Origin: Candidatus Dadabacteria bacterium
GTDB lineage: Bacteria; Desulfobacterota_D; UBA1144; Nemesobacterales; CSP1-2
Length of the DNA stretch: 64,000 nucleotides
Direction: 5' to 3'
Assembly (NCBI GenBank): GCA_963805855.1
Contig: CAWDVW010000005.1
Coordinates: 448,001-512,000, forward strand
Shown here: positions 1-64,000 of the stretch, piece by piece
How the letters are laid out: each line of letters starts with the position of its first letter
How positions within the stretch are numbered: the stretch's first letter is position 1
Notes under the pieces: generated by a model
What the model was told of the DNA's origin: nothing
The model's input: the letters and a program-made list of their open reading frames with translations, nothing else
The model's database searches: none
Translations under genes and position numbers: made by a program

Positions 1-13
1 TACTTGAATCATG

Positions 14-28
14 TGCATGAATCATGCA
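14..28. promoter_or_regulatory. Palindromic operator upstream of vapBC (putative autoregulation site)
   Basis: Perfect inverted repeat TGCATGA-A-TCATGCA ending 11 bp before the antitoxin ATG. Confidence 0.6.
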
Positions 29-39
29 TATTAATACAT

Positions 40-243
40 ATGAGAACGACCTTGAACATTGACGACAATCTTTTAAAAAGGGCGTCAGAGCTTTCAGGCA
101 TAAGCGAAAAGACCTCTCTTGTGAAAGCCGGTCTTGAAGCATTAATCGTGATAGAGAGCGGAAAAAGGCTCGCTCGATTGGGCGGCACTGAAAAGCTAAT
201 TCGATCTGTGCCACGAAGAAGAGAAAGAGCTAAAAGACGCTAA
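40..243 (+). CDS. vapB: Type II TA antitoxin, VapB family
   Basis: MRTTLNIDDNLLKRA N-terminus; ATG at 40; directly upstream of a PIN toxin. Confidence 0.85.
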   Translation: MRTTLNIDDNLLKRASELSGISEKTSLVKAGLEALIVIESGKRLARLGGTEKLIRSVPRRRERAKRR

Positions 244-245
244 CG

Positions 246-611
246 ATGATCCTAGTCGACACTGCTGTATGGATCGGTCATTTCAGAAAAGGTAACGCCC
301 GTCTCAAAGAGCTACTCATCGAAGGGCACGTCGCCTGCCATCCCTTCATTATAGGCGAGCTTGCCTGTGGAGACCTTAAAAAGAGAGGTGAAATTATCTT
401 ATTACTTCACGCGCTTCCTACGGTGAATAGTATAAGCGACGATGAAGCGCTTTATTTGATCGAAGAAAAGCGCCTAATGGGCTTGGGGATTGGAATCGTA
501 GATGTACATTTACTCGCATCAGCAATAATATCGAATACGCCGCTATGGACAAGCGATAGCCGATTAAGAGAAGTAGCCACGAAACTTGATATACTTTATA
601 AAACAACATGA
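246..611 (+). CDS. vapC: Type II TA toxin, VapC/PIN domain
   Basis: MILVDTAVWI, GELACG, VDVHLLASA, LWTSD acidic PIN motifs. Confidence 0.9.
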   Translation: MILVDTAVWIGHFRKGNARLKELLIEGHVACHPFIIGELACGDLKKRGEIILLLHALPTVNSISDDEALYLIEEKRLMGLGIGIVDVHLLASAIISNTPLWTSDSRLREVATKLDILYKTT

Positions 612-660
612 TCCGAGAAAAACATTTACGATGTTACTCATCCTTTAGGAGAATCTCTAC

Positions 661-1464
661 ATGGAGTTAAAACCACTGGGGAATTCAGGAGTCACGGTTC
701 CCGCGATTGGGCTTGGAACATGGAACTACAGAGGTGGAGTCGACCCGCTCCGAAAGGGAATCGAGCTCGGAGCCACATTAATAGATACCGCCGAGGGTTA
801 CTACACTGAGGATGTCGTAGGCGAAGCAGTAAAGGGAATTCGAGACCAGGTTTTTATCGCAACTAAAGTTTCCGGGAGGCACCTGGATTATGACGGCGTT
901 CTGAGAGCAGCCGAGGGCAGCCTCATCCAGTTGGGAACCGATTATATTGACCTTTATCAGATACACTGGCCTAACCCACGCTTCCCGATTAAGGGGACGA
1001 TGAGAGCAATGGAAAAGCTTGTGGACGATGGAGTTGTTAATTATATTGGTGTGAGTAATTTTACACTCGAGGAGATAGAAGAGGCTCAGGCGTATATGAG
1101 ACATCATTCAATTGTTTCAAATCAGGTTTTGTATAATCTGAACAGCAGGGAAATTGAGCATGATCTATTACCATACTGCCAAAAGCAACGAATAACCATT
1201 CTAGCCTATACACCCCTGGACAATGGGAATTTGGCGAAAGGCTCAAGCCTTTTTAAGAGAAACAGATTGAAGGTATTAGAACAAATAGCATCAGAGACAA
1301 ATAAGACCAAGCCGCAAGTTGCTTTAAACTGGTGCATTTCGAAACCATATGTTATCGCAATACCAAAATCCGACAGCGTAAAGAGAACAATTGAGAACTG
1401 CGGTGCGTCGGGCTGGAGGCTCTCTCCGGAGCAAATAGATAGACTAAACGAAGCATTTTCATAA
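661..1464 (+). CDS. Aldo/keto reductase
   Basis: IGLGTW, IDTAEGY, IDLYQIHWP, IGVSNF, IPKS motifs. Confidence 0.92.
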   Translation: MELKPLGNSGVTVPAIGLGTWNYRGGVDPLRKGIELGATLIDTAEGYYTEDVVGEAVKGIRDQVFIATKVSGRHLDYDGVLRAAEGSLIQLGTDYIDLYQIHWPNPRFPIKGTMRAMEKLVDDGVVNYIGVSNFTLEEIEEAQAYMRHHSIVSNQVLYNLNSREIEHDLLPYCQKQRITILAYTPLDNGNLAKGSSLFKRNRLKVLEQIASETNKTKPQVALNWCISKPYVIAIPKSDSVKRTIENCGASGWRLSPEQIDRLNEAFS

Positions 1465-1466
1465 CC

Positions 1467-2450
1467 ATGCCATCCATCAAAGAGACAAGGAATCAAATGA
1501 TCCAGCTGGTATTCCCTGAGCATGCAAACACCGTAGGCACGCTTCATGGCGGAAGAGTTATGGACTGGATCATGCTAGCGGCAAGCATAACCTCATCCAG
1601 GATAGCAAAAGGTATAACAATCCTCGGAACAACCGACAGCATAGATTTTATTAATCCTATAAAGGTAGGTGAAATCACCATTCTAGATAGCTGGGTTGAG
1701 TACATAGGTAATAGTTCGCTAGAACTCGGAGTTAGGGTACACTCGGAAAACCCGGAAACAGGTGAGAAGAAATTAACGACAACCTCGCATTTAGCATTTA
1801 TAGCAGTTGATGAACAGGGAAATCCAAGAAGCGTAAAGGAAAAGATAACGCCGGCTGATGAAGTTGAGGAATCAATCTATCTCGAGGCCAAGAATAGAAA
1901 AGATGCCAGAATGCCCGAGTTGGCAAACAGAAACGAAATGGCGGAGAACCTTGTCGACGAAACAGAGGTGACCAGATTTAATCTGGAGACCATAAGGGCC
2001 GTTCTGCCAGACGACACATTCTACGGCAATTTTATGTCAGTCGGGAAACTCATGTTGGATATCGATGAGACTGCCGCAATACTTGCCGGACGATATGTTA
2101 AAGGATTAATAGTCACAGGTTCTCTCGACAATCTCTATTTCTACTCGCCAATAATCGTGGGAGATGTCATTATCCTCAAGGCAGGAATCAACTACGTTGG
2201 TAACACATCTTTGGAGGTCGGAATAAAAGTTCTTACTGAGGATCTGACCACAGGTGATCAGAAGCATACATGCACCGCCTTTCTCAGCTTCGTTCATATT
2301 GGTGATAACGGAAAACCAATACCCATCCCCGGTTTCAAGCCTGAGACACCTTATGAAATTAGGCTCTGGAAAGAGGCCGAAATCAGGAAGAAGAGGCGGG
2401 TTGAGAGGGTTAGAGAGATTAAAGAATCAGTTGGCAAGTTTTTACCCTAG
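1467..2450 (+). CDS. Double-hotdog acyl-CoA thioesterase
   Basis: Two hotdog repeats (HANTVGTLHGG; DTFYGNFMSVG...DIDE; G-x-S-L-E-x-G). Confidence 0.85.
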   Translation: MPSIKETRNQMIQLVFPEHANTVGTLHGGRVMDWIMLAASITSSRIAKGITILGTTDSIDFINPIKVGEITILDSWVEYIGNSSLELGVRVHSENPETGEKKLTTTSHLAFIAVDEQGNPRSVKEKITPADEVEESIYLEAKNRKDARMPELANRNEMAENLVDETEVTRFNLETIRAVLPDDTFYGNFMSVGKLMLDIDETAAILAGRYVKGLIVTGSLDNLYFYSPIIVGDVIILKAGINYVGNTSLEVGIKVLTEDLTTGDQKHTCTAFLSFVHIGDNGKPIPIPGFKPETPYEIRLWKEAEIRKKRRVERVREIKESVGKFLP

Positions 2451-2467
2451 TATTGGGATTGGACTAC

Positions 2468-2508
2468 CCCCACCTTAATCCTCCCCCTTCATCTATAGGG
2501 GGAGGAGA
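2468..2508. repeat. REP-like palindromic element / hairpin
   Basis: CCCCCACCTTAATCCTCCCCC...GGGGGAGGA; stem TCCTCCCCC/GGGGGAGGA. Confidence 0.5.
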
Positions 2509-2661
2509 CAATTTCCCCCCCCTTTTTGAGGCGAAGCGTAGAATCTCTTGCCCCTTGAGGGAAGAACTAGATGGCGTTGATTTTTTGGTTTCTAGGTATA
2601 CCATGTAAGTAAATTTACCGAAAAGATGTAAAAACAAGTTAAATAAATCTCATTCAAAACA

Positions 2662-2723
2662 GTAAACCCCGTTCACAGAATACGTAAACCGAGTTGACGC
2701 TAAAAGTTCAACTATGCTATAAT
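2662..2723 (+). promoter_or_regulatory. sigma70 promoter of the bEBP gene overlapped by two GTAAAC-N3-GTT(C/G)AC sites
   Basis: TTGACG 2694-2699, TGnTATAAT 2715-2723; sites GTAAACCCCGTTCAC (2662) and GTAAACCGAGTTGAC (2684). Confidence 0.65.
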
Positions 2724-2736
2724 TTTAACCATTACC

Positions 2737-4287
2737 ATGAGCCCAGGAAATAAGGACTCAGAATCCAGTTTCGTCAAAGAACACAACTCCCTCTTTAACC
2801 TCTCTCGTATGATTAATGCAGAAAGAGACCTAAACGTCCTTCTCGATTTTCTGGTGAAGGAGTCGTCAAGGATTGTAAACGCAGACAGGACAACGCTATT
2901 TCTTTATGACGAAAATACAGACCAGCTCTGGTCACACCTCGCAATGGGAACGTCTGAAATAATCAGATTTGACGCGAAGCTTGGGATAGCAGGCGAATCA
3001 CTTAAGAGTGGGAAAATCATAAACGTGAAAGATGCTTATTCGTACCCAAAATTTAACCCGGAAATAGACAAAAGGACTGGCTACAAAACAAAATCGATTC
3101 TATGCGTGCCATTGAAAGATTTAAAAGGAAAAACAATAGGAGTCTTGCAAACCCTCAATAAAAATGACGGATCGTTTACAAAGCAGGACGAAGAAACTTT
3201 GGAAATCTTTGCCTCAAATGCGGCCGTCGCAATCGAAAATGCACAGTTGATAAAGGAGCTCGAAGAAGCAAAATCTCGCATCCAGCGTGAAAACGTGGTT
3301 TTAAGAGATAAGGTAAAGGGCAAGTTCTTCACAAGCAAGATAATCGGAACGAGCAAGAGGATACAGGACGTGGTAAATCTTATAGAAAAGATTGCGGACA
3401 CTCCAATCAATATTCTGATCACAGGAGAGAGCGGCACCGGGAAGGAATTGGCTGCGCGCATGATCCACTTCAACAGCTCAAGGTCAAATAAACCCTTTGT
3501 GGACATTAACTGTGCCGCTCTTCCGGAGAGCTTACTGGAGAGCGAGCTCTTCGGTATAGAAAAAGGGGTTGCCACAGGTGTTGAAAGAAGAGAAGGAAAA
3601 TTCGAGATGGCAAATGGCGGCAGCCTCTTTCTCGACGAGATCGGAGATATGAGTCTTCCCGCTCAGGCTAGGCTTCTCCGTGTGATACAGGAACAGAGGG
3701 TAAGAAGGGTCGGTGGAAAACAAGATATATCGGTTGATGTGAGGATAATCGCGGCAACAAATAAAGATCTGATCAGTGAAATTAACAAAGACCTATTCAG
3801 AGAAGATTTATATTACCGACTAAATGTTGTTCACATCCGTATGCCGTCACTAAGAGAGATAAGAGAAGATATCCCTATACTCGCTAAACATTTCTTAAAT
3901 ATTTTTACAAGCGAACTGGGACATCGACAGATGCATTTCTCTCAAGAGGCTATGGATTGTATTACGAACTACAGCTGGCCTGGCAATGTAAGAGAGCTGG
4001 AAAACGAAATCAAAAGGGCCGTCATCCTGACAGAAAGCGATGCTATAGAAAAGACAGATCTTTCAGAACAAATCCAACGTGAGATGCAAGTAATGGGTTC
4101 TACACTTGTGAGGTCGTATGCAAGCGGAGATAGCCGATCTCTTAAAGAAACTGTCGAAGAAATTGAGATAGAAATGATAAAAGGCGCCCTGGAAAAAACA
4201 CGAGGAAACAAGCAGAAGGCATCAGAAATTCTTGGAATAACAAGGCAGGGATTGATAAAGAAGATAAAGAGATACGAGTTACTATGA
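2737..4287 (+). CDS. GAF-domain sigma54-dependent Fis-family transcriptional regulator (bEBP)
   Basis: N-terminal GAF (NKNDGSFTKQDE), Walker A GESGTGKE, Walker B LFLDEIG, FREDLYYRLNV, WPGNVREL, C-terminal HTH; GAFTGA loop reads GVATGV. Confidence 0.92.
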   Translation: MSPGNKDSESSFVKEHNSLFNLSRMINAERDLNVLLDFLVKESSRIVNADRTTLFLYDENTDQLWSHLAMGTSEIIRFDAKLGIAGESLKSGKIINVKDAYSYPKFNPEIDKRTGYKTKSILCVPLKDLKGKTIGVLQTLNKNDGSFTKQDEETLEIFASNAAVAIENAQLIKELEEAKSRIQRENVVLRDKVKGKFFTSKIIGTSKRIQDVVNLIEKIADTPINILITGESGTGKELAARMIHFNSSRSNKPFVDINCAALPESLLESELFGIEKGVATGVERREGKFEMANGGSLFLDEIGDMSLPAQARLLRVIQEQRVRRVGGKQDISVDVRIIAATNKDLISEINKDLFREDLYYRLNVVHIRMPSLREIREDIPILAKHFLNIFTSELGHRQMHFSQEAMDCITNYSWPGNVRELENEIKRAVILTESDAIEKTDLSEQIQREMQVMGSTLVRSYASGDSRSLKETVEEIEIEMIKGALEKTRGNKQKASEILGITRQGLIKKIKRYELL

Positions 4288-4465
4288 TCTAACTTTACAA
4301 TTTCAAAACAGAAAAACCCTACTCAACATCAATCAAAAGGGTTAGATTCTCGTACTAAACCGATTCCTTCATTTCTTAATACCTATTGATATTGGGAACA
4401 GAAAGACCCCATTACCTTACAAATCCTGCTATAATCATAAGTTGATATAATATGACGGGTGATTT

Positions 4466-5935
4466 ATGAGTACAACACACGATACCGTAACAGTTAACGA
4501 TATGCATTCAGAAGAGGAAACCTTAAGGGAAAAATTAAACCGGATGCATCTCTTCGCCGAGCTTTCAGCGGAACATATTAACAGCTTGGTCGCTAAATCT
4601 AAAGAGCAACATTTTTCACCAGGGACTGTTGTTTGCCGAGAGGGAGAATACGGCGACACGTTTTTTGCTATTCTTGAGGGTTCCGTAGAGATCACTATCA
4701 AAACCGCTGGGTACGACAGTTTGACTCTCGCCAACCTTGAAGAGGGTGACGTTTTCGGGGAAATGGCTGCATTATCAGGTTATCCAAGGAGTGCCACAGT
4801 TTCTGCCAAGGACGACTTACGCCTGCTAGAGATACCCTCAGAGGTTCTCAAGGAATTAATGAAGATTTCTCCTAAGTTCAGGGAAATAATCGAAGAAAAA
4901 TATACCGCACGAGCGGTTCGTACATATCTGAGAAAGGTACCGCTCTTTGGAAATTTGAGCGACACCATGCTCGAGGAACTGGAAGGTAAGGTCAAATTAA
5001 AATCATTCAATCAGTCGGATGTTATATTCAGGGAAGGCGATCCCGGTGATTCTCTATATATAATACGGAATGGATTCGTCAAGATAACAAAGCAAAGTGG
5101 GGATAAAGACCAGATAATCGCTTATCTTGCGCAGGGAAGCTACTTCGGGGAGATGGCACTTCTTGAAGATGAAAAACGAAGCGCAACGGTATCAGCCTTC
5201 ACAAAGGTTGAGACAATCCAGGTGGTAAAGGACGATTTTAACACACTGCTACTTACAGATCCAAAATTGGCTGAAGAGGTGAACGACATCATTATGGAGC
5301 GAAAGCTCAAGACCCTCGAGGTCCAGAGGGATCCGGCAAAGGCCGAGAGGCTTGAAACGCTGGTGGAGAAGGGAATTATACAGAGTGAGAGTCTTCTAAT
5401 CATTGACTTAGCAACCTGTATTCACTGTAACAATTGTGTTGAGGCCTGTGAGGACCGACATGGATATCCGCGCCTTGACAGGAGGGGAACACGGTTCGCC
5501 GAAATATCTGTTCCCGTTGCGTGTCGTCTTTGCCAAGACCCGGTTTGCCTTATCTGCAATTTCGATGCTATAAAAAGGGCGCCAACAGGCGAGATCTATG
5601 TGATAAATGATAAATGCATAGGGTGTGCGGGATGCGCAATTAGATGCCCATATAATGTTATCCAGATGGTCTCAACCAAGAAAGAGAGTAAATCTGGAGT
5701 GTTTGACATTATTGGAACCTTCTTTGGCAGGGACGAAAGACCGGCTGCGGAAGATGAGGAGGAGCGCAAACCTAAGCCGAAACGTATTGCGATTAAATGT
5801 GACAATTGTATGGGTTATAGCGATACCGCATGCACTAATAACTGCCCAACAAATGCCATTCGGTGGGTGAACCCCCTTGAATACTTTAGAGATCTTGAGG
5901 ATGTATTAACAAAACGGGGCAAATATCAATATTAA
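4466..5935 (+). CDS. Tandem cyclic-nucleotide-binding domains fused to a DmsB/NrfC-like 4Fe-4S polyferredoxin
   Basis: Two FGEMA...RSATV phosphate-binding cassettes; CIHCNNCVEAC, CRLCQDPVCLIC, CIGCAGCAIRC, CDNC...CTNNC. Confidence 0.88.
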   Translation: MSTTHDTVTVNDMHSEEETLREKLNRMHLFAELSAEHINSLVAKSKEQHFSPGTVVCREGEYGDTFFAILEGSVEITIKTAGYDSLTLANLEEGDVFGEMAALSGYPRSATVSAKDDLRLLEIPSEVLKELMKISPKFREIIEEKYTARAVRTYLRKVPLFGNLSDTMLEELEGKVKLKSFNQSDVIFREGDPGDSLYIIRNGFVKITKQSGDKDQIIAYLAQGSYFGEMALLEDEKRSATVSAFTKVETIQVVKDDFNTLLLTDPKLAEEVNDIIMERKLKTLEVQRDPAKAERLETLVEKGIIQSESLLIIDLATCIHCNNCVEACEDRHGYPRLDRRGTRFAEISVPVACRLCQDPVCLICNFDAIKRAPTGEIYVINDKCIGCAGCAIRCPYNVIQMVSTKKESKSGVFDIIGTFFGRDERPAAEDEEERKPKPKRIAIKCDNCMGYSDTACTNNCPTNAIRWVNPLEYFRDLEDVLTKRGKYQY

Positions 5936-5948
5936 ACATTTCAGGAAC

Positions 5949-6230
5949 TCAACAAAATATGTTCTTTTCTTCCTGATAAGTACGCATAACTTCCCGCAAG
6001 TCCTCGGGATCGAGTTGCTCAGATAGTCGCGTAGAGCCAACCAAGTCACAAAACATTACGGTCACCTGACGCCGTTCGGGTTCACGAGCTAAACGGTCAG
6101 TGACTCTAGTTTCGGAAGACAAGTCCAATGATCGTGGGGCAGTTGTGTCTCCTTTGACCAATCTTGTTCCACACTTCATGCAAAATAATGCTTCCTTAGG
6201 GTTGTCATACTCACAGTTTGGACATGGCAT
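5949..6230 (-). pseudogene. Truncated zinc ribbon-cyclase gene (5' remnant)
   Basis: CPNC...CMKC then ERRQVTVMFCDLVGSTRLSEQLDPEDLREVMR; homology ends abruptly at ~5971. Confidence 0.8.
5971..6079. repeat. 109-bp direct repeat, copy A (copy B at 9322-9430)
   Basis: 107/109 identical by manual alignment. Confidence 0.9.
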
Positions 6231-6266
6231 TTTAATTGCCTCTCTGAACTATTGAGATACGAGAAC

Positions 6267-9200
6267 CTATGACAATTCATCAAGAACTAGCTTCGCTTCC
6301 TTTAGATCTCTGGTGTTGAATCCTTCTTCAAACCAACTATAAATATTCAAAAGGATCTTCTTACCTTCTTCTGCTCTATCCGTGTTTTTCAGCCACCGTC
6401 CAAGGCTGGTCGCTGCTCGTAGTTCGAAAGACTTGGCTCCCTGTTCTTTAGCCAAAGTCAGTGATTTGAGCAGACATTCTTCAAAATTTTCGCGATCCTT
6501 TTTGGGAAGACCCTTAATTGAGCCCTTGGCGGTCATCTTAAGTAAGAGTAATTCGCCCTTTAGTCTCAATAGCTCGGGATCATAATTATGTTCGTTTTTT
6601 GATCTGGCGACTTCTAAAAGCTCTTCTACGAGTTTAAGACCCTGTTCAGGCATATTGGCTAAAATGTACAGTTCTGCAAGCATACTCATATAACCGGGGT
6701 CCTTATACCCCAATTTCTCCATCGAATCAGCAATAACAGAAATCCCTGCCCCGATTTCACCATTTTGCCCTAGTATCCAGCCCTTAAAGATTGATGCCCA
6801 TAACACATGAACCGGTAATTTTTTTAAGTTTGCATGTTCTATGATTAGATCAGCCTGCTTTTCAGTTTGTTCAATATCCCCTCTTTGCTTATGAATGAAT
6901 GCCGTAGCCATATGTGCGGTAATCAAACTGAAGTTATGAGATTGTGCCAACTTTATGGCTTCATATCCCGCCTTAATAGCCCTATCGGGATAACCCATTG
7001 TCCAACTGATTAAACACAAAGCCCTGTGGCAACACATGCCCGGGTCGTGCCCTCCATAATTGAAACAATGTGTTTCATGCATCTCCGGACTGTATAGCTT
7101 CCGTCCTTCTTCCAGGTGCTCATATGAGCGTTTATAATCGGGGATCAACATCAATGTGGTCCAAAGGGCATGGTGGGCCTGCAAAAGCAGCTCTTTGTCA
7201 TCTTCTTTCTTGGCGATCCTATAGAGCTTCTCACCGAGCTGAATTTCTACCTCTGTGTCTTGCGAGAAATGATAGCCTAGCCATACACCCCATAAAACGG
7301 GGAAAACGTCGGGTGAATCTCCGATCTGCTCACTTAGTGGCCATGCCCTGTCATAAATCTCCTTAGTTTGTTTAGACCCGTATCCAGTAGTTGCAAAGGA
7401 TGCTATTCCTAGATTCTTTAGTAACTTGAGCTCCCGATCTGAATTTTTTTCAGAAGCTGGCAATGAATCATACCAATCTAGGGCCTTACATAGGAATTCA
7501 TAGGCTTCTTTAAATGCGCCACTTCGAAGGGCTGTCTCACCAGCCAGTTGGAGATAATTAATGGTTTTGATAGCAGCTTCTCTATAGTCCATATTTTCTC
7601 CAGCCGCCAGAGCCCAGTGGTATGCTAAGATTGGGTAATAGGCCATTAAATCATTCTTATATTTTTTCTCATAAGCCATTGCAGCTCTATGATGATATTG
7701 CCTACGCTTGCTCTTAAGCAATGACTCATAAGCCGCGTCACATATTAGGGCATGTTTAAAGATGTATGTTGATTCAGGAGGAATGCCTTGTTGATAAAGT
7801 ATTTCCACATCGACTAACTGAGACAAAGAATCCCTTAACGTGTCATCATCCATGGATGATACTTCAGACAGCATCTCATAAGAAAATTCACGACCAAGCG
7901 TTGACGATAATTGTGCCACTTCCCTCACTGGTGCAAGGCGATCCAGCCTCGCCATTAGAGAGTCTTGTATAGATGAAGGTATTGCCAATGATGGTATTGA
8001 TCCTGTCACCTCATAATTCTCATCATGCTCTTTCAGAAAATCGGATTCCAACACCATCTTTGTCAATTCTTCCACGAAAAGTGGTACACCATCAGTTTTG
8101 GCAACCAACTGCTGAATGACTTCCCGCGGAAGCGACTTTCCCCCTGCTACACTCTTAGCCATAAGCTCAATATCCTTTGCAGATAGTCGAGTTAAATTTA
8201 TCTCTGTGATATTTTCTGAACTGTCCCAAGAATGGGTAAAATCCGGACGGAATGTCAAAAGAGTTAAAATTCGTGACTTAGAAATATCATCAAAGATGAG
8301 ACTCAACAACTCAAGTGTTGAAGGATCCACCCAATGCATGTCCTCCAATATGAATAAAACAGGAGAATTCTCCATCGCATTCCTTAGCCATTTAAGTAAG
8401 GCTTTCTGTGTCTTTTGCTTTTGAATCTGTGGAGATAAGTTAAGAGGCTGAATATCATTGTTAACCGGGATTGTAAGCAAAGAAGCAAAAAGTTGTAACG
8501 ATTCGTTTGTTGAAAAACCCATTTTCGCTTGACCTCTTTTAAGCTTCTCTAATTTTTTCTCAGGGGAATCTGCCTTACTTATCTCCAGAAATCGCTCTAG
8601 ATAATCAATCACAGGATATAGAAAACTATTCTGAAAATACGGTAAGCATCGGGCACTTATTATATGATGTGGCTCGTCAACTAAGCGGCCTTTTAAGACT
8701 TCTACAAGACGTGATTTGCCAATTCCAGCCTCTCCACTCAGGAGAACAAATTGTCCAAGACCTTCTTTAGCCTTCTCCCATGAAGCAAGCATAAGTTCAA
8801 TTTCCTTTTTCCTCCCCACAAGAGAAGTCAATCCTTTGGTGGTAGCTACTTCTAGGTGACTTTTTAAACCACTCTCTCCCACTACCTTATATGCTTCCAT
8901 AGGCTGGGATATGCCTTTTAGAGTGTGCTGACCCGTGGATTCACACTCAAAATAACCCTCGATAAGCCGATAAGTAGCTTTACTAATTACTACCGTGTCA
9001 GTCTCGGCAAGCCCCTGTAGGCGAGCCGCTATATTTGGTGTATCACCCACTATCGCCATCTGCTCACGCACCTCTCCCGCACCCATTTCCCCTGCTATTA
9101 CCAGCCCAGTGTGAATCCCTATTCGCACTTGTAGAGGCTGTTCTAATTGCTTTTTCTGGAGGGGAAGATCCCGCACCGACTGAACAACTTCTAGACCTGC

Positions 9201-9620
9201 ATGAACGGCCCTTCGGGCATCATCCTCATGTGCCTTCGGATATCCAAAGTAAACAAGGATGCCGTCACCTAGATACTTTGCTATATGTCCATCAAATCCT
9301 TTTATTACCTTTGCGCAAACCTCCTGATAAGCACGCATAACTTCCCGCAAGTCCTCGGGATCGAGTTGCTCAGAAAGTCGCGTAGAGCCAACCAAGTCAC
9401 AAAACATTACGGTCACCTGACGCCGTTCGGCATCTTGTTTTCGCTTATATATAGCTTCGTGTACTTCCTCTGAAAGAGTAGTCCCGCACTCTCCGCAGAA
9501 CTTCGATCCCGAGGGATTCTCAAAATTGCAATTAGGGCATAGTCGCCCGAGTGGACTACCACACTCATTACAAAACTTCATTCCATCCGGATTTTTAAAA
9601 CCGCATTTTGAGCAGGCCAT
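6267..9620 (-). CDS. Double zinc ribbon-class III cyclase-STAND/AAA ATPase-TPR protein
   Basis: CxxC x4, FCDLVGST, KYLGDG, GDTPNIAARL, Walker A GEAGIGKS, EDMHW, LMARLDRL, helical C-terminus. Confidence 0.92.
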   Translation of the reverse strand: MACSKCGFKNPDGMKFCNECGSPLGRLCPNCNFENPSGSKFCGECGTTLSEEVHEAIYKRKQDAERRQVTVMFCDLVGSTRLSEQLDPEDLREVMRAYQEVCAKVIKGFDGHIAKYLGDGILVYFGYPKAHEDDARRAVHAGLEVVQSVRDLPLQKKQLEQPLQVRIGIHTGLVIAGEMGAGEVREQMAIVGDTPNIAARLQGLAETDTVVISKATYRLIEGYFECESTGQHTLKGISQPMEAYKVVGESGLKSHLEVATTKGLTSLVGRKKEIELMLASWEKAKEGLGQFVLLSGEAGIGKSRLVEVLKGRLVDEPHHIISARCLPYFQNSFLYPVIDYLERFLEISKADSPEKKLEKLKRGQAKMGFSTNESLQLFASLLTIPVNNDIQPLNLSPQIQKQKTQKALLKWLRNAMENSPVLFILEDMHWVDPSTLELLSLIFDDISKSRILTLLTFRPDFTHSWDSSENITEINLTRLSAKDIELMAKSVAGGKSLPREVIQQLVAKTDGVPLFVEELTKMVLESDFLKEHDENYEVTGSIPSLAIPSSIQDSLMARLDRLAPVREVAQLSSTLGREFSYEMLSEVSSMDDDTLRDSLSQLVDVEILYQQGIPPESTYIFKHALICDAAYESLLKSKRRQYHHRAAMAYEKKYKNDLMAYYPILAYHWALAAGENMDYREAAIKTINYLQLAGETALRSGAFKEAYEFLCKALDWYDSLPASEKNSDRELKLLKNLGIASFATTGYGSKQTKEIYDRAWPLSEQIGDSPDVFPVLWGVWLGYHFSQDTEVEIQLGEKLYRIAKKEDDKELLLQAHHALWTTLMLIPDYKRSYEHLEEGRKLYSPEMHETHCFNYGGHDPGMCCHRALCLISWTMGYPDRAIKAGYEAIKLAQSHNFSLITAHMATAFIHKQRGDIEQTEKQADLIIEHANLKKLPVHVLWASIFKGWILGQNGEIGAGISVIADSMEKLGYKDPGYMSMLAELYILANMPEQGLKLVEELLEVARSKNEHNYDPELLRLKGELLLLKMTAKGSIKGLPKKDRENFEECLLKSLTLAKEQGAKSFELRAATSLGRWLKNTDRAEEGKKILLNIYSWFEEGFNTRDLKEAKLVLDELS
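9322..9430. repeat. 109-bp direct repeat, copy B
   Basis: Matches 5971-6079 except at 9332 and 9375. Confidence 0.9.
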
Positions 9621-9983
9621 GCCTCAACCCCCGAATTGGTCAAAGACTTTATCAATAAAAATTGAGTGGATTAACTGATTCAACAAACTCGAGCTCACCA
9701 CCGCCAAATCAATCCCATTTCAAATGCTTATTATCTAAAATTTGGTCCAAGAATGCAAGCTAACCAAAAATAACTCCTAGAATCGAAGCTGATTCAATAT
9801 ACCATTTATCCCAATATGTTTAATTTCCTTGGTTTGATGTTTGAGTAGGAAACTTTTATAATTTCGTATCATCTAATTAACAATTTTCTTCCTTTTGGGT
9901 GGATGAGATCGATTTGGCTGAAGTGGAGAGGCCATTTTGACCTGTGATCTTCTCAATAATCTGAGTACACCAGGACTTAATCA

Positions 9984-11075
9984 ATGACACAAAAAGGCTA
10001 TTTAGTAGCTGCTAACATCTCGGGATATGAAGAATTTCTCACGAAGGCTGAGCTTGAGCATGCACAATCGATTGTAAATGATCTAGTAAATACCCTCATA
10101 GATGGTATCAGCCATCCGCTAGTCTTCTCAAAAATAGAAGGAAATTCCATTTTCCTATGCTCACCTGAAGGTAGTTTTGTACAAGGTCAGACCTTGCTGG
10201 AAATAATTGAGAACCTGTATTGTACCTTCGCTAGGACACTAGAAACTATGTCTCGGAACACCGTGTGTCCTTGCCAAGCATGCCAGCTTATGTCTGGTTT
10301 GGATCTCAAATTTATCGTCCACTACGGAACATTTAGCTTGACTAAAATTGATGGTCAGCACGATCTGATGGGTCCGGACGTAATGATTCTGCGTGAATTA
10401 TTTAAAAGCCCTATCTCCGATGCTGCAGGTAATAATGGCTATCTGTTCATCACAAGCGCGTGCACAGATGCCATGGGATTAAGCAGGTTGACTGATCGTA
10501 TGAAGACCTACTCCGCCACGTTTGAAGACCTTGGAGAATTAAAAGGGCTTATCCACGACCTCCACGCCGTTTGGGAACGCGAACGCGAGCAACGTCGCAT
10601 CACGATTAAACCTGAGGACGCCTGGCTTCAGGTTGAGACAGATCTACCCGTTTCCTCGGCTTTAGCCTGGGAATACGTCACAGAACCGAATTTTAGGAAA
10701 CAGTGGCTTTCGGCAAGCAATGTTACGGCCTATACAAACGATAAGGGCCGAATGGGAATCGGTACTACATATATTTGCTCCCATGGGAATTATAAGATAA
10801 ACCAGGTCATAGTCGATTGGCGCCCCTTCGAATATCTGACAGTTGACACTGCGATGCCGATGAAGGGGATGCAGAGAAATACCACGCAGCTCACCCCTCA
10901 TGGAAGCGGAACCCGTGTTTCATGGAGATTTGATGAAATAACGGGGAGAAACCGAATACATACGCTTATGCTGAGGATGCTTTTGAATTCTATGAAGGGT
11001 AAGATAACGAGCCGCTTAAAAGAGGGCGGCAAGAAGGTACTAAAAATGATTGAAGACGATCGAATTGCGGAGTAA
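9984..11075 (+). CDS. DUF2652 (cyclase-like)-SRPBCC protein, catalytically degenerate paralog
   Basis: ANISGY / KIEGN in place of ADISGY / KLEGD; CPCQAC motif; C-terminal SRPBCC-like domain (VDWRPFEYLT). Confidence 0.8.
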   Translation: MTQKGYLVAANISGYEEFLTKAELEHAQSIVNDLVNTLIDGISHPLVFSKIEGNSIFLCSPEGSFVQGQTLLEIIENLYCTFARTLETMSRNTVCPCQACQLMSGLDLKFIVHYGTFSLTKIDGQHDLMGPDVMILRELFKSPISDAAGNNGYLFITSACTDAMGLSRLTDRMKTYSATFEDLGELKGLIHDLHAVWEREREQRRITIKPEDAWLQVETDLPVSSALAWEYVTEPNFRKQWLSASNVTAYTNDKGRMGIGTTYICSHGNYKINQVIVDWRPFEYLTVDTAMPMKGMQRNTTQLTPHGSGTRVSWRFDEITGRNRIHTLMLRMLLNSMKGKITSRLKEGGKKVLKMIEDDRIAE

Positions 11076-11173
11076 TTGATTAAATGCTTCGTATTTGAGA
11101 GGAGCGATTTAAAAACTTTCTTTGATTGAATCAAATTTTGTTTAGACAATAGTGATAAGGGGAGGTATTAATT

Positions 11174-12286
11174 ATGGCTCAAGAAAAGGGTTACCTTGTT
11201 ATCGCCGATATAAGTGGTTACACAGCCTTTTTGACCCAGGCAGAGCTAGAACACGCCGAAGGGATCATGAAAAGCCTGTTCGACACGCTTGAAAAAAGCA
11301 TGCAATCACCGCTTGTTATATCCAAATTGGAAGGGGATGCAATCTTCGCTTATGCACCGGACGGAAGTTTCATTAAGGGTCAGACGCTGCTTGAGGCTAT
11401 TGAGAATATATACTGTGCCTTTGCAATGTCTTTAGAGAGCATGCGTCGTAGCACAACGTGTACCTGCAAGGCATGCGAACTCATTCCCACCCTGGATCTA
11501 AAGTTTGTATCGCACTATGGCACATATATTCTGAGTGATATAGGCGGACGACAGGAACTTAGCGGACCTGACGTAATACTAACACATAGGCTTCTCAAGA
11601 ATAAAATAGATGAAACAAATGGAAAGATAGCCTATGCCTTTCTATCTGAATCCTGTGCGGATGCTATGGGTTTGGGCGAATTGAAAGAGGTAATGAAGCC
11701 GCACTCCGAGACGTACGAGCACCTCGGAGAGATTCGCGGCTATGTTCATGACCTGCATAAAGTTTGGGAGAGAGAACGCGAAGCGAGGCGTGTTTATGTT
11801 GATCCTGACGAATCCTGGTTCAAAGTCGAGGTTGATATACCGGCGAAACCTGCGCTTGTATGGGATTATTTGGCCGACCCGCAACTGAGGCGTCATTGGC
11901 TTCAAGCAGACGGCATGACTGCGAAGGGTGCTGAAAAGGGAAGATTGGGAGTCGGATCAGAATATCACTGTGCCCATGGAGACCTGACCGTCGTCCAGAC
12001 TGTTGTGGACTGGAAGCCATTCGACTATATGACCCTTGATGTCGCTTTCGCAAAGGATCAACGTTTTCGGCTCACCACCAAACTTACTCCAACAGATGGC
12101 GTTACACGTGTGTCATGGTACTTTTTCAAGCTAGGCAGCAGCAATTTCATCAACTCATTCGTAACCAAATGGAAGACGTCCAAGATGCAGGGTATGCTCG
12201 CTGACTTTTTCGGTAAGGGTAGCACGCTGCTCCGCGAGATGATAGAAAAGGACATCACAGAGGGTAAGGTAGCAACCAAAAATTAG
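11174..12286 (+). CDS. DUF2652 (class III cyclase-like)-SRPBCC protein
   Basis: IADISGYT, KLEGDA, CTCKAC, LKFVSHYG, GPDVILTHRLLKN; SRPBCC-like C-terminus. Confidence 0.85.
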   Translation: MAQEKGYLVIADISGYTAFLTQAELEHAEGIMKSLFDTLEKSMQSPLVISKLEGDAIFAYAPDGSFIKGQTLLEAIENIYCAFAMSLESMRRSTTCTCKACELIPTLDLKFVSHYGTYILSDIGGRQELSGPDVILTHRLLKNKIDETNGKIAYAFLSESCADAMGLGELKEVMKPHSETYEHLGEIRGYVHDLHKVWEREREARRVYVDPDESWFKVEVDIPAKPALVWDYLADPQLRRHWLQADGMTAKGAEKGRLGVGSEYHCAHGDLTVVQTVVDWKPFDYMTLDVAFAKDQRFRLTTKLTPTDGVTRVSWYFFKLGSSNFINSFVTKWKTSKMQGMLADFFGKGSTLLREMIEKDITEGKVATKN

Positions 12287-12301
12287 TTTTGGTTGGTAGA
12301 T

Positions 12302-13297
12302 CTATGGCGAGAGGTTATTGATCGTCTCCCTCGCCAAATCTCTCGAGGCTTTGGGAGGCAAAATAATGATAGGAATGTCCGCGCCCGCTTTCCTGAATTC
12401 CTCGATTTTGCTTCTGCCGGCATTCGCCGAACCTGTAACCGCGACTGAATTCAGCAAGGTATCGCTGACACCTTCGATTGCTTCTGTTTTGCTTCCCTTT
12501 TTCCAAGCCTCAACAATCGAATTGGCTTCATGTTGGAATCCGTACCTGCTGATCAATCCAGAATAAAAAGTCCCCATCGCACCAATGTAATAGGCGATGT
12601 ATTCCTTGATTAATCTTCGTGTGCCATCCTCGTCATCAGAAACTAGCGCTGGGATGTAGGGACAAATTTTGATCTTATCAAACGCCTTTCCTCCCTTTTC
12701 AGCTCCAGCGCGTAGGTAATCTTCGGTTTGTTTGTAATGTTGAGTTGGAACCAGAAACGGAATCCAACCATCGGCAATTTCACCTGTAAGGGTTATATTC
12801 TTAGGTCCAATAGATGCAATATAAATCGGTATTACCTCTCTGAATGGCTTAAATTGGAGACTAAAGTTTTTTAGTTTAAAAATCTCGCCCTGATAATTTA
12901 CTCTTTGTCCACTAATTATCATCCTTATTATTTCGACGTATTCTCGAGTCCTTCGTAGTGGTTTCTCAAACTTAACACCATGCCAGTTTTCAATCACTAC
13001 GGGTCCGCTTGTACCCAGGCCGAGTATCACTCTTCCCTCTGAGATCTCATCTAATGTCGCAATAGTTTGTGCAATAATCGCCGGGGTTCTGCTGTAGACC
13101 GAAACGATTCCCGTTCCGAGCTTAATCCTTTTTGTATGTAGCGCGATCACCGAGAGAATAGAGAATGCGTCCCTACCCCACATCTCGGGAACCCAGATAG
13201 AATCATATCCAAGTCCTTCTGCAAGTTGGGCAAAATCAATGATCTCGTCTTTTGTGATATCATTCCAGTAAGGAATTACAAGACCTATTGCGGACAA
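12302..13297 (-). CDS. LLM-class (luciferase-like) flavin/F420-dependent oxidoreductase
   Basis: AEGLGYDSIWVPE, LGTGI, LDEISEGRVILGLG, GEIADGW; likely TTG start at 13297 after RBS AAGGAGGT (ORF track start 13378). Confidence 0.88.
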   Translation of the reverse strand: MSAIGLVIPYWNDITKDEIIDFAQLAEGLGYDSIWVPEMWGRDAFSILSVIALHTKRIKLGTGIVSVYSRTPAIIAQTIATLDEISEGRVILGLGTSGPVVIENWHGVKFEKPLRRTREYVEIIRMIISGQRVNYQGEIFKLKNFSLQFKPFREVIPIYIASIGPKNITLTGEIADGWIPFLVPTQHYKQTEDYLRAGAEKGGKAFDKIKICPYIPALVSDDEDGTRRLIKEYIAYYIGAMGTFYSGLISRYGFQHEANSIVEAWKKGSKTEAIEGVSDTLLNSVAVTGSANAGRSKIEEFRKAGADIPIIILPPKASRDLARETINNLSP

Positions 13298-13341
13298 TTT
13301 GTCACCTCCTTCAAATTCAGCATCTATATCATAATTTTGCC

Positions 13342-13478
13342 AATCCCGCAACGAGTGAGTGGGAATCCGTCTGGCCATTGTCCCGACTTCCTTTATTGGA
13401 AATCGATATAAATTATCTTTTGGATCACCGATTACGCTTTTCCCGCATGAACTAAGCGGGGATTACTCGGTGATGACA
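13342..13478. repeat. Degenerate palindromic repeat units related to the GIY-YIG-flanking element
   Basis: ATCCCGC...GTGGGAATCC and nested hairpin ATCACCGA...TCCCGC...GCGGGGA...TCGGTGATGACA. Confidence 0.6.
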
Positions 13479-13524
13479 AATGAGATATCGCCATCAGCGG
13501 TAGTCATTGAAAACCATCCTCTTG

Positions 13525-13600
13525 TGTCATTCCCGCGGATTGTTAGCGGGAATCCATATTTTTCTTTCTGGATCCCCGACAACTGTCCTCGGGGATGACA
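13525..13600. repeat. TGTCAT...ATGACA-bounded two-hairpin REP-like element
   Basis: TGTCATTCCCGCGGATTGTTAGCGGGAATCCA ... TGGATCCCCGA..TCGGGGATGACA. Confidence 0.8.
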
Positions 13601-13664
13601 AATTACTCGTCATTTCAATTAGAGCATTATACTTACAGTGTCGGTATTAAAATACAGCTAGACT

Positions 13665-13955
13665 ATGAACGCGTACTTTGTTTATATAATGGCGAGTAAA
13701 AGAAACGGTACCTTGTACGTTGGTGTAACCTACAATCTAATGAAAAGAGTTTACGAACACAGAACTGATATAATCCAGGGATTTACGAAGAAATATTCGA
13801 TACATAAATTAGTTTATTACGAACAGACAAATGACATTTACAACGCAATCGAAAGAGAAAAACGTCTAAAAAAATGGCACCGAAAGTGGAAAATAAAGCT
13901 GATTGAGAAGTTTAATCCGAATTGGGATGATTTGTATGACGAGGTAACAGGCTAA
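13665..13955 (+). CDS. Small GIY-YIG nuclease (UPF0213-like)
   Basis: YFVYIMASKRNGTLYVGVT, LVYYE, AIEREKRLKKW, NPNWDDL. Confidence 0.9.
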   Translation: MNAYFVYIMASKRNGTLYVGVTYNLMKRVYEHRTDIIQGFTKKYSIHKLVYYEQTNDIYNAIEREKRLKKWHRKWKIKLIEKFNPNWDDLYDEVTG

Positions 13956-13974
13956 TTGTAAAACCAACCTAAGC

Positions 13975-14007
13975 TGTCATTCCCGCGGATTGTTAGCGGG
14001 AATCCAT
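13975..14007. repeat. 33-bp exact copy of the left hairpin of the 13525 element
   Basis: TGTCATTCCCGCGGATTGTTAGCGGGAATCCAT identical to 13525-13557. Confidence 0.85.
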
Positions 14008-14161
14008 GCTCCTGGTTTTGGATCGCCAATCCAAATTGTGCCAGTTAGGCTTTCGAAGTACTGAAATCCCATTTAATGATGTTAAGATATTTTATAAATA
14101 ATGTCCAAAATTCCAAAAGACTTATTAAGCGAAGTAAACAAATGGAGAAATTTAGCAGAGA

Positions 14162-14661
14162 ATGAGACCGACTAACATTATAATTCCTGGTCCTGGGCAG
14201 GAATCGGTCTGGGACTATCCTAGACCTCCCCGTGTAGAACCGGTAAAAAGTAGAATTCGTGTTGAGTTTGGAGGTCTTGTAATCGCAGATAGCAATAAAA
14301 CCTATAGGGTGTGAAGAGACCGCAAGTCCCCCGGTTTATTACATACCTCAAGCAGATATACAAATGAAATATCTGGAGCCTGGCAATAAATCGACCCTCT
14401 GTGAATGGAAAGGAAAAGCCAGATATTGGACTGTCCGCGTTGGGAAGAAATGCTCTGAAAACGCCGGCCTGGAGCTACCCAGAGCCCTGGGATGGTTTTG
14501 AGTTGATAACCGATTACATAGCCTTCAATGCGAGCAAGATGGACGCCTGCTACGTTGGAAATGAAAAAGTGTTGCCGCAACCGGGTAATTACTATGGGGG
14601 ATGGATAACATCGGACATTGTAGGCCCCTTCAAAGGCGAACCGGGAACTGAGGGGTGGTAG
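14162..14661 (+). pseudogene. DUF427-domain protein with two frameshifts (possibly sequencing error)
   Basis: PGPGQESVWDYPRPP, then ETASPPVYYIP...CEWKGKARY, then AWSYPEP...YGGWIT in three successive frames. Confidence 0.8.
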
Positions 14662-14901
14662 AAACTAAGTTTCAAAAACGCAAAATAACAGTTAACTTAT
14701 CTCCGCACTGTAAGACAATTACCCTTATTAAACAGATACCGAAGGCATTGGTAACCAAAGCAGCTTCTTCATCTTAAGAATGAAGATGCTACTGGTTTTT
14801 CCGTTCGCAACCAATTCTTTATTTTCATTTTTATGACAAATCTCATATAATATTTCAATAATAAAACGAATAAATTTGGTCGAATATTATTTCTTGAGAA
14901 T

Positions 14902-17900
14902 ATGGAAACTAAGATTTTAGTCTGTGCGCATTGCGGATTTCAAAATCCTGAGAATGCTAAGTTCTGCGTTGAATGTGGAACGAAGGTGGAGATCAGATGT
15001 CAGAACTGTGGCAAAGATAACCCTCCTACCCATAAGTTCTGCTTCGAATGCGGAGGAAAGCTCGGCAAAAGTGCAGATGTTAAAGAAGATAAGCAACTTA
15101 ATTTAAGTGAACCCCAGAGTTACATCCCAAAACACCTTGCCGATAAAATTCTCGTCAATAGAGCCCGCCTTGAAGGAGAGCGAAAGCTGGTAACGGTGCT
15201 ATTTGCCGACGCTTCGAGCTTCACTGCATTATCAGAAAAATTAGACCCTGAGGAGGTTCGCACTTTGATGAATCAGGCCCTCAGGCTTATTATAGATCAG
15301 GTACATCGCTATGAGGGCACAATCAACAAATTTACGGGCGATGGCGCAATGGCACTATTCGGTGCCCCTATTGCCCAGGAGGATCATGCCTATAGGTCGG
15401 TAACTTCGGCTTTGGGTATTCAGAAGGCCATCAGATTATACGGTGAAGAGCTTAAGTTAGCGCAGGGGATAGACTTCAAGATGCGAATTGGCATTAATAC
15501 CGGGCTCGTAGTCGTTGGAAGTATTGGTAATGACCTAAGTATGGAATATACAGCCATGGGAGATACGGTTAATCTGGCTTCACGTTTAGAAGGCCTGGCT
15601 GAACCGGGGTCTATCCTGATTAGTGAGAGTACCTACAAACTCGTGAAGGATTACTTTGAGTGTATCCCACTCGAAGAAGCTCGCGTTAAGGGAAAAAGTC
15701 AGCCTGTAAAGGCCTGTACAGTAATTGGGAAAACGGATCGAAAAGTAAGATTTGATTTATCCCTGGAGCGAGGGTTAACAAAATTTGTAGGAAGGGAAAA
15801 GGAACTGGGGCTTATAAAGGATTCCTTTGAAAACGTAAAGAAAGGACACGGACAGATTTTATGTATTATTGGCGAAGCGGGGTTGGGAAAATCAAGATTG
15901 GTTCACGAGTTTAAAACTACGCTCCGTGATGAAGAAGTGAGCTACCTGGAAGGGAATTGCATCTCTTACGGCAAATCATTTTCTTATCTTCCAATCATTG
16001 AGATATTAAAGAATAGTTTTGATATTGATGATAGAGACGATGACGACCTGATTAAGGCTAAAGTGGAGATTGCGATAAACAGGATCGACGATAAATTAAC
16101 GGATACGATCCCACTTATTCTCGATCTCCTTTCTGTAAAAGCCGATTCTGATATATTGAAAAACTTAGATGCAGCACAGAAAAGACAAGCTATATTTGAC
16201 GCCCTTAAAGCCATAATCCTGAGAATGAGTCAAACTAAACCGCTGGTTTTAGCAATTGAAGACCTCCATTGGATTGATAAAACCTCAGAGGAACTTCTTA
16301 ATAGTATTGCAAGGAGTATGGGTAATGAACGAATTATGCTTCTCTTTACCTGTCGCCCGGGATTTGTTCATAGCTTTATCGACAAACCTTACTACACCCA
16401 GATCGCGCTAACGTCTCTTTCAACAGGCGAATGCAGGTTTCTAGTAGAATCGATTCTGAAAAGTGAAGAAATATCCGAAGAATTAATGGGACTAATACTT
16501 AAAAAAACCGGAGGTAATGCACTATTTGTTGAAGAGGTAACAAGGTCGCTTATCGATAGCGGAATAATCGTCAAGAGCGATGGACGATACACGGCAGAGA
16601 AAGAAGTATCTGAGATTGAAGTCCCGAGCAGTGTACAAGATATAATCATGGCCCGGATAGACCGACTTGAGGAAACCCGAAAATCGAAACTCCAAGTATG
16701 CTCGGTTATCGGAAGGGAGTTCAGTTTTGAGCTACTTCAAAAGATATCTGCTATTGACGAAAATGAACTTCGGGAACGCCTGATGACACTCACAAACTCC
16801 GATCTGATCTACGAAAGGGGGGTTTACCCGGACGTTGACTACCTGTTCAAACATGCTCTTACCCTAGAAGTTGCATACAACACACTTTTGCTTCAAAAGA
16901 GAAAGGAACTCCATGAAAAGGTGGGTAGTGCAATCGAAGAGATGTATCCTTCCCGTCTTGAAGATTTCTATGGTGTCCTTGCCCATCATTTTAGTAAGAG
17001 TGATAACAGGGAAAAGGCGGTTAATTATTTAACACTGGTTGGCAAAAGGGCAAAGGATGTTCTTTCAACCGATGAAGCCCTTACCAATTTTAACGAAGTG
17101 CTAAAACTTCTTGGGCAAATGGAAAAGACCGATACCGGCAAGGCTAAAAGGATAGATATTCTATTTGAGATAGAAAACATATACGACAACATGGCAAAAA
17201 GAGATGATCAGAAAAAGATACTCGAAGAAATAATAACTCTATCTAAAGATATAAATGATAAGAGCAGGCTTTCAGATGGTTACATCAAGCAAGGCGAACT
17301 CTTGAGTGTGATGGGAGAATACCAGAAAGCAAAGGAAATCTGCCAATCAGCGCTTACCCTTAAAAGGGAGATAAGAGATAAGATAGGCGAGGGAAAAGCA
17401 TTGAGGGGTATGGGATTCATAAATTGGCGTTCGGCGGATTACAACGACGCTCTGAAGTACCACAAAGAGGCCTTAATGGTGCATAGAGAAATGGGCAGTC
17501 GCGAAGCAGAAGGATTTGAACTTATCAGCCTGGGAGAAATCTATAGGAAGCTTGGTCAATATGAAGATGCCCTGTCACATCTTCACGAGGCCTTTAACAT
17601 ACATAGAGGCGCGAGAATCGTAACAGGTCAGAACGTTTCCGCATTTAACATCGGAACCGTCTACGGAGAAATGGGCAATTACGAGAAATGCGCGGAGTAC
17701 TATCGGGAATGCTGGAGAGTAATTAAAGAGGGCGGGTTCAGGAGCTTTCGTGCATACTCGCATCTTATTGTTCCAATCAGTTTGGGAAATGTATACTCGC
17801 GTTTGGGTAATTACGAAGATTCACTCCAATACTACACTGAAGCGCTGGATATAAGCAGAGGCCTTGGGGATAAGACCGAAGAGGGCAACATACTGAGTTA

Positions 17901-18660
17901 CATTGCTGCCACATACAATATTTTGGGAAAATATGATGAGTCTATAAAATATTACAAAGAGGCCTTGAAGATCTATCGAAAATTAGGAGACAAGGTAGCA
18001 GAAGGCGCAGTTCTCAATCACATTGGTAATACCTACCGTCAATATCTTAACGACTATCGAGAGGCCCTATCATATTATAAAGAGGGTTTGGAAGTTGCAA
18101 AAAAGAACGGCGACGAAGATGGGGCCAGAAGTATTCTTAACAACCTGGGGGTAGTAAATTGGAATCTTGGTCTCCACGAAGAAGCCCTTGCTTACTACCG
18201 CGAGGCATTGGAAATATGTAAGAGGATTGGAAATACGATCGGAGAAGGTGTTACGCTCAGTGGAATGGCAATTGTTTATCTGAGCCTTCGAAAGTACGAT
18301 GAGGCCTTGAAGTGTAACGAGGATGCCTTGAATATTCTAAAGCCAACGGGAGACCAAAAGGTTGAGGGTTATATCCTAAATTCTATCGGGAACGTGTATA
18401 ATGAGATGGGTGATTACCAGAAGGCTTGGAGGTACTATCAAGAGACTCTAAGGATAAGAAGGGAGCTCCAGGATAAAAAGGGAGAGGCCTGGGCACTTCA
18501 TAATCTCGGCAGGGTCTATACGAACCTGTCTAATTATGAGGAGGCATCGAAACATTACGAGGAAGCCCTTTGCCTGGCTGAAGAACTGGGAGAGGAAGAA
18601 TTGACCGTCACCACCAAGGACGCTTTGAGCGAGATCAAAGGAATGGAGAAGAGTATTTAG
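14902..18660 (+). CDS. Double zinc ribbon-class III cyclase-STAND ATPase-long TPR array protein
   Basis: FADASSFT, KFTGDG, YTAMGDTVNLASRL, GEAGLGKS, EDLHW, about 11 ~40-aa TPR-like repeats. Confidence 0.93.
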   Translation: METKILVCAHCGFQNPENAKFCVECGTKVEIRCQNCGKDNPPTHKFCFECGGKLGKSADVKEDKQLNLSEPQSYIPKHLADKILVNRARLEGERKLVTVLFADASSFTALSEKLDPEEVRTLMNQALRLIIDQVHRYEGTINKFTGDGAMALFGAPIAQEDHAYRSVTSALGIQKAIRLYGEELKLAQGIDFKMRIGINTGLVVVGSIGNDLSMEYTAMGDTVNLASRLEGLAEPGSILISESTYKLVKDYFECIPLEEARVKGKSQPVKACTVIGKTDRKVRFDLSLERGLTKFVGREKELGLIKDSFENVKKGHGQILCIIGEAGLGKSRLVHEFKTTLRDEEVSYLEGNCISYGKSFSYLPIIEILKNSFDIDDRDDDDLIKAKVEIAINRIDDKLTDTIPLILDLLSVKADSDILKNLDAAQKRQAIFDALKAIILRMSQTKPLVLAIEDLHWIDKTSEELLNSIARSMGNERIMLLFTCRPGFVHSFIDKPYYTQIALTSLSTGECRFLVESILKSEEISEELMGLILKKTGGNALFVEEVTRSLIDSGIIVKSDGRYTAEKEVSEIEVPSSVQDIIMARIDRLEETRKSKLQVCSVIGREFSFELLQKISAIDENELRERLMTLTNSDLIYERGVYPDVDYLFKHALTLEVAYNTLLLQKRKELHEKVGSAIEEMYPSRLEDFYGVLAHHFSKSDNREKAVNYLTLVGKRAKDVLSTDEALTNFNEVLKLLGQMEKTDTGKAKRIDILFEIENIYDNMAKRDDQKKILEEIITLSKDINDKSRLSDGYIKQGELLSVMGEYQKAKEICQSALTLKREIRDKIGEGKALRGMGFINWRSADYNDALKYHKEALMVHREMGSREAEGFELISLGEIYRKLGQYEDALSHLHEAFNIHRGARIVTGQNVSAFNIGTVYGEMGNYEKCAEYYRECWRVIKEGGFRSFRAYSHLIVPISLGNVYSRLGNYEDSLQYYTEALDISRGLGDKTEEGNILSYIAATYNILGKYDESIKYYKEALKIYRKLGDKVAEGAVLNHIGNTYRQYLNDYREALSYYKEGLEVAKKNGDEDGARSILNNLGVVNWNLGLHEEALAYYREALEICKRIGNTIGEGVTLSGMAIVYLSLRKYDEALKCNEDALNILKPTGDQKVEGYILNSIGNVYNEMGDYQKAWRYYQETLRIRRELQDKKGEAWALHNLGRVYTNLSNYEEASKHYEEALCLAEELGEEELTVTTKDALSEIKGMEKSI

Positions 18661-18708
18661 CTTTAGTTTCAAAAAAGTTTAAAAAATATTATAGGGAGGT
18701 TAATAGAG

Positions 18709-18972
18709 ATGCCAAGATATCTAATCACCCGGACGGTGCCCCCATTGACGGAAGAACAAATAGCAGCGGCAGGAAAACTTTCTAAAGCTGTTACCGAAGA
18801 GTTGGGAATAAAGTGGATAAAGAGTTACTACTCAGAGAAAGAGGGAAAATTCTACTGTGAGTATGAAGCACCAAACGTTGATTTAATCTATGAACACGGA
18901 AGACGGGCACAACTCCCGGTGGATTCTGTCTCTATGATTTCGGGCGAGTTTGATCCCAGCATGTTTAAGTAG
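18709..18972 (+). CDS. DUF4242-family protein, copy 1
   Basis: MPRYLITR, WIKSYYS, FYCEYEAP, YEH, LPVDSV; RBS GGAGG. Confidence 0.8.
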   Translation: MPRYLITRTVPPLTEEQIAAAGKLSKAVTEELGIKWIKSYYSEKEGKFYCEYEAPNVDLIYEHGRRAQLPVDSVSMISGEFDPSMFK

Positions 18973-19011
18973 TTATAATATAGTCAGAGTTAATTTAGAG
19001 AAATATTACTT

Positions 19012-19275
19012 ATGCCAAAATTCCTTACTGTGCGGACGGTGCCTCCTTTAACAGAGGAGCAGATCTCCTCATCGTCAAAACGATCCATGACTGTTGGCGA
19101 GGAGATAGGGGTAAAGTGGATAAAGAGCTATTATTCAGCGAAGGATGGAAAGCTCTATTGCGAATGGGAAGCAACGAGCGTAGAAGCGATATATGAACAC
19201 GCAAAGCTCATGAATAGTCCAGTAGATTCCGTTTCAATCATATCGGACGAATTTGACCCCAGTATGTTTAAGTAA
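19012..19275 (+). CDS. DUF4242-family protein, copy 2
   Basis: Paralog of 18709; shared EFDPSMFK C-terminus. Confidence 0.8.
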   Translation: MPKFLTVRTVPPLTEEQISSSSKRSMTVGEEIGVKWIKSYYSAKDGKLYCEWEATSVEAIYEHAKLMNSPVDSVSIISDEFDPSMFK

Positions 19276-19355
19276 AAACTCTGGTTTTATTCCAAGATTA
19301 CCGCTTTCGATGAATCCTTAATTATGCTTACTAGAAAATGAAAGGCTCAGGTGTC

Positions 19356-19411
19356 GCAATGACAGGCGAGGGAAAGACCTGTACCAAGCTACCAAGAGTT
19401 CACTAGTTAAA
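19356..19411. repeat. Dispersed 56-bp repeat (copy of 48666-48721)
   Basis: 46/56 identical ungapped; hairpin decayed in this copy. Confidence 0.65.
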
Positions 19412-19425
19412 ATGGAGAATTTTAG

Positions 19426-19692
19426 GTGCCCAAATTTTTAGTTACTCGAACTGTTCCCAATCTGACCAAGGAAGAAATTGATTCGGCAAACAAACGCGAC
19501 GTAGCCATCTGCAGAGAGATGGGAACCGTGAGATGGATAAAAAGCTATCATTCCGCAAAAGATGGAAAGTTCTATTGTGAGTATGAGGCACCGAGCGTAG
19601 ATGCAATCTATGAACACGCAAGGCGGGCAAAATTACCGGTAGACTCGGTTTCACTGATTTCCAATGAATTTGATCCAAGCATGTTTAAGTAG
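19426..19692 (+). CDS. DUF4242-family protein, copy 3
   Basis: GTG start; paralog of the two upstream genes. Confidence 0.8.
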   Translation: MPKFLVTRTVPNLTKEEIDSANKRDVAICREMGTVRWIKSYHSAKDGKFYCEYEAPSVDAIYEHARRAKLPVDSVSLISNEFDPSMFK

Positions 19693-19742
19693 AAATCTAA
19701 AGGACATATCTTCATGGACTAAGTACCGATATCTATAAAGTC

Positions 19743-19778
19743 GTAAACGTTGTTTCCACCTGTGTAAACTTCGTTGAT
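19743..19778. promoter_or_regulatory. Putative bEBP upstream activating sequences (tandem GTAAAC-N3-GTT sites)
   Basis: GTAAACGTTGTTTCC (19743) and GTAAACTTCGTTGAT (19764), 21 bp apart, ~110-130 bp upstream of the -24 element. Confidence 0.6.
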
Positions 19779-19871
19779 GCGATGACGCTACTAATGTTGT
19801 TCGCACATGTTAATCTAAAATCCTAAAGATAGCTCACAAAACAAATACGTTTGGGGACTTGATGTGATATT

Positions 19872-19887
19872 TGGCATGAAACTTGCT
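19872..19887 (+). promoter_or_regulatory. sigma54 (-24/-12) promoter
   Basis: TGGCATG-AAAC-TTGCT with canonical GG-N10-GC spacing, 52 bp before the ATG at 19940. Confidence 0.8.
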
Positions 19888-19939
19888 AATTTGCGTTGAA
19901 TAGGATAAACCTGACAAAATCATAAACTAGGAGGAAACT

Positions 19940-21358
19940 ATGGCTAATAGCAGAGTTACCAATTCCAAGGGAAATGTCGTCCAGGAAAAGACGATAGACG
20001 AATTCAAATCCAATTTGCGGGGTGAATTGATAAGTAAAACCGATGAACAATACGACGAGGCTCGTAAGGTTTACAATGGGATGATTGACAAGAAACCGGG
20101 ACTGATCGCGCGTTGTGTGGACGCAGCAGACGTGATAAACGCAGTAAATTTCGCACGTGATAATGATATGCTCGTCTCTATCAGGGGTGGTGGCCACAAT
20201 GTCGGAGGGTTGGGTATATGCGATGATGGTCTTGCAATCGATCTTTCGCTCATGAAGTACACCAGAGTAGATACTGGTGAACGAACTGTGAGAGTCGGGG
20301 CAGGTTGCACATGGGGAGATGTTGATCACGCAACCCATCCTTTTGGACTAGCTATACCGGCCGGAATTATATCAACTACTGGCGTAGCCGGACTAACCCT
20401 TGGCGGAGGGGTTGGTCACCTCACAAGAAAATGTGGATTGACGATAGATAACCTATTGGCCGCCGACATGGTGTTGGCTGATGGTAGGTTCGTTACAGTC
20501 AGTGATAAGGAAAACCAGGATCTATACTGGGCAATTCGGGGTGGAGGTGGGAATTTCGGAGTAGTTACCTCTTTTCTTTTCAGGGCTCATCCCGTTAGCA
20601 CTGTCCATGCCGGACCGATGCTATGGGAACTGGATCAGACAACAGAGGTTATGCAGTGGTACCGTGAATTCATCATAGATGCGCCGGAAGATATTAACGG
20701 CTTCTTTTTATTTCTAGTTGTTCCTCCAGGACCTCCCTTTCCCGAACATCTCCATGGTAAGAATATGTGCGGAATTGTTTGGTGTTACGCCGGCCCAAAG
20801 GAAAAGGTTGAAGAAGCCTTCAAGCCCATTCGTAGAATTTCGAAGCCGGCGTTCGAGCATGTGGGACCCATCCCATTGCCCATGCTAAATAGTGCGTTTG
20901 ATGCGCTTTATCCTAAGGGGCTACAGCAATACTGGAAAGCTGATTTTATGAACGAGCTTAGCAACGAAGCCATAGCTCAACACGTGAAGTACGGGTCGAA
21001 ATTACCTACTCCGCTTACTACAATGCACATATATCCGATAAACGGTGCTGCGCATCGCGTCGAAAAGAACGATACACCATGGAACTACCGCGATGCCATT
21101 TGGGCTCAGGTCATTGTAGGAGTCGATCCAGATCCGGCAAACAACGAAAAGATTATATCCTGGACTAGGGAGTACTGGGATGCCTTGCATCCGCATTCTG
21201 CCGGCGGCGCTTACGTAAACTTCATGATGGACGAGGGTGAAGATAGGATAAGAGCTACGTATGGTGATAACTACGAACGTTTAGTCCAGATAAAAAACAA
21301 ATACGACCCGACCAACCTGTTCCGCGTTAATCAGAACATTAAACCAACAGCTAAATGA
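19940..21358 (+). CDS. FAD-binding oxidoreductase, VAO/PCMH family with BBE-like C-terminus (6-HDNO-like)
   Basis: RGGGH, TGVAGLTLGGG, LYWAIRGGGGNFGVVT, YVNF, KYDPTNLF. Confidence 0.92.
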   Translation: MANSRVTNSKGNVVQEKTIDEFKSNLRGELISKTDEQYDEARKVYNGMIDKKPGLIARCVDAADVINAVNFARDNDMLVSIRGGGHNVGGLGICDDGLAIDLSLMKYTRVDTGERTVRVGAGCTWGDVDHATHPFGLAIPAGIISTTGVAGLTLGGGVGHLTRKCGLTIDNLLAADMVLADGRFVTVSDKENQDLYWAIRGGGGNFGVVTSFLFRAHPVSTVHAGPMLWELDQTTEVMQWYREFIIDAPEDINGFFLFLVVPPGPPFPEHLHGKNMCGIVWCYAGPKEKVEEAFKPIRRISKPAFEHVGPIPLPMLNSAFDALYPKGLQQYWKADFMNELSNEAIAQHVKYGSKLPTPLTTMHIYPINGAAHRVEKNDTPWNYRDAIWAQVIVGVDPDPANNEKIISWTREYWDALHPHSAGGAYVNFMMDEGEDRIRATYGDNYERLVQIKNKYDPTNLFRVNQNIKPTAK

Positions 21359-21466
21359 TCCTGGGGAAGCATAAGCTAGATACCGCTCAAAAATGCTTAA
21401 CCAGCGATTGTTGGGACACCACCTTGCTGGGAATATCTTAATCACGGCTGAGTCTACACAATCGAT

Positions 21467-21491
21467 AGGCGAGGTTTTCCAACCTCGCCTT
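21467..21491. terminator. Hairpin (terminator or REP-like)
   Basis: AGGCGAGGTT-TTCC-AACCTCGCCT downstream of the FAD oxidase. Confidence 0.5.
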
Positions 21492-21523
21492 CTTCACATT
21501 ATTTATAGGAATCTGTCAGTATT

Positions 21524-21602
21524 AATTAGTGACACTAATTGATCGCTAATACTTTCGCTGCACGTTATGGCGTTGACTTTTTAACTCTTAATAAATTATA
21601 AT
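21524..21602 (+). promoter_or_regulatory. Palindrome plus sigma70-like promoter upstream of the ATPase-cyclase gene
   Basis: AATTAGTG-A-CACTAATT (21524-21540); TTGACT 21573, 18 bp spacer, TATAAT 21597. Confidence 0.5.
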
Positions 21603-21654
21603 TAGAGATAGTTTTAATTTAGACGTGGAACGATTAGGATTGGGGTACGATCGT

Positions 21655-23845
21655 ATGGCTCGAACCATATCTGCACGATTAGCAGAGCGGGCACAAACCT
21701 AGCTTCGTTGGGCGAAAAGAAGAACTTTCATTACTAAGAAGTGCAATATCATCAGATGAGCTTCCATTCGTTGTAGTTTACACTCACGGAGTTGGGGGCA
21801 TTGGAAAATCCAGGCTGCTCCAAGCCATATTTCAAAATCTACATCCAGACATTACGGCGATCAGATTGGACTGTCGAGAAATTGAACCAACCGAGCAGGG
21901 CTTTCTAAATGCACTTAGAAATGCTGTTTGTCCAGAAGAGTTGGAGTTAGAGAAAACTAAGATCATCTCAAAGTTGGCCCAACCAGGCAGACGCACGGTA
22001 CTCGCTCTTGACACTTATGAGACCTTTGGCTTAATGGACACGTGGTTGCGTCAAGAGTTTATTCCTGATCTCCCGGATACGGTTCTCGTCCTCATCAACA
22101 GCCGTGAAAGACCAAATTCAGCCTGGCTAACCACTCCAGGTTGGGAATCTCTATTTCATGAAATTCATCTTGAAGAACTTCCAGAAAGGGACGCTCATGA
22201 AATGTTGAGGCTTCGTGGACTCAATAAATCGCAGATAAAAAAGGTAAACCGTTTCGCGCGCGGTTATCCGCTGGCATTAGAGCTAGCTTGTGCCGCGATC
22301 AAGAACAATCCTGATCTCGAGATGATAGAAGGGCCGCCTCCCAAGGTTTTAAAACATCTAACGGATCGGTTTCTCAGTGGTCTCCCGTTAGAAATAAAAG
22401 AGGCCATAGAAGCTTCGTCAACCGTCTGTCGGTTCACCGAGCCTGTTTTAAGGTCTTTGCTAAATAAGACCAATGTCAAAGAGGTATTCAATAAATTGCA
22501 AGAACTTCCCTTTGTAAATGCTACGGATGAAGGATTATTTCTACATGATCTGGTTCGGGAGACTATTTCCAACAGCTTATCGAGCAGAGATCCGGAAAGT
22601 TACCGCGGGTATCGCAGGAGGGCATGGCGGTATTTTAATACAGAATCGTATCGAGCCCAGGCAATTAATCTCTGGCAATACACCGCGGACTTACTCTATC
22701 TGATACAGAACCCCAATATCAGAGAGGCTTTCTTTCCGCGAGGAGCCAGCGATTACACAGTAGAGCGGGCCACCACGGGTGACACCGAGGAGATTTGTAA
22801 TATTTGCTCAACTACAGAGCCCAAAGAGGCAACTCGGCTCATCCAGCGTTGGTGGGACCGGCATCCTGAGACCTTTAGCGTCGCAAGGACGCGGGATGTC
22901 AGGGTCGCAGCGTTTTACATCCTATTCGAACCCAATGACGTTGACCCTGACTTACTGGCAGATGATCCCCTGACTGCCGCGTGGTTGGAGCACCTACAGA
23001 TAAATCCCCTTGCTCCCGGGGAGCGTGTGCTCTTCCTCCGGAGGTGGCTTACCCGATTAATCGGCGAGGCTCACTCACCAGCTCTGGCTGCGTCTTGGCT
23101 CGACGTCAAGCGCACCTACATGGAGCTCCGACCTGGTTTGCGGCGGCTCTACGGAACAGTAATTGATCCTCTGCCTTTTCTTCCCATGCTAGGTCCCCTT
23201 GGCTTCGTTCCGCTCGAGGAAGCAAATATAATGCTCGGTGGGGTCACGTATCACACAGCCCTCCTCGACTTTGGCCCCTCCAGTGTTGATGGCTGGCTCA
23301 GTAGACTGATTGGTGCGGAACTGGGTGTGGATAAAGAAGAAATTGAAGAAATTCCAGAAGGCACTGTAACTATTTTGTTCGCCGACATTGCAGACTCAAC
23401 AAAGCTCACTGAAAAACTCAGCGATTCGGCCTTTAGAGATGAATCCCGGAAACTGGAGGAGGCGCTAAAGAAAGCAATTACTGCGTGCGACGGAAAGATG
23501 ATCGAAGGGAAACTACTTGGTGACGGTGTCTTGGCTGTGTTCAAATCGGCGAATAAGGCAATTGATTGTGCGTTCAGCTTTAATAATGCAGCTAATTCGA
23601 CCATCCTTAGACTTCACATCGGATTGCATGCCGGCGACGTTATTCGGGAGGGCAAGAATATATATGGAGGCGCAGTAAATATAGCTGCGCGTATTTCTGA
23701 TAAATCTGCTCCTGGGGAAATTGTTGTGTCTGAAACTGTGAGGAGTATTGCCAGAACGTCAATCAGAGTTAAATTTGAGGACAGGGGATTACACAGCTTA
23801 AAAGGCATTTCAGATCCGCATCGCCTCTTCTCAGTCCGTTTATAA
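21655..23845 (+). CDS. AAA/STAND ATPase with central GNAT-like region and C-terminal class III cyclase; +1 frameshift near codon 15
   Basis: ATG 21655 MARTISARLAERAQT then shifted frame SFVGRKEEL...GVGGIGKS continuous with ORF 21866; C-terminus FADIADST, LLGDG, GLHAG, GGAVNIAARI. Confidence 0.8.
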
Positions 23846-24013
23846 GATTTGATTATTGACTGAATAAATCTCTTTTAAATTGTACGTTGAAAATTCATCC
23901 TAACGATCTCGATCTAAAAATCGAACTAGTTTTATATCATTTCTTGTTATAATCAGTAAAATTAAGGGTTCACACCAATAAACATAATCAAAATAGATAG
24001 AGGAGGACAAACT

Positions 24014-24403
24014 ATGAAAGACTTTTCAGGGACCTTTATATTGCTTCTTATAACAATCTTGATGACCCTGTTTATGATTGATAGGGCTATGGCTCAAGAT
24101 GCGTTGGAAGTAGCGCCAGAGCACTACACCGTGCTGCTGGAAAATGACAAGGTAAGGGTGCTTGAAGTTAAAATCAAACCGGGCGAGAAGGAAGCGATGC
24201 ATACCCATCCGGCTACTGTGCACATAGAATTGGTTCCTACCAAGGTCAAAATCGGCTATCCCGATGGAAAAAGTGTAACGCTAGAAGGAAAGAAAGGGGA
24301 AGCAATATGGGTTGGTCCCGTGAAGCATACCGTGGAGAACATAGGCGACACGGAGATTCACGCCTATATAATTGAGCTAAAAGACATACCGTATAAAGAC
24401 TGA
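24014..24403 (+). CDS. Secreted cupin-domain protein
   Basis: Signal peptide (AMA|QD), LLENDKVRVLE, MHTHP, KHTVEN. Confidence 0.78.
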   Translation: MKDFSGTFILLLITILMTLFMIDRAMAQDALEVAPEHYTVLLENDKVRVLEVKIKPGEKEAMHTHPATVHIELVPTKVKIGYPDGKSVTLEGKKGEAIWVGPVKHTVENIGDTEIHAYIIELKDIPYKD

Positions 24404-24410
24404 GGTCCAA

Positions 24411-25884
24411 TTGAACCGCAGGGATTTTCTAAGGTCTATCCTAGGATCATCTGGTCTAATTCCAACATTATCGTGGAAGTCCGCCACTTCAGAGACGAAA
24501 GGTAAGGGAGTATTGGTAAATGATGCGCATACACAACTTAATCCGACCTATGTGGATCAGATCGTTTACCCGCAGTCTATCGACACAGTTCAAAGTATAA
24601 TCCAAAACGCCTCCCGTAACGGAAGCAAGATTTGTATAGCTGGTGCACGCCATGCCATGGGAGCGCAACAGTTCGCAACCGATGGAATTCTTATAGACAC
24701 GACGACACTTAGCAAGGTGTTGAAATTCAACCCGGAGAAGGCGACTATCGAGGTGGAAGCTGGAGTGAGGTGGCCCCAACTGATTGGCTACTACATCGAA
24801 GCACAGAAAGGAAAGAAGGCTCAATGGGGAATTGCCCAAAAACAGACTGCTGACTGGCTATCAATTGGCGGTAGCCTCGGATCCAATATCCATGGCCGTG
24901 GACTCACAGATGAAACCCTTTGTTCAGGATATTGAATCGTTTCAATTAATCGATTCAAATGGAGAGCCTACACAAATGCAGTCGTAAAGAGAATCCGGAG
25001 CTCTTCGGTCTCGCCATCGGCGGATACGGATTGCTTGGAATCGTTTATTCCGTCGAACTGCGTCTTGTGCCCAGGCAAAAGGTAGAGCGTGTGAGCAAGA
25101 TTCTAAGTGTAGATGACTTAATGCCAGCTTATGAAAAGCGCATTGCAGACGGTTTCCTGTATGGAGAATTTCTTTACAACTCTGACGCAAAATCAAAAGA
25201 CTTTCTCAGAAAGGGAATATTTGTCTGCTACCGGCCTGTAGAAACGAAGAAAACCAGTACCGGACTACCCGGAGCAACCTTCAGCCGAAAAGTGGATGAA
25301 TCTACGGTATCTGGCTCATGCAAAGAAAGAGGAGTTTTTCCGCAAAGTTTCTGATCACTATCTGTCGACCTCTGGTAATGTATATTGGTCAGACACACAC
25401 CAGATGGGGTTATACATTTATGACTATCACAAGCAACTTGATAGAATGCTCGGTTCTCCAGAGGCAACCGATATCCCGGCGGAGGTCTATGTACCGAGAG
25501 ACAGGCTAACCGATCTCATAAACGAGATGCGAGAAGATTTCTTAAAAAACAATGTGGATTTAATATTTGGAAATATAGGTGTGATAGAAGAGGATAATGA
25601 GAGCTTTTTGGCTTACGCAAAAGAGCCTTATGCGACAATCAGCTTTCATATACACACAGTCCATACACCTGACGGTCTAAAGCGCTCTGCCGAGGCGCAT
25701 CGCAGAGTCATTGATATGGCAATAGAGCGCGGAGGAAGTTACTACCTCACCAACCACAGGTTTGCAACGCCAAAGCAATTAAATGCCTGTTATCCGCAAT
25801 TCCCTGAATTTCTTCAGTTAAAAAAAAAATATGATAAAGAAGATATTCCAGAGCGATTGGTACAGCTACTATAAGAACATGTAA
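24411..25884 (+). pseudogene. Tat-exported FAD-binding oxidoreductase (DprE1/lactone oxidase-like) with ~4 frameshifts (possibly sequencing error)
   Basis: MNRRDFL Tat motif, GARHAMGAQQF, NIHGRGL, AIGGYGLLG, GGSYYLT, FQSDWY spread over ORFs 24411, 24784, 24959, 25296 and a final shifted tail. Confidence 0.8.
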
Positions 25885-26147
25885 GGAGAACTATAATTGC
25901 GAGTCGCAAAGAGACGAATCCACCATCATTCTGGTTGAGCACTTATTCTGCTTAGCTTTCGAAATTTCAATTTGCCAGTCGCAGACCGTCGTAATTTTTC
26001 AAAGTTAATCCTTTCACTTTTTTTGGACTTGGGAAAAGCGTGCGCGTAAAAAATAAGTGTCAGTTTCCCCTCAGATGTTTTATGTAGTATCTTTTATAAT
26101 TAAGAAATATTTGAAGAGCAAAAAATAGCGAGGGTAGAGGTAAGCGG

Positions 26148-29100
26148 ATGATATGTCCTTCCTGTAACTTTCAAAATCGAGAAAAGCTAAAGTATCTGTA
26201 AAGAATGTGGAGCAAAATTAGAATTCGTCTGTCCCCAGTGTAACAATAAAGTTGAACTAAATGCCAAATTTTGTGATGAGTGCGGTCATAATTTTAAACG
26301 AGCTAAGAGAGACCAGAAATCTCCCCAAATTGAGTTAGGCAAACCCCATAGCTATATCCCTCAAAATCTCGCTGATAAAATTCGGGCCTCAAGAAGTGGT
26401 ATAGAAGGAGAAAGGAAGCTTGTTACCGTTCTGTTTGCCGATGTAAAGGGCTCAACGGCAATCGGTGAAAATCTCGACCCTGAGGAACTTCACTCAATAA
26501 TAGAAAAATCATATGAAATCTCGTTGAAAGAAATTCATCGATTTGAAGGAACTGTAAATCAGTTTCTCGGTGACGGATTCATGGCCCTTTTTGGTGCACC
26601 AATAGCACACGAAGACCATGCCATACGAGCAATCCACTCTGCCCTTGCTATACAAAACGCTATGACTTTTTATACCGATGAGTTAAAGAAAGACCGGGAT
26701 ATAGAATTTAAGATGAGACTTGGAATAAACACCGGAACTGTAGTAGTTGGAAATATAGGAGACGACCTCAAGATGGACTACACCGCATTGGGCGACACAG
26801 TAAACCTAGCATCTAGAATGGAACAGATTGCTCAGCCTGGAAGCATTACCATTGCTGAAGACAGCTATAAGCTCGTAAAAGATCACTTCAGTTTTAGGTC
26901 ATTAGGTCCACTAGAGATAAAAGGAAAGAAGAAACCAGTATCCGTTTATGAGGTTATAGAGCCCAGAGGAAGGGAGAAAACGAGAATTGAGATTTCAGAG
27001 GAGCGGGGATTTACAAGATTTATAGGCAGAGAGAGAGAAATAGAGGTACTAAGAGACTCTCTTGCAAGATCGAGAGATGGCCACGGACAGGCCGTAACCA
27101 TAGTTGGCGATGCAGGGATAGGTAAATCTCGACTTCTTTATGAATTTAGAAAACTCCTGGAAGACGAGAATATACTTTATTTAGAGGGTAGATGCATTTA
27201 TTATGGTAAATCAATGTCTTATTTGCCAGTTATAGACATTATAAAAAAGAGGTTTCGAGTAGATAAATTAGACACTGAAAAAACGATCAGAAAAAAGATA
27301 GAAAAGGGGATAAGAGATATAGACCCAAGCTTAAAAGAGGGTGTTCCTTTCCTCTATGACATACTTTCGATTGATTCGGATGACCCTACACTTAAGAGCC
27401 TGGACGTAAGAGACAAGAGGAGGAGAACGATTGACACCATCAAAAATATAATCTTAGCGGATAGTACACCTAGACCTCTTGTGGTAGTTGTTGAGAATCT
27501 TCACTGGATAGACGGTGCCTCTGAGGAATTTATTAGCTTTCTTATCGATAACTTGCCAGGTAATCGGATAATGCTGATTCTAACTAGTCGTCCCGGATAC
27601 AGGCCCAAATGGAGTGAGAAATCCTATCACAATCAAATCGCTCCAAGCCGTTTGTCAAATTCCGAAGTGGGGGAGATGATTGGGTCAATCTTAGATGCCA
27701 AAAATGTAGCTGGAGCGCTAACCAAATTGGTTACTCAAAAAGCCGATGGAATACCTTTTTATGTCGAGGAAATCATTAAATCCTTCACTGAATCTGGAAT
27801 TATAGTGGAAAGCAAAGATGGCTATGATGTCAGCAAAGGAATAGCTGAGATGAACGTGCCTGACACAATTCAGGACATTATCATGGCCCGGATTGATAGG
27901 TTAGAGGAGAGTCACAAAAGTACACTTCAATTTGCCTCTGTAATCGGTAGGGATTTTAACTACAAGCTACTGAAAGAGCTAATGGAAGTAGGAGAAGAGC
28001 TTCAAGACTATCTTACCAAGCTAAAAAGCTTAGAGCTGGTTTATGAAAGGAGTCTCTTTCCAGATCCAGAATATCGATTCAAACATACTCTAACACAGGA
28101 AGTAGCTTACAACAGCGTCCTAATTAGGAGAAGAAAAGAACTACATGGGAAGATAGGTGAGATCATGGAGGATCTATATGGGGATAAGCTGGAAGAAAAT
28201 TATGAGCTATTGGCGTATCACTATGGAAGAAGCCCCAGAGACGAGAAAGCAGTTGATTATTTGGTCCTGGCAGGGGATAAGTCTGCAAAGATATATTCTC
28301 CCGAGGATGCTATAGCCTATTATGAAGAAGCCCTTAAGAAACTGGATAATTTGCCGGATACCAGATCCAATAAGGAAAAGAGGGTAGATATTTTCATAAA
28401 GCAGGCGAGAGTTATGCGTCTTATGGGTCGCTTTAAAGAGTACATAAAAACACTGGAAAAGCACTTACCAATAGTAGAAGAGCTCGGAGACAAAAATAGG
28501 CTAGCGGAATACTACTTTAAAATGGGATTCTATTACTCAGTTATGGGAGAACTTTCAGATTCAATCAAGTACCTGGCTAACTCTATCAAACTCGCTCAGG
28601 TAACAAAAAATGAAAGGATCATTGGATTGGCATCAGCTAGGCAAGGGTATAACTACTGGTACAAGGGCGAATTCAAGAAGGGGATTCCCATCATTAAAAA
28701 AGGTATAAAAATTCTAGAAAAGCTAGGTGATGATTATTGGCTTGCTAGGTCGTTCCAACCGTTAGGAGCATGCTATTGGCAACTTGGTGACTGGGATAAC
28801 AGCATCAACTGCATGCAAAAGCTTCTGAAAAAAAGCGAAGAATTATCAGACAACAACCTAATGGTTTTAGCAAACTGGTCTGCTGCTCTTCCCCATTTAG
28901 AAAAAGGAGAATGGGACATAGCGATTAAGTACTGTGAAAAAAGCCTTGAAATGTCTCCTCCACCCGTGTTCGCTGCGTTTGCAACAGGATTTCTCGGCAC
29001 TGCATATTACAGGAGTGGTCAATTAAAGAAAGGAATAGATTGTATGGAGAAAGCCATCCAACAGAGCAAATCGTTTGGACTGAAGCAACAAGAAGCTATA

Positions 29101-29499
29101 TGCACCGTTTCTTTAGCAGAGGCTTATTTATCCATAGGTGAAAGGGAACGAGCCCAAGAGACAATCAAAAGTGCTTTGGATATTAGTACAAAAGCCGGCT
29201 TTAAGCACATCGAGGCCATGGCTTTAAGGGTCTCGGGTGAAATATATGGTTCATCAAATTTTCATAAGGCTAAAAAGCATATCGAAGATAGCATTACGAT
29301 CTTTAGGAAAATAGGAGCGAAAAACGAGCTTGCTAAGAGCTATTTTAGTTTGGGGAGGCTATACAAGGAAAAAGGTGAAAAAACTAAGGCAAAGAAATAC
29401 GTCACTCAGGCTCTCACCATCTTCGAAAAGCTGGGCACACTCCACGAACCCGAGAAGGCAAGGGAAATACTCAGGGATGTAAAGGGGTCGCCGTCCTAA
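26148..29499 (+). CDS. Double zinc ribbon-class III cyclase-STAND ATPase-TPR protein; +1 frameshift near 26190
   Basis: ATG 26148 MICPSCNFQN then shifted CKECG...CPQC...CDECG...GERKLVTVLFADVKGST continuous with ORF 26524; QFLGDG, GDTVNLASR, GDAGIGKS. Confidence 0.87.
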
Positions 29500-29556
29500 C
29501 AAACTGACCGCACGCATACGAGTTAGCAGTTTAACATGAAGTAACAATTGATACTG

Positions 29557-30431
29557 CTAAATTAGTAAACGTTTCTTCATTGCGTCAGTAAGATGTAGCT
29601 CAGGATTACTTTGCTTAAGGATAGCTTCCATCCTTAAACGAACTATTTCGAGTGGCTGAGAATTCGGAAAAATATAGAATTTTTCTTCACGTATTGCATT
29701 TATCGTGTGATCGGCAACCTCTTCTCGGCGTCATTCCATGTGAAATGAACTCTCTATAGGCATCGAGCCACACTTCCTCTATCTCAGTTCGTGGCTTGTC
29801 ATTTCGCCTGAAGATGAGTCGGCCGATTTCGCTCTGATTCCATGAACTTTGTCTTTACCATCCCTGGGCATAGTACCGACACTTTCAACTTGGCATTTTG
29901 CAATAAAAGCTCATGGTAAAGCGACTCAGATAAGGTTATGATGGCACCTTTGGTCACGTGGTAAAGAGAAACCAGAGGCATAGAAAACAACCCCGCCACC
30001 GAAGCTGTATTTATTATGTGGGCTTCTTCATCTTGTTCCAGCATTATTGGCACAAATGTTCTGATTCCATGAATCACTCCCCAGAGGTTTACACCTAACA
30101 CCCACTCCCAGTCTTTAAGGCTTTGCCTCCATAATGGTGCGAAATCTCCGAAAACACCGGCGTTGTTGCAAAGAATATGAACCACACCAAAGGTGTCAAT
30201 CGATTTTCTGGCGAGCCTTTCGACGTCCTCTGCGTTGGAGACATCAGTTAAGACTCCAATAACCTCTGTGCCCATATCCCTTAATTCACTCTCTGCCTTA
30301 GAGAGTGACAATTCCTCGACATCTGCGAGTACAATCTTCATTTGTTCTCGAGCCAATCTCTCGGCAATAGCACGCCCAATGCCACTCCCAGCTCCAGTTA
30401 TAACAGCCACCTTTTCTTTAAACTCTTTCAT
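29557..30431 (-). pseudogene. SDR-family oxidoreductase with two C-terminal frameshifts (possibly sequencing error)
   Basis: TGAGSGIG, NNAG, YHVTK; homology continues in shifted frames (GMTP-EEVADHTINAIREEKFYIFP) to a stop at 29557. Confidence 0.8.
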
Positions 30432-30714
30432 AGTATTGCCCCGCTTTTTTTTAAGATTTCATAGATGACAAGAACAAATCGTATAGGGAAATAAATGTGA
30501 TCCTTACAAATAACCCTCTTATTTCCCTCGCATAAAAAACATGCCAAGGTCGTCTCAAGCCTGCCAAAATTAGGTCTACCTATTAGAGTTAGAGTTTTTG
30601 CCATACTCTCGTTATTTCTCAAATAGTCCTACAACTCTGATGTCAGTTAAACTATGACACTATTATTAGGTGGGCAAATCAGTTTCAATTTATGTCTTTG
30701 ATTGATAACTGAGT

Positions 30715-31239
30715 TTATTTTTCCGCAGAAGGTGGCGTAATTGTAAATCCAAGCTGTCTAAACACAGAAGCCATGTTTACATAAAACCACTCCTCTGCTA
30801 TTTTCCCATGATCTATACGAGTAATTATTACACCTGAAACTTTGACATTTTTACCAGTAGGTGGTGCATCTCCCCTGGGTCCTGTATTTGTACCAATGAA
30901 ACGCATGAGCATTATAACCATATCATCACTTACGATTAATTCATCGGCTTCAATTTTCATGTCAGGATAGGCTGTTCTCAAGAAATTAACATATTCCTTG
31001 AACGCTTCCGTGCCCGCTCGCTCCGGACCGACTTGATCTACAAGATGTAGTTTGAATTCAGGTGCATAGAGTACCTCAACCAGTGCCATGTTACCTTTGT
31101 TCCATACCTCCAAACTTTGTTCTACGAGAGCCTTAGGATCCGCACCTGATTCCGCTTTGGCAGCCTGAACACCGGAAGTCACGAAAAGTGCTAGAACTAA
31201 CAATAGAGGTAATTTCAAAGGAAGTAAATGATTTTTCAT
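30715..31239 (-). CDS. Secreted SnoaL-like/ester cyclase (NTF2 fold)
   Basis: Signal peptide; AYPD, GTNTG, PPTGK, GKIAEEW. Confidence 0.85.
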   Translation of the reverse strand: MKNHLLPLKLPLLLVLALFVTSGVQAAKAESGADPKALVEQSLEVWNKGNMALVEVLYAPEFKLHLVDQVGPERAGTEAFKEYVNFLRTAYPDMKIEADELIVSDDMVIMLMRFIGTNTGPRGDAPPTGKNVKVSGVIITRIDHGKIAEEWFYVNMASVFRQLGFTITPPSAEK

Positions 31240-31461
31240 TTTACTTCTCCCATTATATTATTTTGATTCTTGAAACTCATTATATCACGCATCTTGTTTT
31301 AAAACTATTTTCTAGGTGATAAGATACTTTTATACCAAAAGTACACAAGAAATCTTCCTCAATGTGATGAGGAATAAATAGGGGCAGGCCACACTAATTT
31401 CAATGGGTTGAGGGAATTCATTGAAATAAATAGTTATAATCTATATTGAAAAGGAGAATAT

Positions 31462-32616
31462 ATGTTAAAGGTTGCAATAGGGCATAGTGATGATGTGGAT
31501 TCGGCAGACGCAATCGAAGCAGTCCTGGAACAATGCCGGGACTCCCTCAATGGGCTATCTGCCCAAGCAGGCTTATTGTTTTCTTCTATTGACCAGGATT
31601 TTCAGTTAATTCTCGACAAAATCAATGAAACCTACCCGGGAATTGAACTAATCGGTTGTTCGACTGACGGTGAATTTTCCTCGGTGCTAGGTTTTGCGGA
31701 AGACTCCATAGCGCTGACATTGTTTCATTCCGATGAGTGCGAATGGAAAGCAGGTGTAGGACGTGATATTTCCAAGGACCCGATTGGAATTGTTGAGCAG
31801 GCGGTGAAATCGGTTATGCCTCAACTTCACCAGGAACCGAAATTGTGTATTGTCACTCCGGAAAGTTTAACAGTCAGTGGTGACTCCATTCTGGAGGGAC
31901 TGCGAAAACAGTTAGGAAAAAACTTCCCCATTATTGGGGGAACAGCCGGAGATCAATTGAGAGTAAAGCAGACCTATCAATTTTATAAGGATCAGGTCTT
32001 GAGCAATGCGGCTCCTTTTTTGCTCTTTTCCGGTCCCCTATTATTGTCTTTTGGTGTGGAAAGCGGATGGAAACCCGTTGGAAAGAAAGGGAAAGTAACC
32101 CGTGTAGAGAACAATATCCTCTATCAAATTGATGAAAAGCCTGCTACGGAGTATTATCAGCACTACCTTAAAATTGAATTGTCAGAAATCGTCCCTGAAT
32201 ATCCTCTTGCAGTGTATGTGGGAGAGACAGAGAACTTTTACTTAAGAAACCCAGTTTATTTTAATAAGGAAGACGGCTCCATCTCTTTTATGGGAGATGT
32301 TCCTCTAAATGCAACGGTGCAAATTACCCACGTCGAACGGGATGGAATCATCAACGCCACGGAAACGTCCGTTGCACAGGCACAAAGAAATTATCCCGGT
32401 TCGAAGCCCGCTCTTGCCATTTGTTTTTCCTGTGCAGGGCGTAAACTGGTGCTCGGTACACGGGCGCATGAGGAGTTTCAAATTTTTCAAAAGAACAACT
32501 TGAATTTAAAGGTTGCAGGCTTTTACGCCTATGGAGAAATTGCTCCGCTTCTGCCCGATACACCCTCCCAGTTTCATAATGAAACCTTTATAAGTTTGTT
32601 AATAGGAGATGAATAA
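31462..32616 (+). CDS. Stand-alone FIST-domain sensory protein (NosP-like)
   Basis: IGCSTDGE, IIGGTAGD, SGWKPVG, FSCAGR, GFYAYGEI, FHNETF. Confidence 0.9.
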   Translation: MLKVAIGHSDDVDSADAIEAVLEQCRDSLNGLSAQAGLLFSSIDQDFQLILDKINETYPGIELIGCSTDGEFSSVLGFAEDSIALTLFHSDECEWKAGVGRDISKDPIGIVEQAVKSVMPQLHQEPKLCIVTPESLTVSGDSILEGLRKQLGKNFPIIGGTAGDQLRVKQTYQFYKDQVLSNAAPFLLFSGPLLLSFGVESGWKPVGKKGKVTRVENNILYQIDEKPATEYYQHYLKIELSEIVPEYPLAVYVGETENFYLRNPVYFNKEDGSISFMGDVPLNATVQITHVERDGIINATETSVAQAQRNYPGSKPALAICFSCAGRKLVLGTRAHEEFQIFQKNNLNLKVAGFYAYGEIAPLLPDTPSQFHNETFISLLIGDE

Positions 32617-32722
32617 AAATGTTACGATTATATGGATATGTGGGAATAGTTTAAAATCTGCCTAAAACTCCCTATCGATTTCAATATCAAAAATTTCTCG
32701 CATTATTGAGGGATATTTAATA

Positions 32723-33550
32723 ATGTCCGAATCGGATGAAACAAAAAAACTGCTTAAACAGATCCGTTCTTTGACAAAGAAATTGAACCGATCTGAAAAT
32801 AATCGGAGTTTCTTAGAACAAATGTGGGACCGCAATTCTAACCTGTTTCAGACCCTAAATACGGAGATTGAAAACCAAAGAACATTAATCCAGCAGCAGC
32901 ATCAGCAACTGGAGAGGGAACGTCAAAAATCTGAAAATCTCCTGCTGAATATTCTCCCCCGATCCATTGCCCAACGCCTCAAAGAAAACCAATCGGTCAT
33001 TGCCGATCATTTCCATTCAACAACCGTATTATTCACCGATATTGTTGGCTTCACGAAGTTATCCGAAAACCTGACTCCCTCGGAATTAGTCCAGTTTCTC
33101 AATCAAATCTTTTCCTCCTTTGATAATTTGGTGGAAAAGTACCAATTGGAAAAAATAAAAACTGTTGGGGATGCCTATATGGTTGCAGGTGGGTTTCCTG
33201 AGCCTCGCCTCGATCACGCCGAAGCGATTGCCGATTTAGCGTTGGAAATGCAGGAATCATTGGCAAAGTTTCATACGGAAAAAAACCAAGCCGTCTCTAT
33301 GAGAACTGGAATTCATACAGGACCAGCTGTTGCTGGTGTTATTGGAATTAAAAAATTTATCTATGATGTTTGGGGCAATACGGTCAATACGGCAAGCCGC
33401 ATGGAATCTCATGGCATTGGCGGACAAATCCAAGTATCTCACGCAACTTACAACGTGCTAAAAGATAAATATATACTCAAGAAACGAGGGATAATTGAAA
33501 TCAAAGGAAAAGGAAGAATGATGACTTATTTTTTGCAAGGGAAAAAATGA
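32723..33550 (+). CDS. Class III adenylate cyclase with N-terminal coiled coil
   Basis: LLLNILP, FTDIVGFT, EKIKTVGDAYM, YDVWGNTVNTASRMES (K/D adenine-specifying pair). Confidence 0.92.
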   Translation: MSESDETKKLLKQIRSLTKKLNRSENNRSFLEQMWDRNSNLFQTLNTEIENQRTLIQQQHQQLERERQKSENLLLNILPRSIAQRLKENQSVIADHFHSTTVLFTDIVGFTKLSENLTPSELVQFLNQIFSSFDNLVEKYQLEKIKTVGDAYMVAGGFPEPRLDHAEAIADLALEMQESLAKFHTEKNQAVSMRTGIHTGPAVAGVIGIKKFIYDVWGNTVNTASRMESHGIGGQIQVSHATYNVLKDKYILKKRGIIEIKGKGRMMTYFLQGKK

Positions 33551-34034
33551 ATAGTATGATACAGGTTAAATCGGGTATTCGAGGGAAACAAAAGATGTAT
33601 TAATTTAATCCTAAGACTTCTCACAATGCAAACTGACTTTTGGCACTTAAATCAATTAAATATCTAAATCGACACTAACATGGCCGGAATAGTTGCAACA
33701 CCACTTTGGTGGAATTGCCAATCCTTTGTCGAGGTATAACATTGACTATGTCACCTTGTATTTTTTCACTATTTCTAAACACAATTTGTTTTGATTGTCA
33801 ACCGCACGGATGGTCCTGCGATGGATAGATAACTTTCTTACATTATTATATTTGTGACGAAGAAATTTCAGATCTGAATGAGTAAATATCACTGGTATTA
33901 TAACCACAACATAACTAGATTTGGGCTTCCGAATCGTCTTGCAACAAGGCTAGTTTAAGTTGGAATTATGAAAATTTAACGCTTAATGGCTATTCCCACG
34001 ACCTCTAGTATTGATTATTTATCAAAGATCTAAC

Positions 34035-34367
34035 TTAACTTATGGACCTATTATAGGAGGGGCAGGCCATAGCTATTAGCTTGCCATCTATCTTGTCTGT
34101 CTTCTTATGTCTCTTAGCGAATGCCTTAAGCTCGTATGTGTTAGCCAAATATACCTTATCGGCATATTGCTCAGCTAAATCTACGAAGAAATACCAATTG
34201 TAGGTGGATTCCACTGCGAGTATAAACGGCTTAGGTATCTGTTCAAAGTAGCCCTCTAATTCCTCTTCAGTATTTGTTACATTTCTACTATCCAGTTTTC
34301 TGCACCTTGAATCTACTACGTAAAATAATGATGTTTTTTTGTGTAGATCTACTCCGACATAGTTCAT
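34035..34367 (-). mobile_element. IS110-family transposase, truncated (DEDD domain only)
   Basis: YVGVDLHK, AVEST, KTDKIDG; ends after 110 aa. Confidence 0.85.
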
Positions 34368-34454
34368 GGTGATTCCTCCCCCTGTTTTGGATTAAGTTTT
34401 CCCACTTTAATCCAAGTCTAACAGATTACGAGGAGTCACCTCTCATACTATCAC
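34368..34454 (-). mobile_element. Structured non-coding end of the IS110 remnant
   Basis: GGTGATTCCTC/GAGGAGTCACC stem enclosing the RBS, inner TTGGATTAA/TTAATCCAA stem, -10-like TGATAGTAT at the distal end (minus strand). Confidence 0.55.
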
Positions 34455-34578
34455 GTCCCCTTTAATCGAAAATAGGGCATCATCTCCTTGAGAACTCTCG
34501 GGTCGATTGGTGTAGTAGCGTTATAATCTAAATATATATTCGTCATCTAATTATCCGTTTGCTTGTCTGGTTTCGCGG

Positions 34579-35478
34579 TCATTTTGATTCGACAAGAGAT
34601 TCATATTCTTTGCTTACTATAGAGATAAACTCCGTTGCGAGTTTTGACAGTTTCCTATCTTTATGCCATGCCGCGACTACCGTTCTCAAAGGAGACTGCC
34701 CCTTAATCTCTCTATACTCACAGCTATTTGAAGCGTCTTTCACTACAAGCATCTTTGGGACAAGAGAGATTCCGTTACCGAAAGACACGCATTGCTGTAT
34801 AGTCGATAAATTCCAGGTGCGGCATATTATTTCAGGATTAATTTGTTTTTCATAACAGAAACTCTTAACCTGCTCCCCTAAGCAATGCTCCTCATCCAAA
34901 GCTATAAATGGAACGCTTTTAAGGTCTTCTATCCTTATGTTTTTTGATTTTGATAGAGGATGCCCGGGAGGGAGCGCCAGAACCAAAGGGTCATCAAAAA
35001 GTACTTTAGTCTGAATAAGAGGGTCGTCAATCGGAAGACTCATTATAGCTAGGTCTATATCCAGATTAATGATTCCCTTTATCAGCCTCTCCGTTAGATT
35101 TTCATTTATTTTTATTCGGGAAATAGGAAAATTTCTGTGATATCTATCCAAAGAACCGGGCAGCAAATATGGGGCAATTGTGGGTATCAGTCCTACCGAG
35201 AGAGTTCCCGAGCCAGAATTCACATCCTCTAATATTGCAGACTTAATACTCGCCGCTTCTTTAAGAATGAGCTTAGCTCTAGGCAGCAGTGCCTTTCCGG
35301 CCTCGGTTAACACAATTTTTCTGCTCAGTCTCTCAAAAAGCTCCTGTCCAAGTTCGTGCTCAAGTTTAATGACCTGCTGACTGAGCGAAGGCTGCGCAAC
35401 ATAACACCTCTTTGCAGCTTTACTAAACCCGCCTGTTTCAGCAACAGCAACGAAATATCTCAACTGGTGAAGTTCCAT
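34579..35478 (-). CDS. oxyR: OxyR-like LysR-family hydrogen peroxide sensor
   Basis: LysR HTH; GLIPTIAPYLLP; DEEHCLGEQVKSFC with both redox Cys; divergent from katG. Confidence 0.82.
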   Translation of the reverse strand: MELHQLRYFVAVAETGGFSKAAKRCYVAQPSLSQQVIKLEHELGQELFERLSRKIVLTEAGKALLPRAKLILKEAASIKSAILEDVNSGSGTLSVGLIPTIAPYLLPGSLDRYHRNFPISRIKINENLTERLIKGIINLDIDLAIMSLPIDDPLIQTKVLFDDPLVLALPPGHPLSKSKNIRIEDLKSVPFIALDEEHCLGEQVKSFCYEKQINPEIICRTWNLSTIQQCVSFGNGISLVPKMLVVKDASNSCEYREIKGQSPLRTVVAAWHKDRKLSKLATEFISIVSKEYESLVESK

Positions 35479-35495
35479 AATGCTGACCCTAAACT

Positions 35496-37848
<2,353 letters not shown>

Positions 37849-37857
37849 CTTCAGTGC

Positions 37858-37885
37858 TGGCTGGCCGAAAGGCCAACCATTTTCT
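37858..37885 (+). terminator. Intrinsic terminator after katG
   Basis: TGGCTGGCC-GAAA-GGCCAACCA followed by TTTTCT. Confidence 0.6.
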
Positions 37886-37917
37886 GTTGCTGGGCTCGGC
37901 AATACTTGATGTGATAG

Positions 37918-38163
37918 ATATTTTGTAACTGCCGAGCCGACTTTGGTCACACGGCCGACGATTTCGTGGCCGGGGACCATCGGGTAGACAGCGGGCAAAA
38001 GATTCTTCCACTCGTTACGCACCTCGTCGAGGTCGGAGTGGCAGATGCCGCAGAAGAGTATTTCGAACTGAACGTCGCGTTCAGTTGGATCACGCCGCGG
38101 GATCGTGGTGGGAACTAACGGCGATGTCTCACTGGCAGCGGAATATGCTTTTGTATGATACAT
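37918..38163 (-). pseudogene. 5' fragment of a Zn-dependent (cinnamyl-type) alcohol dehydrogenase
   Basis: [28 protein letters not shown]; homology stops after ~82 aa. Confidence 0.82.
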
Positions 38164-38229
38164 GGATTTATCCTCCTATTGATTTCATTCTTGGTATTGC
38201 TCGTCGGTTACCTTCTCCATCCAGTCGAC

Positions 38230-38423
38230 GGCCTTGCCGCCTAGTCCATGGAGATAAAGAGAGCGCCCTACGAGTGGCTCAAGTTTTATGGGCGGGCGTG
38301 CATGGTACTTGTTCGCTCGGGCTGACGCAGAGACTGGGGCAAGATGGTACGGAACTGTTAAAATCCATGTCTGACTCTCTGATCGAGAATTACATGAGGG
38401 GTCTGAGTCAAGGTAAGGAATGA
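38230..38423 (+). pseudogene. 3' fragment of a TetR-family regulator (WHG-type C-domain)
   Basis: AQVLWAGVHGTCSL; no HTH upstream. Confidence 0.55.
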
Positions 38424-38769
38424 TAATGAAGCGTTGTCGCAGTTACTTATATTTCAAGTTATTCTTTTGCCAATCAACTGAGTAAGCTTTCACTAGTTCC
38501 ACACACCAATTAGTTTGATTGTAGACCGCACGGATGTCCGTGTCGTTATTAATCATCAAATTTAAATCCTAAAAACAGGGGACAGACGTCCCTAATCTCG
38601 ATGCCAAACAACGAAAAGATTAATTAAATCAATAGAGATCTGATATTTAAATCTTCTCAGGGATGAAATTCAATATCTTTGGTGGGGTTGCATCTATGAT
38701 GAACAACCATGAACTTGGTGAGAAAACCGCAACTATTTTCTTGAACAAAAACTAATTAGAATAAAACAC

Positions 38770-39921
38770 ATGGCAATTTCAGAGCATATCAATTTCTTAA
38801 TCGTTGGGGCGGGGCCATTCGGATTATCAATGGCTGCCTATGCTGAATATCAAAAACTAGATCATTTGGTTATCGGTAAACCTATGAGCTTCTGGAAGGA
38901 GAACATGCCGAAGGGCATGTTTCTGAGATCAGGTCGTGAGTGGCATCTATGCCCGGAAGGGATTTATACAATCGATAAATATTTGGAAACTAAACAGTTA
39001 AAGCCGGAGAACGTAGAGCCACTCTCCTTAGATTTCTACCTGAGCTACACTGAGTGGTTCCAGGAACAGACCAAAGTCCAGATTCAGGAGTCTTTGGTTC
39101 AGCGCCTCGATCATTCAAATAATCAATTTGTGGCAACGCTAGACGATGGCCAAACCATCACGGCAAGCAATGTATTACTTGCGCTAGGGTTTAGATATTT
39201 CAAAAATGTACCAACCGAATTGGCAGAAATCATCCCTCCAGAGCGCTTTTCTCATACATGCGATTTAGTGAATTTTGATTCCCTAAAGGATAAAAAATGT
39301 TTGATCATAGGAGGTCGACAGAGTGCTTATGAATGGGCTGCGTTGATAAACGAAAACGGAGCAGCGGCGATTCACGTTTCGCACAGACATGAAACCCCTC
39401 AATTTGCCAAGTCCGATTGGGCATGGGTTGGTCCCATGATGGATACTATGACTAAAAATCTGGATTGGTTTCGCAATTTGCCGAAACGGAAGCGGGAAGA
39501 AATTCAGAGGAGATTTTGGGCCGAAGGAAGGTTAAAGCTGGAACCATGGCTTTGGCCGAGAATCAACAAAGAAAATATTAAAATTTGGCCGTCCTCTCGG
39601 GTTGTAGCCTGCAAAGAACTCCCAACCGGCGAACTTGAGGTGAAATTAGATATCGGAGAAAGACTCACTGTAGACCACATCATCTTGGCCACCGGCTATA
39701 AAGTAAACATGGAAAACGTGCCTTTTCTTACAGCGGGAAACGTCCTTTCGAAGCTGAAAATCCAGGAAGGCTACCCTGTTTTAGATGAAAACTTTCAAAG
39801 CAATATACCCGGACTATTTATCACGAGCATGGCTGCTACAAGGGATTTTGGAAATTTTTTTGCATTTACTGTAAGTGCAGTTGCATCTGCGCGAATTATC
39901 GGAAAAGCAATCAAGAACTAA
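38770..39921 (+). CDS. FAD/NAD(P)-binding oxidoreductase (flavoprotein monooxygenase-like)
   Basis: GAGPFG, MPKGMFLRS, GGRQSA, ATGY. Confidence 0.85.
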   Translation: MAISEHINFLIVGAGPFGLSMAAYAEYQKLDHLVIGKPMSFWKENMPKGMFLRSGREWHLCPEGIYTIDKYLETKQLKPENVEPLSLDFYLSYTEWFQEQTKVQIQESLVQRLDHSNNQFVATLDDGQTITASNVLLALGFRYFKNVPTELAEIIPPERFSHTCDLVNFDSLKDKKCLIIGGRQSAYEWAALINENGAAAIHVSHRHETPQFAKSDWAWVGPMMDTMTKNLDWFRNLPKRKREEIQRRFWAEGRLKLEPWLWPRINKENIKIWPSSRVVACKELPTGELEVKLDIGERLTVDHIILATGYKVNMENVPFLTAGNVLSKLKIQEGYPVLDENFQSNIPGLFITSMAATRDFGNFFAFTVSAVASARIIGKAIKN

Positions 39922-40103
39922 ACTCAAAGTACCTCCGAGAGGTGGAAAATTATATTGAAAGATTTGATGCAGTCTCAGTAATAATTAGTGCAATCTTAAT
40001 AATGATCAGGTATAAAATATAATATAGGACTAACAATCTACCCTTCTCGTCCATATAAATCTCAAATTTTTAATTTAGAAGGGAAGAAAATGGAGGTATA
40101 AAA

Positions 40104-40634
40104 ATGGCTCGAGTTAAATACGTTGAACAAAGCGATACGGACAATCCCATAATTAAGGATGCTTATGAGCGGATGATAAAAAAAAGAGGAAAGGTGACAA
40201 ACATCTATAAAGCCCTTGCACACAAGCCCTCAATCCTATCTACTATCGGGCCATTTGTCGCCGCAGTTCAGCAGCCGGATGAGATAGATGCAAAGCTTAA
40301 AGAGAGAATCATCCTCAGAGTCTCGAAGATCAACCGCTCAAGGTATTGCTGTCACGCACATGAGCAAATCAGTGCCAAAATGGGATTTACCGGCGATGAG
40401 ATCACTGAGATGGATAATCCCGATTCGGCAAATATTTCAGACGCCGAAAAGGCAGCCCTAAAATATGCTGAAGCCCTAACAGTAAACCCGGGCAATATTA
40501 GTGAGCAGGTATACGAAGATCTAAAGAAATATTACAGCGAGTCACAGATCGTAGAAATAACCGCAATCGCTGCTCTGTATAATATGATAAATCGCTTCAA
40601 TGAAGCACTGAAGCTTGACCCTGAGGAATACTGA
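40104..40634 (+). CDS. AhpD/carboxymuconolactone decarboxylase family protein
   Basis: LKERIILRVS, NRSRYCCHAH, EKAALKYAEALT, NMINRF. Confidence 0.85.
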   Translation: MARVKYVEQSDTDNPIIKDAYERMIKKRGKVTNIYKALAHKPSILSTIGPFVAAVQQPDEIDAKLKERIILRVSKINRSRYCCHAHEQISAKMGFTGDEITEMDNPDSANISDAEKAALKYAEALTVNPGNISEQVYEDLKKYYSESQIVEITAIAALYNMINRFNEALKLDPEEY

Positions 40635-40664
40635 TAAAATTGACCTAAGGGGAAAGAACTTACG

Positions 40665-41501
40665 ATGAGTCAGATTTCCGGAGAGAAAATGGAGACGAAA
40701 AAGGGATTGGACTATTCTGTACTGCATAAGTTAGACAGCCCGGCTAATCAATTGATCAGAAAAAGTATCTTCGGAGATCAAGACATCGGTCAGCAGTCAT
40801 TTATCACCCCCAGATATCTAGATGAACTAATACACGAGACAGGAATAGGTGCCGAAACTTACGCACTGGATATTGGGAGCGGAGTAGGAGGCCCTGCCGT
40901 TTACATGGCAAATAAAACCAGATGCCGTTTAACAGGAATAGATGTTTCAGATGTCGGAGTAGAAACAGCCAATAAACTCGCTGGCGGCGCCGGACTGAGT
41001 GAACGAGTAAATTTCGTCTTAGGCGATGCCATGGATATGCCGTTTCCGGATAACAGTTTCGATATAGCGATCAGCATTAATGTAATGAATGTGTTTAAAG
41101 ACAAAGAAGGTCTATTTCAACATGTATTGCGAGTATTAAAACCGAAAGGATTATTCGCTTTCTTAAGCGGCACCTTTGATATGCCTGATGACCCAAAGAC
41201 TATCGAGGATATGGCGCATGGCTATCTTATCCCCCAGTATTATGACACAGTAGATGGTTATAAATCTAAACTAAAGCGACCAGGATTCATGATACTCAAG
41301 GTGATTGAATACGTTTGGGATTTCAGGATTCAAAACAAGCTGTGGGGTGACGCCTATAAGAAGCACTACGATGCTATCGTTAAGGAGCAGGGTAAAGAAA
41401 ACACAGACTTACACATAATATATTTTGACACCTACCTGAGGCTTATCGATGAGGGTCGTGCAGGAAATTACCTATTTATTTCACAAAAGCCCGGTAGCTG
41501 A
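40665..41501 (+). CDS. Class I SAM-dependent methyltransferase
   Basis: LDIGSGVGG, GDAMDMPFPDNSFD, RVLKPKG; start may be 40689. Confidence 0.88.
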   Translation: MSQISGEKMETKKGLDYSVLHKLDSPANQLIRKSIFGDQDIGQQSFITPRYLDELIHETGIGAETYALDIGSGVGGPAVYMANKTRCRLTGIDVSDVGVETANKLAGGAGLSERVNFVLGDAMDMPFPDNSFDIAISINVMNVFKDKEGLFQHVLRVLKPKGLFAFLSGTFDMPDDPKTIEDMAHGYLIPQYYDTVDGYKSKLKRPGFMILKVIEYVWDFRIQNKLWGDAYKKHYDAIVKEQGKENTDLHIIYFDTYLRLIDEGRAGNYLFISQKPGS

Positions 41502-41797
41502 ATCATAAGCAAATATCTTTATGAGTGGATTTGTAACACCCTCCCTCCCAGGCACTACACAAGTCTTTGAAAACGTCCAATCATAATTCCTGATCGAGCG
41601 ACGTAGGAACTGGTTCTCACGATAGTCCGGGAACCCTTTTTCTTGTGCGAAACAACCGACTGCATCATTTGACATTGAGATTTGTAATATCTTAAAATCA
41701 TAGATAGGGCAAATGCATAGTGGGTCAATTATGATTTAAGAAAAAATAATGATCTAGGCCCACATTCATTTCCACTAATGAAATTCTGAATTCTATC

Positions 41798-44700
41798 ATG
41801 CTTTGTATTAATTGCGGTTTTGAAAATCCATCGGGGTTCAAGTTCTGCGGTGAATGCGGAACTCCTATCGCAAAGGATTCTCAGGAATTAAAACCTCACA
41901 AAAAACATAAAGATGAGGCCGAACGTCGGCAGTTAACGGTGATGTTTTGTGATTTAGTTGGGTCGACGTATCTTTCACAGCAACTTGATCCCGAAGAACT
42001 ACGCGATGTAATTAAAGAATATCAAGGCGCATGCGCAGAGGTAATAAGCCACTTTGATGGTCATCTGGCAAAGTATCTTGGAGATGGAATTCTAGTTTAC
42101 TTTGGCTATCCACGGGCGCATGAAGATGATGCCAATAGAGCTGTGAGAGCCGGATTAGAAATTGTAGGGGTAATACATGAATTGCCCCTACATAATACGC
42201 AGCTACAACAAGCCCTCCAGGTACGAATCGGGATCCACACAGGTCTTGTAGTGGCAGGGGAGATGGGAGGAGGAAAAAGGCGCGAGCCCATGGCAATTGT
42301 TGGGGAAACGCCTAATGTCGCTGCAAGGCTTCAAGGATTAGCGGAGCCGAATACGGTGGTAATAAGCGGAGCAACTCATAAGCTAGTAGAGGGATTTTTC
42401 GAGCACAAGAATTTAGGGATGCACGCGTTGAAGGGGATTTCGACCCCAATGGAAGTCTATCAAGTGCTTCAAGAGAGTGGAGTTTACAGCCGATTCGAAG
42501 CGGCTGTTACAAAAGGGCTTACGCCTCTTGTAGGGAGGGAGCAAGAGGTTGGGATTTTGCTTGACCGCTGGCAACAGGCAAAGGAAGGAAGGGGACAGGT
42601 CGTTTTGATTGGCGGTGAAGCTGGTATCGGTAAATCACGCCTTGTTCAGATGATGAAAGAGAGCCTAGCGGGAGAGTCACATGCAAGAATTGAAGTCCGC
42701 TGCTCACCCTTTTACCAAAACAGTGCCTTGTATCCCTTGATCGACAATTTACAGCGAGTACTCCAGTTTAGTAGGGAAGATTCATCTGAGGAGAAGCTGG
42801 GCAAGCTCGAGAAAACTCTGGAGCAGTATGATTTTCCCCTTCGAGAGGTGTTCCCTCTTTTTGCCTCCTTACTTTCTCTGCCACTCCCCGATTATTATCC
42901 ACCTCTTAATCTAACTCCTCAGAAGCAGAAGCAGAAGACTCTGGAAGCGTTTCTTGCTTGGATGCTGAAAGAGGCGGAGAGAGATCCGATGCTGAGTGTA
43001 GTGGAAGACCTGCACTGGGTAGACTCCTCAACGCTTGAGTACCTAAGTCTCCTTGTGGAGCGAGTGCCCTCCTCACGCATCTTTGCTCTGTTTACCTTCC
43101 ACCCGAATTTTAGCCCCCCCTGGCCCATACGTTCGCACATGACCCAGATTATGCTAAATCGCTTCACTCGAAAGCAGGCCGAGGTGATGGTCGAGAGGGG
43201 CACGGGAGGGAAGGCTTTTCCCGCCGAAGTGATTCAGCAGATAGTGAACAAAACCGATGGGGTACCGCTTTTTGTGGAAGAGCTAACCAAGATGGTGCTG
43301 GAGTCGGGATTGCTAAGTGAGCGAGAGAGCTATTATGAACTCACAGGTCCGTTACCCTCACTTGCGATTCCAACGACACTCCAGGATTCGCTCATGGCGC
43401 GACTTGATAGGCTAGCTACGGCCAAAGAGGTAGCCCAACTAGGAGCTACTTTAGGACGGGAGTTCACTTACGAGTTACTCCAGACTGTCTCCCCCCTTGA
43501 TGAGACAACCCTGCAGAGAGAGCTAGGCAAGTTAGTGAAAGCCGAGCTTCTCTACCAAAGGGGTCCCCTGCCACAGGCTAAATACTTTTTCAAACATTCC
43601 CTGATTCAGCAGGCAGCTTATCAGTCACTTCTAAAGAGCAAGAGGCAGCACTATCATCAAATTATTGCGCAGGTCTTGGAGGAGAAATTTCCAGAGACTG
43701 TTGAGACACAGCCTGAGTTTCTAGCCTACCACTACACCGAGGCAGGTTCAAGAGAACAGGCCATTCCGTACTGGCAGAAGGCAGGGCAGAGAGCCATCGA
43801 GCGCTCGGCCAATTTAGAAGCAATCGGCCACCTAACCAAAGGACTGGAGCTACTCAAGAATATGCCGGAAACACCAGAGCACACCCAGCAAGAACTTACG
43901 CTGCAAATTGCCCTGGGCGTGCCCCTGATAGCTACCAAGGGTGGTTCATCCCCAGAGGTAGAAAAAGTCTACACTCGGGCGAGGGAGTTATGTAAGAAGG
44001 TGGGTGAAACCCCTCAGCTTTTTCCGGTTCTGTTTGGATTGTGGAGGGTTTATATTGGGCGAGCTGAATTACAAACGGCCCGGAACCTGGGAGAAGAACT
44101 CCTTTCATTGGCTCAGAGCGTAAAAGACCCAGCTCTTTTCCTTCAAGCCCACCACGCCCTTTGGACCACTTTATCTTACCTCGGAGATTTAAGCCTGGCT
44201 CGAAAGCATTTGGAGCAGGGAATTGCCCTCTACCATCCCCAGCAGTACAAATCTCATGCTTTTATTTACGGCGGACACGATCCCGGAGTATGCTGCAGGT
44301 CGTATCTAGCGTGGGTTTTGTGGTTGTTGGGTTATCCAGAGCAGGCTCTTAAGAAAAGCCAAGAGGCTCTCAAGCTGGCCCAGGATCTGTCTCACCCCAA
44401 TAGCCTAGCCATTGCACTTGACTCTGCTGCCATAGTCCATCAGCTCTGTCGAGAGGAACAAGCAGTCCGAGAGCAGGCGGAGGCAATAATTGCTCTTTCT
44501 TTGGAGCAGGAATTTAGATTTTCGTTAGCACTAGGGACTATCATGCGAGGCTGGGCGCTGGCCGAGTTAGGGCAAAGGGAAGAGGGCATTACACAGATGC
44601 GCCAGGGTATGGCCGCCTTTCGGGGCACCGGATCAGAACTTGGACTCTCTTATACTCTCTCACTCCTAGGCGAGGTATTTGGAAAAGGGGGACAGACCGA

Positions 44701-45049
44701 AGAGGGCCTGAGTGTCCTGGACGAGGCGCTGGATATGGTGGACAGGAATGGAGAACGCCGATGGGAGGCAGAGCTCTATCGGCTCAAGGGAGAATTGTTA
44801 CTTGGCCTCTCTCAAGACAATCACAAGGACGTCGAAACATGTTTTTGTCAGGCTATCGATGTTGCTCGCCGTCAGAGTGCAAAGTCCTTGGAGCTGCGGG
44901 CAGTGATGAGTCTGGGACGTCTGTGGGAGAAACGGGGGAAAAAAGAAGAAGCCCGAAAAATGCTCTCCGAGATTTACGGCTGGTTCACGGAGGGATTTGA
45001 GTCCAAAGATATAAAAGAGGCAAAGGCCTTGCTAGAAGAGTTATCTTGA
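41798..45049 (+). CDS. Zinc ribbon-class III cyclase-STAND ATPase-TPR protein
   Basis: FCDLVGST, KYLGDG, GETPNVAARL, GEAGIGKS, EDLHW, WFTEGF C-terminus; paralog of 6267-9620. Confidence 0.93.
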   Translation: MLCINCGFENPSGFKFCGECGTPIAKDSQELKPHKKHKDEAERRQLTVMFCDLVGSTYLSQQLDPEELRDVIKEYQGACAEVISHFDGHLAKYLGDGILVYFGYPRAHEDDANRAVRAGLEIVGVIHELPLHNTQLQQALQVRIGIHTGLVVAGEMGGGKRREPMAIVGETPNVAARLQGLAEPNTVVISGATHKLVEGFFEHKNLGMHALKGISTPMEVYQVLQESGVYSRFEAAVTKGLTPLVGREQEVGILLDRWQQAKEGRGQVVLIGGEAGIGKSRLVQMMKESLAGESHARIEVRCSPFYQNSALYPLIDNLQRVLQFSREDSSEEKLGKLEKTLEQYDFPLREVFPLFASLLSLPLPDYYPPLNLTPQKQKQKTLEAFLAWMLKEAERDPMLSVVEDLHWVDSSTLEYLSLLVERVPSSRIFALFTFHPNFSPPWPIRSHMTQIMLNRFTRKQAEVMVERGTGGKAFPAEVIQQIVNKTDGVPLFVEELTKMVLESGLLSERESYYELTGPLPSLAIPTTLQDSLMARLDRLATAKEVAQLGATLGREFTYELLQTVSPLDETTLQRELGKLVKAELLYQRGPLPQAKYFFKHSLIQQAAYQSLLKSKRQHYHQIIAQVLEEKFPETVETQPEFLAYHYTEAGSREQAIPYWQKAGQRAIERSANLEAIGHLTKGLELLKNMPETPEHTQQELTLQIALGVPLIATKGGSSPEVEKVYTRARELCKKVGETPQLFPVLFGLWRVYIGRAELQTARNLGEELLSLAQSVKDPALFLQAHHALWTTLSYLGDLSLARKHLEQGIALYHPQQYKSHAFIYGGHDPGVCCRSYLAWVLWLLGYPEQALKKSQEALKLAQDLSHPNSLAIALDSAAIVHQLCREEQAVREQAEAIIALSLEQEFRFSLALGTIMRGWALAELGQREEGITQMRQGMAAFRGTGSELGLSYTLSLLGEVFGKGGQTEEGLSVLDEALDMVDRNGERRWEAELYRLKGELLLGLSQDNHKDVETCFCQAIDVARRQSAKSLELRAVMSLGRLWEKRGKKEEARKMLSEIYGWFTEGFESKDIKEAKALLEELS

Positions 45050-45202
45050 AGCTTTGAAGAATAAAGCACAGATAGGTTGCCTAACAATCTCCCCGTACTC
45101 TATGACAATTTGTTCCGATAACCTCGGCCAAATGACAACCTAAAGCTGAGGTTCTGCGATTCTCAAACTTATTGATGTAAATTAAATCTAGAGGTCGGGG
45201 AA

Positions 45203-45358
45203 AGGCGATGTTTTACCTGTGGGTTTGACAATCCTGAAGGTATGAATTTCTGTCGCAAGTGTGCTGCGTCACTTGGACCTGGTTGTCCGAATTGCGGTTT
45301 TAAGAACCCGCCTGGGTTCGAGTATTGCGGCAAGTGCGCCGCTCCTATTTTGATGTAG
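45203..45358 (+). pseudogene. Orphan double zinc ribbon remnant of another cyclase gene
   Basis: CFTCGFDNPEGMNFCRKC...CPNCGFKNPPGFEYCGKC; expected ATG reads AGG after GAGG; not in ORF track. Confidence 0.75.
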
Positions 45359-45731
45359 GAACGGGAAAAGGGTATTTTTTGCAGCCTGCTATATTTGATG
45401 AAGTAGATAATAGCATGAGGATAGCTCAGGAAGAGATATTTAACCGGTATTAGCGACTATTCAATTTGAGGATTTAGATGAGGTTATACAAAAGGGAAAT
45501 GACACTATTTTTGGATTACCGGCGGCAATATGGACAAGGGATATAAAAAAGGCGCACATAGCGGCAAGAAAGCTCAAGGCGGGTACTGTTTGGATTAACA
45601 CTTATCATACTTACGATATGGGTTCATTCTTTGGCGGATACAAGATGAGCGGATTCGGAAGAGAGCTGGGGATGCAGGCGATGGATTTATACACACAGGT
45701 CAAAAGCGTATTTGTCGATTTGAATATGTAG
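45359..45731 (+). pseudogene. 3' fragment of an aldehyde dehydrogenase
   Basis: GYFLQP, IAQEEIF (shift) PVL, GTVWINTY, FGGYKMSGFGRELG; not in ORF track. Confidence 0.85.
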
Positions 45732-45769
45732 AGTTCAAACGCTAAGTCGGTAGGCATTGTATCATAAAG

Positions 45770-45831
45770 TGTAGCGTCGGTTCCTCAAATCTATCCACCC
45801 AAAATTACCCGTTCGGGGAACGGGCGCTACA
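45770..45831. repeat. Inverted pair of GTAG-type REP-like sequences
   Basis: TGTAGCGTCGGTTCC ... CCCGTTCGGGGAACGGGCGCTACA. Confidence 0.6.
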
Positions 45832-45901
45832 ATTCAGAAGCTTGACAAAACCTCCAATATAACTTGATAATAAATAGAAATTCATAACTGATGACATACA
45901 G

Positions 45902-46867
45902 ATGAATTACAGAAAACTCGGGAATACGGATTTAGAGCTGTCCGAGATCGGATTTGGTTGCTGGGCCATGGGTGGAGGATGGGGGAAGACCGATGATAAG
46001 GAATCAATTGCGGCCGCAAGGCGTGCACTTGATTTAGGAATTAACTTTTTCGATACCGCGGACGTGTATGGCTTCGGGCACTCAGAAGAGGTTCTGGCCA
46101 AGGCACTGGGAAAGAATAGAAAGAATGCAATAATAGCTACAAAGGGAGGGCTCGTTTGGGATGAACATGGCTGCCTTTTCAGGGCCAGTTCGAGGCATCA
46201 CCTAATTAATGCAGTGGACGCGAGCCTGAAGAGACTTAAAACCGACTACATAGATCTTTATCAAATTCACTGGCCCGACCCAAACACAACATTCGAAGTA
46301 ACAATGAAGGTAATGGATGATTTGGTTAAATCGGGCAAGGTACGCTACGTAGGGGTTTCAAACTTTACAAGAAAACAGATGAAGGAATGCCTGAAAGTCA
46401 GACAAATAAACTCCCTCCAGCCACCGTATAATATGTTTATGAGGGATATTGAAAAGGACTTTTCGTTCTGTAAGGGGAACGGAATAGGTATCGTAACCTA
46501 CGGTCCACTTGCCTATGGACTTTTAACAGGGAAATTCACAAAAGAAACAAAGTTCCCCGATACCGATTGGCGATCGGGAAGGCTATTCCCCGACCCGGGT
46601 GACTGGCAGGCGCATATCGACATCTTTCACGGAAGCCATTTTAAAAGAAATCTCGGAATCGTAGAAAAACTTAAAAAGATAGCACAAGAGCTTGGAAAGA
46701 CAGTCGGACAGTTGTCGATAGCATGGGTTTTATCCAATCCAGAAGTCACTTCAGCAATCGTTGGTGCAAAGAGGCCTTCCCAACTAGAACAAAACGTCGG
46801 CGGAGCAGGCTGGAAAATCCCTAAAGATGAAAAAACGAAAATCAACGAACTATTAAATCTAAAATAA
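45902..46867 (+). CDS. Aldo/keto reductase
   Basis: IGFGCW, FDTADVYG, IDLYQIHWPD, GVSNF. Confidence 0.92.
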   Translation: MNYRKLGNTDLELSEIGFGCWAMGGGWGKTDDKESIAAARRALDLGINFFDTADVYGFGHSEEVLAKALGKNRKNAIIATKGGLVWDEHGCLFRASSRHHLINAVDASLKRLKTDYIDLYQIHWPDPNTTFEVTMKVMDDLVKSGKVRYVGVSNFTRKQMKECLKVRQINSLQPPYNMFMRDIEKDFSFCKGNGIGIVTYGPLAYGLLTGKFTKETKFPDTDWRSGRLFPDPGDWQAHIDIFHGSHFKRNLGIVEKLKKIAQELGKTVGQLSIAWVLSNPEVTSAIVGAKRPSQLEQNVGGAGWKIPKDEKTKINELLNLK

Positions 46868-47031
46868 TTAGCCAATCACTACACCTAGTCATTAAAGAAA
46901 AATCGTCTATAAATCGAAAGAAGTTGGAAACCCGCAGAATTCCGCTACAATTAAAGTAAATATATGTAGAAGAAAACTTCAGCATTCCAATCAAAATCTA
47001 CAAAACTATCGCCAAATCGGAGGGAATTAAG

Positions 47032-47754
47032 ATGTCAAAGAAATCATATCTTGTTCTATTGTGCCTTGTACTTAGCTTACTAATAAGCAGCGTCGCATTT
47101 TCGCAAACTGTAAATAACGAGAAAAATACGCTCCAAGTAAATGGAAAAGGCGCAGTTACCGCAAAGCCCGATAAAGCTAACCTCACAATTTCAGTCGATA
47201 CGACAAATCTAAATGCCTCAACTGCGGTAAAGGAAAACGCGGAAAAAATGAATAAGGTTATGGAAAAACTGAAATCTCAGACAGGAAAAAATGATAAAAT
47301 TTCTACAACAGGCTATAACCTTTCGCCCATCTACACATATGACGAAAAAACGAGAAAATCAGAGCTGTCAGGTTACCGGGTGTCCAACAGCATTATCGTC
47401 GAATCGAAGAATCTTGAAGTTATCGGCAAGTCAATCGATTCTGCAACCCAGGCCGGAGCGAACCGAATCGATAGCCTTAGCTTTGACACAGACAAAAAAG
47501 ACGAGTACAGAAGGCAGGCTCTGGTAAAGGCGGTACAGGATGCAAGGGAGACGGCAGACATTGTAGCCAAAGCCGCCGGTGTAACAATAGTTAAAATTAT
47601 CCAGATCTCCCCGTCTTACGAAATTCCCATACCGGTCTATAGGGAGTTTGCTTTAACTGCCAGAGAAGCCGGTGCCGCACCTCCGCCAACACAAATCGAA
47701 CCGGGCGAACTTACCGTTAATGCATCAGTCAATATAGTATTTGAGATTCAGTAA
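47032..47754 (+). CDS. SIMPL/DUF541 periplasmic protein
   Basis: Signal peptide, VNGKGAVTAKPD, GYRVSN, AGANRI, IEPGE. Confidence 0.88.
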   Translation: MSKKSYLVLLCLVLSLLISSVAFSQTVNNEKNTLQVNGKGAVTAKPDKANLTISVDTTNLNASTAVKENAEKMNKVMEKLKSQTGKNDKISTTGYNLSPIYTYDEKTRKSELSGYRVSNSIIVESKNLEVIGKSIDSATQAGANRIDSLSFDTDKKDEYRRQALVKAVQDARETADIVAKAAGVTIVKIIQISPSYEIPIPVYREFALTAREAGAAPPPTQIEPGELTVNASVNIVFEIQ

Positions 47755-47762
47755 ACTTCTAC

Positions 47763-48104
47763 TCAAGCCACGGGCTTGCACTCATCGCAGGTACACAGCT
47801 CTCTGAGAAACTCGAACGTATATATTCCGGTTTCGTGTCGGTCGTTCCATTTAAATCTGATGGCGTAGAGACCTATATCCTCAATTTCATCTGGCCTTAT
47901 ACTTGTTGACCCCACTCCGATCGGGATCGTCTTCCTAAACGAGGATCTACCCTTCCCTCCTGACTTGCCCGATCCACTGCAAGAGGCGCAGGGACAAGCA
48001 TTTCTGAGATCTTCGTAGAGATATAAACTCTCGTGCCCATCATTCCAGACAATCAGTAATGTGGTATCGCTGAATTCGGATATCTCTTTTGGTTTGGGTT
48101 CCAT
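47763..48104 (-). CDS. DUF971 (GBBH-like N-terminal) protein
   Basis: WNDGHES, LRNACPCASC, GLYAI, WNDRHETGIY. Confidence 0.85.
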   Translation of the reverse strand: MEPKPKEISEFSDTTLLIVWNDGHESLYLYEDLRNACPCASCSGSGKSGGKGRSSFRKTIPIGVGSTSIRPDEIEDIGLYAIRFKWNDRHETGIYTFEFLRELCTCDECKPVA

Positions 48105-48239
48105 TGGAGCTAATTATAAAAAGCTTCCTTGAAATTATGCGACTATTTTACCAGATTTGCTTATTCAGTTTTCGCGCCTTCCTAACGAACAGCCTATAAG
48201 ATCCTGACTTTACTCGTTCTTCCCAATTCATAGGAATGA

Positions 48240-48721
48240 AAAACCCTGCAGCAAGTTGCAGAGTATCATAATAGAAACCAGAAGTCTCAGATGTCATTGG
48301 TGTAGATGTTAGATATTTCATGGACAAAATCCTACAAATAATATATTTCCTGGGAATTTGCTCAACCGTCATCCTCGAATGCTTTTATCGGGGATCCATT
48401 CTTTAATCTTTTATTTTCTTTGTCTTGATACAAAGAAACAACCCTTCGACATCGCTCAGGAGAAGGACTTACAAAGCCGTGTCATATCGAGCGAAGGCGA
48501 GATATCTATCTTTTTTTATAAATAAAGTTCTCTCAGTCACTTTGTTCCTTCGAGATGACCGTAATGATTGTCACTTTTTTTAACGCTTCCGGAATTGATT
48601 TTGGGAATTTTTTGAATGCCCATTTAAGATCTAAGATACTGTCCCCGAATTATGTAACATCTACAGCAATGACAGGCGATGGGAAACCCTGTAGCAAGCT
48701 ACAGGGAATTCACTAATTAAA
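48240..48721. repeat. Mosaic cluster of palindromic REP-like elements
   Basis: CTGCAGC-AA-GTTGCAG (48246), CGTCATCCTCGAA..ATCGGGGATCCA (48367), CCCTTCGACATCGCTCAGG (48442), TGTCATATCGAGCGAAGGCGAGATATCT..TTCGAGATGAC (48480-48559), CCCTGTAGC-AA-GCTACAGGG (48687). Confidence 0.65.
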
Positions 48722-48871
48722 GATAAAATTCGCACATTACCAAAAATTGGCTAACCGACACAATCGAACTCAACTGAGATTATACGTTCTTTCACCAGTA
48801 ATGACAAAATTTGATAAGCAATCCATCAACCATTTGAAGATTTGATCTCTAAATTGTATAATCGATAACGG

Positions 48872-49630
48872 ATGGAAAAAGACGTAGACGTAATTGACAC
48901 GGTAACCAACTGGCTAAAGGAATCAAAAAAAATCATTGCTCTTACAGGGGCCGAACTCTCAATCGAATCGGGGTTGCCAGATTTTTCGGATCCTAGGCTA
49001 AATCCTCATATAAGAGAATTTCGCGAAAATAGAGATGTAAGGGCTCAATACTGGAAGAAGATTGGGGAGATCTACCCTATGCTCTCAAAGGCGAAACCGA
49101 ATCCTGCGCACGAGGCATTGGCGGAGCTCGAAATGTTAGGGAACCTCGATTGTATTTTCACCCAGACTACAGACGGACTACATCATAAAGCCGGCAGTTC
49201 GGTAGTCATTGAGCTTCATAGTACCATATTATGGATTACATGCACCAGTTGTGGAAAGGACTACCCATTGGAATGGATTCAAAATGTTCTCGACAAAGGA
49301 AAAGATATACCCGAGTGCGAGCAATGCGGTAAAGACACTTTAAAGCCACCGATTTCATTTCCTGGTCAGCCACTCCCCCATTGGGAAGTTAGAGAGGCCT
49401 GGATGAGGCTGAGGAATTGTGATCTCCTTTTAGTCGTAGGAGCATCTCTAGACGTTTCACCAATTTCATCACTTCCTACAGTTGCTTCCGAGGGTGGTGC
49501 AAAGGTTGTGATCATAAGCGAGAGGCAGAGCCCTTGGGATGATTTTGCAGATGCAGTTATCTATGGAAAACCCAGCCAGGTTCTTCCATTCCTGGTTGCT
49601 AAATTAAAAAAAGGTATAGCACTAGCTTAG
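48872..49630 (+). CDS. Sir2/CobB-family protein with degenerate NAD-binding motifs
   Basis: TGAELS, PNPAH, TQTTDGLH, ELH, CTSC/CEQC zinc site, GASL. Confidence 0.82.
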   Translation: MEKDVDVIDTVTNWLKESKKIIALTGAELSIESGLPDFSDPRLNPHIREFRENRDVRAQYWKKIGEIYPMLSKAKPNPAHEALAELEMLGNLDCIFTQTTDGLHHKAGSSVVIELHSTILWITCTSCGKDYPLEWIQNVLDKGKDIPECEQCGKDTLKPPISFPGQPLPHWEVREAWMRLRNCDLLLVVGASLDVSPISSLPTVASEGGAKVVIISERQSPWDDFADAVIYGKPSQVLPFLVAKLKKGIALA

Positions 49631-49726
49631 GTATCCCATAAGTTGTGAAGAGATCTGATGTCCTATATTCTTGATTAGTTTCCTGGCATATGTACATTTA
49701 ATTCAATTGGATCTTCTAAGACAACT

Positions 49727-51214
49727 ATGGCTGAGAAAAGTAGACCAATCGGCGACGAAATAAAACAATACGTATCAAACCTCGATAGGGACATATACAC
49801 GGTAGGTAATATCCCCGAAGAGGTGATAGCCGTAATTTTTGCCTACGTTAGCAGGAGTCCAAAGAGCTTCAGAGACAACATCATGACCGTGATTCAGGAA
49901 GAGCAACTCGGCCGGGAGAGAGCTAGCGAGTTCCATGAAAAGTGGGTTCTTAACTACGGCCACGCCTCGGTGGCTGAGCACGCCGCGGTTCACATCGGAA
50001 TTGAAAGGGTCTCACGTCTCTTCTCTTCACTGCTTGAACTTTCGAACGAGTATCTGTCCTTCACAGAATACTCTCAGAGATACCAGAAACCAGAAAAAGG
50101 GGATTTTTACGTACCGGAAGAAATAAATAAAGTTCCCTCGCTTCTCAACGAATATATCGAACTAAATAACGAACTCTATGATACTTATACGAAGATTAAT
50201 GATAATCTTTTTGAGTTTCTAAAGATGAGTTCCCCAGTCCCGCAAGGCAAGGAAGAAAAAGCCCATCTTAGAGCAATTGAAAAAATAGCCTTCGAGGACG
50301 CAAGATATGCACTGACTCTTGCAACCCTGACAAATTTGGGTATGACAGCAAATGCGCGCGCAATCGAAGATACTCTCACTAAGCTGTTATCGAATAAATA
50401 CCCTGAGGCGAGAAGAAGAGCTAAGGAAATAAAGGAAGAGGTGAGATTCTCCGTCCCTACGCTTGTAAAATATGCCGACGAAAATAAATACATCAGCGAA
50501 ACCAACCAACAACTAGACCATATTGCTAGTTCCTATATTAGCTTAGTCCACAGCAATAAAAGACATGCACCTGGAGTAAAGCTGCTGGATTGGACCGGGA
50601 AAGACATGCCTAATGCCGAAGAAAGTGCGATTACGAAGATGATAAATGCAATTCTATTTGAGCATTCAGACCTCAGATACGAGGACATTGTAATATCAAC
50701 GAAGCCGAATCATCTTCAGAACAACTTGCTTATTCTCAGAGAGGCAATTGAAAACCTCGGAAAGTTCGATAATCCAATAAATGCTTTTAGACTGATAAAT
50801 TATGAAGCAGAGTTCACGATAAGCGAGGCTTGTTGGCACCAGCTCCTCAGACACAGGAGAGTAAACTGGTTCTATAAGGATCCGAGTGTTTCAAATGGAA
50901 TCACAATTCCACCAAATATCGAAGAGTCTGGATCAAGCGGGCTTCTTGAGGAAGCAACAAGCAGGAGTGAAGCTCTGTTTGAAAAATTAATGAATGAGGA
51001 CCTTGCACAAGTGGCAAGCTATGTAGTAACAAATGCTCATAACAGGCGCGTATTAGGCAATTTCGATCTATGGGAGCTCTATCATTTAATAAACCTCAGG
51101 ATGTCAGAGGGAGCCCAATGGGACATCAAAAATGTCATAGGTCTGCTTGCAACAGAAGTAAGCAAGTTTCATCCGAATTTAGTGGAACCAGCCCTAAAAA
51201 GAGTGAAGTCTTAA
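49727..51214 (+). CDS. thyX: FAD-dependent thymidylate synthase, tandem-domain type
   Basis: YGHASVAEH, EYSQRY, DARY, QLLRHR, LRMSEGAQWDI. Confidence 0.85.
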   Translation: MAEKSRPIGDEIKQYVSNLDRDIYTVGNIPEEVIAVIFAYVSRSPKSFRDNIMTVIQEEQLGRERASEFHEKWVLNYGHASVAEHAAVHIGIERVSRLFSSLLELSNEYLSFTEYSQRYQKPEKGDFYVPEEINKVPSLLNEYIELNNELYDTYTKINDNLFEFLKMSSPVPQGKEEKAHLRAIEKIAFEDARYALTLATLTNLGMTANARAIEDTLTKLLSNKYPEARRRAKEIKEEVRFSVPTLVKYADENKYISETNQQLDHIASSYISLVHSNKRHAPGVKLLDWTGKDMPNAEESAITKMINAILFEHSDLRYEDIVISTKPNHLQNNLLILREAIENLGKFDNPINAFRLINYEAEFTISEACWHQLLRHRRVNWFYKDPSVSNGITIPPNIEESGSSGLLEEATSRSEALFEKLMNEDLAQVASYVVTNAHNRRVLGNFDLWELYHLINLRMSEGAQWDIKNVIGLLATEVSKFHPNLVEPALKRVKS

Positions 51215-51252
51215 TTAGGCTAGAATATTTTGGGACAAAGTAACACTGGCAG

Positions 51253-51439
51253 AATGACTATTACAAAATGCGATGAATGTGGATACGAAATCAGCATAAA
51301 GACTGATACTTGCCCTAACTGTGGAGATAGAATAACGAGAAAGGTGAGCACCGTTTGGGCTATAGCTAGAAGGTTTATACTAATTATATTTGCTATTTAT
51401 ATCTTCATTTCCGCTATAAAGTATCTTAACTTTAATTAA
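51253..51439 (+). CDS. Small zinc-ribbon membrane protein
   Basis: CDECG...CPNCG then hydrophobic helix; ATG at 51253. Confidence 0.65.
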
Positions 51440-51471
51440 TACCTGATCGCCAAAGATCCTTTTCAAGAAGA

Positions 51472-52272
51472 TCAATAGAGTGTTTTAATCTCAACCCGTG
51501 GGTGTGGGTGAAAAGGATTCATGATGTCGACAATTATAAGGAAGATAAGAGCTCCGACGGGGAGAAGTAACGAACCCAGGTTCCACCAGTATTTTGCTAA
51601 GCTACCCATACTGGCTCCGATAATATAAGCAGACCACATACAACCTGATAGAAAAGAATATCGAAAAGAGTCCTGACTTATAGATACGCGCAGAACCTTA
51701 GACATCCGACCAATAGATCTCCCTTTCGTATGATCACGAAGCCAGTAAAGAAACCTCACCCCCTCCTCGGCAAAGCTGTTTAAAACGCCTGTAACATAAG
51801 TTGTGTGAAGACCGTAGCTCCCGATTCGACGGATTGTCGCGTTCTGGAGTCCCATTGACAATAGAGGCAATGAAGCCAGCAAGTAAAATTTCCACGCTGT
51901 GTCGGTTTCTATATATCCATGACCTGTTGACCGCATGCCGAATGACATAAATAAAAAAAGAAGAAAAGCCTCTATTCCCAGCACAAGAGAATAGCTCGAC
52001 TTTAAGCCCCGTCTTATACACGTCTCACTTAGAATCCTGCCCGCGGCTATGCCAATGACAAATACCGGGATAGGAAAAAAATGGTGGAATGCTAAATTCC
52101 AATTACCCTGACCTACATAAGCGCCCAATGCCGCGCTGTTTCCGCTCATATGAGCTACGAACATATGAAACAATACAAGAAAACCGATCGCATCCACGCT
52201 TCCTCCAACCCAAGACAGGAGAAATGCGGGCCAGGCGCCTATGTGCTTCTGTGAACTCCTAGTTTGTTCCAA
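51472..52272 (-). CDS. YoaK/DUF1275 membrane protein
   Basis: GGSVDAIGF, FVAHMSGN, MGLQNA, TTYVTG. Confidence 0.88.
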   Translation of the reverse strand: MEQTRSSQKHIGAWPAFLLSWVGGSVDAIGFLVLFHMFVAHMSGNSAALGAYVGQGNWNLAFHHFFPIPVFVIGIAAGRILSETCIRRGLKSSYSLVLGIEAFLLFLFMSFGMRSTGHGYIETDTAWKFYLLASLPLLSMGLQNATIRRIGSYGLHTTYVTGVLNSFAEEGVRFLYWLRDHTKGRSIGRMSKVLRVSISQDSFRYSFLSGCMWSAYIIGASMGSLAKYWWNLGSLLLPVGALIFLIIVDIMNPFHPHPRVEIKTLY

Positions 52273-52476
52273 TACAGTTCCTCCTAATAAAAAGGTTCAC
52301 CGGGCGGTTTTATTTTTTGGATCTTAAATCTCTAACAATTTAATGATTAGCAGGCTTTCTGTGAGAAATCAATGACTTATCAGCATCCCACAGTCTTGGA
52401 TAAGAACGTCCTACAGAAATAGTCTAAGATGTTAAAGTGGGATGGTATTGGGTCTAGAACCAAAAAAACGAACTCG

Positions 52477-53496
52477 TCAAATTAAATTGTTTATCTCTGG
52501 CAATTCGATCAAACTTATCCCGGCGGTTCGAATCAGTTCTTTTATCTCATCGCGTGGGATCGAATCAGTTATGATGTGATTAGCCCTCCCGCCGAGTTCG
52601 TCCCTCAATAGACGAGGATCGCCACTTCTGTTCTTTTCTAAATGTTTTGAGAGTATCTCCTCAAGTCCGCGCTGCGTTTCATAAATTATAGTTGGTTTCA
52701 CTTCAAGTATGTCTTCAAAGAAAGCTTCCCTCGTCTCTGCCACAACCATTCTGAATCCGATATAAATGGCAAGATAGTTTATTAGCTTTTCATATGGACT
52801 GACCGAGGGTAGATAAGAGTACGTTTGTTCTTCCTCGTTAAGATTAAAAAGTCTTTCCGAAGCACACTTCAGAGACTCAATGATACCTTGATGAGTAATT
52901 TCCCTCTTTCCACCGGCCGCTTGCGAGCCGTGTTTGTAAAATACGCAGGCTACACTTTTTGATAGCACATTGCTTGCAATCTTTCTTAAATCATCTTCAA
53001 GCTGTTTTCTCTTTAGCATCCCAAATTTAATAAGACTCTTAAATTGAATAACCCTGCCATCATTTCCCCCCTCAGCTCCAGAAAATACTACTATCTTCTT
53101 CAAATTCGACATTCTCTCGGATACAGCTAAGACATTGTTTAAACCACTGGCATCTTCAACGAAAATGAACTTAACGTCATAATCCTTAGCAATTTCAGGA
53201 ATTCTTTCCGCAGCCCCATTTCTAACGATGGGGATCATTACTCCGCCGAGATGATAAACTGCAAATTCAGTGACAAGCGATTCTATCCTATTCCCTGAAA
53301 TGATTAGAACCGCATCACCGTGATTGAAATCCAAATCCAATAGAAAACAGGCGACACTTTTTACATCTCTATCGAAATCAAGCCAGGTGATCTGCTTCCA
53401 GCTCCAACCATCCTTCCTCTGTAACAATAACTTTCCGCTATATTTGCTGATTCGATTGTCGATGAGCTTGGGAATCGTTGTTTCAGATTCAGTCAT
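52477..53496 (-). CDS. Degenerate AMP-binding (long-chain acyl-CoA synthetase-like) protein, N-terminal part only
   Basis: WKQITW, GDAVLIISGNR, SYLP, EVKPT, LGGR; lacks YTSGTTG and the C-domain. Confidence 0.7.
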   Translation of the reverse strand: MTESETTIPKLIDNRISKYSGKLLLQRKDGWSWKQITWLDFDRDVKSVACFLLDLDFNHGDAVLIISGNRIESLVTEFAVYHLGGVMIPIVRNGAAERIPEIAKDYDVKFIFVEDASGLNNVLAVSERMSNLKKIVVFSGAEGGNDGRVIQFKSLIKFGMLKRKQLEDDLRKIASNVLSKSVACVFYKHGSQAAGGKREITHQGIIESLKCASERLFNLNEEEQTYSYLPSVSPYEKLINYLAIYIGFRMVVAETREAFFEDILEVKPTIIYETQRGLEEILSKHLEKNRSGDPRLLRDELGGRANHIITDSIPRDEIKELIRTAGISLIELPEINNLI

Positions 53497-53572
53497 ATTT
53501 CGCCAACTTAGTTAAGAGTAGTTACGTCAGGTAAAGTATTACAATATACATAAGAACTATATAATTAAAACC

Positions 53573-54958
53573 ATGCAAAATAAACTAAGCCCCATTCACG
53601 ATGATCACTTCCAAATAGCAAAAGGTATAGTTGGACAGTTAAAAAGCACCGGCTTTAAGGCATTCTTAGTAGGAGGGTGCGTAAGGGATATCGCCATGGG
53701 TATTCCTCCGCAAGAATACGATATTGCCACCAGTGCGACTCCCGGGGATGTTACGAAACTTTTCCCCACCACCGTACCGGTTGGTGTTAGTTTTGGTGTT
53801 GTTCTGGTGCTTGAAGGGAATAAAAGATTTGAGGTTGCTTCGTTCAGAAAAGAGGAAAAATATACAGACGGGAGACACCCCGACCGCGTAGTCTATAGCA
53901 CAGATGAAAAAGAGGACGTGATGAGAAGGGACTTTACGATCAATGGGATGCTTTACGAACCCTTTGAAGAAAAGGTAATTGATCTTATAGGCGGCTTAGA
54001 TGATATAAAAAGAAGGACAGTAAAGACAATCGGAAACCCTGATGATAGATTTAAAGAAGATAAACTTCGAATGCTTAGAGCAGTTCGCTTTGGCGCAGGC
54101 CTAGACTTTGAAATTGAAGAAAATACATTTCTTTCAATTAAATCATTGGCTCCGCTTATAACCCAGGTGAGTAAAGAGCGAATAAGAGATGAGATTATAA
54201 AGATAATAATTCAAAATCACCCCGGCAACGGCCTTAGACTCCTTAGGGAATCCAGACTTTTGAGATATATTCTTCCCGAGGTTGAGAAAATGAACGGTGT
54301 GCCTCAGCCACCAGAATTTCATCCAGAAGGCGATGTCTTTATCCATACCTGTATGATACTCGACAAGCTTTACGAAATCGCTGGAGGGAAAAACTCCGCC
54401 GAGTTAGCCATGGGCGCTCTTCTCCACGACGTTGGAAAACCTGATACATACACTGTTAGCGATAGAATTAGGTTTAACGGCCATGATCGAGTTGGCGCTA
54501 GGATAGCAAAGAACATCTGCAAGGATCTAAAGTTTTCCAAGAAGCAAATCGAAATTATAACATCCCTAGTTAAGGAGCATCTAAAATTCAAAGATGTTTT
54601 TAAGATGAGGGAGGCCACTATAAAAAGATTCCTCGGCATGTCAAAGTTCAACGATCATCTTAAACTTCACTTAGCGGATTGCCTCGCTAGCCACGGATCA
54701 ACAGAGGCATACGATTTAATAGTTAATAAACTGAAAGATTATAAAAAAGAGGAGCTGAAACCGACACCGCTCATTAATGGATACGACCTCATCGATATGG
54801 GATATCCGAGAGGCCCGCTGTACTCAAAGATACTCGACTCATTAGAGGAGGCACAGCTTGAAGGTATTGTGAATAACAAGGAAGAGGCTAAGAGTTTTAT
54901 TCAAAAAAGATTTCCCTTAGAAAACTTTATCCGATTTCCCAAAGAAATGGATGAATGA
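53573..54958 (+). CDS. cca: tRNA nucleotidyltransferase (CCA-adding family) with HD domain
   Basis: VGGCVRD, YDIAT, RRDFTING, EDKLRMLRAVRF, HPEGDV, LLHDVGKP. Confidence 0.85.
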   Translation: MQNKLSPIHDDHFQIAKGIVGQLKSTGFKAFLVGGCVRDIAMGIPPQEYDIATSATPGDVTKLFPTTVPVGVSFGVVLVLEGNKRFEVASFRKEEKYTDGRHPDRVVYSTDEKEDVMRRDFTINGMLYEPFEEKVIDLIGGLDDIKRRTVKTIGNPDDRFKEDKLRMLRAVRFGAGLDFEIEENTFLSIKSLAPLITQVSKERIRDEIIKIIIQNHPGNGLRLLRESRLLRYILPEVEKMNGVPQPPEFHPEGDVFIHTCMILDKLYEIAGGKNSAELAMGALLHDVGKPDTYTVSDRIRFNGHDRVGARIAKNICKDLKFSKKQIEIITSLVKEHLKFKDVFKMREATIKRFLGMSKFNDHLKLHLADCLASHGSTEAYDLIVNKLKDYKKEELKPTPLINGYDLIDMGYPRGPLYSKILDSLEEAQLEGIVNNKEEAKSFIQKRFPLENFIRFPKEMDE

Positions 54959-54984
54959 TTATTTTGAGTTTTCCTAAACTATAA

Positions 54985-55416
54985 TTACTTATAAATGTCT
55001 TGGTCAAAATCAGGAGATATATACCATGCCTTACCGACCAAGATCCAACTGTCATCAACTATCAATGTCTTTTCAGAAACCGAAGGGTACTTATAAAACG
55101 TAATTAAAACCTCAATCGTTCCTTCTTGCCCCTCCTCGTCCAGAAGGACCTTTTTAACCTGATAATCCGTTATATTTAGGTTATCTTTATTCCGCTGTAC
55201 GAAGTCTTCAAACTGACTCCTCTCCTCCTGGTTAACCAAAGCCACTGCCTTGTCGTAGTATTTCCACATCAGTAGCTTATAGTACAGATCGGCGGATTCT
55301 GCAGGTGATTCCCTGCTTGGACCAGGTAAGCCAGGAGCCTTCAGTAATTCACTCATTGAATTACAGCCAAGGAGGAACAGGATTGAGAACGCAATTAATA
55401 ATTTATGTTTCATCAA
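54985..55416 (-). CDS. Hypothetical lipoprotein
   Basis: Lipobox LLGC. Confidence 0.7.
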   Translation of the reverse strand: MMKHKLLIAFSILFLLGCNSMSELLKAPGLPGPSRESPAESADLYYKLLMWKYYDKAVALVNQEERSQFEDFVQRNKDNLNITDYQVKKVLLDEEGQEGTIEVLITFYKYPSVSEKTLIVDDSWILVGKAWYISPDFDQDIYK

Positions 55417-55487
55417 CAGAATCTCAAATTATGATAGGACATTGGCGAATCCAAGCTGTTGTTAAAGGAATGAAATCAATAAACGCC

Positions 55488-55523
55488 AAGTGAGAGAATA
55501 AAGATTTCTTTACTCTCTCACTT
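55488..55523 (-). terminator. Hairpin downstream of atpE
   Basis: AAGTGAGAGA..TAAAGA / TCTTTA..TCTCTCACTT inverted repeat. Confidence 0.55.
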
Positions 55524-55542
55524 TGATCGCTTGCATTTATTA

Positions 55543-55881
55543 CTAGATTTTGGACTGAAGCAAAAAGGTGATTGCCAGGGCATATATCACTAGAGACTCT
55601 ATCAGAGCAAGACCTATGATCATAGGTGTCTGTATTTTTGAAGCTGCTCCGGGATTTCTTGCAATTCCGCTTAAGGCAGCTGCTGTAGCCCTCCCCTGAC
55701 CGATCCCACCTATTCCTGCGGCAATACCAATTCCAAGACCGCTTCCGATAGCAAGGCCTAGCTTGGCGAGCTCTCCCAGCTGTCCACCGGCCTCAGCGGC
55801 TTCCTGGGCCATAACATCTGGAACCAAGACCGCTAAAACAGCGAGCCCTACAACAGTGGCAAATGCCAGAACCTTTTTCAT
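55543..55881 (-). CDS. atpE: ATP synthase F0 subunit c
   Basis: [18 protein letters not shown]. Confidence 0.95.
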
Positions 55882-55936
55882 CTGAACACCTCCTTCGAGT
55901 TAATGGTTATTGAACTTAAAAACTGAATTTTTATTA

Positions 55937-56635
55937 TTATATCTCCGAATGTTCATGTGATATAGAAAGCGCTATATAAATAGCCGAAAGAATGGTAAAG
56001 ATAAAGGCCTGAAGAAAAGATATAAAAATCCCGAGCGCGATAAATATCGCAGGGATCACAAGATGTGTAAGATTCGTGAATATCCCCAAGACCAGATGAT
56101 CACCCGTCATATTCCAGAATAGCCTTAATGATAGCGACAAGGGCCGAACAAGATGACTGATAACCTCTATAATGATCATCAAAGGCGCAAGATAAATCAT
56201 GGGACCCATAAAATGCTTTAGATAACCAATACCATTCTCCTTAAATCCATAAAAGTTATACATGACGAAAATAACCAGGGCACATGCAACCGGTGTATTA
56301 TAATTGCCAGTTGGTGCAAGAAATCCAGGGATCAATCCAAGAAGGTTAGCAAAGAGAATGAAGAAGAACGTTGTGGCCAACAACGGGAAATACATCTTCG
56401 CATGATGACGAGATCCAAATATACCTGTCAATAAATCAAGCAGAAAATCTATACTCAAGATCTCAAAAATATTTCTTATAGAGAACTTCTCATCCGGAAG
56501 AATCGAATCTTTGTCGGATAGACTCTTCTTTATCTTCAATCCGGCGAAGATCAGAAAAAGTACTACCAGTATCGCGCCAAAAACCGGATCATACTGCCCC
56601 AATCCAAGTAATGTAAACCAGCTATAATGCTCCAT
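55937..56635 (-). CDS. atpB: ATP synthase F0 subunit a
   Basis: NLLGLIPG, RPLSLSLRLFWNM, LQAFIFTILS; start likely MEHYSW at 56635. Confidence 0.93.
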   Translation of the reverse strand: MEHYSWFTLLGLGQYDPVFGAILVVLFLIFAGLKIKKSLSDKDSILPDEKFSIRNIFEILSIDFLLDLLTGIFGSRHHAKMYFPLLATTFFFILFANLLGLIPGFLAPTGNYNTPVACALVIFVMYNFYGFKENGIGYLKHFMGPMIYLAPLMIIIEVISHLVRPLSLSLRLFWNMTGDHLVLGIFTNLTHLVIPAIFIALGIFISFLQAFIFTILSAIYIALSISHEHSEI

Positions 56636-57008
56636 CCTTGTTTCCTCTGAGGCTTTCTCCAATAATTACTATAACTACGCCTGAAACCCCAATAAAAAAG
56701 CCATAGATATTGAGTTTTGTAAACAGAAAGAAAATGACAACCATAGCAACAAGCACCAGCATCTTGACGAGCAGAATAAAAATGCTGTACCCCTTTGTGT
56801 AGGCCTTACCGATAAGAGCACCAACCAGCAACCTGATTGCCAAAAAATTTGCTATTACCAACAAACCACCAACAGCCACCCCTATTGCCAGCGCCTGGGA
56901 TCCAAGAATCAAATTTACCAGAACAAGAATTCCAGTAACAACTATTCCGCTCTTCTCAACTCTCCCAAGAGTTAAGTTCTTGTTTATGTTCATCGCTGTT
57001 GATGTCAT
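56622..57008 (-). CDS. atpI: ATP synthase subunit I
   Basis: Four-TM protein directly upstream of atpB. Confidence 0.75.
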   Translation of the reverse strand: MTSTAMNINKNLTLGRVEKSGIVVTGILVLVNLILGSQALAIGVAVGGLLVIANFLAIRLLVGALIGKAYTKGYSIFILLVKMLVLVAMVVIFFLFTKLNIYGFFIGVSGVVIVIIGESLRGNKDGAL

Positions 57009-57190
57009 TTTATTTTTTTGGCCATCCTAATCAGGAGTGCAAACCCCGAAATCATACCAGCTATGAGACCAATAATCGTAAACCATGGGGTTTTAGCACC
57101 TATCCATTTATCGACATAGTGACCTAAAATAAGCCCGGCCACAACTGAAAAAGCTAATTCAACGCCTATGGCAAAGTATTGTAACCACAA
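57005..57190 (-). CDS. atpZ: AtpZ/AtpI-family small membrane protein
   Basis: GLILGHYVDKW...PWFTIIGL. Confidence 0.75.
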   Translation of the reverse strand: MWLQYFAIGVELAFSVVAGLILGHYVDKWIGAKTPWFTIIGLIAGMISGFALLIRMAKKIK

Positions 57191-57231
57191 TAGGTTCTTT
57201 TTTTCTTTAACCTTTAAATTTCCTCCCGCTA

Positions 57232-58521
57232 TTAAAACGATTTCGCCACTCTTGAAAACGCCTTTAGAGTCATATCAATATCCGATTCTTTATGAGCGAG
57301 CGATACAAACACGGCTTCAAACTGAGAAGGCGGAAACATAATACCAGCCTTTAATAGGCTTTTAAAGAACCTAGCATAAATTTTTGTATCGGACTTTAAA
57401 GCGGTCTCATAATCAACAACATCGGAGTCTGTGAAAAAGATAGTGAACATGGAACCTATTGAATTTATCCTGGCATTTATACTGTGTTTCTTTAAGATCT
57501 TATCCATACCTTTGACAAGTTGTTGAGTCATTTCATTCAGTTTCTTATAGGTCCCCTTTTTTCGAAGACCATTTATAGTCGACATTCCTGCCGCCATTGC
57601 AAGCGGATTTCCCGACAATGTTCCTGCCTGGTAAACAGGACCAATCGGAGCAACCAACTTCATTATTTCTCTCTTCCCACCATAGGCACCTACAGGGAGA
57701 CCACCTCCAATTATTTTACCCAGGCACGTTAGATCCGGCGTTACGCCGTAAGTCTTTTGAGCCCCTCCAAGACCCAACCTGAATCCACTAATGACCTCAT
57801 CAAATATAAGCAATGCACCGTTATCCTCTGTAATCCTTCTTAAAGACTCCAAAAACCCCTCGACAGGTGTTACAACTCCCATATTCGCCGCTACAGGTTC
57901 GATTATTATTGCAGCTATTTTATCTTTATGCTTTCTAAAAAGATTTCGTACCGACTCAATATCATTGAACCTAGCCAGAAGCGTATTTAAAGTAAACCCT
58001 TTTGGCACTCCAGGGCTGGAAGGAGTTCCAAATGTAGTTGCACCTGATCCGGCTTTCACCAGAAGGTAATCTGCGTGGCCATGGTAGCATCCTTCAAACT
58101 TCACAATTAAATCGCGGCCGGTAAATGCCCTTGCCACCCTAACGGCACTCATTGTAGCTTCAGTGCCCGAATTTGTCATACGGACCATTTCAATCGAGGG
58201 GAATGCTTTTACAATAAGTTCTGAAAGCTCTATTTCCCTTTCACACGAGGCTCCAAAACTTGTCCCATTTTCAGCGGCCTTTTTTATCGCTCTTACAACA
58301 TCTGGGTGGGCATGTCCCAGAATTAGAGGTCCCCAAGAAGCGATATAATCTATATACTTATTTCCATCCTCATCATATACATATGCGCCTTTTCCCCTTG
58401 ATATAAATATCGGACTGCCACCCACAGCTCTGTAGGAACGAACCGGGCTATTCACGCCGCCCGGCATCAAACGCTCCGCTAGTTTTTGCAATCTGGTTGA
58501 TTTACTAGTTTTCAATCTCAT
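57232..58521 (-). CDS. hemL: Glutamate-1-semialdehyde 2,1-aminomutase
   Basis: PGGVNSPVR, NSGTEATM, FEGCYHG, FDEVISGFR, GKIIGGG. Confidence 0.96.
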   Translation of the reverse strand: MRLKTSKSTRLQKLAERLMPGGVNSPVRSYRAVGGSPIFISRGKGAYVYDEDGNKYIDYIASWGPLILGHAHPDVVRAIKKAAENGTSFGASCEREIELSELIVKAFPSIEMVRMTNSGTEATMSAVRVARAFTGRDLIVKFEGCYHGHADYLLVKAGSGATTFGTPSSPGVPKGFTLNTLLARFNDIESVRNLFRKHKDKIAAIIIEPVAANMGVVTPVEGFLESLRRITEDNGALLIFDEVISGFRLGLGGAQKTYGVTPDLTCLGKIIGGGLPVGAYGGKREIMKLVAPIGPVYQAGTLSGNPLAMAAGMSTINGLRKKGTYKKLNEMTQQLVKGMDKILKKHSINARINSIGSMFTIFFTDSDVVDYETALKSDTKIYARFFKSLLKAGIMFPPSQFEAVFVSLAHKESDIDMTLKAFSRVAKSF

Positions 58522-58742
58522 TGACAGATTACGGTGGAAGGACAATTATAGAAAAAGCCTGTATAAATAAGTGGGAAACTCCAAATGGCTTACAAAACCA
58601 TCCCTCAAGAACCCAAAATAAGCAAAGGGGGGGGAAGAAGATTTCTTCTCTCCTTTCCCCCCACCTCATCTTGCTATTTATTGGCCCTAAACATGTAAAA
58701 AAATAGAGCCTGATTTTCTACAAAAGCAGGACTACTTTCACC

Positions 58743-59507
58743 TTAATTATATTTAAAGTAAATCCTGGCCCCTACTTTCGCTTGAGGCTGCATGGGAACA
58801 AAGTGTGCCCTTCTGTTTAGCTGATAGGCCTCTTCAGTTGTACCAGCCCCAAACTTCTCTGTTTCACCACCACTTGAAGTCTGTATCCTCATTGGATCAA
58901 TTCCTAGCTGGACAAGATAAGCCTTGGTTGAATCAGCTCTCCTCTGAGCAAGCCTCAGGTTATATGCGGGAGTACCCCTTATATCAGCGTAACCCTCGAT
59001 CATAACCGTCATATTCATGCTGTCTCGAAGTAGTTGAGCGTCCTCTTCGAGAACTGCGGCTGCGTCAGGTCGAATATTGTACTTATCAAAATCAAAGAAA
59101 ATATCCTTCAATTCAGGCGCAGGTGGCGGCGGGGGTGGCGGCGGTGCTACTGTCGTACACTTAAACTTAGCTTCATCCGCCTTTGCTTTAGCATCAATGA
59201 GCATCCTTCTAGCCTCTAGTTCGCTACAAAACTCACTCGCAAGGGCTCTTCCTTTAGCAAGCGCACTCTCTGCGGCCGCAAGTTCCTCATCTCCACACGG
59301 ATATCCGCAATACTGCGCATCCGGCTGCCCCACATTTTTACACCAGTCCGTTTTGCAAGCGTCACATTGAGCTTTAGCGTCTGCAAACGCTGACTCAGCA
59401 TCGGCAAGCTCCTTTGTTGGGGGGGGAGTTGCACAGCTCACTAAATAAAGCAATGCAACAATTAGCAAGGGAAAACCTAGCAAAATAATCTGCTTATCCC
59501 TTTTCAT
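58743..59507 (-). CDS. Pal/OmpA-family lipoprotein with Cys-rich DUF4398-like N-domain and poly-Pro linker
   Basis: LVSC lipobox, DIFFDFDK, IEGYADIRG, YNLRLAQRRA, NRRAHF. Confidence 0.85.
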   Translation of the reverse strand: MKRDKQIILLGFPLLIVALLYLVSCATPPPTKELADAESAFADAKAQCDACKTDWCKNVGQPDAQYCGYPCGDEELAAAESALAKGRALASEFCSELEARRMLIDAKAKADEAKFKCTTVAPPPPPPPPAPELKDIFFDFDKYNIRPDAAAVLEEDAQLLRDSMNMTVMIEGYADIRGTPAYNLRLAQRRADSTKAYLVQLGIDPMRIQTSSGGETEKFGAGTTEEAYQLNRRAHFVPMQPQAKVGARIYFKYN

Positions 59508-59572
59508 TTTACTGCACCTCCTTTAAGAGTATTTATTTACAAAATCAGTAACCTATAATAATACTAATAAAT

Positions 59573-60286
59573 CTAAACCGCAAGTTCATCTAATTTCTCT
59601 TTTGCGATCTTAGCTTCATCCGACTTTGGGTATTTATCGATCAGGGTCTGAAGAAAAAGCTTGGCCTCTTCCTTTCTCCCTATATTAATCAACGCGAGCC
59701 CTTGTTTTAAATATGATAAAGGAACCCTTGAGTCTTTTGGATAGGTATCAATAAATCGCTGGAAATCCAGTATAGCCTGTTCAAATTTACCCTCTCGGTA
59801 ATATGACTCAGCGATCCAGTAGATAGCGTCCGACGCCTCTGGTGAAGTTGGATTTTGGTCCAGAAACAGATTGAATTGTTCCCTTGCCTTATTGTAGTTT
59901 CCCTCGCTAAGATCTTTGTATCCAGCAGAAAACAACGGAGCACTCGCCTGAGTTGAACCGGTACTTCCCCCCGTTATCATGTTTTCGAACTGAGAACTGG
60001 AAGATTGTACACTACTCAATTCATCGACCCTTTTCTTAAGAGCTGAGTTTGCTCTTTCCATATTATTTACCTTTTTTTCTAAAGCCACTAATTCATCCAT
60101 CATCTCACCGCTGTTTGAAGCTAACGATTGTCTTTTAATCGCTTCAATCTCCTGCGACAACTTCTCCGTTTTAGCTTCTAGCCTATTCTGCCTAATATAA
60201 ACCCCCCTAACGTCATCCTGCGTAGCGACACACCCAAATAACATGATAAAGCCGGGTAACGCGAAAAAAATATACCTATATCTCAT
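59573..60286 (-). CDS. cpoB: Tol-Pal protein CpoB/YbgF
   Basis: Lipobox, coiled coil, TPRs (AIYWIAESYY, LIDKYPKS); between two Pal-like genes. Confidence 0.82.
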   Translation of the reverse strand: MRYRYIFFALPGFIMLFGCVATQDDVRGVYIRQNRLEAKTEKLSQEIEAIKRQSLASNSGEMMDELVALEKKVNNMERANSALKKRVDELSSVQSSSSQFENMITGGSTGSTQASAPLFSAGYKDLSEGNYNKAREQFNLFLDQNPTSPEASDAIYWIAESYYREGKFEQAILDFQRFIDTYPKDSRVPLSYLKQGLALINIGRKEEAKLFLQTLIDKYPKSDEAKIAKEKLDELAV

Positions 60287-60297
60287 TAAAATTAATA

Positions 60298-61029
60298 TTA
60301 CCTTGAAGCCTGTGGGGACATCAACACCGGGACAAAATGCGCTCTTCTGTTTTGCTGATAATCATATTCCGTAGCCCCCGGTGCCCACTGTTCAGTTTCG
60401 CCTTTACTTATAGTCTCAAGAGAAGACGGGGAAACACCAATTCCTACGAGAAAGGACTTGGTAGAATCAGCCCTTCTTTGTCCCAAAGCCAGGTTATATT
60501 CTTCCGTACCACGAATGTCGCAATATCCTTCAATCACAACAACCCTTAACCTACCAGAATTGCTATTAATTATACTCGCATTGGTCTGAAGTGTCGGCCT
60601 CGCATCGGATCTGATATCTGACCTATCATAATCAAAGAAAACATCCATCATTCCCATACTCGATCCACCAGCACCCTTGAGCATTGAAAGCTCCTCTTCC
60701 AACGCCTGTGATTCGGCACCGCTCATGCCTCCTCTGGCAGCGGCACTTTCTGCCTTCCCCTTCGCTTCAATCGCTTTGTATCTAGCGTCCACTAATAGGT
60801 CACGTGCTTCTTTATGCCTACCAGCCGCCATCATTTCTTTCGCTCTATTGATGAGCTCTTGTGCGGCTTCGTACTCAGCCGGCGCAAGCTCTGGAGCACC
60901 CGCCTGTCTCGCTGCTTCTAGTGCGGCCTCAGCATCTTCAAGCTCCTTATTGCTATTCGCACAACCAGTCGAGTAAATAGACAGGGCAAAAATCATTAAA
61001 ACAACTAGAGAAAAAACCTTTTCTTTCAT
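60298..61029 (-). CDS. Pal-like lipoprotein with DUF4398-like N-domain
   Basis: STGC lipobox, AGAPELAP, VFFDYD, IEGYCDIRGTEEYNLALGQRRA; start likely MKEK at 61029. Confidence 0.85.
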   Translation of the reverse strand: MKEKVFSLVVLMIFALSIYSTGCANSNKELEDAEAALEAARQAGAPELAPAEYEAAQELINRAKEMMAAGRHKEARDLLVDARYKAIEAKGKAESAAARGGMSGAESQALEEELSMLKGAGGSSMGMMDVFFDYDRSDIRSDARPTLQTNASIINSNSGRLRVVVIEGYCDIRGTEEYNLALGQRRADSTKSFLVGIGVSPSSLETISKGETEQWAPGATEYDYQQNRRAHFVPVLMSPQASR

Positions 61030-61354
61030 CAATCGACCTCCGAGCATAATCTCATCCTATCTCTTTAATAGCATTTTATCATTTTGTTATACATGTGATT
61101 TTTACATTATTTTGTGATGTAAGTCAAGAGATTTTTTAAAGAAATAATCATTGTATGGGTTATGGAATTGCCGTTTTTAATCCATAATACTCTTAATTCA
61201 TTAATTTATCATAGAAATATTATCAAAAAAGTGGTCGATGTGTTATTATTGAAAACAAATATTCTAAACATACAGGGGCAAATCGTGCGGCGATTGCTCT
61301 TCATATTTCGCTAATGATTTAAGACCTTTATTCAAGCATAAAAAGGAGTTAGGG

Positions 61355-61936
61355 ATGAGCAAAGAAGAAGGAAGTTCTGTAGCGGGCGCCTTTTGGACCT
61401 TAGCACCTGTTGTCGCAATTACAAGCTCCTGGCAAGGCAAAGTGAATGCCCAAATTGCAGTTACAGTCATCACAGCGTCTATCGTTCACACCATACCCAG
61501 GTTAATAGTAGGAATCTGGAAGGGTAATTACACACACGAATTCATCATAAACAGTAAATCACTCGCAGTTCATCTATTAAGAAAAGATCAGATCGGTTTG
61601 GTAAGGAACTTCGGATTTTACACCGGTAGAGAAAGAAAAAAGCTAAAAGAAGTCACATTTAGCTTGGGAATGTCCGGAAGCCCTATTCTTCACGATGCCC
61701 ACTCTTTTGCCGACTGTAAGGTAATTAATGCAATGGACGGTGGTGATATGACAACATTCATGGCCGATGTTATTGATGGTGGAATAATTAGTGGGGGTGA
61801 ATGGATGACCCTTAGTTATTTTTATAGTGCGGCTCCTCCGGAATGGATAACCGAATATGCCGAGAAGCTATCCAGATCTGTAGCTCTTTCGCTAGAAGGG
61901 ATTCATCAGATAAGCTACGAACCATGGAACCCTTGA
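61355..61936 (+). CDS. Flavin reductase-like (FMN-binding split barrel) protein
   Basis: VNAQIA, NYTHEFI, FGFYTGR, GSPIL, GGDMT. Confidence 0.8.
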   Translation: MSKEEGSSVAGAFWTLAPVVAITSSWQGKVNAQIAVTVITASIVHTIPRLIVGIWKGNYTHEFIINSKSLAVHLLRKDQIGLVRNFGFYTGRERKKLKEVTFSLGMSGSPILHDAHSFADCKVINAMDGGDMTTFMADVIDGGIISGGEWMTLSYFYSAAPPEWITEYAEKLSRSVALSLEGIHQISYEPWNP

Positions 61937-62341
61937 TTTTATTGGGCAAGAAATGAGAAGTTCATCATAAAAATATCAATTTAGCGAATCGCGTCTATAT
62001 TCACCACTCATTTATCCATGATAGGGTCTTTTAATTCTAAAACCTGAAATATTCATTCGTGCTCGTATATTAAGTAAAACATATACTTGGGTTTTTGTTT
62101 CATTTCTGTTATAATTTAGAGGTTATTAATTGTAAAACATTAAAAGCTAGACTTCGGAGTCAAAGACAGGGATAAAACACTGGCTAGAAATTCTGGTAAC
62201 TATTCTAATATCTTCACAAGTAACGATAACAAAATCAACCCTTACCTCAAACTATTCCCAAACAAAGAAAATAATCTTAATTCCTCGGTGTTACAATAGA
62301 TTAATTCAAATAACTTAATTGGGAGGACCAATTTACTCAAT

Positions 62342-63310
62342 ATGCAAGATACCTTAAAAGAATTAGATGAAATCACGAGCGAGATAGTCTTCGAAGACAA
62401 TGGCGCTATAATGGAGCTCTACGGTGAACATAACGAAAACCTAAAAGAAATTGAGAATATATTTGGAGTTAGCATTTACTCAAGGGGCGGGAAAATTACC
62501 ATTAAAGGCGCAGGTAAGGGAGTGGAGGCTTCAACAAAGTTCCTCAATGAAATTTATAATATCATCACAAAGGGGTATAAACTCGAACTAGGAGACATTG
62601 AACCTGCTGCCAGGATAGTCATTGAAGATAAGGTTTCACTCGAAGAAATCTTCTTGGATACCGTCTGTATATCAACAAGGAAAAGAATAATTGCGCCCAA
62701 AAGCATAACCCAGAAGATATATATAGAAGCCATTCGTAAAAATGATATTGTTTTTGGTATCGGTCCTGCGGGAACGGGTAAAACCTATCTCGCTATGGCT
62801 ATGGCTGTTTCAGCCTTCTTAAATCGTGAGGTAAGCAGGATAATACTGACCAGACCAGCGGTTGAGGCAGGGGAAAAATTAGGGTTCTTACCCGGAGATC
62901 TCAGTCAAAAGGTCGACCCTTACCTTAGGCCGCTATTCGATGCACTTTTTGACATGATGGATATCGAAAAGTCCTCAAGACTAATCGAAAAGGGAGCAAT
63001 TGAAATTGCACCATTGGCCTTTATGAGGGGGAGGACCCTAAACGACGCATTTGTGATTCTGGATGAGGCGCAAAATACAACTTCTCTGCAGATGAAAATG
63101 TTTTTAACACGGCTGGGTTTTAGTTCGAAGGCTGTAATCACCGGAGATACAACCCAGGTTGACCTTGGTCAAAACGATAAATCCGGACTCCTTGAAGTCG
63201 AACAGCTTCTCAAGGGTATAGACGAGATATCTTTTGTTTACTTCACCAAAAGGGATGTCATAAGGCACCCCCTAGTAAAGCGAATCATAGAGGCGTATGA
63301 AAAAGTTTGA
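62342..63310 (+). CDS. phoH: PhoH-family ATPase
   Basis: GPAGTGKT, RPAVEAGEKLGFLPG, MRGRTL, DEAQN, RHPLV. Confidence 0.93.
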   Translation: MQDTLKELDEITSEIVFEDNGAIMELYGEHNENLKEIENIFGVSIYSRGGKITIKGAGKGVEASTKFLNEIYNIITKGYKLELGDIEPAARIVIEDKVSLEEIFLDTVCISTRKRIIAPKSITQKIYIEAIRKNDIVFGIGPAGTGKTYLAMAMAVSAFLNREVSRIILTRPAVEAGEKLGFLPGDLSQKVDPYLRPLFDALFDMMDIEKSSRLIEKGAIEIAPLAFMRGRTLNDAFVILDEAQNTTSLQMKMFLTRLGFSSKAVITGDTTQVDLGQNDKSGLLEVEQLLKGIDEISFVYFTKRDVIRHPLVKRIIEAYEKV

Positions 63311-63374
63311 ATTTTGCGAATGGCTTGTCAAAAATTTCAAACATATTGTATAATTTCAAATTTGGAAGCTAGTT

Positions 63375-63818
63375 ATGACCAGAATATCTAATTTTTTCCT
63401 ATTCATATTTATTCCAGCAGTCCTGATTTCTTGTAATAAGCAATGGCAAGATCCGAACACGGCCGTCCCCTATAAGCATACATCAATACGGGAAATATTA
63501 ATAGCGCCAATAGGTTATGACAGTGCGGGGGTATCGGTCGAAGGTATGGTCTGGGATTTAAATTATGATCTGCTTGTTGAAGATGAAAAAGAAATCCCAT
63601 ATACGAGCTTCAAAATTGCAGACTCTGACGGGAATTATGTCAATGTATTCGCAGAAGGGAATTACCCTTTGATTGATGGTGACCAAGTAAAAGTAATCGG
63701 AGTGTATAGAAGGGAGCAGATTACAGAATATCGTAAATACATCAATGAGATCGATGCCAATAGTATAGAAGTGGGAAGGACATCCACATTATATAAAATT
63801 TATAGGTACATACGTTAA
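63375..63818 (+). CDS. Hypothetical lipoprotein, possible OB fold
   Basis: LISC lipobox; VSVEG, GDQVKVIG. Confidence 0.6.
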   Translation: MTRISNFFLFIFIPAVLISCNKQWQDPNTAVPYKHTSIREILIAPIGYDSAGVSVEGMVWDLNYDLLVEDEKEIPYTSFKIADSDGNYVNVFAEGNYPLIDGDQVKVIGVYRREQITEYRKYINEIDANSIEVGRTSTLYKIYRYIR

Positions 63819-63838
63819 CTGACTAAGATAGGCTTACA

Positions 63839-64000
63839 CTACGAGAATAGCTCTTTTAGATACACAACTCTTTCTCTGGAAGCACCTATTGAAACGATGT
63901 TGACCGGTACTCCTGTTGTTTCCTCAATTTTTTTTATATAAGCCATTGCCTGAATTGGAAGATCAGAAGGTTCTCTTGCAACTGACAAATCTTCTTTCCA
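63839..64000 (-). CDS. purA: Adenylosuccinate synthetase, C-terminal end (runs off window)
   Basis: Manual translation WKEDLSVAREPSDLPIQAMAYIKKIEETTGVPVNIVSIGASRERVV. Confidence 0.85.
   Translation of the reverse strand, partial: WKEDLSVAREPSDLPIQAMAYIKKIEETTGVPVNIVSIGASRERVVYLKELFS

Follow-up and report, generated by a model that had tools for sequence, protein, structure and literature searches.

NorR, NifA and FhlA are sigma-54 activators that each act on a -24/-12 promoter from several enhancer sites upstream of it. NtrC and PspF double as repressors of sigma-70 promoters with which their enhancer sites overlap. TyrR boxes contain TGTAAA/TTTACA half-sites, with a spacer one base longer than that of the sites considered here. 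In Myxococcus xanthus, tandem palindromes are bound by the GAF activator PexR, which switches on sigma-54 promoters from upstream and represses a sigma-A promoter that the repeats overlap; it is a precedent for sites that serve both in sigma-54 activation and in repression of an overlapped promoter (PMC12754779). A regulon has been computationally predicted for DVUA0100 on pDV1 of D. (Nitratidesulfovibrio) vulgaris (Kazakov et al. 2015, PMC4641369). In that study, DVUA0100 is reported as the only one of 37 activators in this organism with a GVATGV loop, and its 18 predicted sites (GCCAAC-N3-GTTGGC, 23 or 32 bp apart) lie upstream of sigma-54 promoters (PMC4641369 supplement 3). The same supplement gives sites of the form GTAAAC-N5-GTTTAC for DVU0804 and TGCAAAC-N4-GTTTGCA for DVU0539/DVU0946; since these proteins use related half-sites, GTAAAC is an established kind of activator half-site.

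We analysed a 64-kb stretch of DNA (the window) in which two tandem pairs of the motif GTAAAC-N3-GTT(K)AC precede, respectively, the gene for a GAF-containing activator and a -24/-12 element. The sites of DVU0804 and DVU0539/DVU0946 resemble these in lying upstream of sigma-54 promoters, often in tandem, but have spacers of 5 and 4 bp, respectively, rather than 3 bp, and belong to response regulators with canonical loops, unlike the window activator. PexR shares with the window protein the combination of GAF, AAA+ and HTH domains, but differs in its canonical GAFTGA loop, its metal-binding, H2O2-sensing GAF domain and its motif (CACCG-N6-CGGTG, in three repeats), and it represses the promoter of its target gene rather than that of its own.

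Two tandem pairs in the window

The preliminary description had reported four sites in two pairs with start-to-start distances of 22 and 21 bp; the coordinates and both distances were confirmed, and all four sites are on the + strand (Table 1). The core GTAAAC-N3-GTT has four exact matches on the two strands of the window, all within these pairs, against an expectation of 0.29 (sd 0.52), and none of 100 dinucleotide shuffles gave four, so that the motif exceeds background. When two mismatches were tolerated, GTAAAC-N3-GTTTAC as a complete palindrome was not significantly enriched in the window (four vs 1.95 expected; 12 of 100 shuffles reached four), and the signal therefore resides in the nine invariant positions and in the tandem arrangement. 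When up to three mismatches to GTAAAC-N3-GTTNAC were allowed, the window contained 162 single sites, and pairs 1 and 2 were its only tandem arrangements at 19-24 bp. Only the motif is repeated between the two pairs; linker and spacer differ. The possible third site has a right half and spacer like those of site 2a, but its left half is poor and its spacing of 26 bp is out of helical phase.

Table 1. Coordinates of sites, promoters and genes at the two ends of the proposed circuit
Feature	Position	Strand	Sequence	Remarks
Terminator-like hairpin and T run	2498-2519	+		After thioesterase gene
Site 1a (predicted)	2662-2676	+	GTAAACCCCGTTCAC	Centre about -61 relative to the start inferred for the sigma-70-like promoter
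Site 1b (predicted)	2684-2698	+	GTAAACCGAGTTGAC	22 bp after 1a; right half overlaps the -35 hexamer
Sigma-70-like promoter	2694-2723	+	TTGACG-18-TATAAT	Consensus match only, 11/12, TG-extended
One-component sigma-54-type activator, 516 aa	2737-4287	+		GAF, Sigma54_activat, AAA_lid_14, HTH_8
Site 2a (predicted)	19743-19757	+	GTAAACGTTGTTTCC	Centre about -148 from inferred start (~19898)
Site 2b (predicted)	19764-19778	+	GTAAACTTCGTTGAT	21 bp after 2a; centre about -127
Possible degenerate third site	19790-19804	+	ACTAATGTTGTTCGC	Repeat family D1 and our reading; weak
Sigma-54 -24/-12 promoter	19872-19887	+	TGGCATGAAACTTGCT	Consensus match; 93 nt past the end of site 2b
Putative target gene, FAD-linked oxidase, BBE/VAO type, 472 aa	19940-21358	+		FAD_binding_4 and BBE domains; AGGAGG ribosome-binding site
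Weak terminator-like site	21556-21572			Downstream of oxidase gene
Sigma-70-like promoter	21573-21602			Downstream of oxidase gene

The terminator-like hairpin upstream of the activator gene suggests that this gene has its own promoter. TTGACG-18-TATAAT is the only sigma-70-like match between 2400 and 2800, and the overlap of the second site with its -35, claimed at the outset, holds for this consensus match. Its -10 ends 13 nt from the activator ATG, which is not preceded by a Shine-Dalgarno sequence; the N-terminus of the protein is conserved among homologues.

Among the eight window matches to TGGCAY-N5-TTGCW with at most one mismatch, TGGCATGAAACTTGCT is the sole one with none, and 52 nt separate it from the ATG of the oxidase gene; the well-spaced -24/-12 element first described before an FAD oxidase gene is thus the only perfect one in the window, and the domains of that gene product bear out its annotation. 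No sigma-70-like promoter was found on the + strand around pair 2, nor an IHF consensus between pair 2 and the -24/-12 element. The oxidase gene is probably monocistronic, since a weak terminator-like site and a sigma-70-like promoter follow it.

Recurrence of the pairs beside sigma-54 elements

A Desulfobacterota relative (L007) shares synteny with the window; its orthologues are 67-90% identical and its genes 71-85% identical at the DNA level, and the only intergenic DNA that the two have in common is the motif. There, GTAAACATTGTTGAC and GTAAACGCTGTTGCT form a tandem pair 22 bp apart. The opposite strand carries, at a distance of about 100 nt, TGGCACGCGTGTTGCA, a perfect sigma-54 consensus, and after it come a ribosome-binding site and an ORF of 93 aa with a signal peptide. 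From the single-site rate in the window, we estimate that this 17.5-kb contig would contain a tandem pair by chance with a probability below 1e-5. The contig ends short of the expected position of the activator gene. The window orthologue of the L007 cyclase has no motif sites; site positions are therefore not conserved gene by gene.

Two Calditrichia loci (L067 and L012) each carry two perfect GTAAAC-N3-GTTTAC palindromes, 22 bp apart, which begin where a gene for a REC-AAA+-HTH activator ends, within its stop codon; 85 nt past them lies TGGCAC/T-N5-TTGTA, and then a lipoprotein/FadL-type operon. In Devosia (L026) an activator gene likewise has a pair in its stop codon, with no recognisable -24/-12 element near it. 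Across the collection, we scanned at least 122 motif clusters for a sigma-54 element (up to one mismatch) that was directed away from the cluster at a distance of 40-260 nt. Such an element was found near four of them, in three cases at 85-100 nt; the background near random positions was 0.435% of 20,000.

Because a tandem pair with a -24/-12 element 85-101 nt further on recurs in L007 and at two Calditrichia loci and, with a sister motif, at the type III secretion promoter of D. vulgaris pDV1 (97 nt), we read the motif as a probable sigma-54 enhancer, and the assignment of the pair at 19743/19764 as the predicted upstream activating sequence of the promoter at 19872 is well supported.

The GAF activator as candidate binder

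The preliminary identification of ORF 2737-4287 as a GAF-type sigma-54 activator is borne out by its domains, and no other gene in the window encodes a Sigma54_activat domain. Its domain order is that of NorR, NifA and FhlA, and it matches the NCBIfam models of all three partially, with scores under the curated cut-offs (384 vs 529 for nifA, 362 vs 476 for NorR and 285 vs 830 for FhlA); it differs from them in its L1 loop and in a GAF domain closest to those that bind cyclic nucleotides. The best solved GAF relatives are cyclic-nucleotide binders (CyaB2, 1ykd, at 7.8e-34, then PDE5 and PDE2), and NKNDGSFTKQDE (residues 141-152) provides an NK-x-F-x3-DE (NKFDE-type) motif, a pattern present in 99 of 121 family members. 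As judged from sequence, the domain is compatible with cAMP or cGMP as ligand, and a cyclic nucleotide is the presumptive ligand of the protein.

The sigma-54-contacting L1 loop reads GVATGV instead of GAFTGA. In PspF, the Phe contacts sigma-54 region I together with the Thr (PMC3467059); this Phe is missing from the window protein. A G[VI]A[TS]GV loop is present in 120 of 120 listed homologues, and by our reading the protein has kept its Walker A, Walker B, sensor and arginine-finger motifs intact. From the computational regulon predictions for D. vulgaris (PMC4641369) and from the window, we infer that the GVATGV loop still activates sigma-54.

DVUA0100 is likewise a one-component, sigma-54-type protein with this rare loop, 45% identical to the window protein in AAA+ (131/288) and 50% in the HTH (20/40), although an uncharacterised N-terminal region takes the place of the GAF domain and nothing aligns before window residue 166. 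By hand count, its DNA-binding domain is, among the four counted in full out of 36 from D. vulgaris, the nearest to that of the window protein (20/42 vs 16-17/42). The window protein has a Fis-type HTH with the recognition helix ITRQGLIKK; the pattern R-x-G-L-x-K-K is shared with the Calditrichia activators and, in our reading of the recognition helices, with DVUA0100 alone among 36 D. vulgaris activators (PMC4641369 supplement 2). The sites of both regulators are 15 bp long, of 6-N3-6 form with an inner AAC-N3-GTT, and tandem, and differ in their outer half-site bases (GCC for DVUA0100, GTA in the window) and in tandem spacing (23 or 32 bp vs 21-22 bp). We located DVUA0100 sites on pDV1 (L120) at 40150 and 40182, with a promoter 97 nt on (type III secretion); in both systems 93-97 nt separate the proximal site from the -24 element. 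Both regulator genes are predicted to be under their own sites, but that of DVUA0100 lies within a sigma-54 operon, implying positive feedback, whereas window pair 1 is on a sigma-70-like promoter. The targets also differ, being type III secretion genes for DVUA0100 and an FAD oxidase in the window.

Binding of the window sites by the GAF activator is thus supported indirectly: it is the window's only activator, in a stretch that encodes very few transcription factors, a site pair lies on its own promoter, and DVUA0100, the nearest studied relative in loop and HTH, has predicted sites with the same 6-N3-6/AAC-N3-GTT layout. Of the earlier proposal that this protein activates the gene at 19940, the part that makes pair 2 an upstream activating sequence stands well, while the part that names the GAF protein as binder is carried by these indirect arguments.

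Alternatively, the enhancer could be read by another activator, with a GAFTGA loop and encoded outside the window, which would also control the GAF regulator gene, in a cascade rather than by autoregulation; in a variant, the GVATGV protein would merely compete for the sites as an anti-activator. We regard this as unlikely. Consistent with it are the missing Phe, the dozens of activators that Desulfobacterota have (37 in D. vulgaris), the half-sites shared by DVU0804 (PMC4641369), and the Calditrichia proteins adjoining the identical motif, whose GSFTGA loops and REC domains imply that another architecture can read it. It requires, however, an extra, unseen protein, whereas the sole activator in 64 kb has one of the pairs at the promoter of its own gene; the spacer of 3 bp fits DVUA0100, the GVATGV relative, and not DVU0804 (5 bp); and the loop's conservation beside intact ATPase motifs argues for a working interface, not decay.

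In Bacteroidota, Acidobacteriota, Actinomycetota and Gammaproteobacteria, operators of the MarR family show the same pattern, with a pair of GTAAAC-N3-GTTKAC palindromes spaced by 21-22 bp, in divergent promoter regions adjoining the MarR gene. Both window pairs could accordingly be operators of a MarR- or TetR-type repressor encoded elsewhere, the nearby sigma-54 promoter being a coincidence or roadblocked, a reading that we consider improbable. Among the matches listed, we checked flanking ORFs against Pfam at 16 loci with palindrome-type tandem sites: a MarR gene was divergently adjacent at eight, in other phyla (L001, L005, L013, L020, L024, L034, L044 and L066), and a TetR gene at one (L076), so the motif does not by itself point to a sigma-54 activator. 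The overlap of pair 1 with a -35 hexamer is also typical of MarR operators. Against this, MarR genes are absent from the window, where the one TetR candidate is a doubtful fragment (38085-38423); no sigma-70-like promoter is overlapped by pair 2; the MarR-associated loci listed lack a sigma-54 element in this geometry; and strong sigma-54 promoters are found 85-100 nt from three independent pairs in Desulfobacterota and Calditrichia. That the likeness of the pairs reflects chance or shared low-complexity sequence, or that the pairs are replication iterons or non-regulatory repeat debris, is hardly credible: the motif was chosen after the fact, its full palindrome is not significant and many of the matches listed are plasmid iterons, but those repeat the whole 21-22-bp unit, no mobile or replication genes adjoin either window pair, and the reading is contradicted by the fourfold occurrence of the core, by the exclusive tandem pairs and by the L007 pair beside its perfect promoter.

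The proposed circuit

Taken as a whole, we give slightly better than even credence to a circuit in which GTAAAC-N3-GTT(K)AC would be the recognition site for a dimeric, Fis-type helix-turn-helix, with sites two helical turns apart so that two dimers would occupy the same side of the double helix. The pair at 19743-19778 would be the enhancer for the promoter at 19872; the bound activator, most likely the GAF/AAA+/HTH regulator encoded at 2737-4287, would oligomerise, loop to the closed complex and turn on the FAD-linked oxidase gene. Pair 1, lying on the -35 of the regulator's sigma-70-type promoter, presumably represses the activator gene, and the regulator would thereby limit its own synthesis. 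The circuit is of a known, ordinary kind, and its activator is an unusual variant. As the GAF domain appears to belong with those that bind cyclic nucleotides, sigma-54 transcription would be coupled through this circuit to the cyclic nucleotides made by the many cyclases encoded nearby.

Motif pairs and adjacent promoters

The preliminary description placed four GTAAAC-N3-GTT sites in two tandem pairs, pair 1 before the gene for a 516-aa GAF/AAA+/HTH regulator (the activator) and pair 2 before an FAD oxidase gene. This held: the four sites were found on the + strand at the positions tabulated below, all within the two pairs, and these 4 matches in the 64-kb window compare with 0.29 expected, none of 100 shuffles reaching 4. 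The occurrence of the motif is thus real and non-random. Allowing up to three mismatches to GTAAAC-N3-GTTNAC yielded 162 single sites in the window, with tandem arrangements still limited to these two; the palindrome GTAAAC-N3-GTTTAC, searched with mismatches, was not significant alone (4 versus 1.95 expected, with 12 of 100 shuffles reaching 4). The left half-site is invariant across the four sites and the right half reads GTT followed by CAC, GAC, TCC or GAT, such that nine bases alone recur and both spacers and linkers vary. A search of the two intergenic regions for other repeats yielded just a third copy, partial and weak, at 19790, and an Rfam search of window 1-30000 returned no match.

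Downstream of pair 2, the -24/-12 element that had been described fits TGGCAY-N5-TTGCW without a mismatch, as no other sequence in the window does. It has the properties expected of a sigma-54 promoter, i.e., GG and GC ten bases apart, the TGGCAC-N5-TTGCW pattern (with one departure from TGGCAC and none from TGGCAY) and a gene downstream, whose ATG lies 52 nt away and is served by an AGGAGG ribosome-binding site. The two sites of pair 2 centre near -148 and -127 relative to a start site inferred from the -12 element, a geometry that fits the dyad sites some 80-150 bp upstream expected of sigma-54 activators. No IHF consensus was found between the pair and the promoter, and across the window such matches are at background (91 versus 95.6 expected). 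We consider it very likely that the pair at 19743 is a sigma-54 enhancer (UAS). A second sigma-54-like match, TGGCATTTTAATTGCC, with one mismatch, was rejected: it points antisense into a cyclase gene, in motif-free surroundings.

At pair 1, the second site does cover the -35 of a sigma-70-like promoter, as had been proposed. This promoter is a consensus match only, with its -10 located 13 nt from the ATG and no Shine-Dalgarno sequence; the start codon is supported by the conservation of the N-terminus in homologues.

The product of the gene following pair 2 is a BBE-type FAD-linked oxidase; many unnamed proteins, spread over several phyla, share 73-91% identity with it. The gene is probably a single-gene unit, because it is followed by a weak terminator-like site and then by a sigma-70-like promoter. 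Between and around the activator and oxidase genes are found a cNMP-binding/4Fe-4S protein, two DUF2652 genes and three SCO4226-like genes. Adenylate/guanylate cyclases are encoded there by seven or eight genes, and several of these also carry zinc-ribbon, AAA_16 and TPR domains. Apart from the activator gene, the window has no Sigma54_activat gene; its remaining candidates for DNA binding are a VapB gene, one LysR gene and a TetR fragment of doubtful status, and no rpoN was seen within the 64 kb.

Several further features of the region were recorded. One 93-aa ORF has, besides a zinc ribbon, just 30 residues from the start of a cyclase domain and is a truncated copy of the adjacent cyclase gene. 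A second FAD_binding_4 gene, apparently split among three or four short ORFs and lacking the motif upstream, is possibly a decayed paralogue of the 19940 oxidase.

Positions of features in the window and at related loci
Feature	Position	Detail
VapB-PIN toxin-antitoxin pair	window 4-611	left end
Pair 1	window 2662-2676, 2684-2698 (+)
Sigma-70-like promoter	window 2694-2723	TTGACG-18-TATAAT, 11 of 12
Activator gene	window 2737-4287	GAF, Sigma54_activat, AAA_lid_14, HTH_8 domains
GVATGV loop	window 3560-3580	residues 276-281
Partial cyclase ORF	window 5949-6230 (-)	93 aa
Second sigma-54-like match	window 6225-6240 (+)	TGGCATTTTAATTGCC
Genes with L007 orthologues	window 6270-9623, 9981-11072, 11159-12283, 26191-29496, 29802-30458	protein comparison
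Segment missing from L007	window 12302-26190	about 14 kb; syntenic position L007 6887-7636
Pair 2	window 19743-19757, 19764-19778 (+)	sigma-54 element at 93 nt
Weak partial third copy	window 19790
-24/-12 element	window 19872-19887	TGGCATGAAACTTGCT
Start site, inferred	window ~19898
FAD oxidase gene	window 19940-21358
Broken FAD_binding_4 gene	window 24014-25874
Zinc-ribbon cyclase gene	window 26149-29499	frameshifted near 26190
IS110 transposase fragment	window 34035-34367 (-)
LysR gene, divergent from catalase-peroxidase gene	window 34579-37848
L007 pair		sigma-54 element at 100 nt
L067 pair		sigma-54 element at 85 nt
L077 pair		sigma-54 element at 241 nt
Activator stop TAA within first GTAAAC	L067 10001-10004; L012 10035-10038; L026 10001-10004	two phyla
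D. vulgaris pDV1 sites	L120 40150, 40182	TGGCATACTTGCTGCT 97 nt further on

Tandem motifs in other genomes

A comparative scan of genome contigs for the tandem pattern, with 10-kb flanks, gave at least 120 stretches, from which a sample of 119 loci, 80 of them with long flanks, was analysed. Most of the tandem matches listed are whole-unit repeats (e.g., plasmid iterons) or lie within ORFs; palindrome-type non-iteron pairs occur at 37 of the 119 loci listed, and 27 of these loci are 3 kb or longer.

We asked of these loci and the window, 122 motif clusters in total, whether a sigma-54 element with at most one mismatch lies 40-260 nt off and points away from the cluster. Among those listed, 4 of the 122 scored: pair 2 of the window and the loci L007, L067 and L077, the element of the last, which is inside an 8.7-kb ORF, being probably due to chance. 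Among 20,000 positions picked at random in these loci, the background rate was 0.435%. At a fourth locus, L012, an element with two mismatches is found at 85 nt.

L007 comes from a Desulfobacterota bacterium and shows synteny with the window: orthologous proteins are 67-90% identical and genes share 71-85% DNA identity, with no similarity detected between intergenic sequences. The L007 pair, GTAAACATTGTTGAC and GTAAACGCTGTTGCT, 22 bp apart, has a zinc-ribbon cyclase gene on one side and, on the other, a divergent ORF for 93 aa with a signal peptide. On the strand of the small ORF the pair is followed by TGGCACGCGTGTTGCA, a perfect sigma-54 consensus, and then by a ribosome-binding site and ATG; inferred from the -12 element, the sites centre near -135 and -157. 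No motif was found upstream of the window orthologue of the L007 cyclase gene, and no DNA homology between L007 and the window was found around the pairs, so that the site in L007 does not represent a remnant of the window arrangement. Compared gene by gene, the two do not keep the sites in the same positions, and the L007 contig ends short of the activator locus.

The two regions also differ in content. The segment missing from L007 carries genes for a luciferase-like monooxygenase, a GIY-YIG protein, a 1252-aa cyclase-TPR protein, three SCO4226-like proteins, the FAD oxidase and a further cyclase; the corresponding L007 interval holds only the UAS, the sigma-54 promoter and the small secreted-protein gene. 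Partial cyclase copies similar to that in the window occur in L007 as well. Compared with its 75%-identical L007 orthologue, the zinc-ribbon cyclase gene of the window is frameshifted in its N-terminal zinc ribbon, reflecting either a pseudogene or a sequencing error.

Outside this lineage, L067 and L012 (Calditrichia) each have a REC-AAA+-HTH activator gene in whose stop codon two perfect palindromes, 22 bp apart, begin; 85 nt past the pair lies TGGCAC/T-N5-TTGTA, followed by an operon that encodes a lipoprotein together with a FadL/TodX-type outer-membrane protein. In L026 (Devosia) the pair likewise lies in the activator-gene stop codon, but a recognisable -24/-12 element is absent. At all three loci the TAA of the stop codon is the TAA within the first GTAAAC.

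The motif also occurs beside repressor genes. Of the 27 longer loci, L007, L012 and L067 are treated above, and eight have the pair within long ORFs or at their margins; Pfam analysis of the flanking ORFs of the other 16 placed a MarR-family gene beside the sites in 8, a TetR gene in 1 and transposase or mobilisation genes in 3. The MarR-adjacent pairs (L001, L005, L013, L020, L024, L034, L044 and L066) are tandem GTAAAC-N3-GTTKAC sites, 21-22 bp apart, in divergent promoter regions of Bacteroidota, Actinomycetota, Acidobacteriota and Gammaproteobacteria, whose partners are often NmrA-like, CMD or cupin genes; they look like a widespread type of MarR operator. As winged-helix repressors in other phyla share this DNA pattern, the motif alone is not diagnostic. 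Were the window pairs MarR-type operators, the overlap of pair 1 with a -35 would fit; against this, the 64-kb window contains no MarR gene, pair 2 overlaps no sigma-70-like promoter, and no MarR-associated locus scored in the geometry test. A reading of the window pairs as plasmid iterons or simple tandem repeats was rejected, given that the whole 21-22-bp unit is not repeated and rep genes are absent. Elsewhere, one 22-bp iteron unit, TGCAAGGTAAACCTCGTTTTAA, is identical on small contigs assigned to Acinetobacter, Stenotrophomonas and a Desulfobacterales bin (L015, L030, L038, L043, L061, L062, L069, L071, L073, L080, L081, L091 and L107), which probably represent one plasmid family or bin contamination.

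The activator and its relatives

If pair 2 is a sigma-54 enhancer, the neighbouring activator is the leading candidate to read it. Its AAA+ domain is of the sigma-54-activator type (PF00158, 4.7e-68; AAA_lid_14, 4e-24), in which the Walker A and Walker B motifs, the sensor and the arginine finger can be recognised (GESGTGKE, LFLDEIG, AATN, REDLYYRL and GNVRELEN), and residues 472-513 form a Fis-type HTH (HTH_8, 5.4e-14). The best hit is 93% identical, and named homologues point to an organism among the uncultured Thermodesulfobacteriota; the closest relatives (P0001-P0007), about 90% identical, are encoded on metagenomic contigs.

Judged by its sequence, the protein deviates in two respects. 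First, its L1 loop reads GVATGV in place of GAFTGA. All 120 homologues listed carry G[VI]A[TS]GV, with no aromatic residue in the loop, and proteins of this type are listed from Thermodesulfobacteriota, Nitrospinae, Binatia, Methylomirabilia, Acidobacteria and Tectomicrobia. In PspF, the loop Phe together with Thr contacts sigma-54 region I (PMC3467059); by analogy, the missing Phe would count against sigma-54 activation by the GAF regulator. Second, its GAF domain carries an NK-x-F-x3-DE motif (NKNDGSFTKQDE, residues 141-152), a pattern found in 99 of 121 family members, and its nearest GAF relatives are those of cyclases and phosphodiesterases (1ykd (CyaB2), 7.8e-34; PDE5, 1e-28; PDE2, 4e-24), placing it in the cNMP-binding class, with ligand binding predicted.

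The loop variant has a precedent. The single earlier mention located by full-text search is DVUA0100 of Desulfovibrio vulgaris pDV1, reported as the only one of 37 D. vulgaris activators with GVATGV (Kazakov et al. 2015, PMC4641369); the authors predicted that it still activates the sigma-54 promoters from which the type III secretion operons of pDV1 are transcribed. For DVUA0100 they list 18 sites, 15-bp GCCAAC-N3-GTTGGC sequences that are often paired 23 or 32 bp apart and thus share with the window sites a 6-N3-6 layout and an inner AAC-N3-GTT. Direct inspection of pDV1 located two such sites with a sigma-54-like element beyond them. Identity between DVUA0100 and the window activator is 45% in the AAA+ domain and 50% in the HTH. 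The two appear to share the GVATGV loop, the HTH type GNK..A.E.LGITR.GL.KK and, if the window sites are assigned to the activator, 15-bp xxxAAC-N3-GTTxxx sites; they differ in the N-terminal sensory region, DVUA0100 having no counterpart to the window GAF domain (the BLASTP alignment starts at window-protein residue 166).

DNA-binding domains in supplement 2 of the same study were compared by eye, with four proteins fully counted and the recognition helices of all 36 read. In that set, DVUA0100 matches the window HTH at 20 of 42 positions and the three next candidates counted at 16-17 of 42, and DVUA0100 alone of the 36 has an R-x-G-L-x-K-K recognition helix, which recurs in the window activator (ITRQGLIKK) and the Calditrichia activators (LSRAGLHKK). 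Within the about 16 regulatory systems covered by supplement 3, parts 1-2 and all DVUA0100 rows, the 6-N3-6 AAC/GTT layout belongs to DVUA0100 only; related half-sites with other spacers are listed there for DVU0804 (GTAAAC-N5-GTTTAC) and DVU0539/0946 (TGCAAAC-N4-GTTTGCA) (PMC4641369), so that the motif is of a kind read by the Fis-type HTH of activators. The 3-bp spacer of the window motif matches that of the GVATGV relative. That pair 2 is bound by the GAF regulator encoded nearby is the best reading at hand, and one we moderately favour.

A candidate circuit

In the circuit we propose, two activator dimers would bind the pair at 19743-19778 and, on signal, form an active ring that contacts the sigma-54 closed complex at 19872, from which transcription of the FAD oxidase gene would start. 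Activator bound at 2662-2698 would cover the -35 of its own promoter and so limit its own level. Such dual use by a GAF activator has an experimentally studied precedent in PexR of Myxococcus xanthus, where the repressed promoter is that of a target gene (PMC12754779); self-repression is plausible, its chances being about evenly balanced. The GAF input could be a cyclic nucleotide from the neighbouring cyclases, with which the cNMP-type motif and similarity of the predicted domain are compatible.

The type of circuit, in which an activator has enhancer sites both at its own gene and at a sigma-54 promoter, is already known from textbooks. A broader proposal, which we regard as tentative and rather doubtful, is that a large unstudied GVATGV clade with cNMP-type GAFs, in which the GAFTGA loop otherwise taken as indispensable is replaced, comprises direct receptors for cAMP or cGMP produced by the multi-domain cyclases nearby; these receptors would switch on sigma-54 promoters, contacting sigma-54 unlike the PspF/NtrC paradigm. 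The sites, promoter and protein are defined enough for synthesis and assay. If confirmed, the window would provide a second independent case, after the 2015 computational prediction, tying a GVATGV-loop protein to genuine sigma-54 promoters, and the need for the loop phenylalanine would become directly testable. A cNMP-type GAF activator amid a cluster of about eight cyclase genes would, in that event, constitute a transcriptional route for bacterial cyclic nucleotides besides CRP-type proteins.
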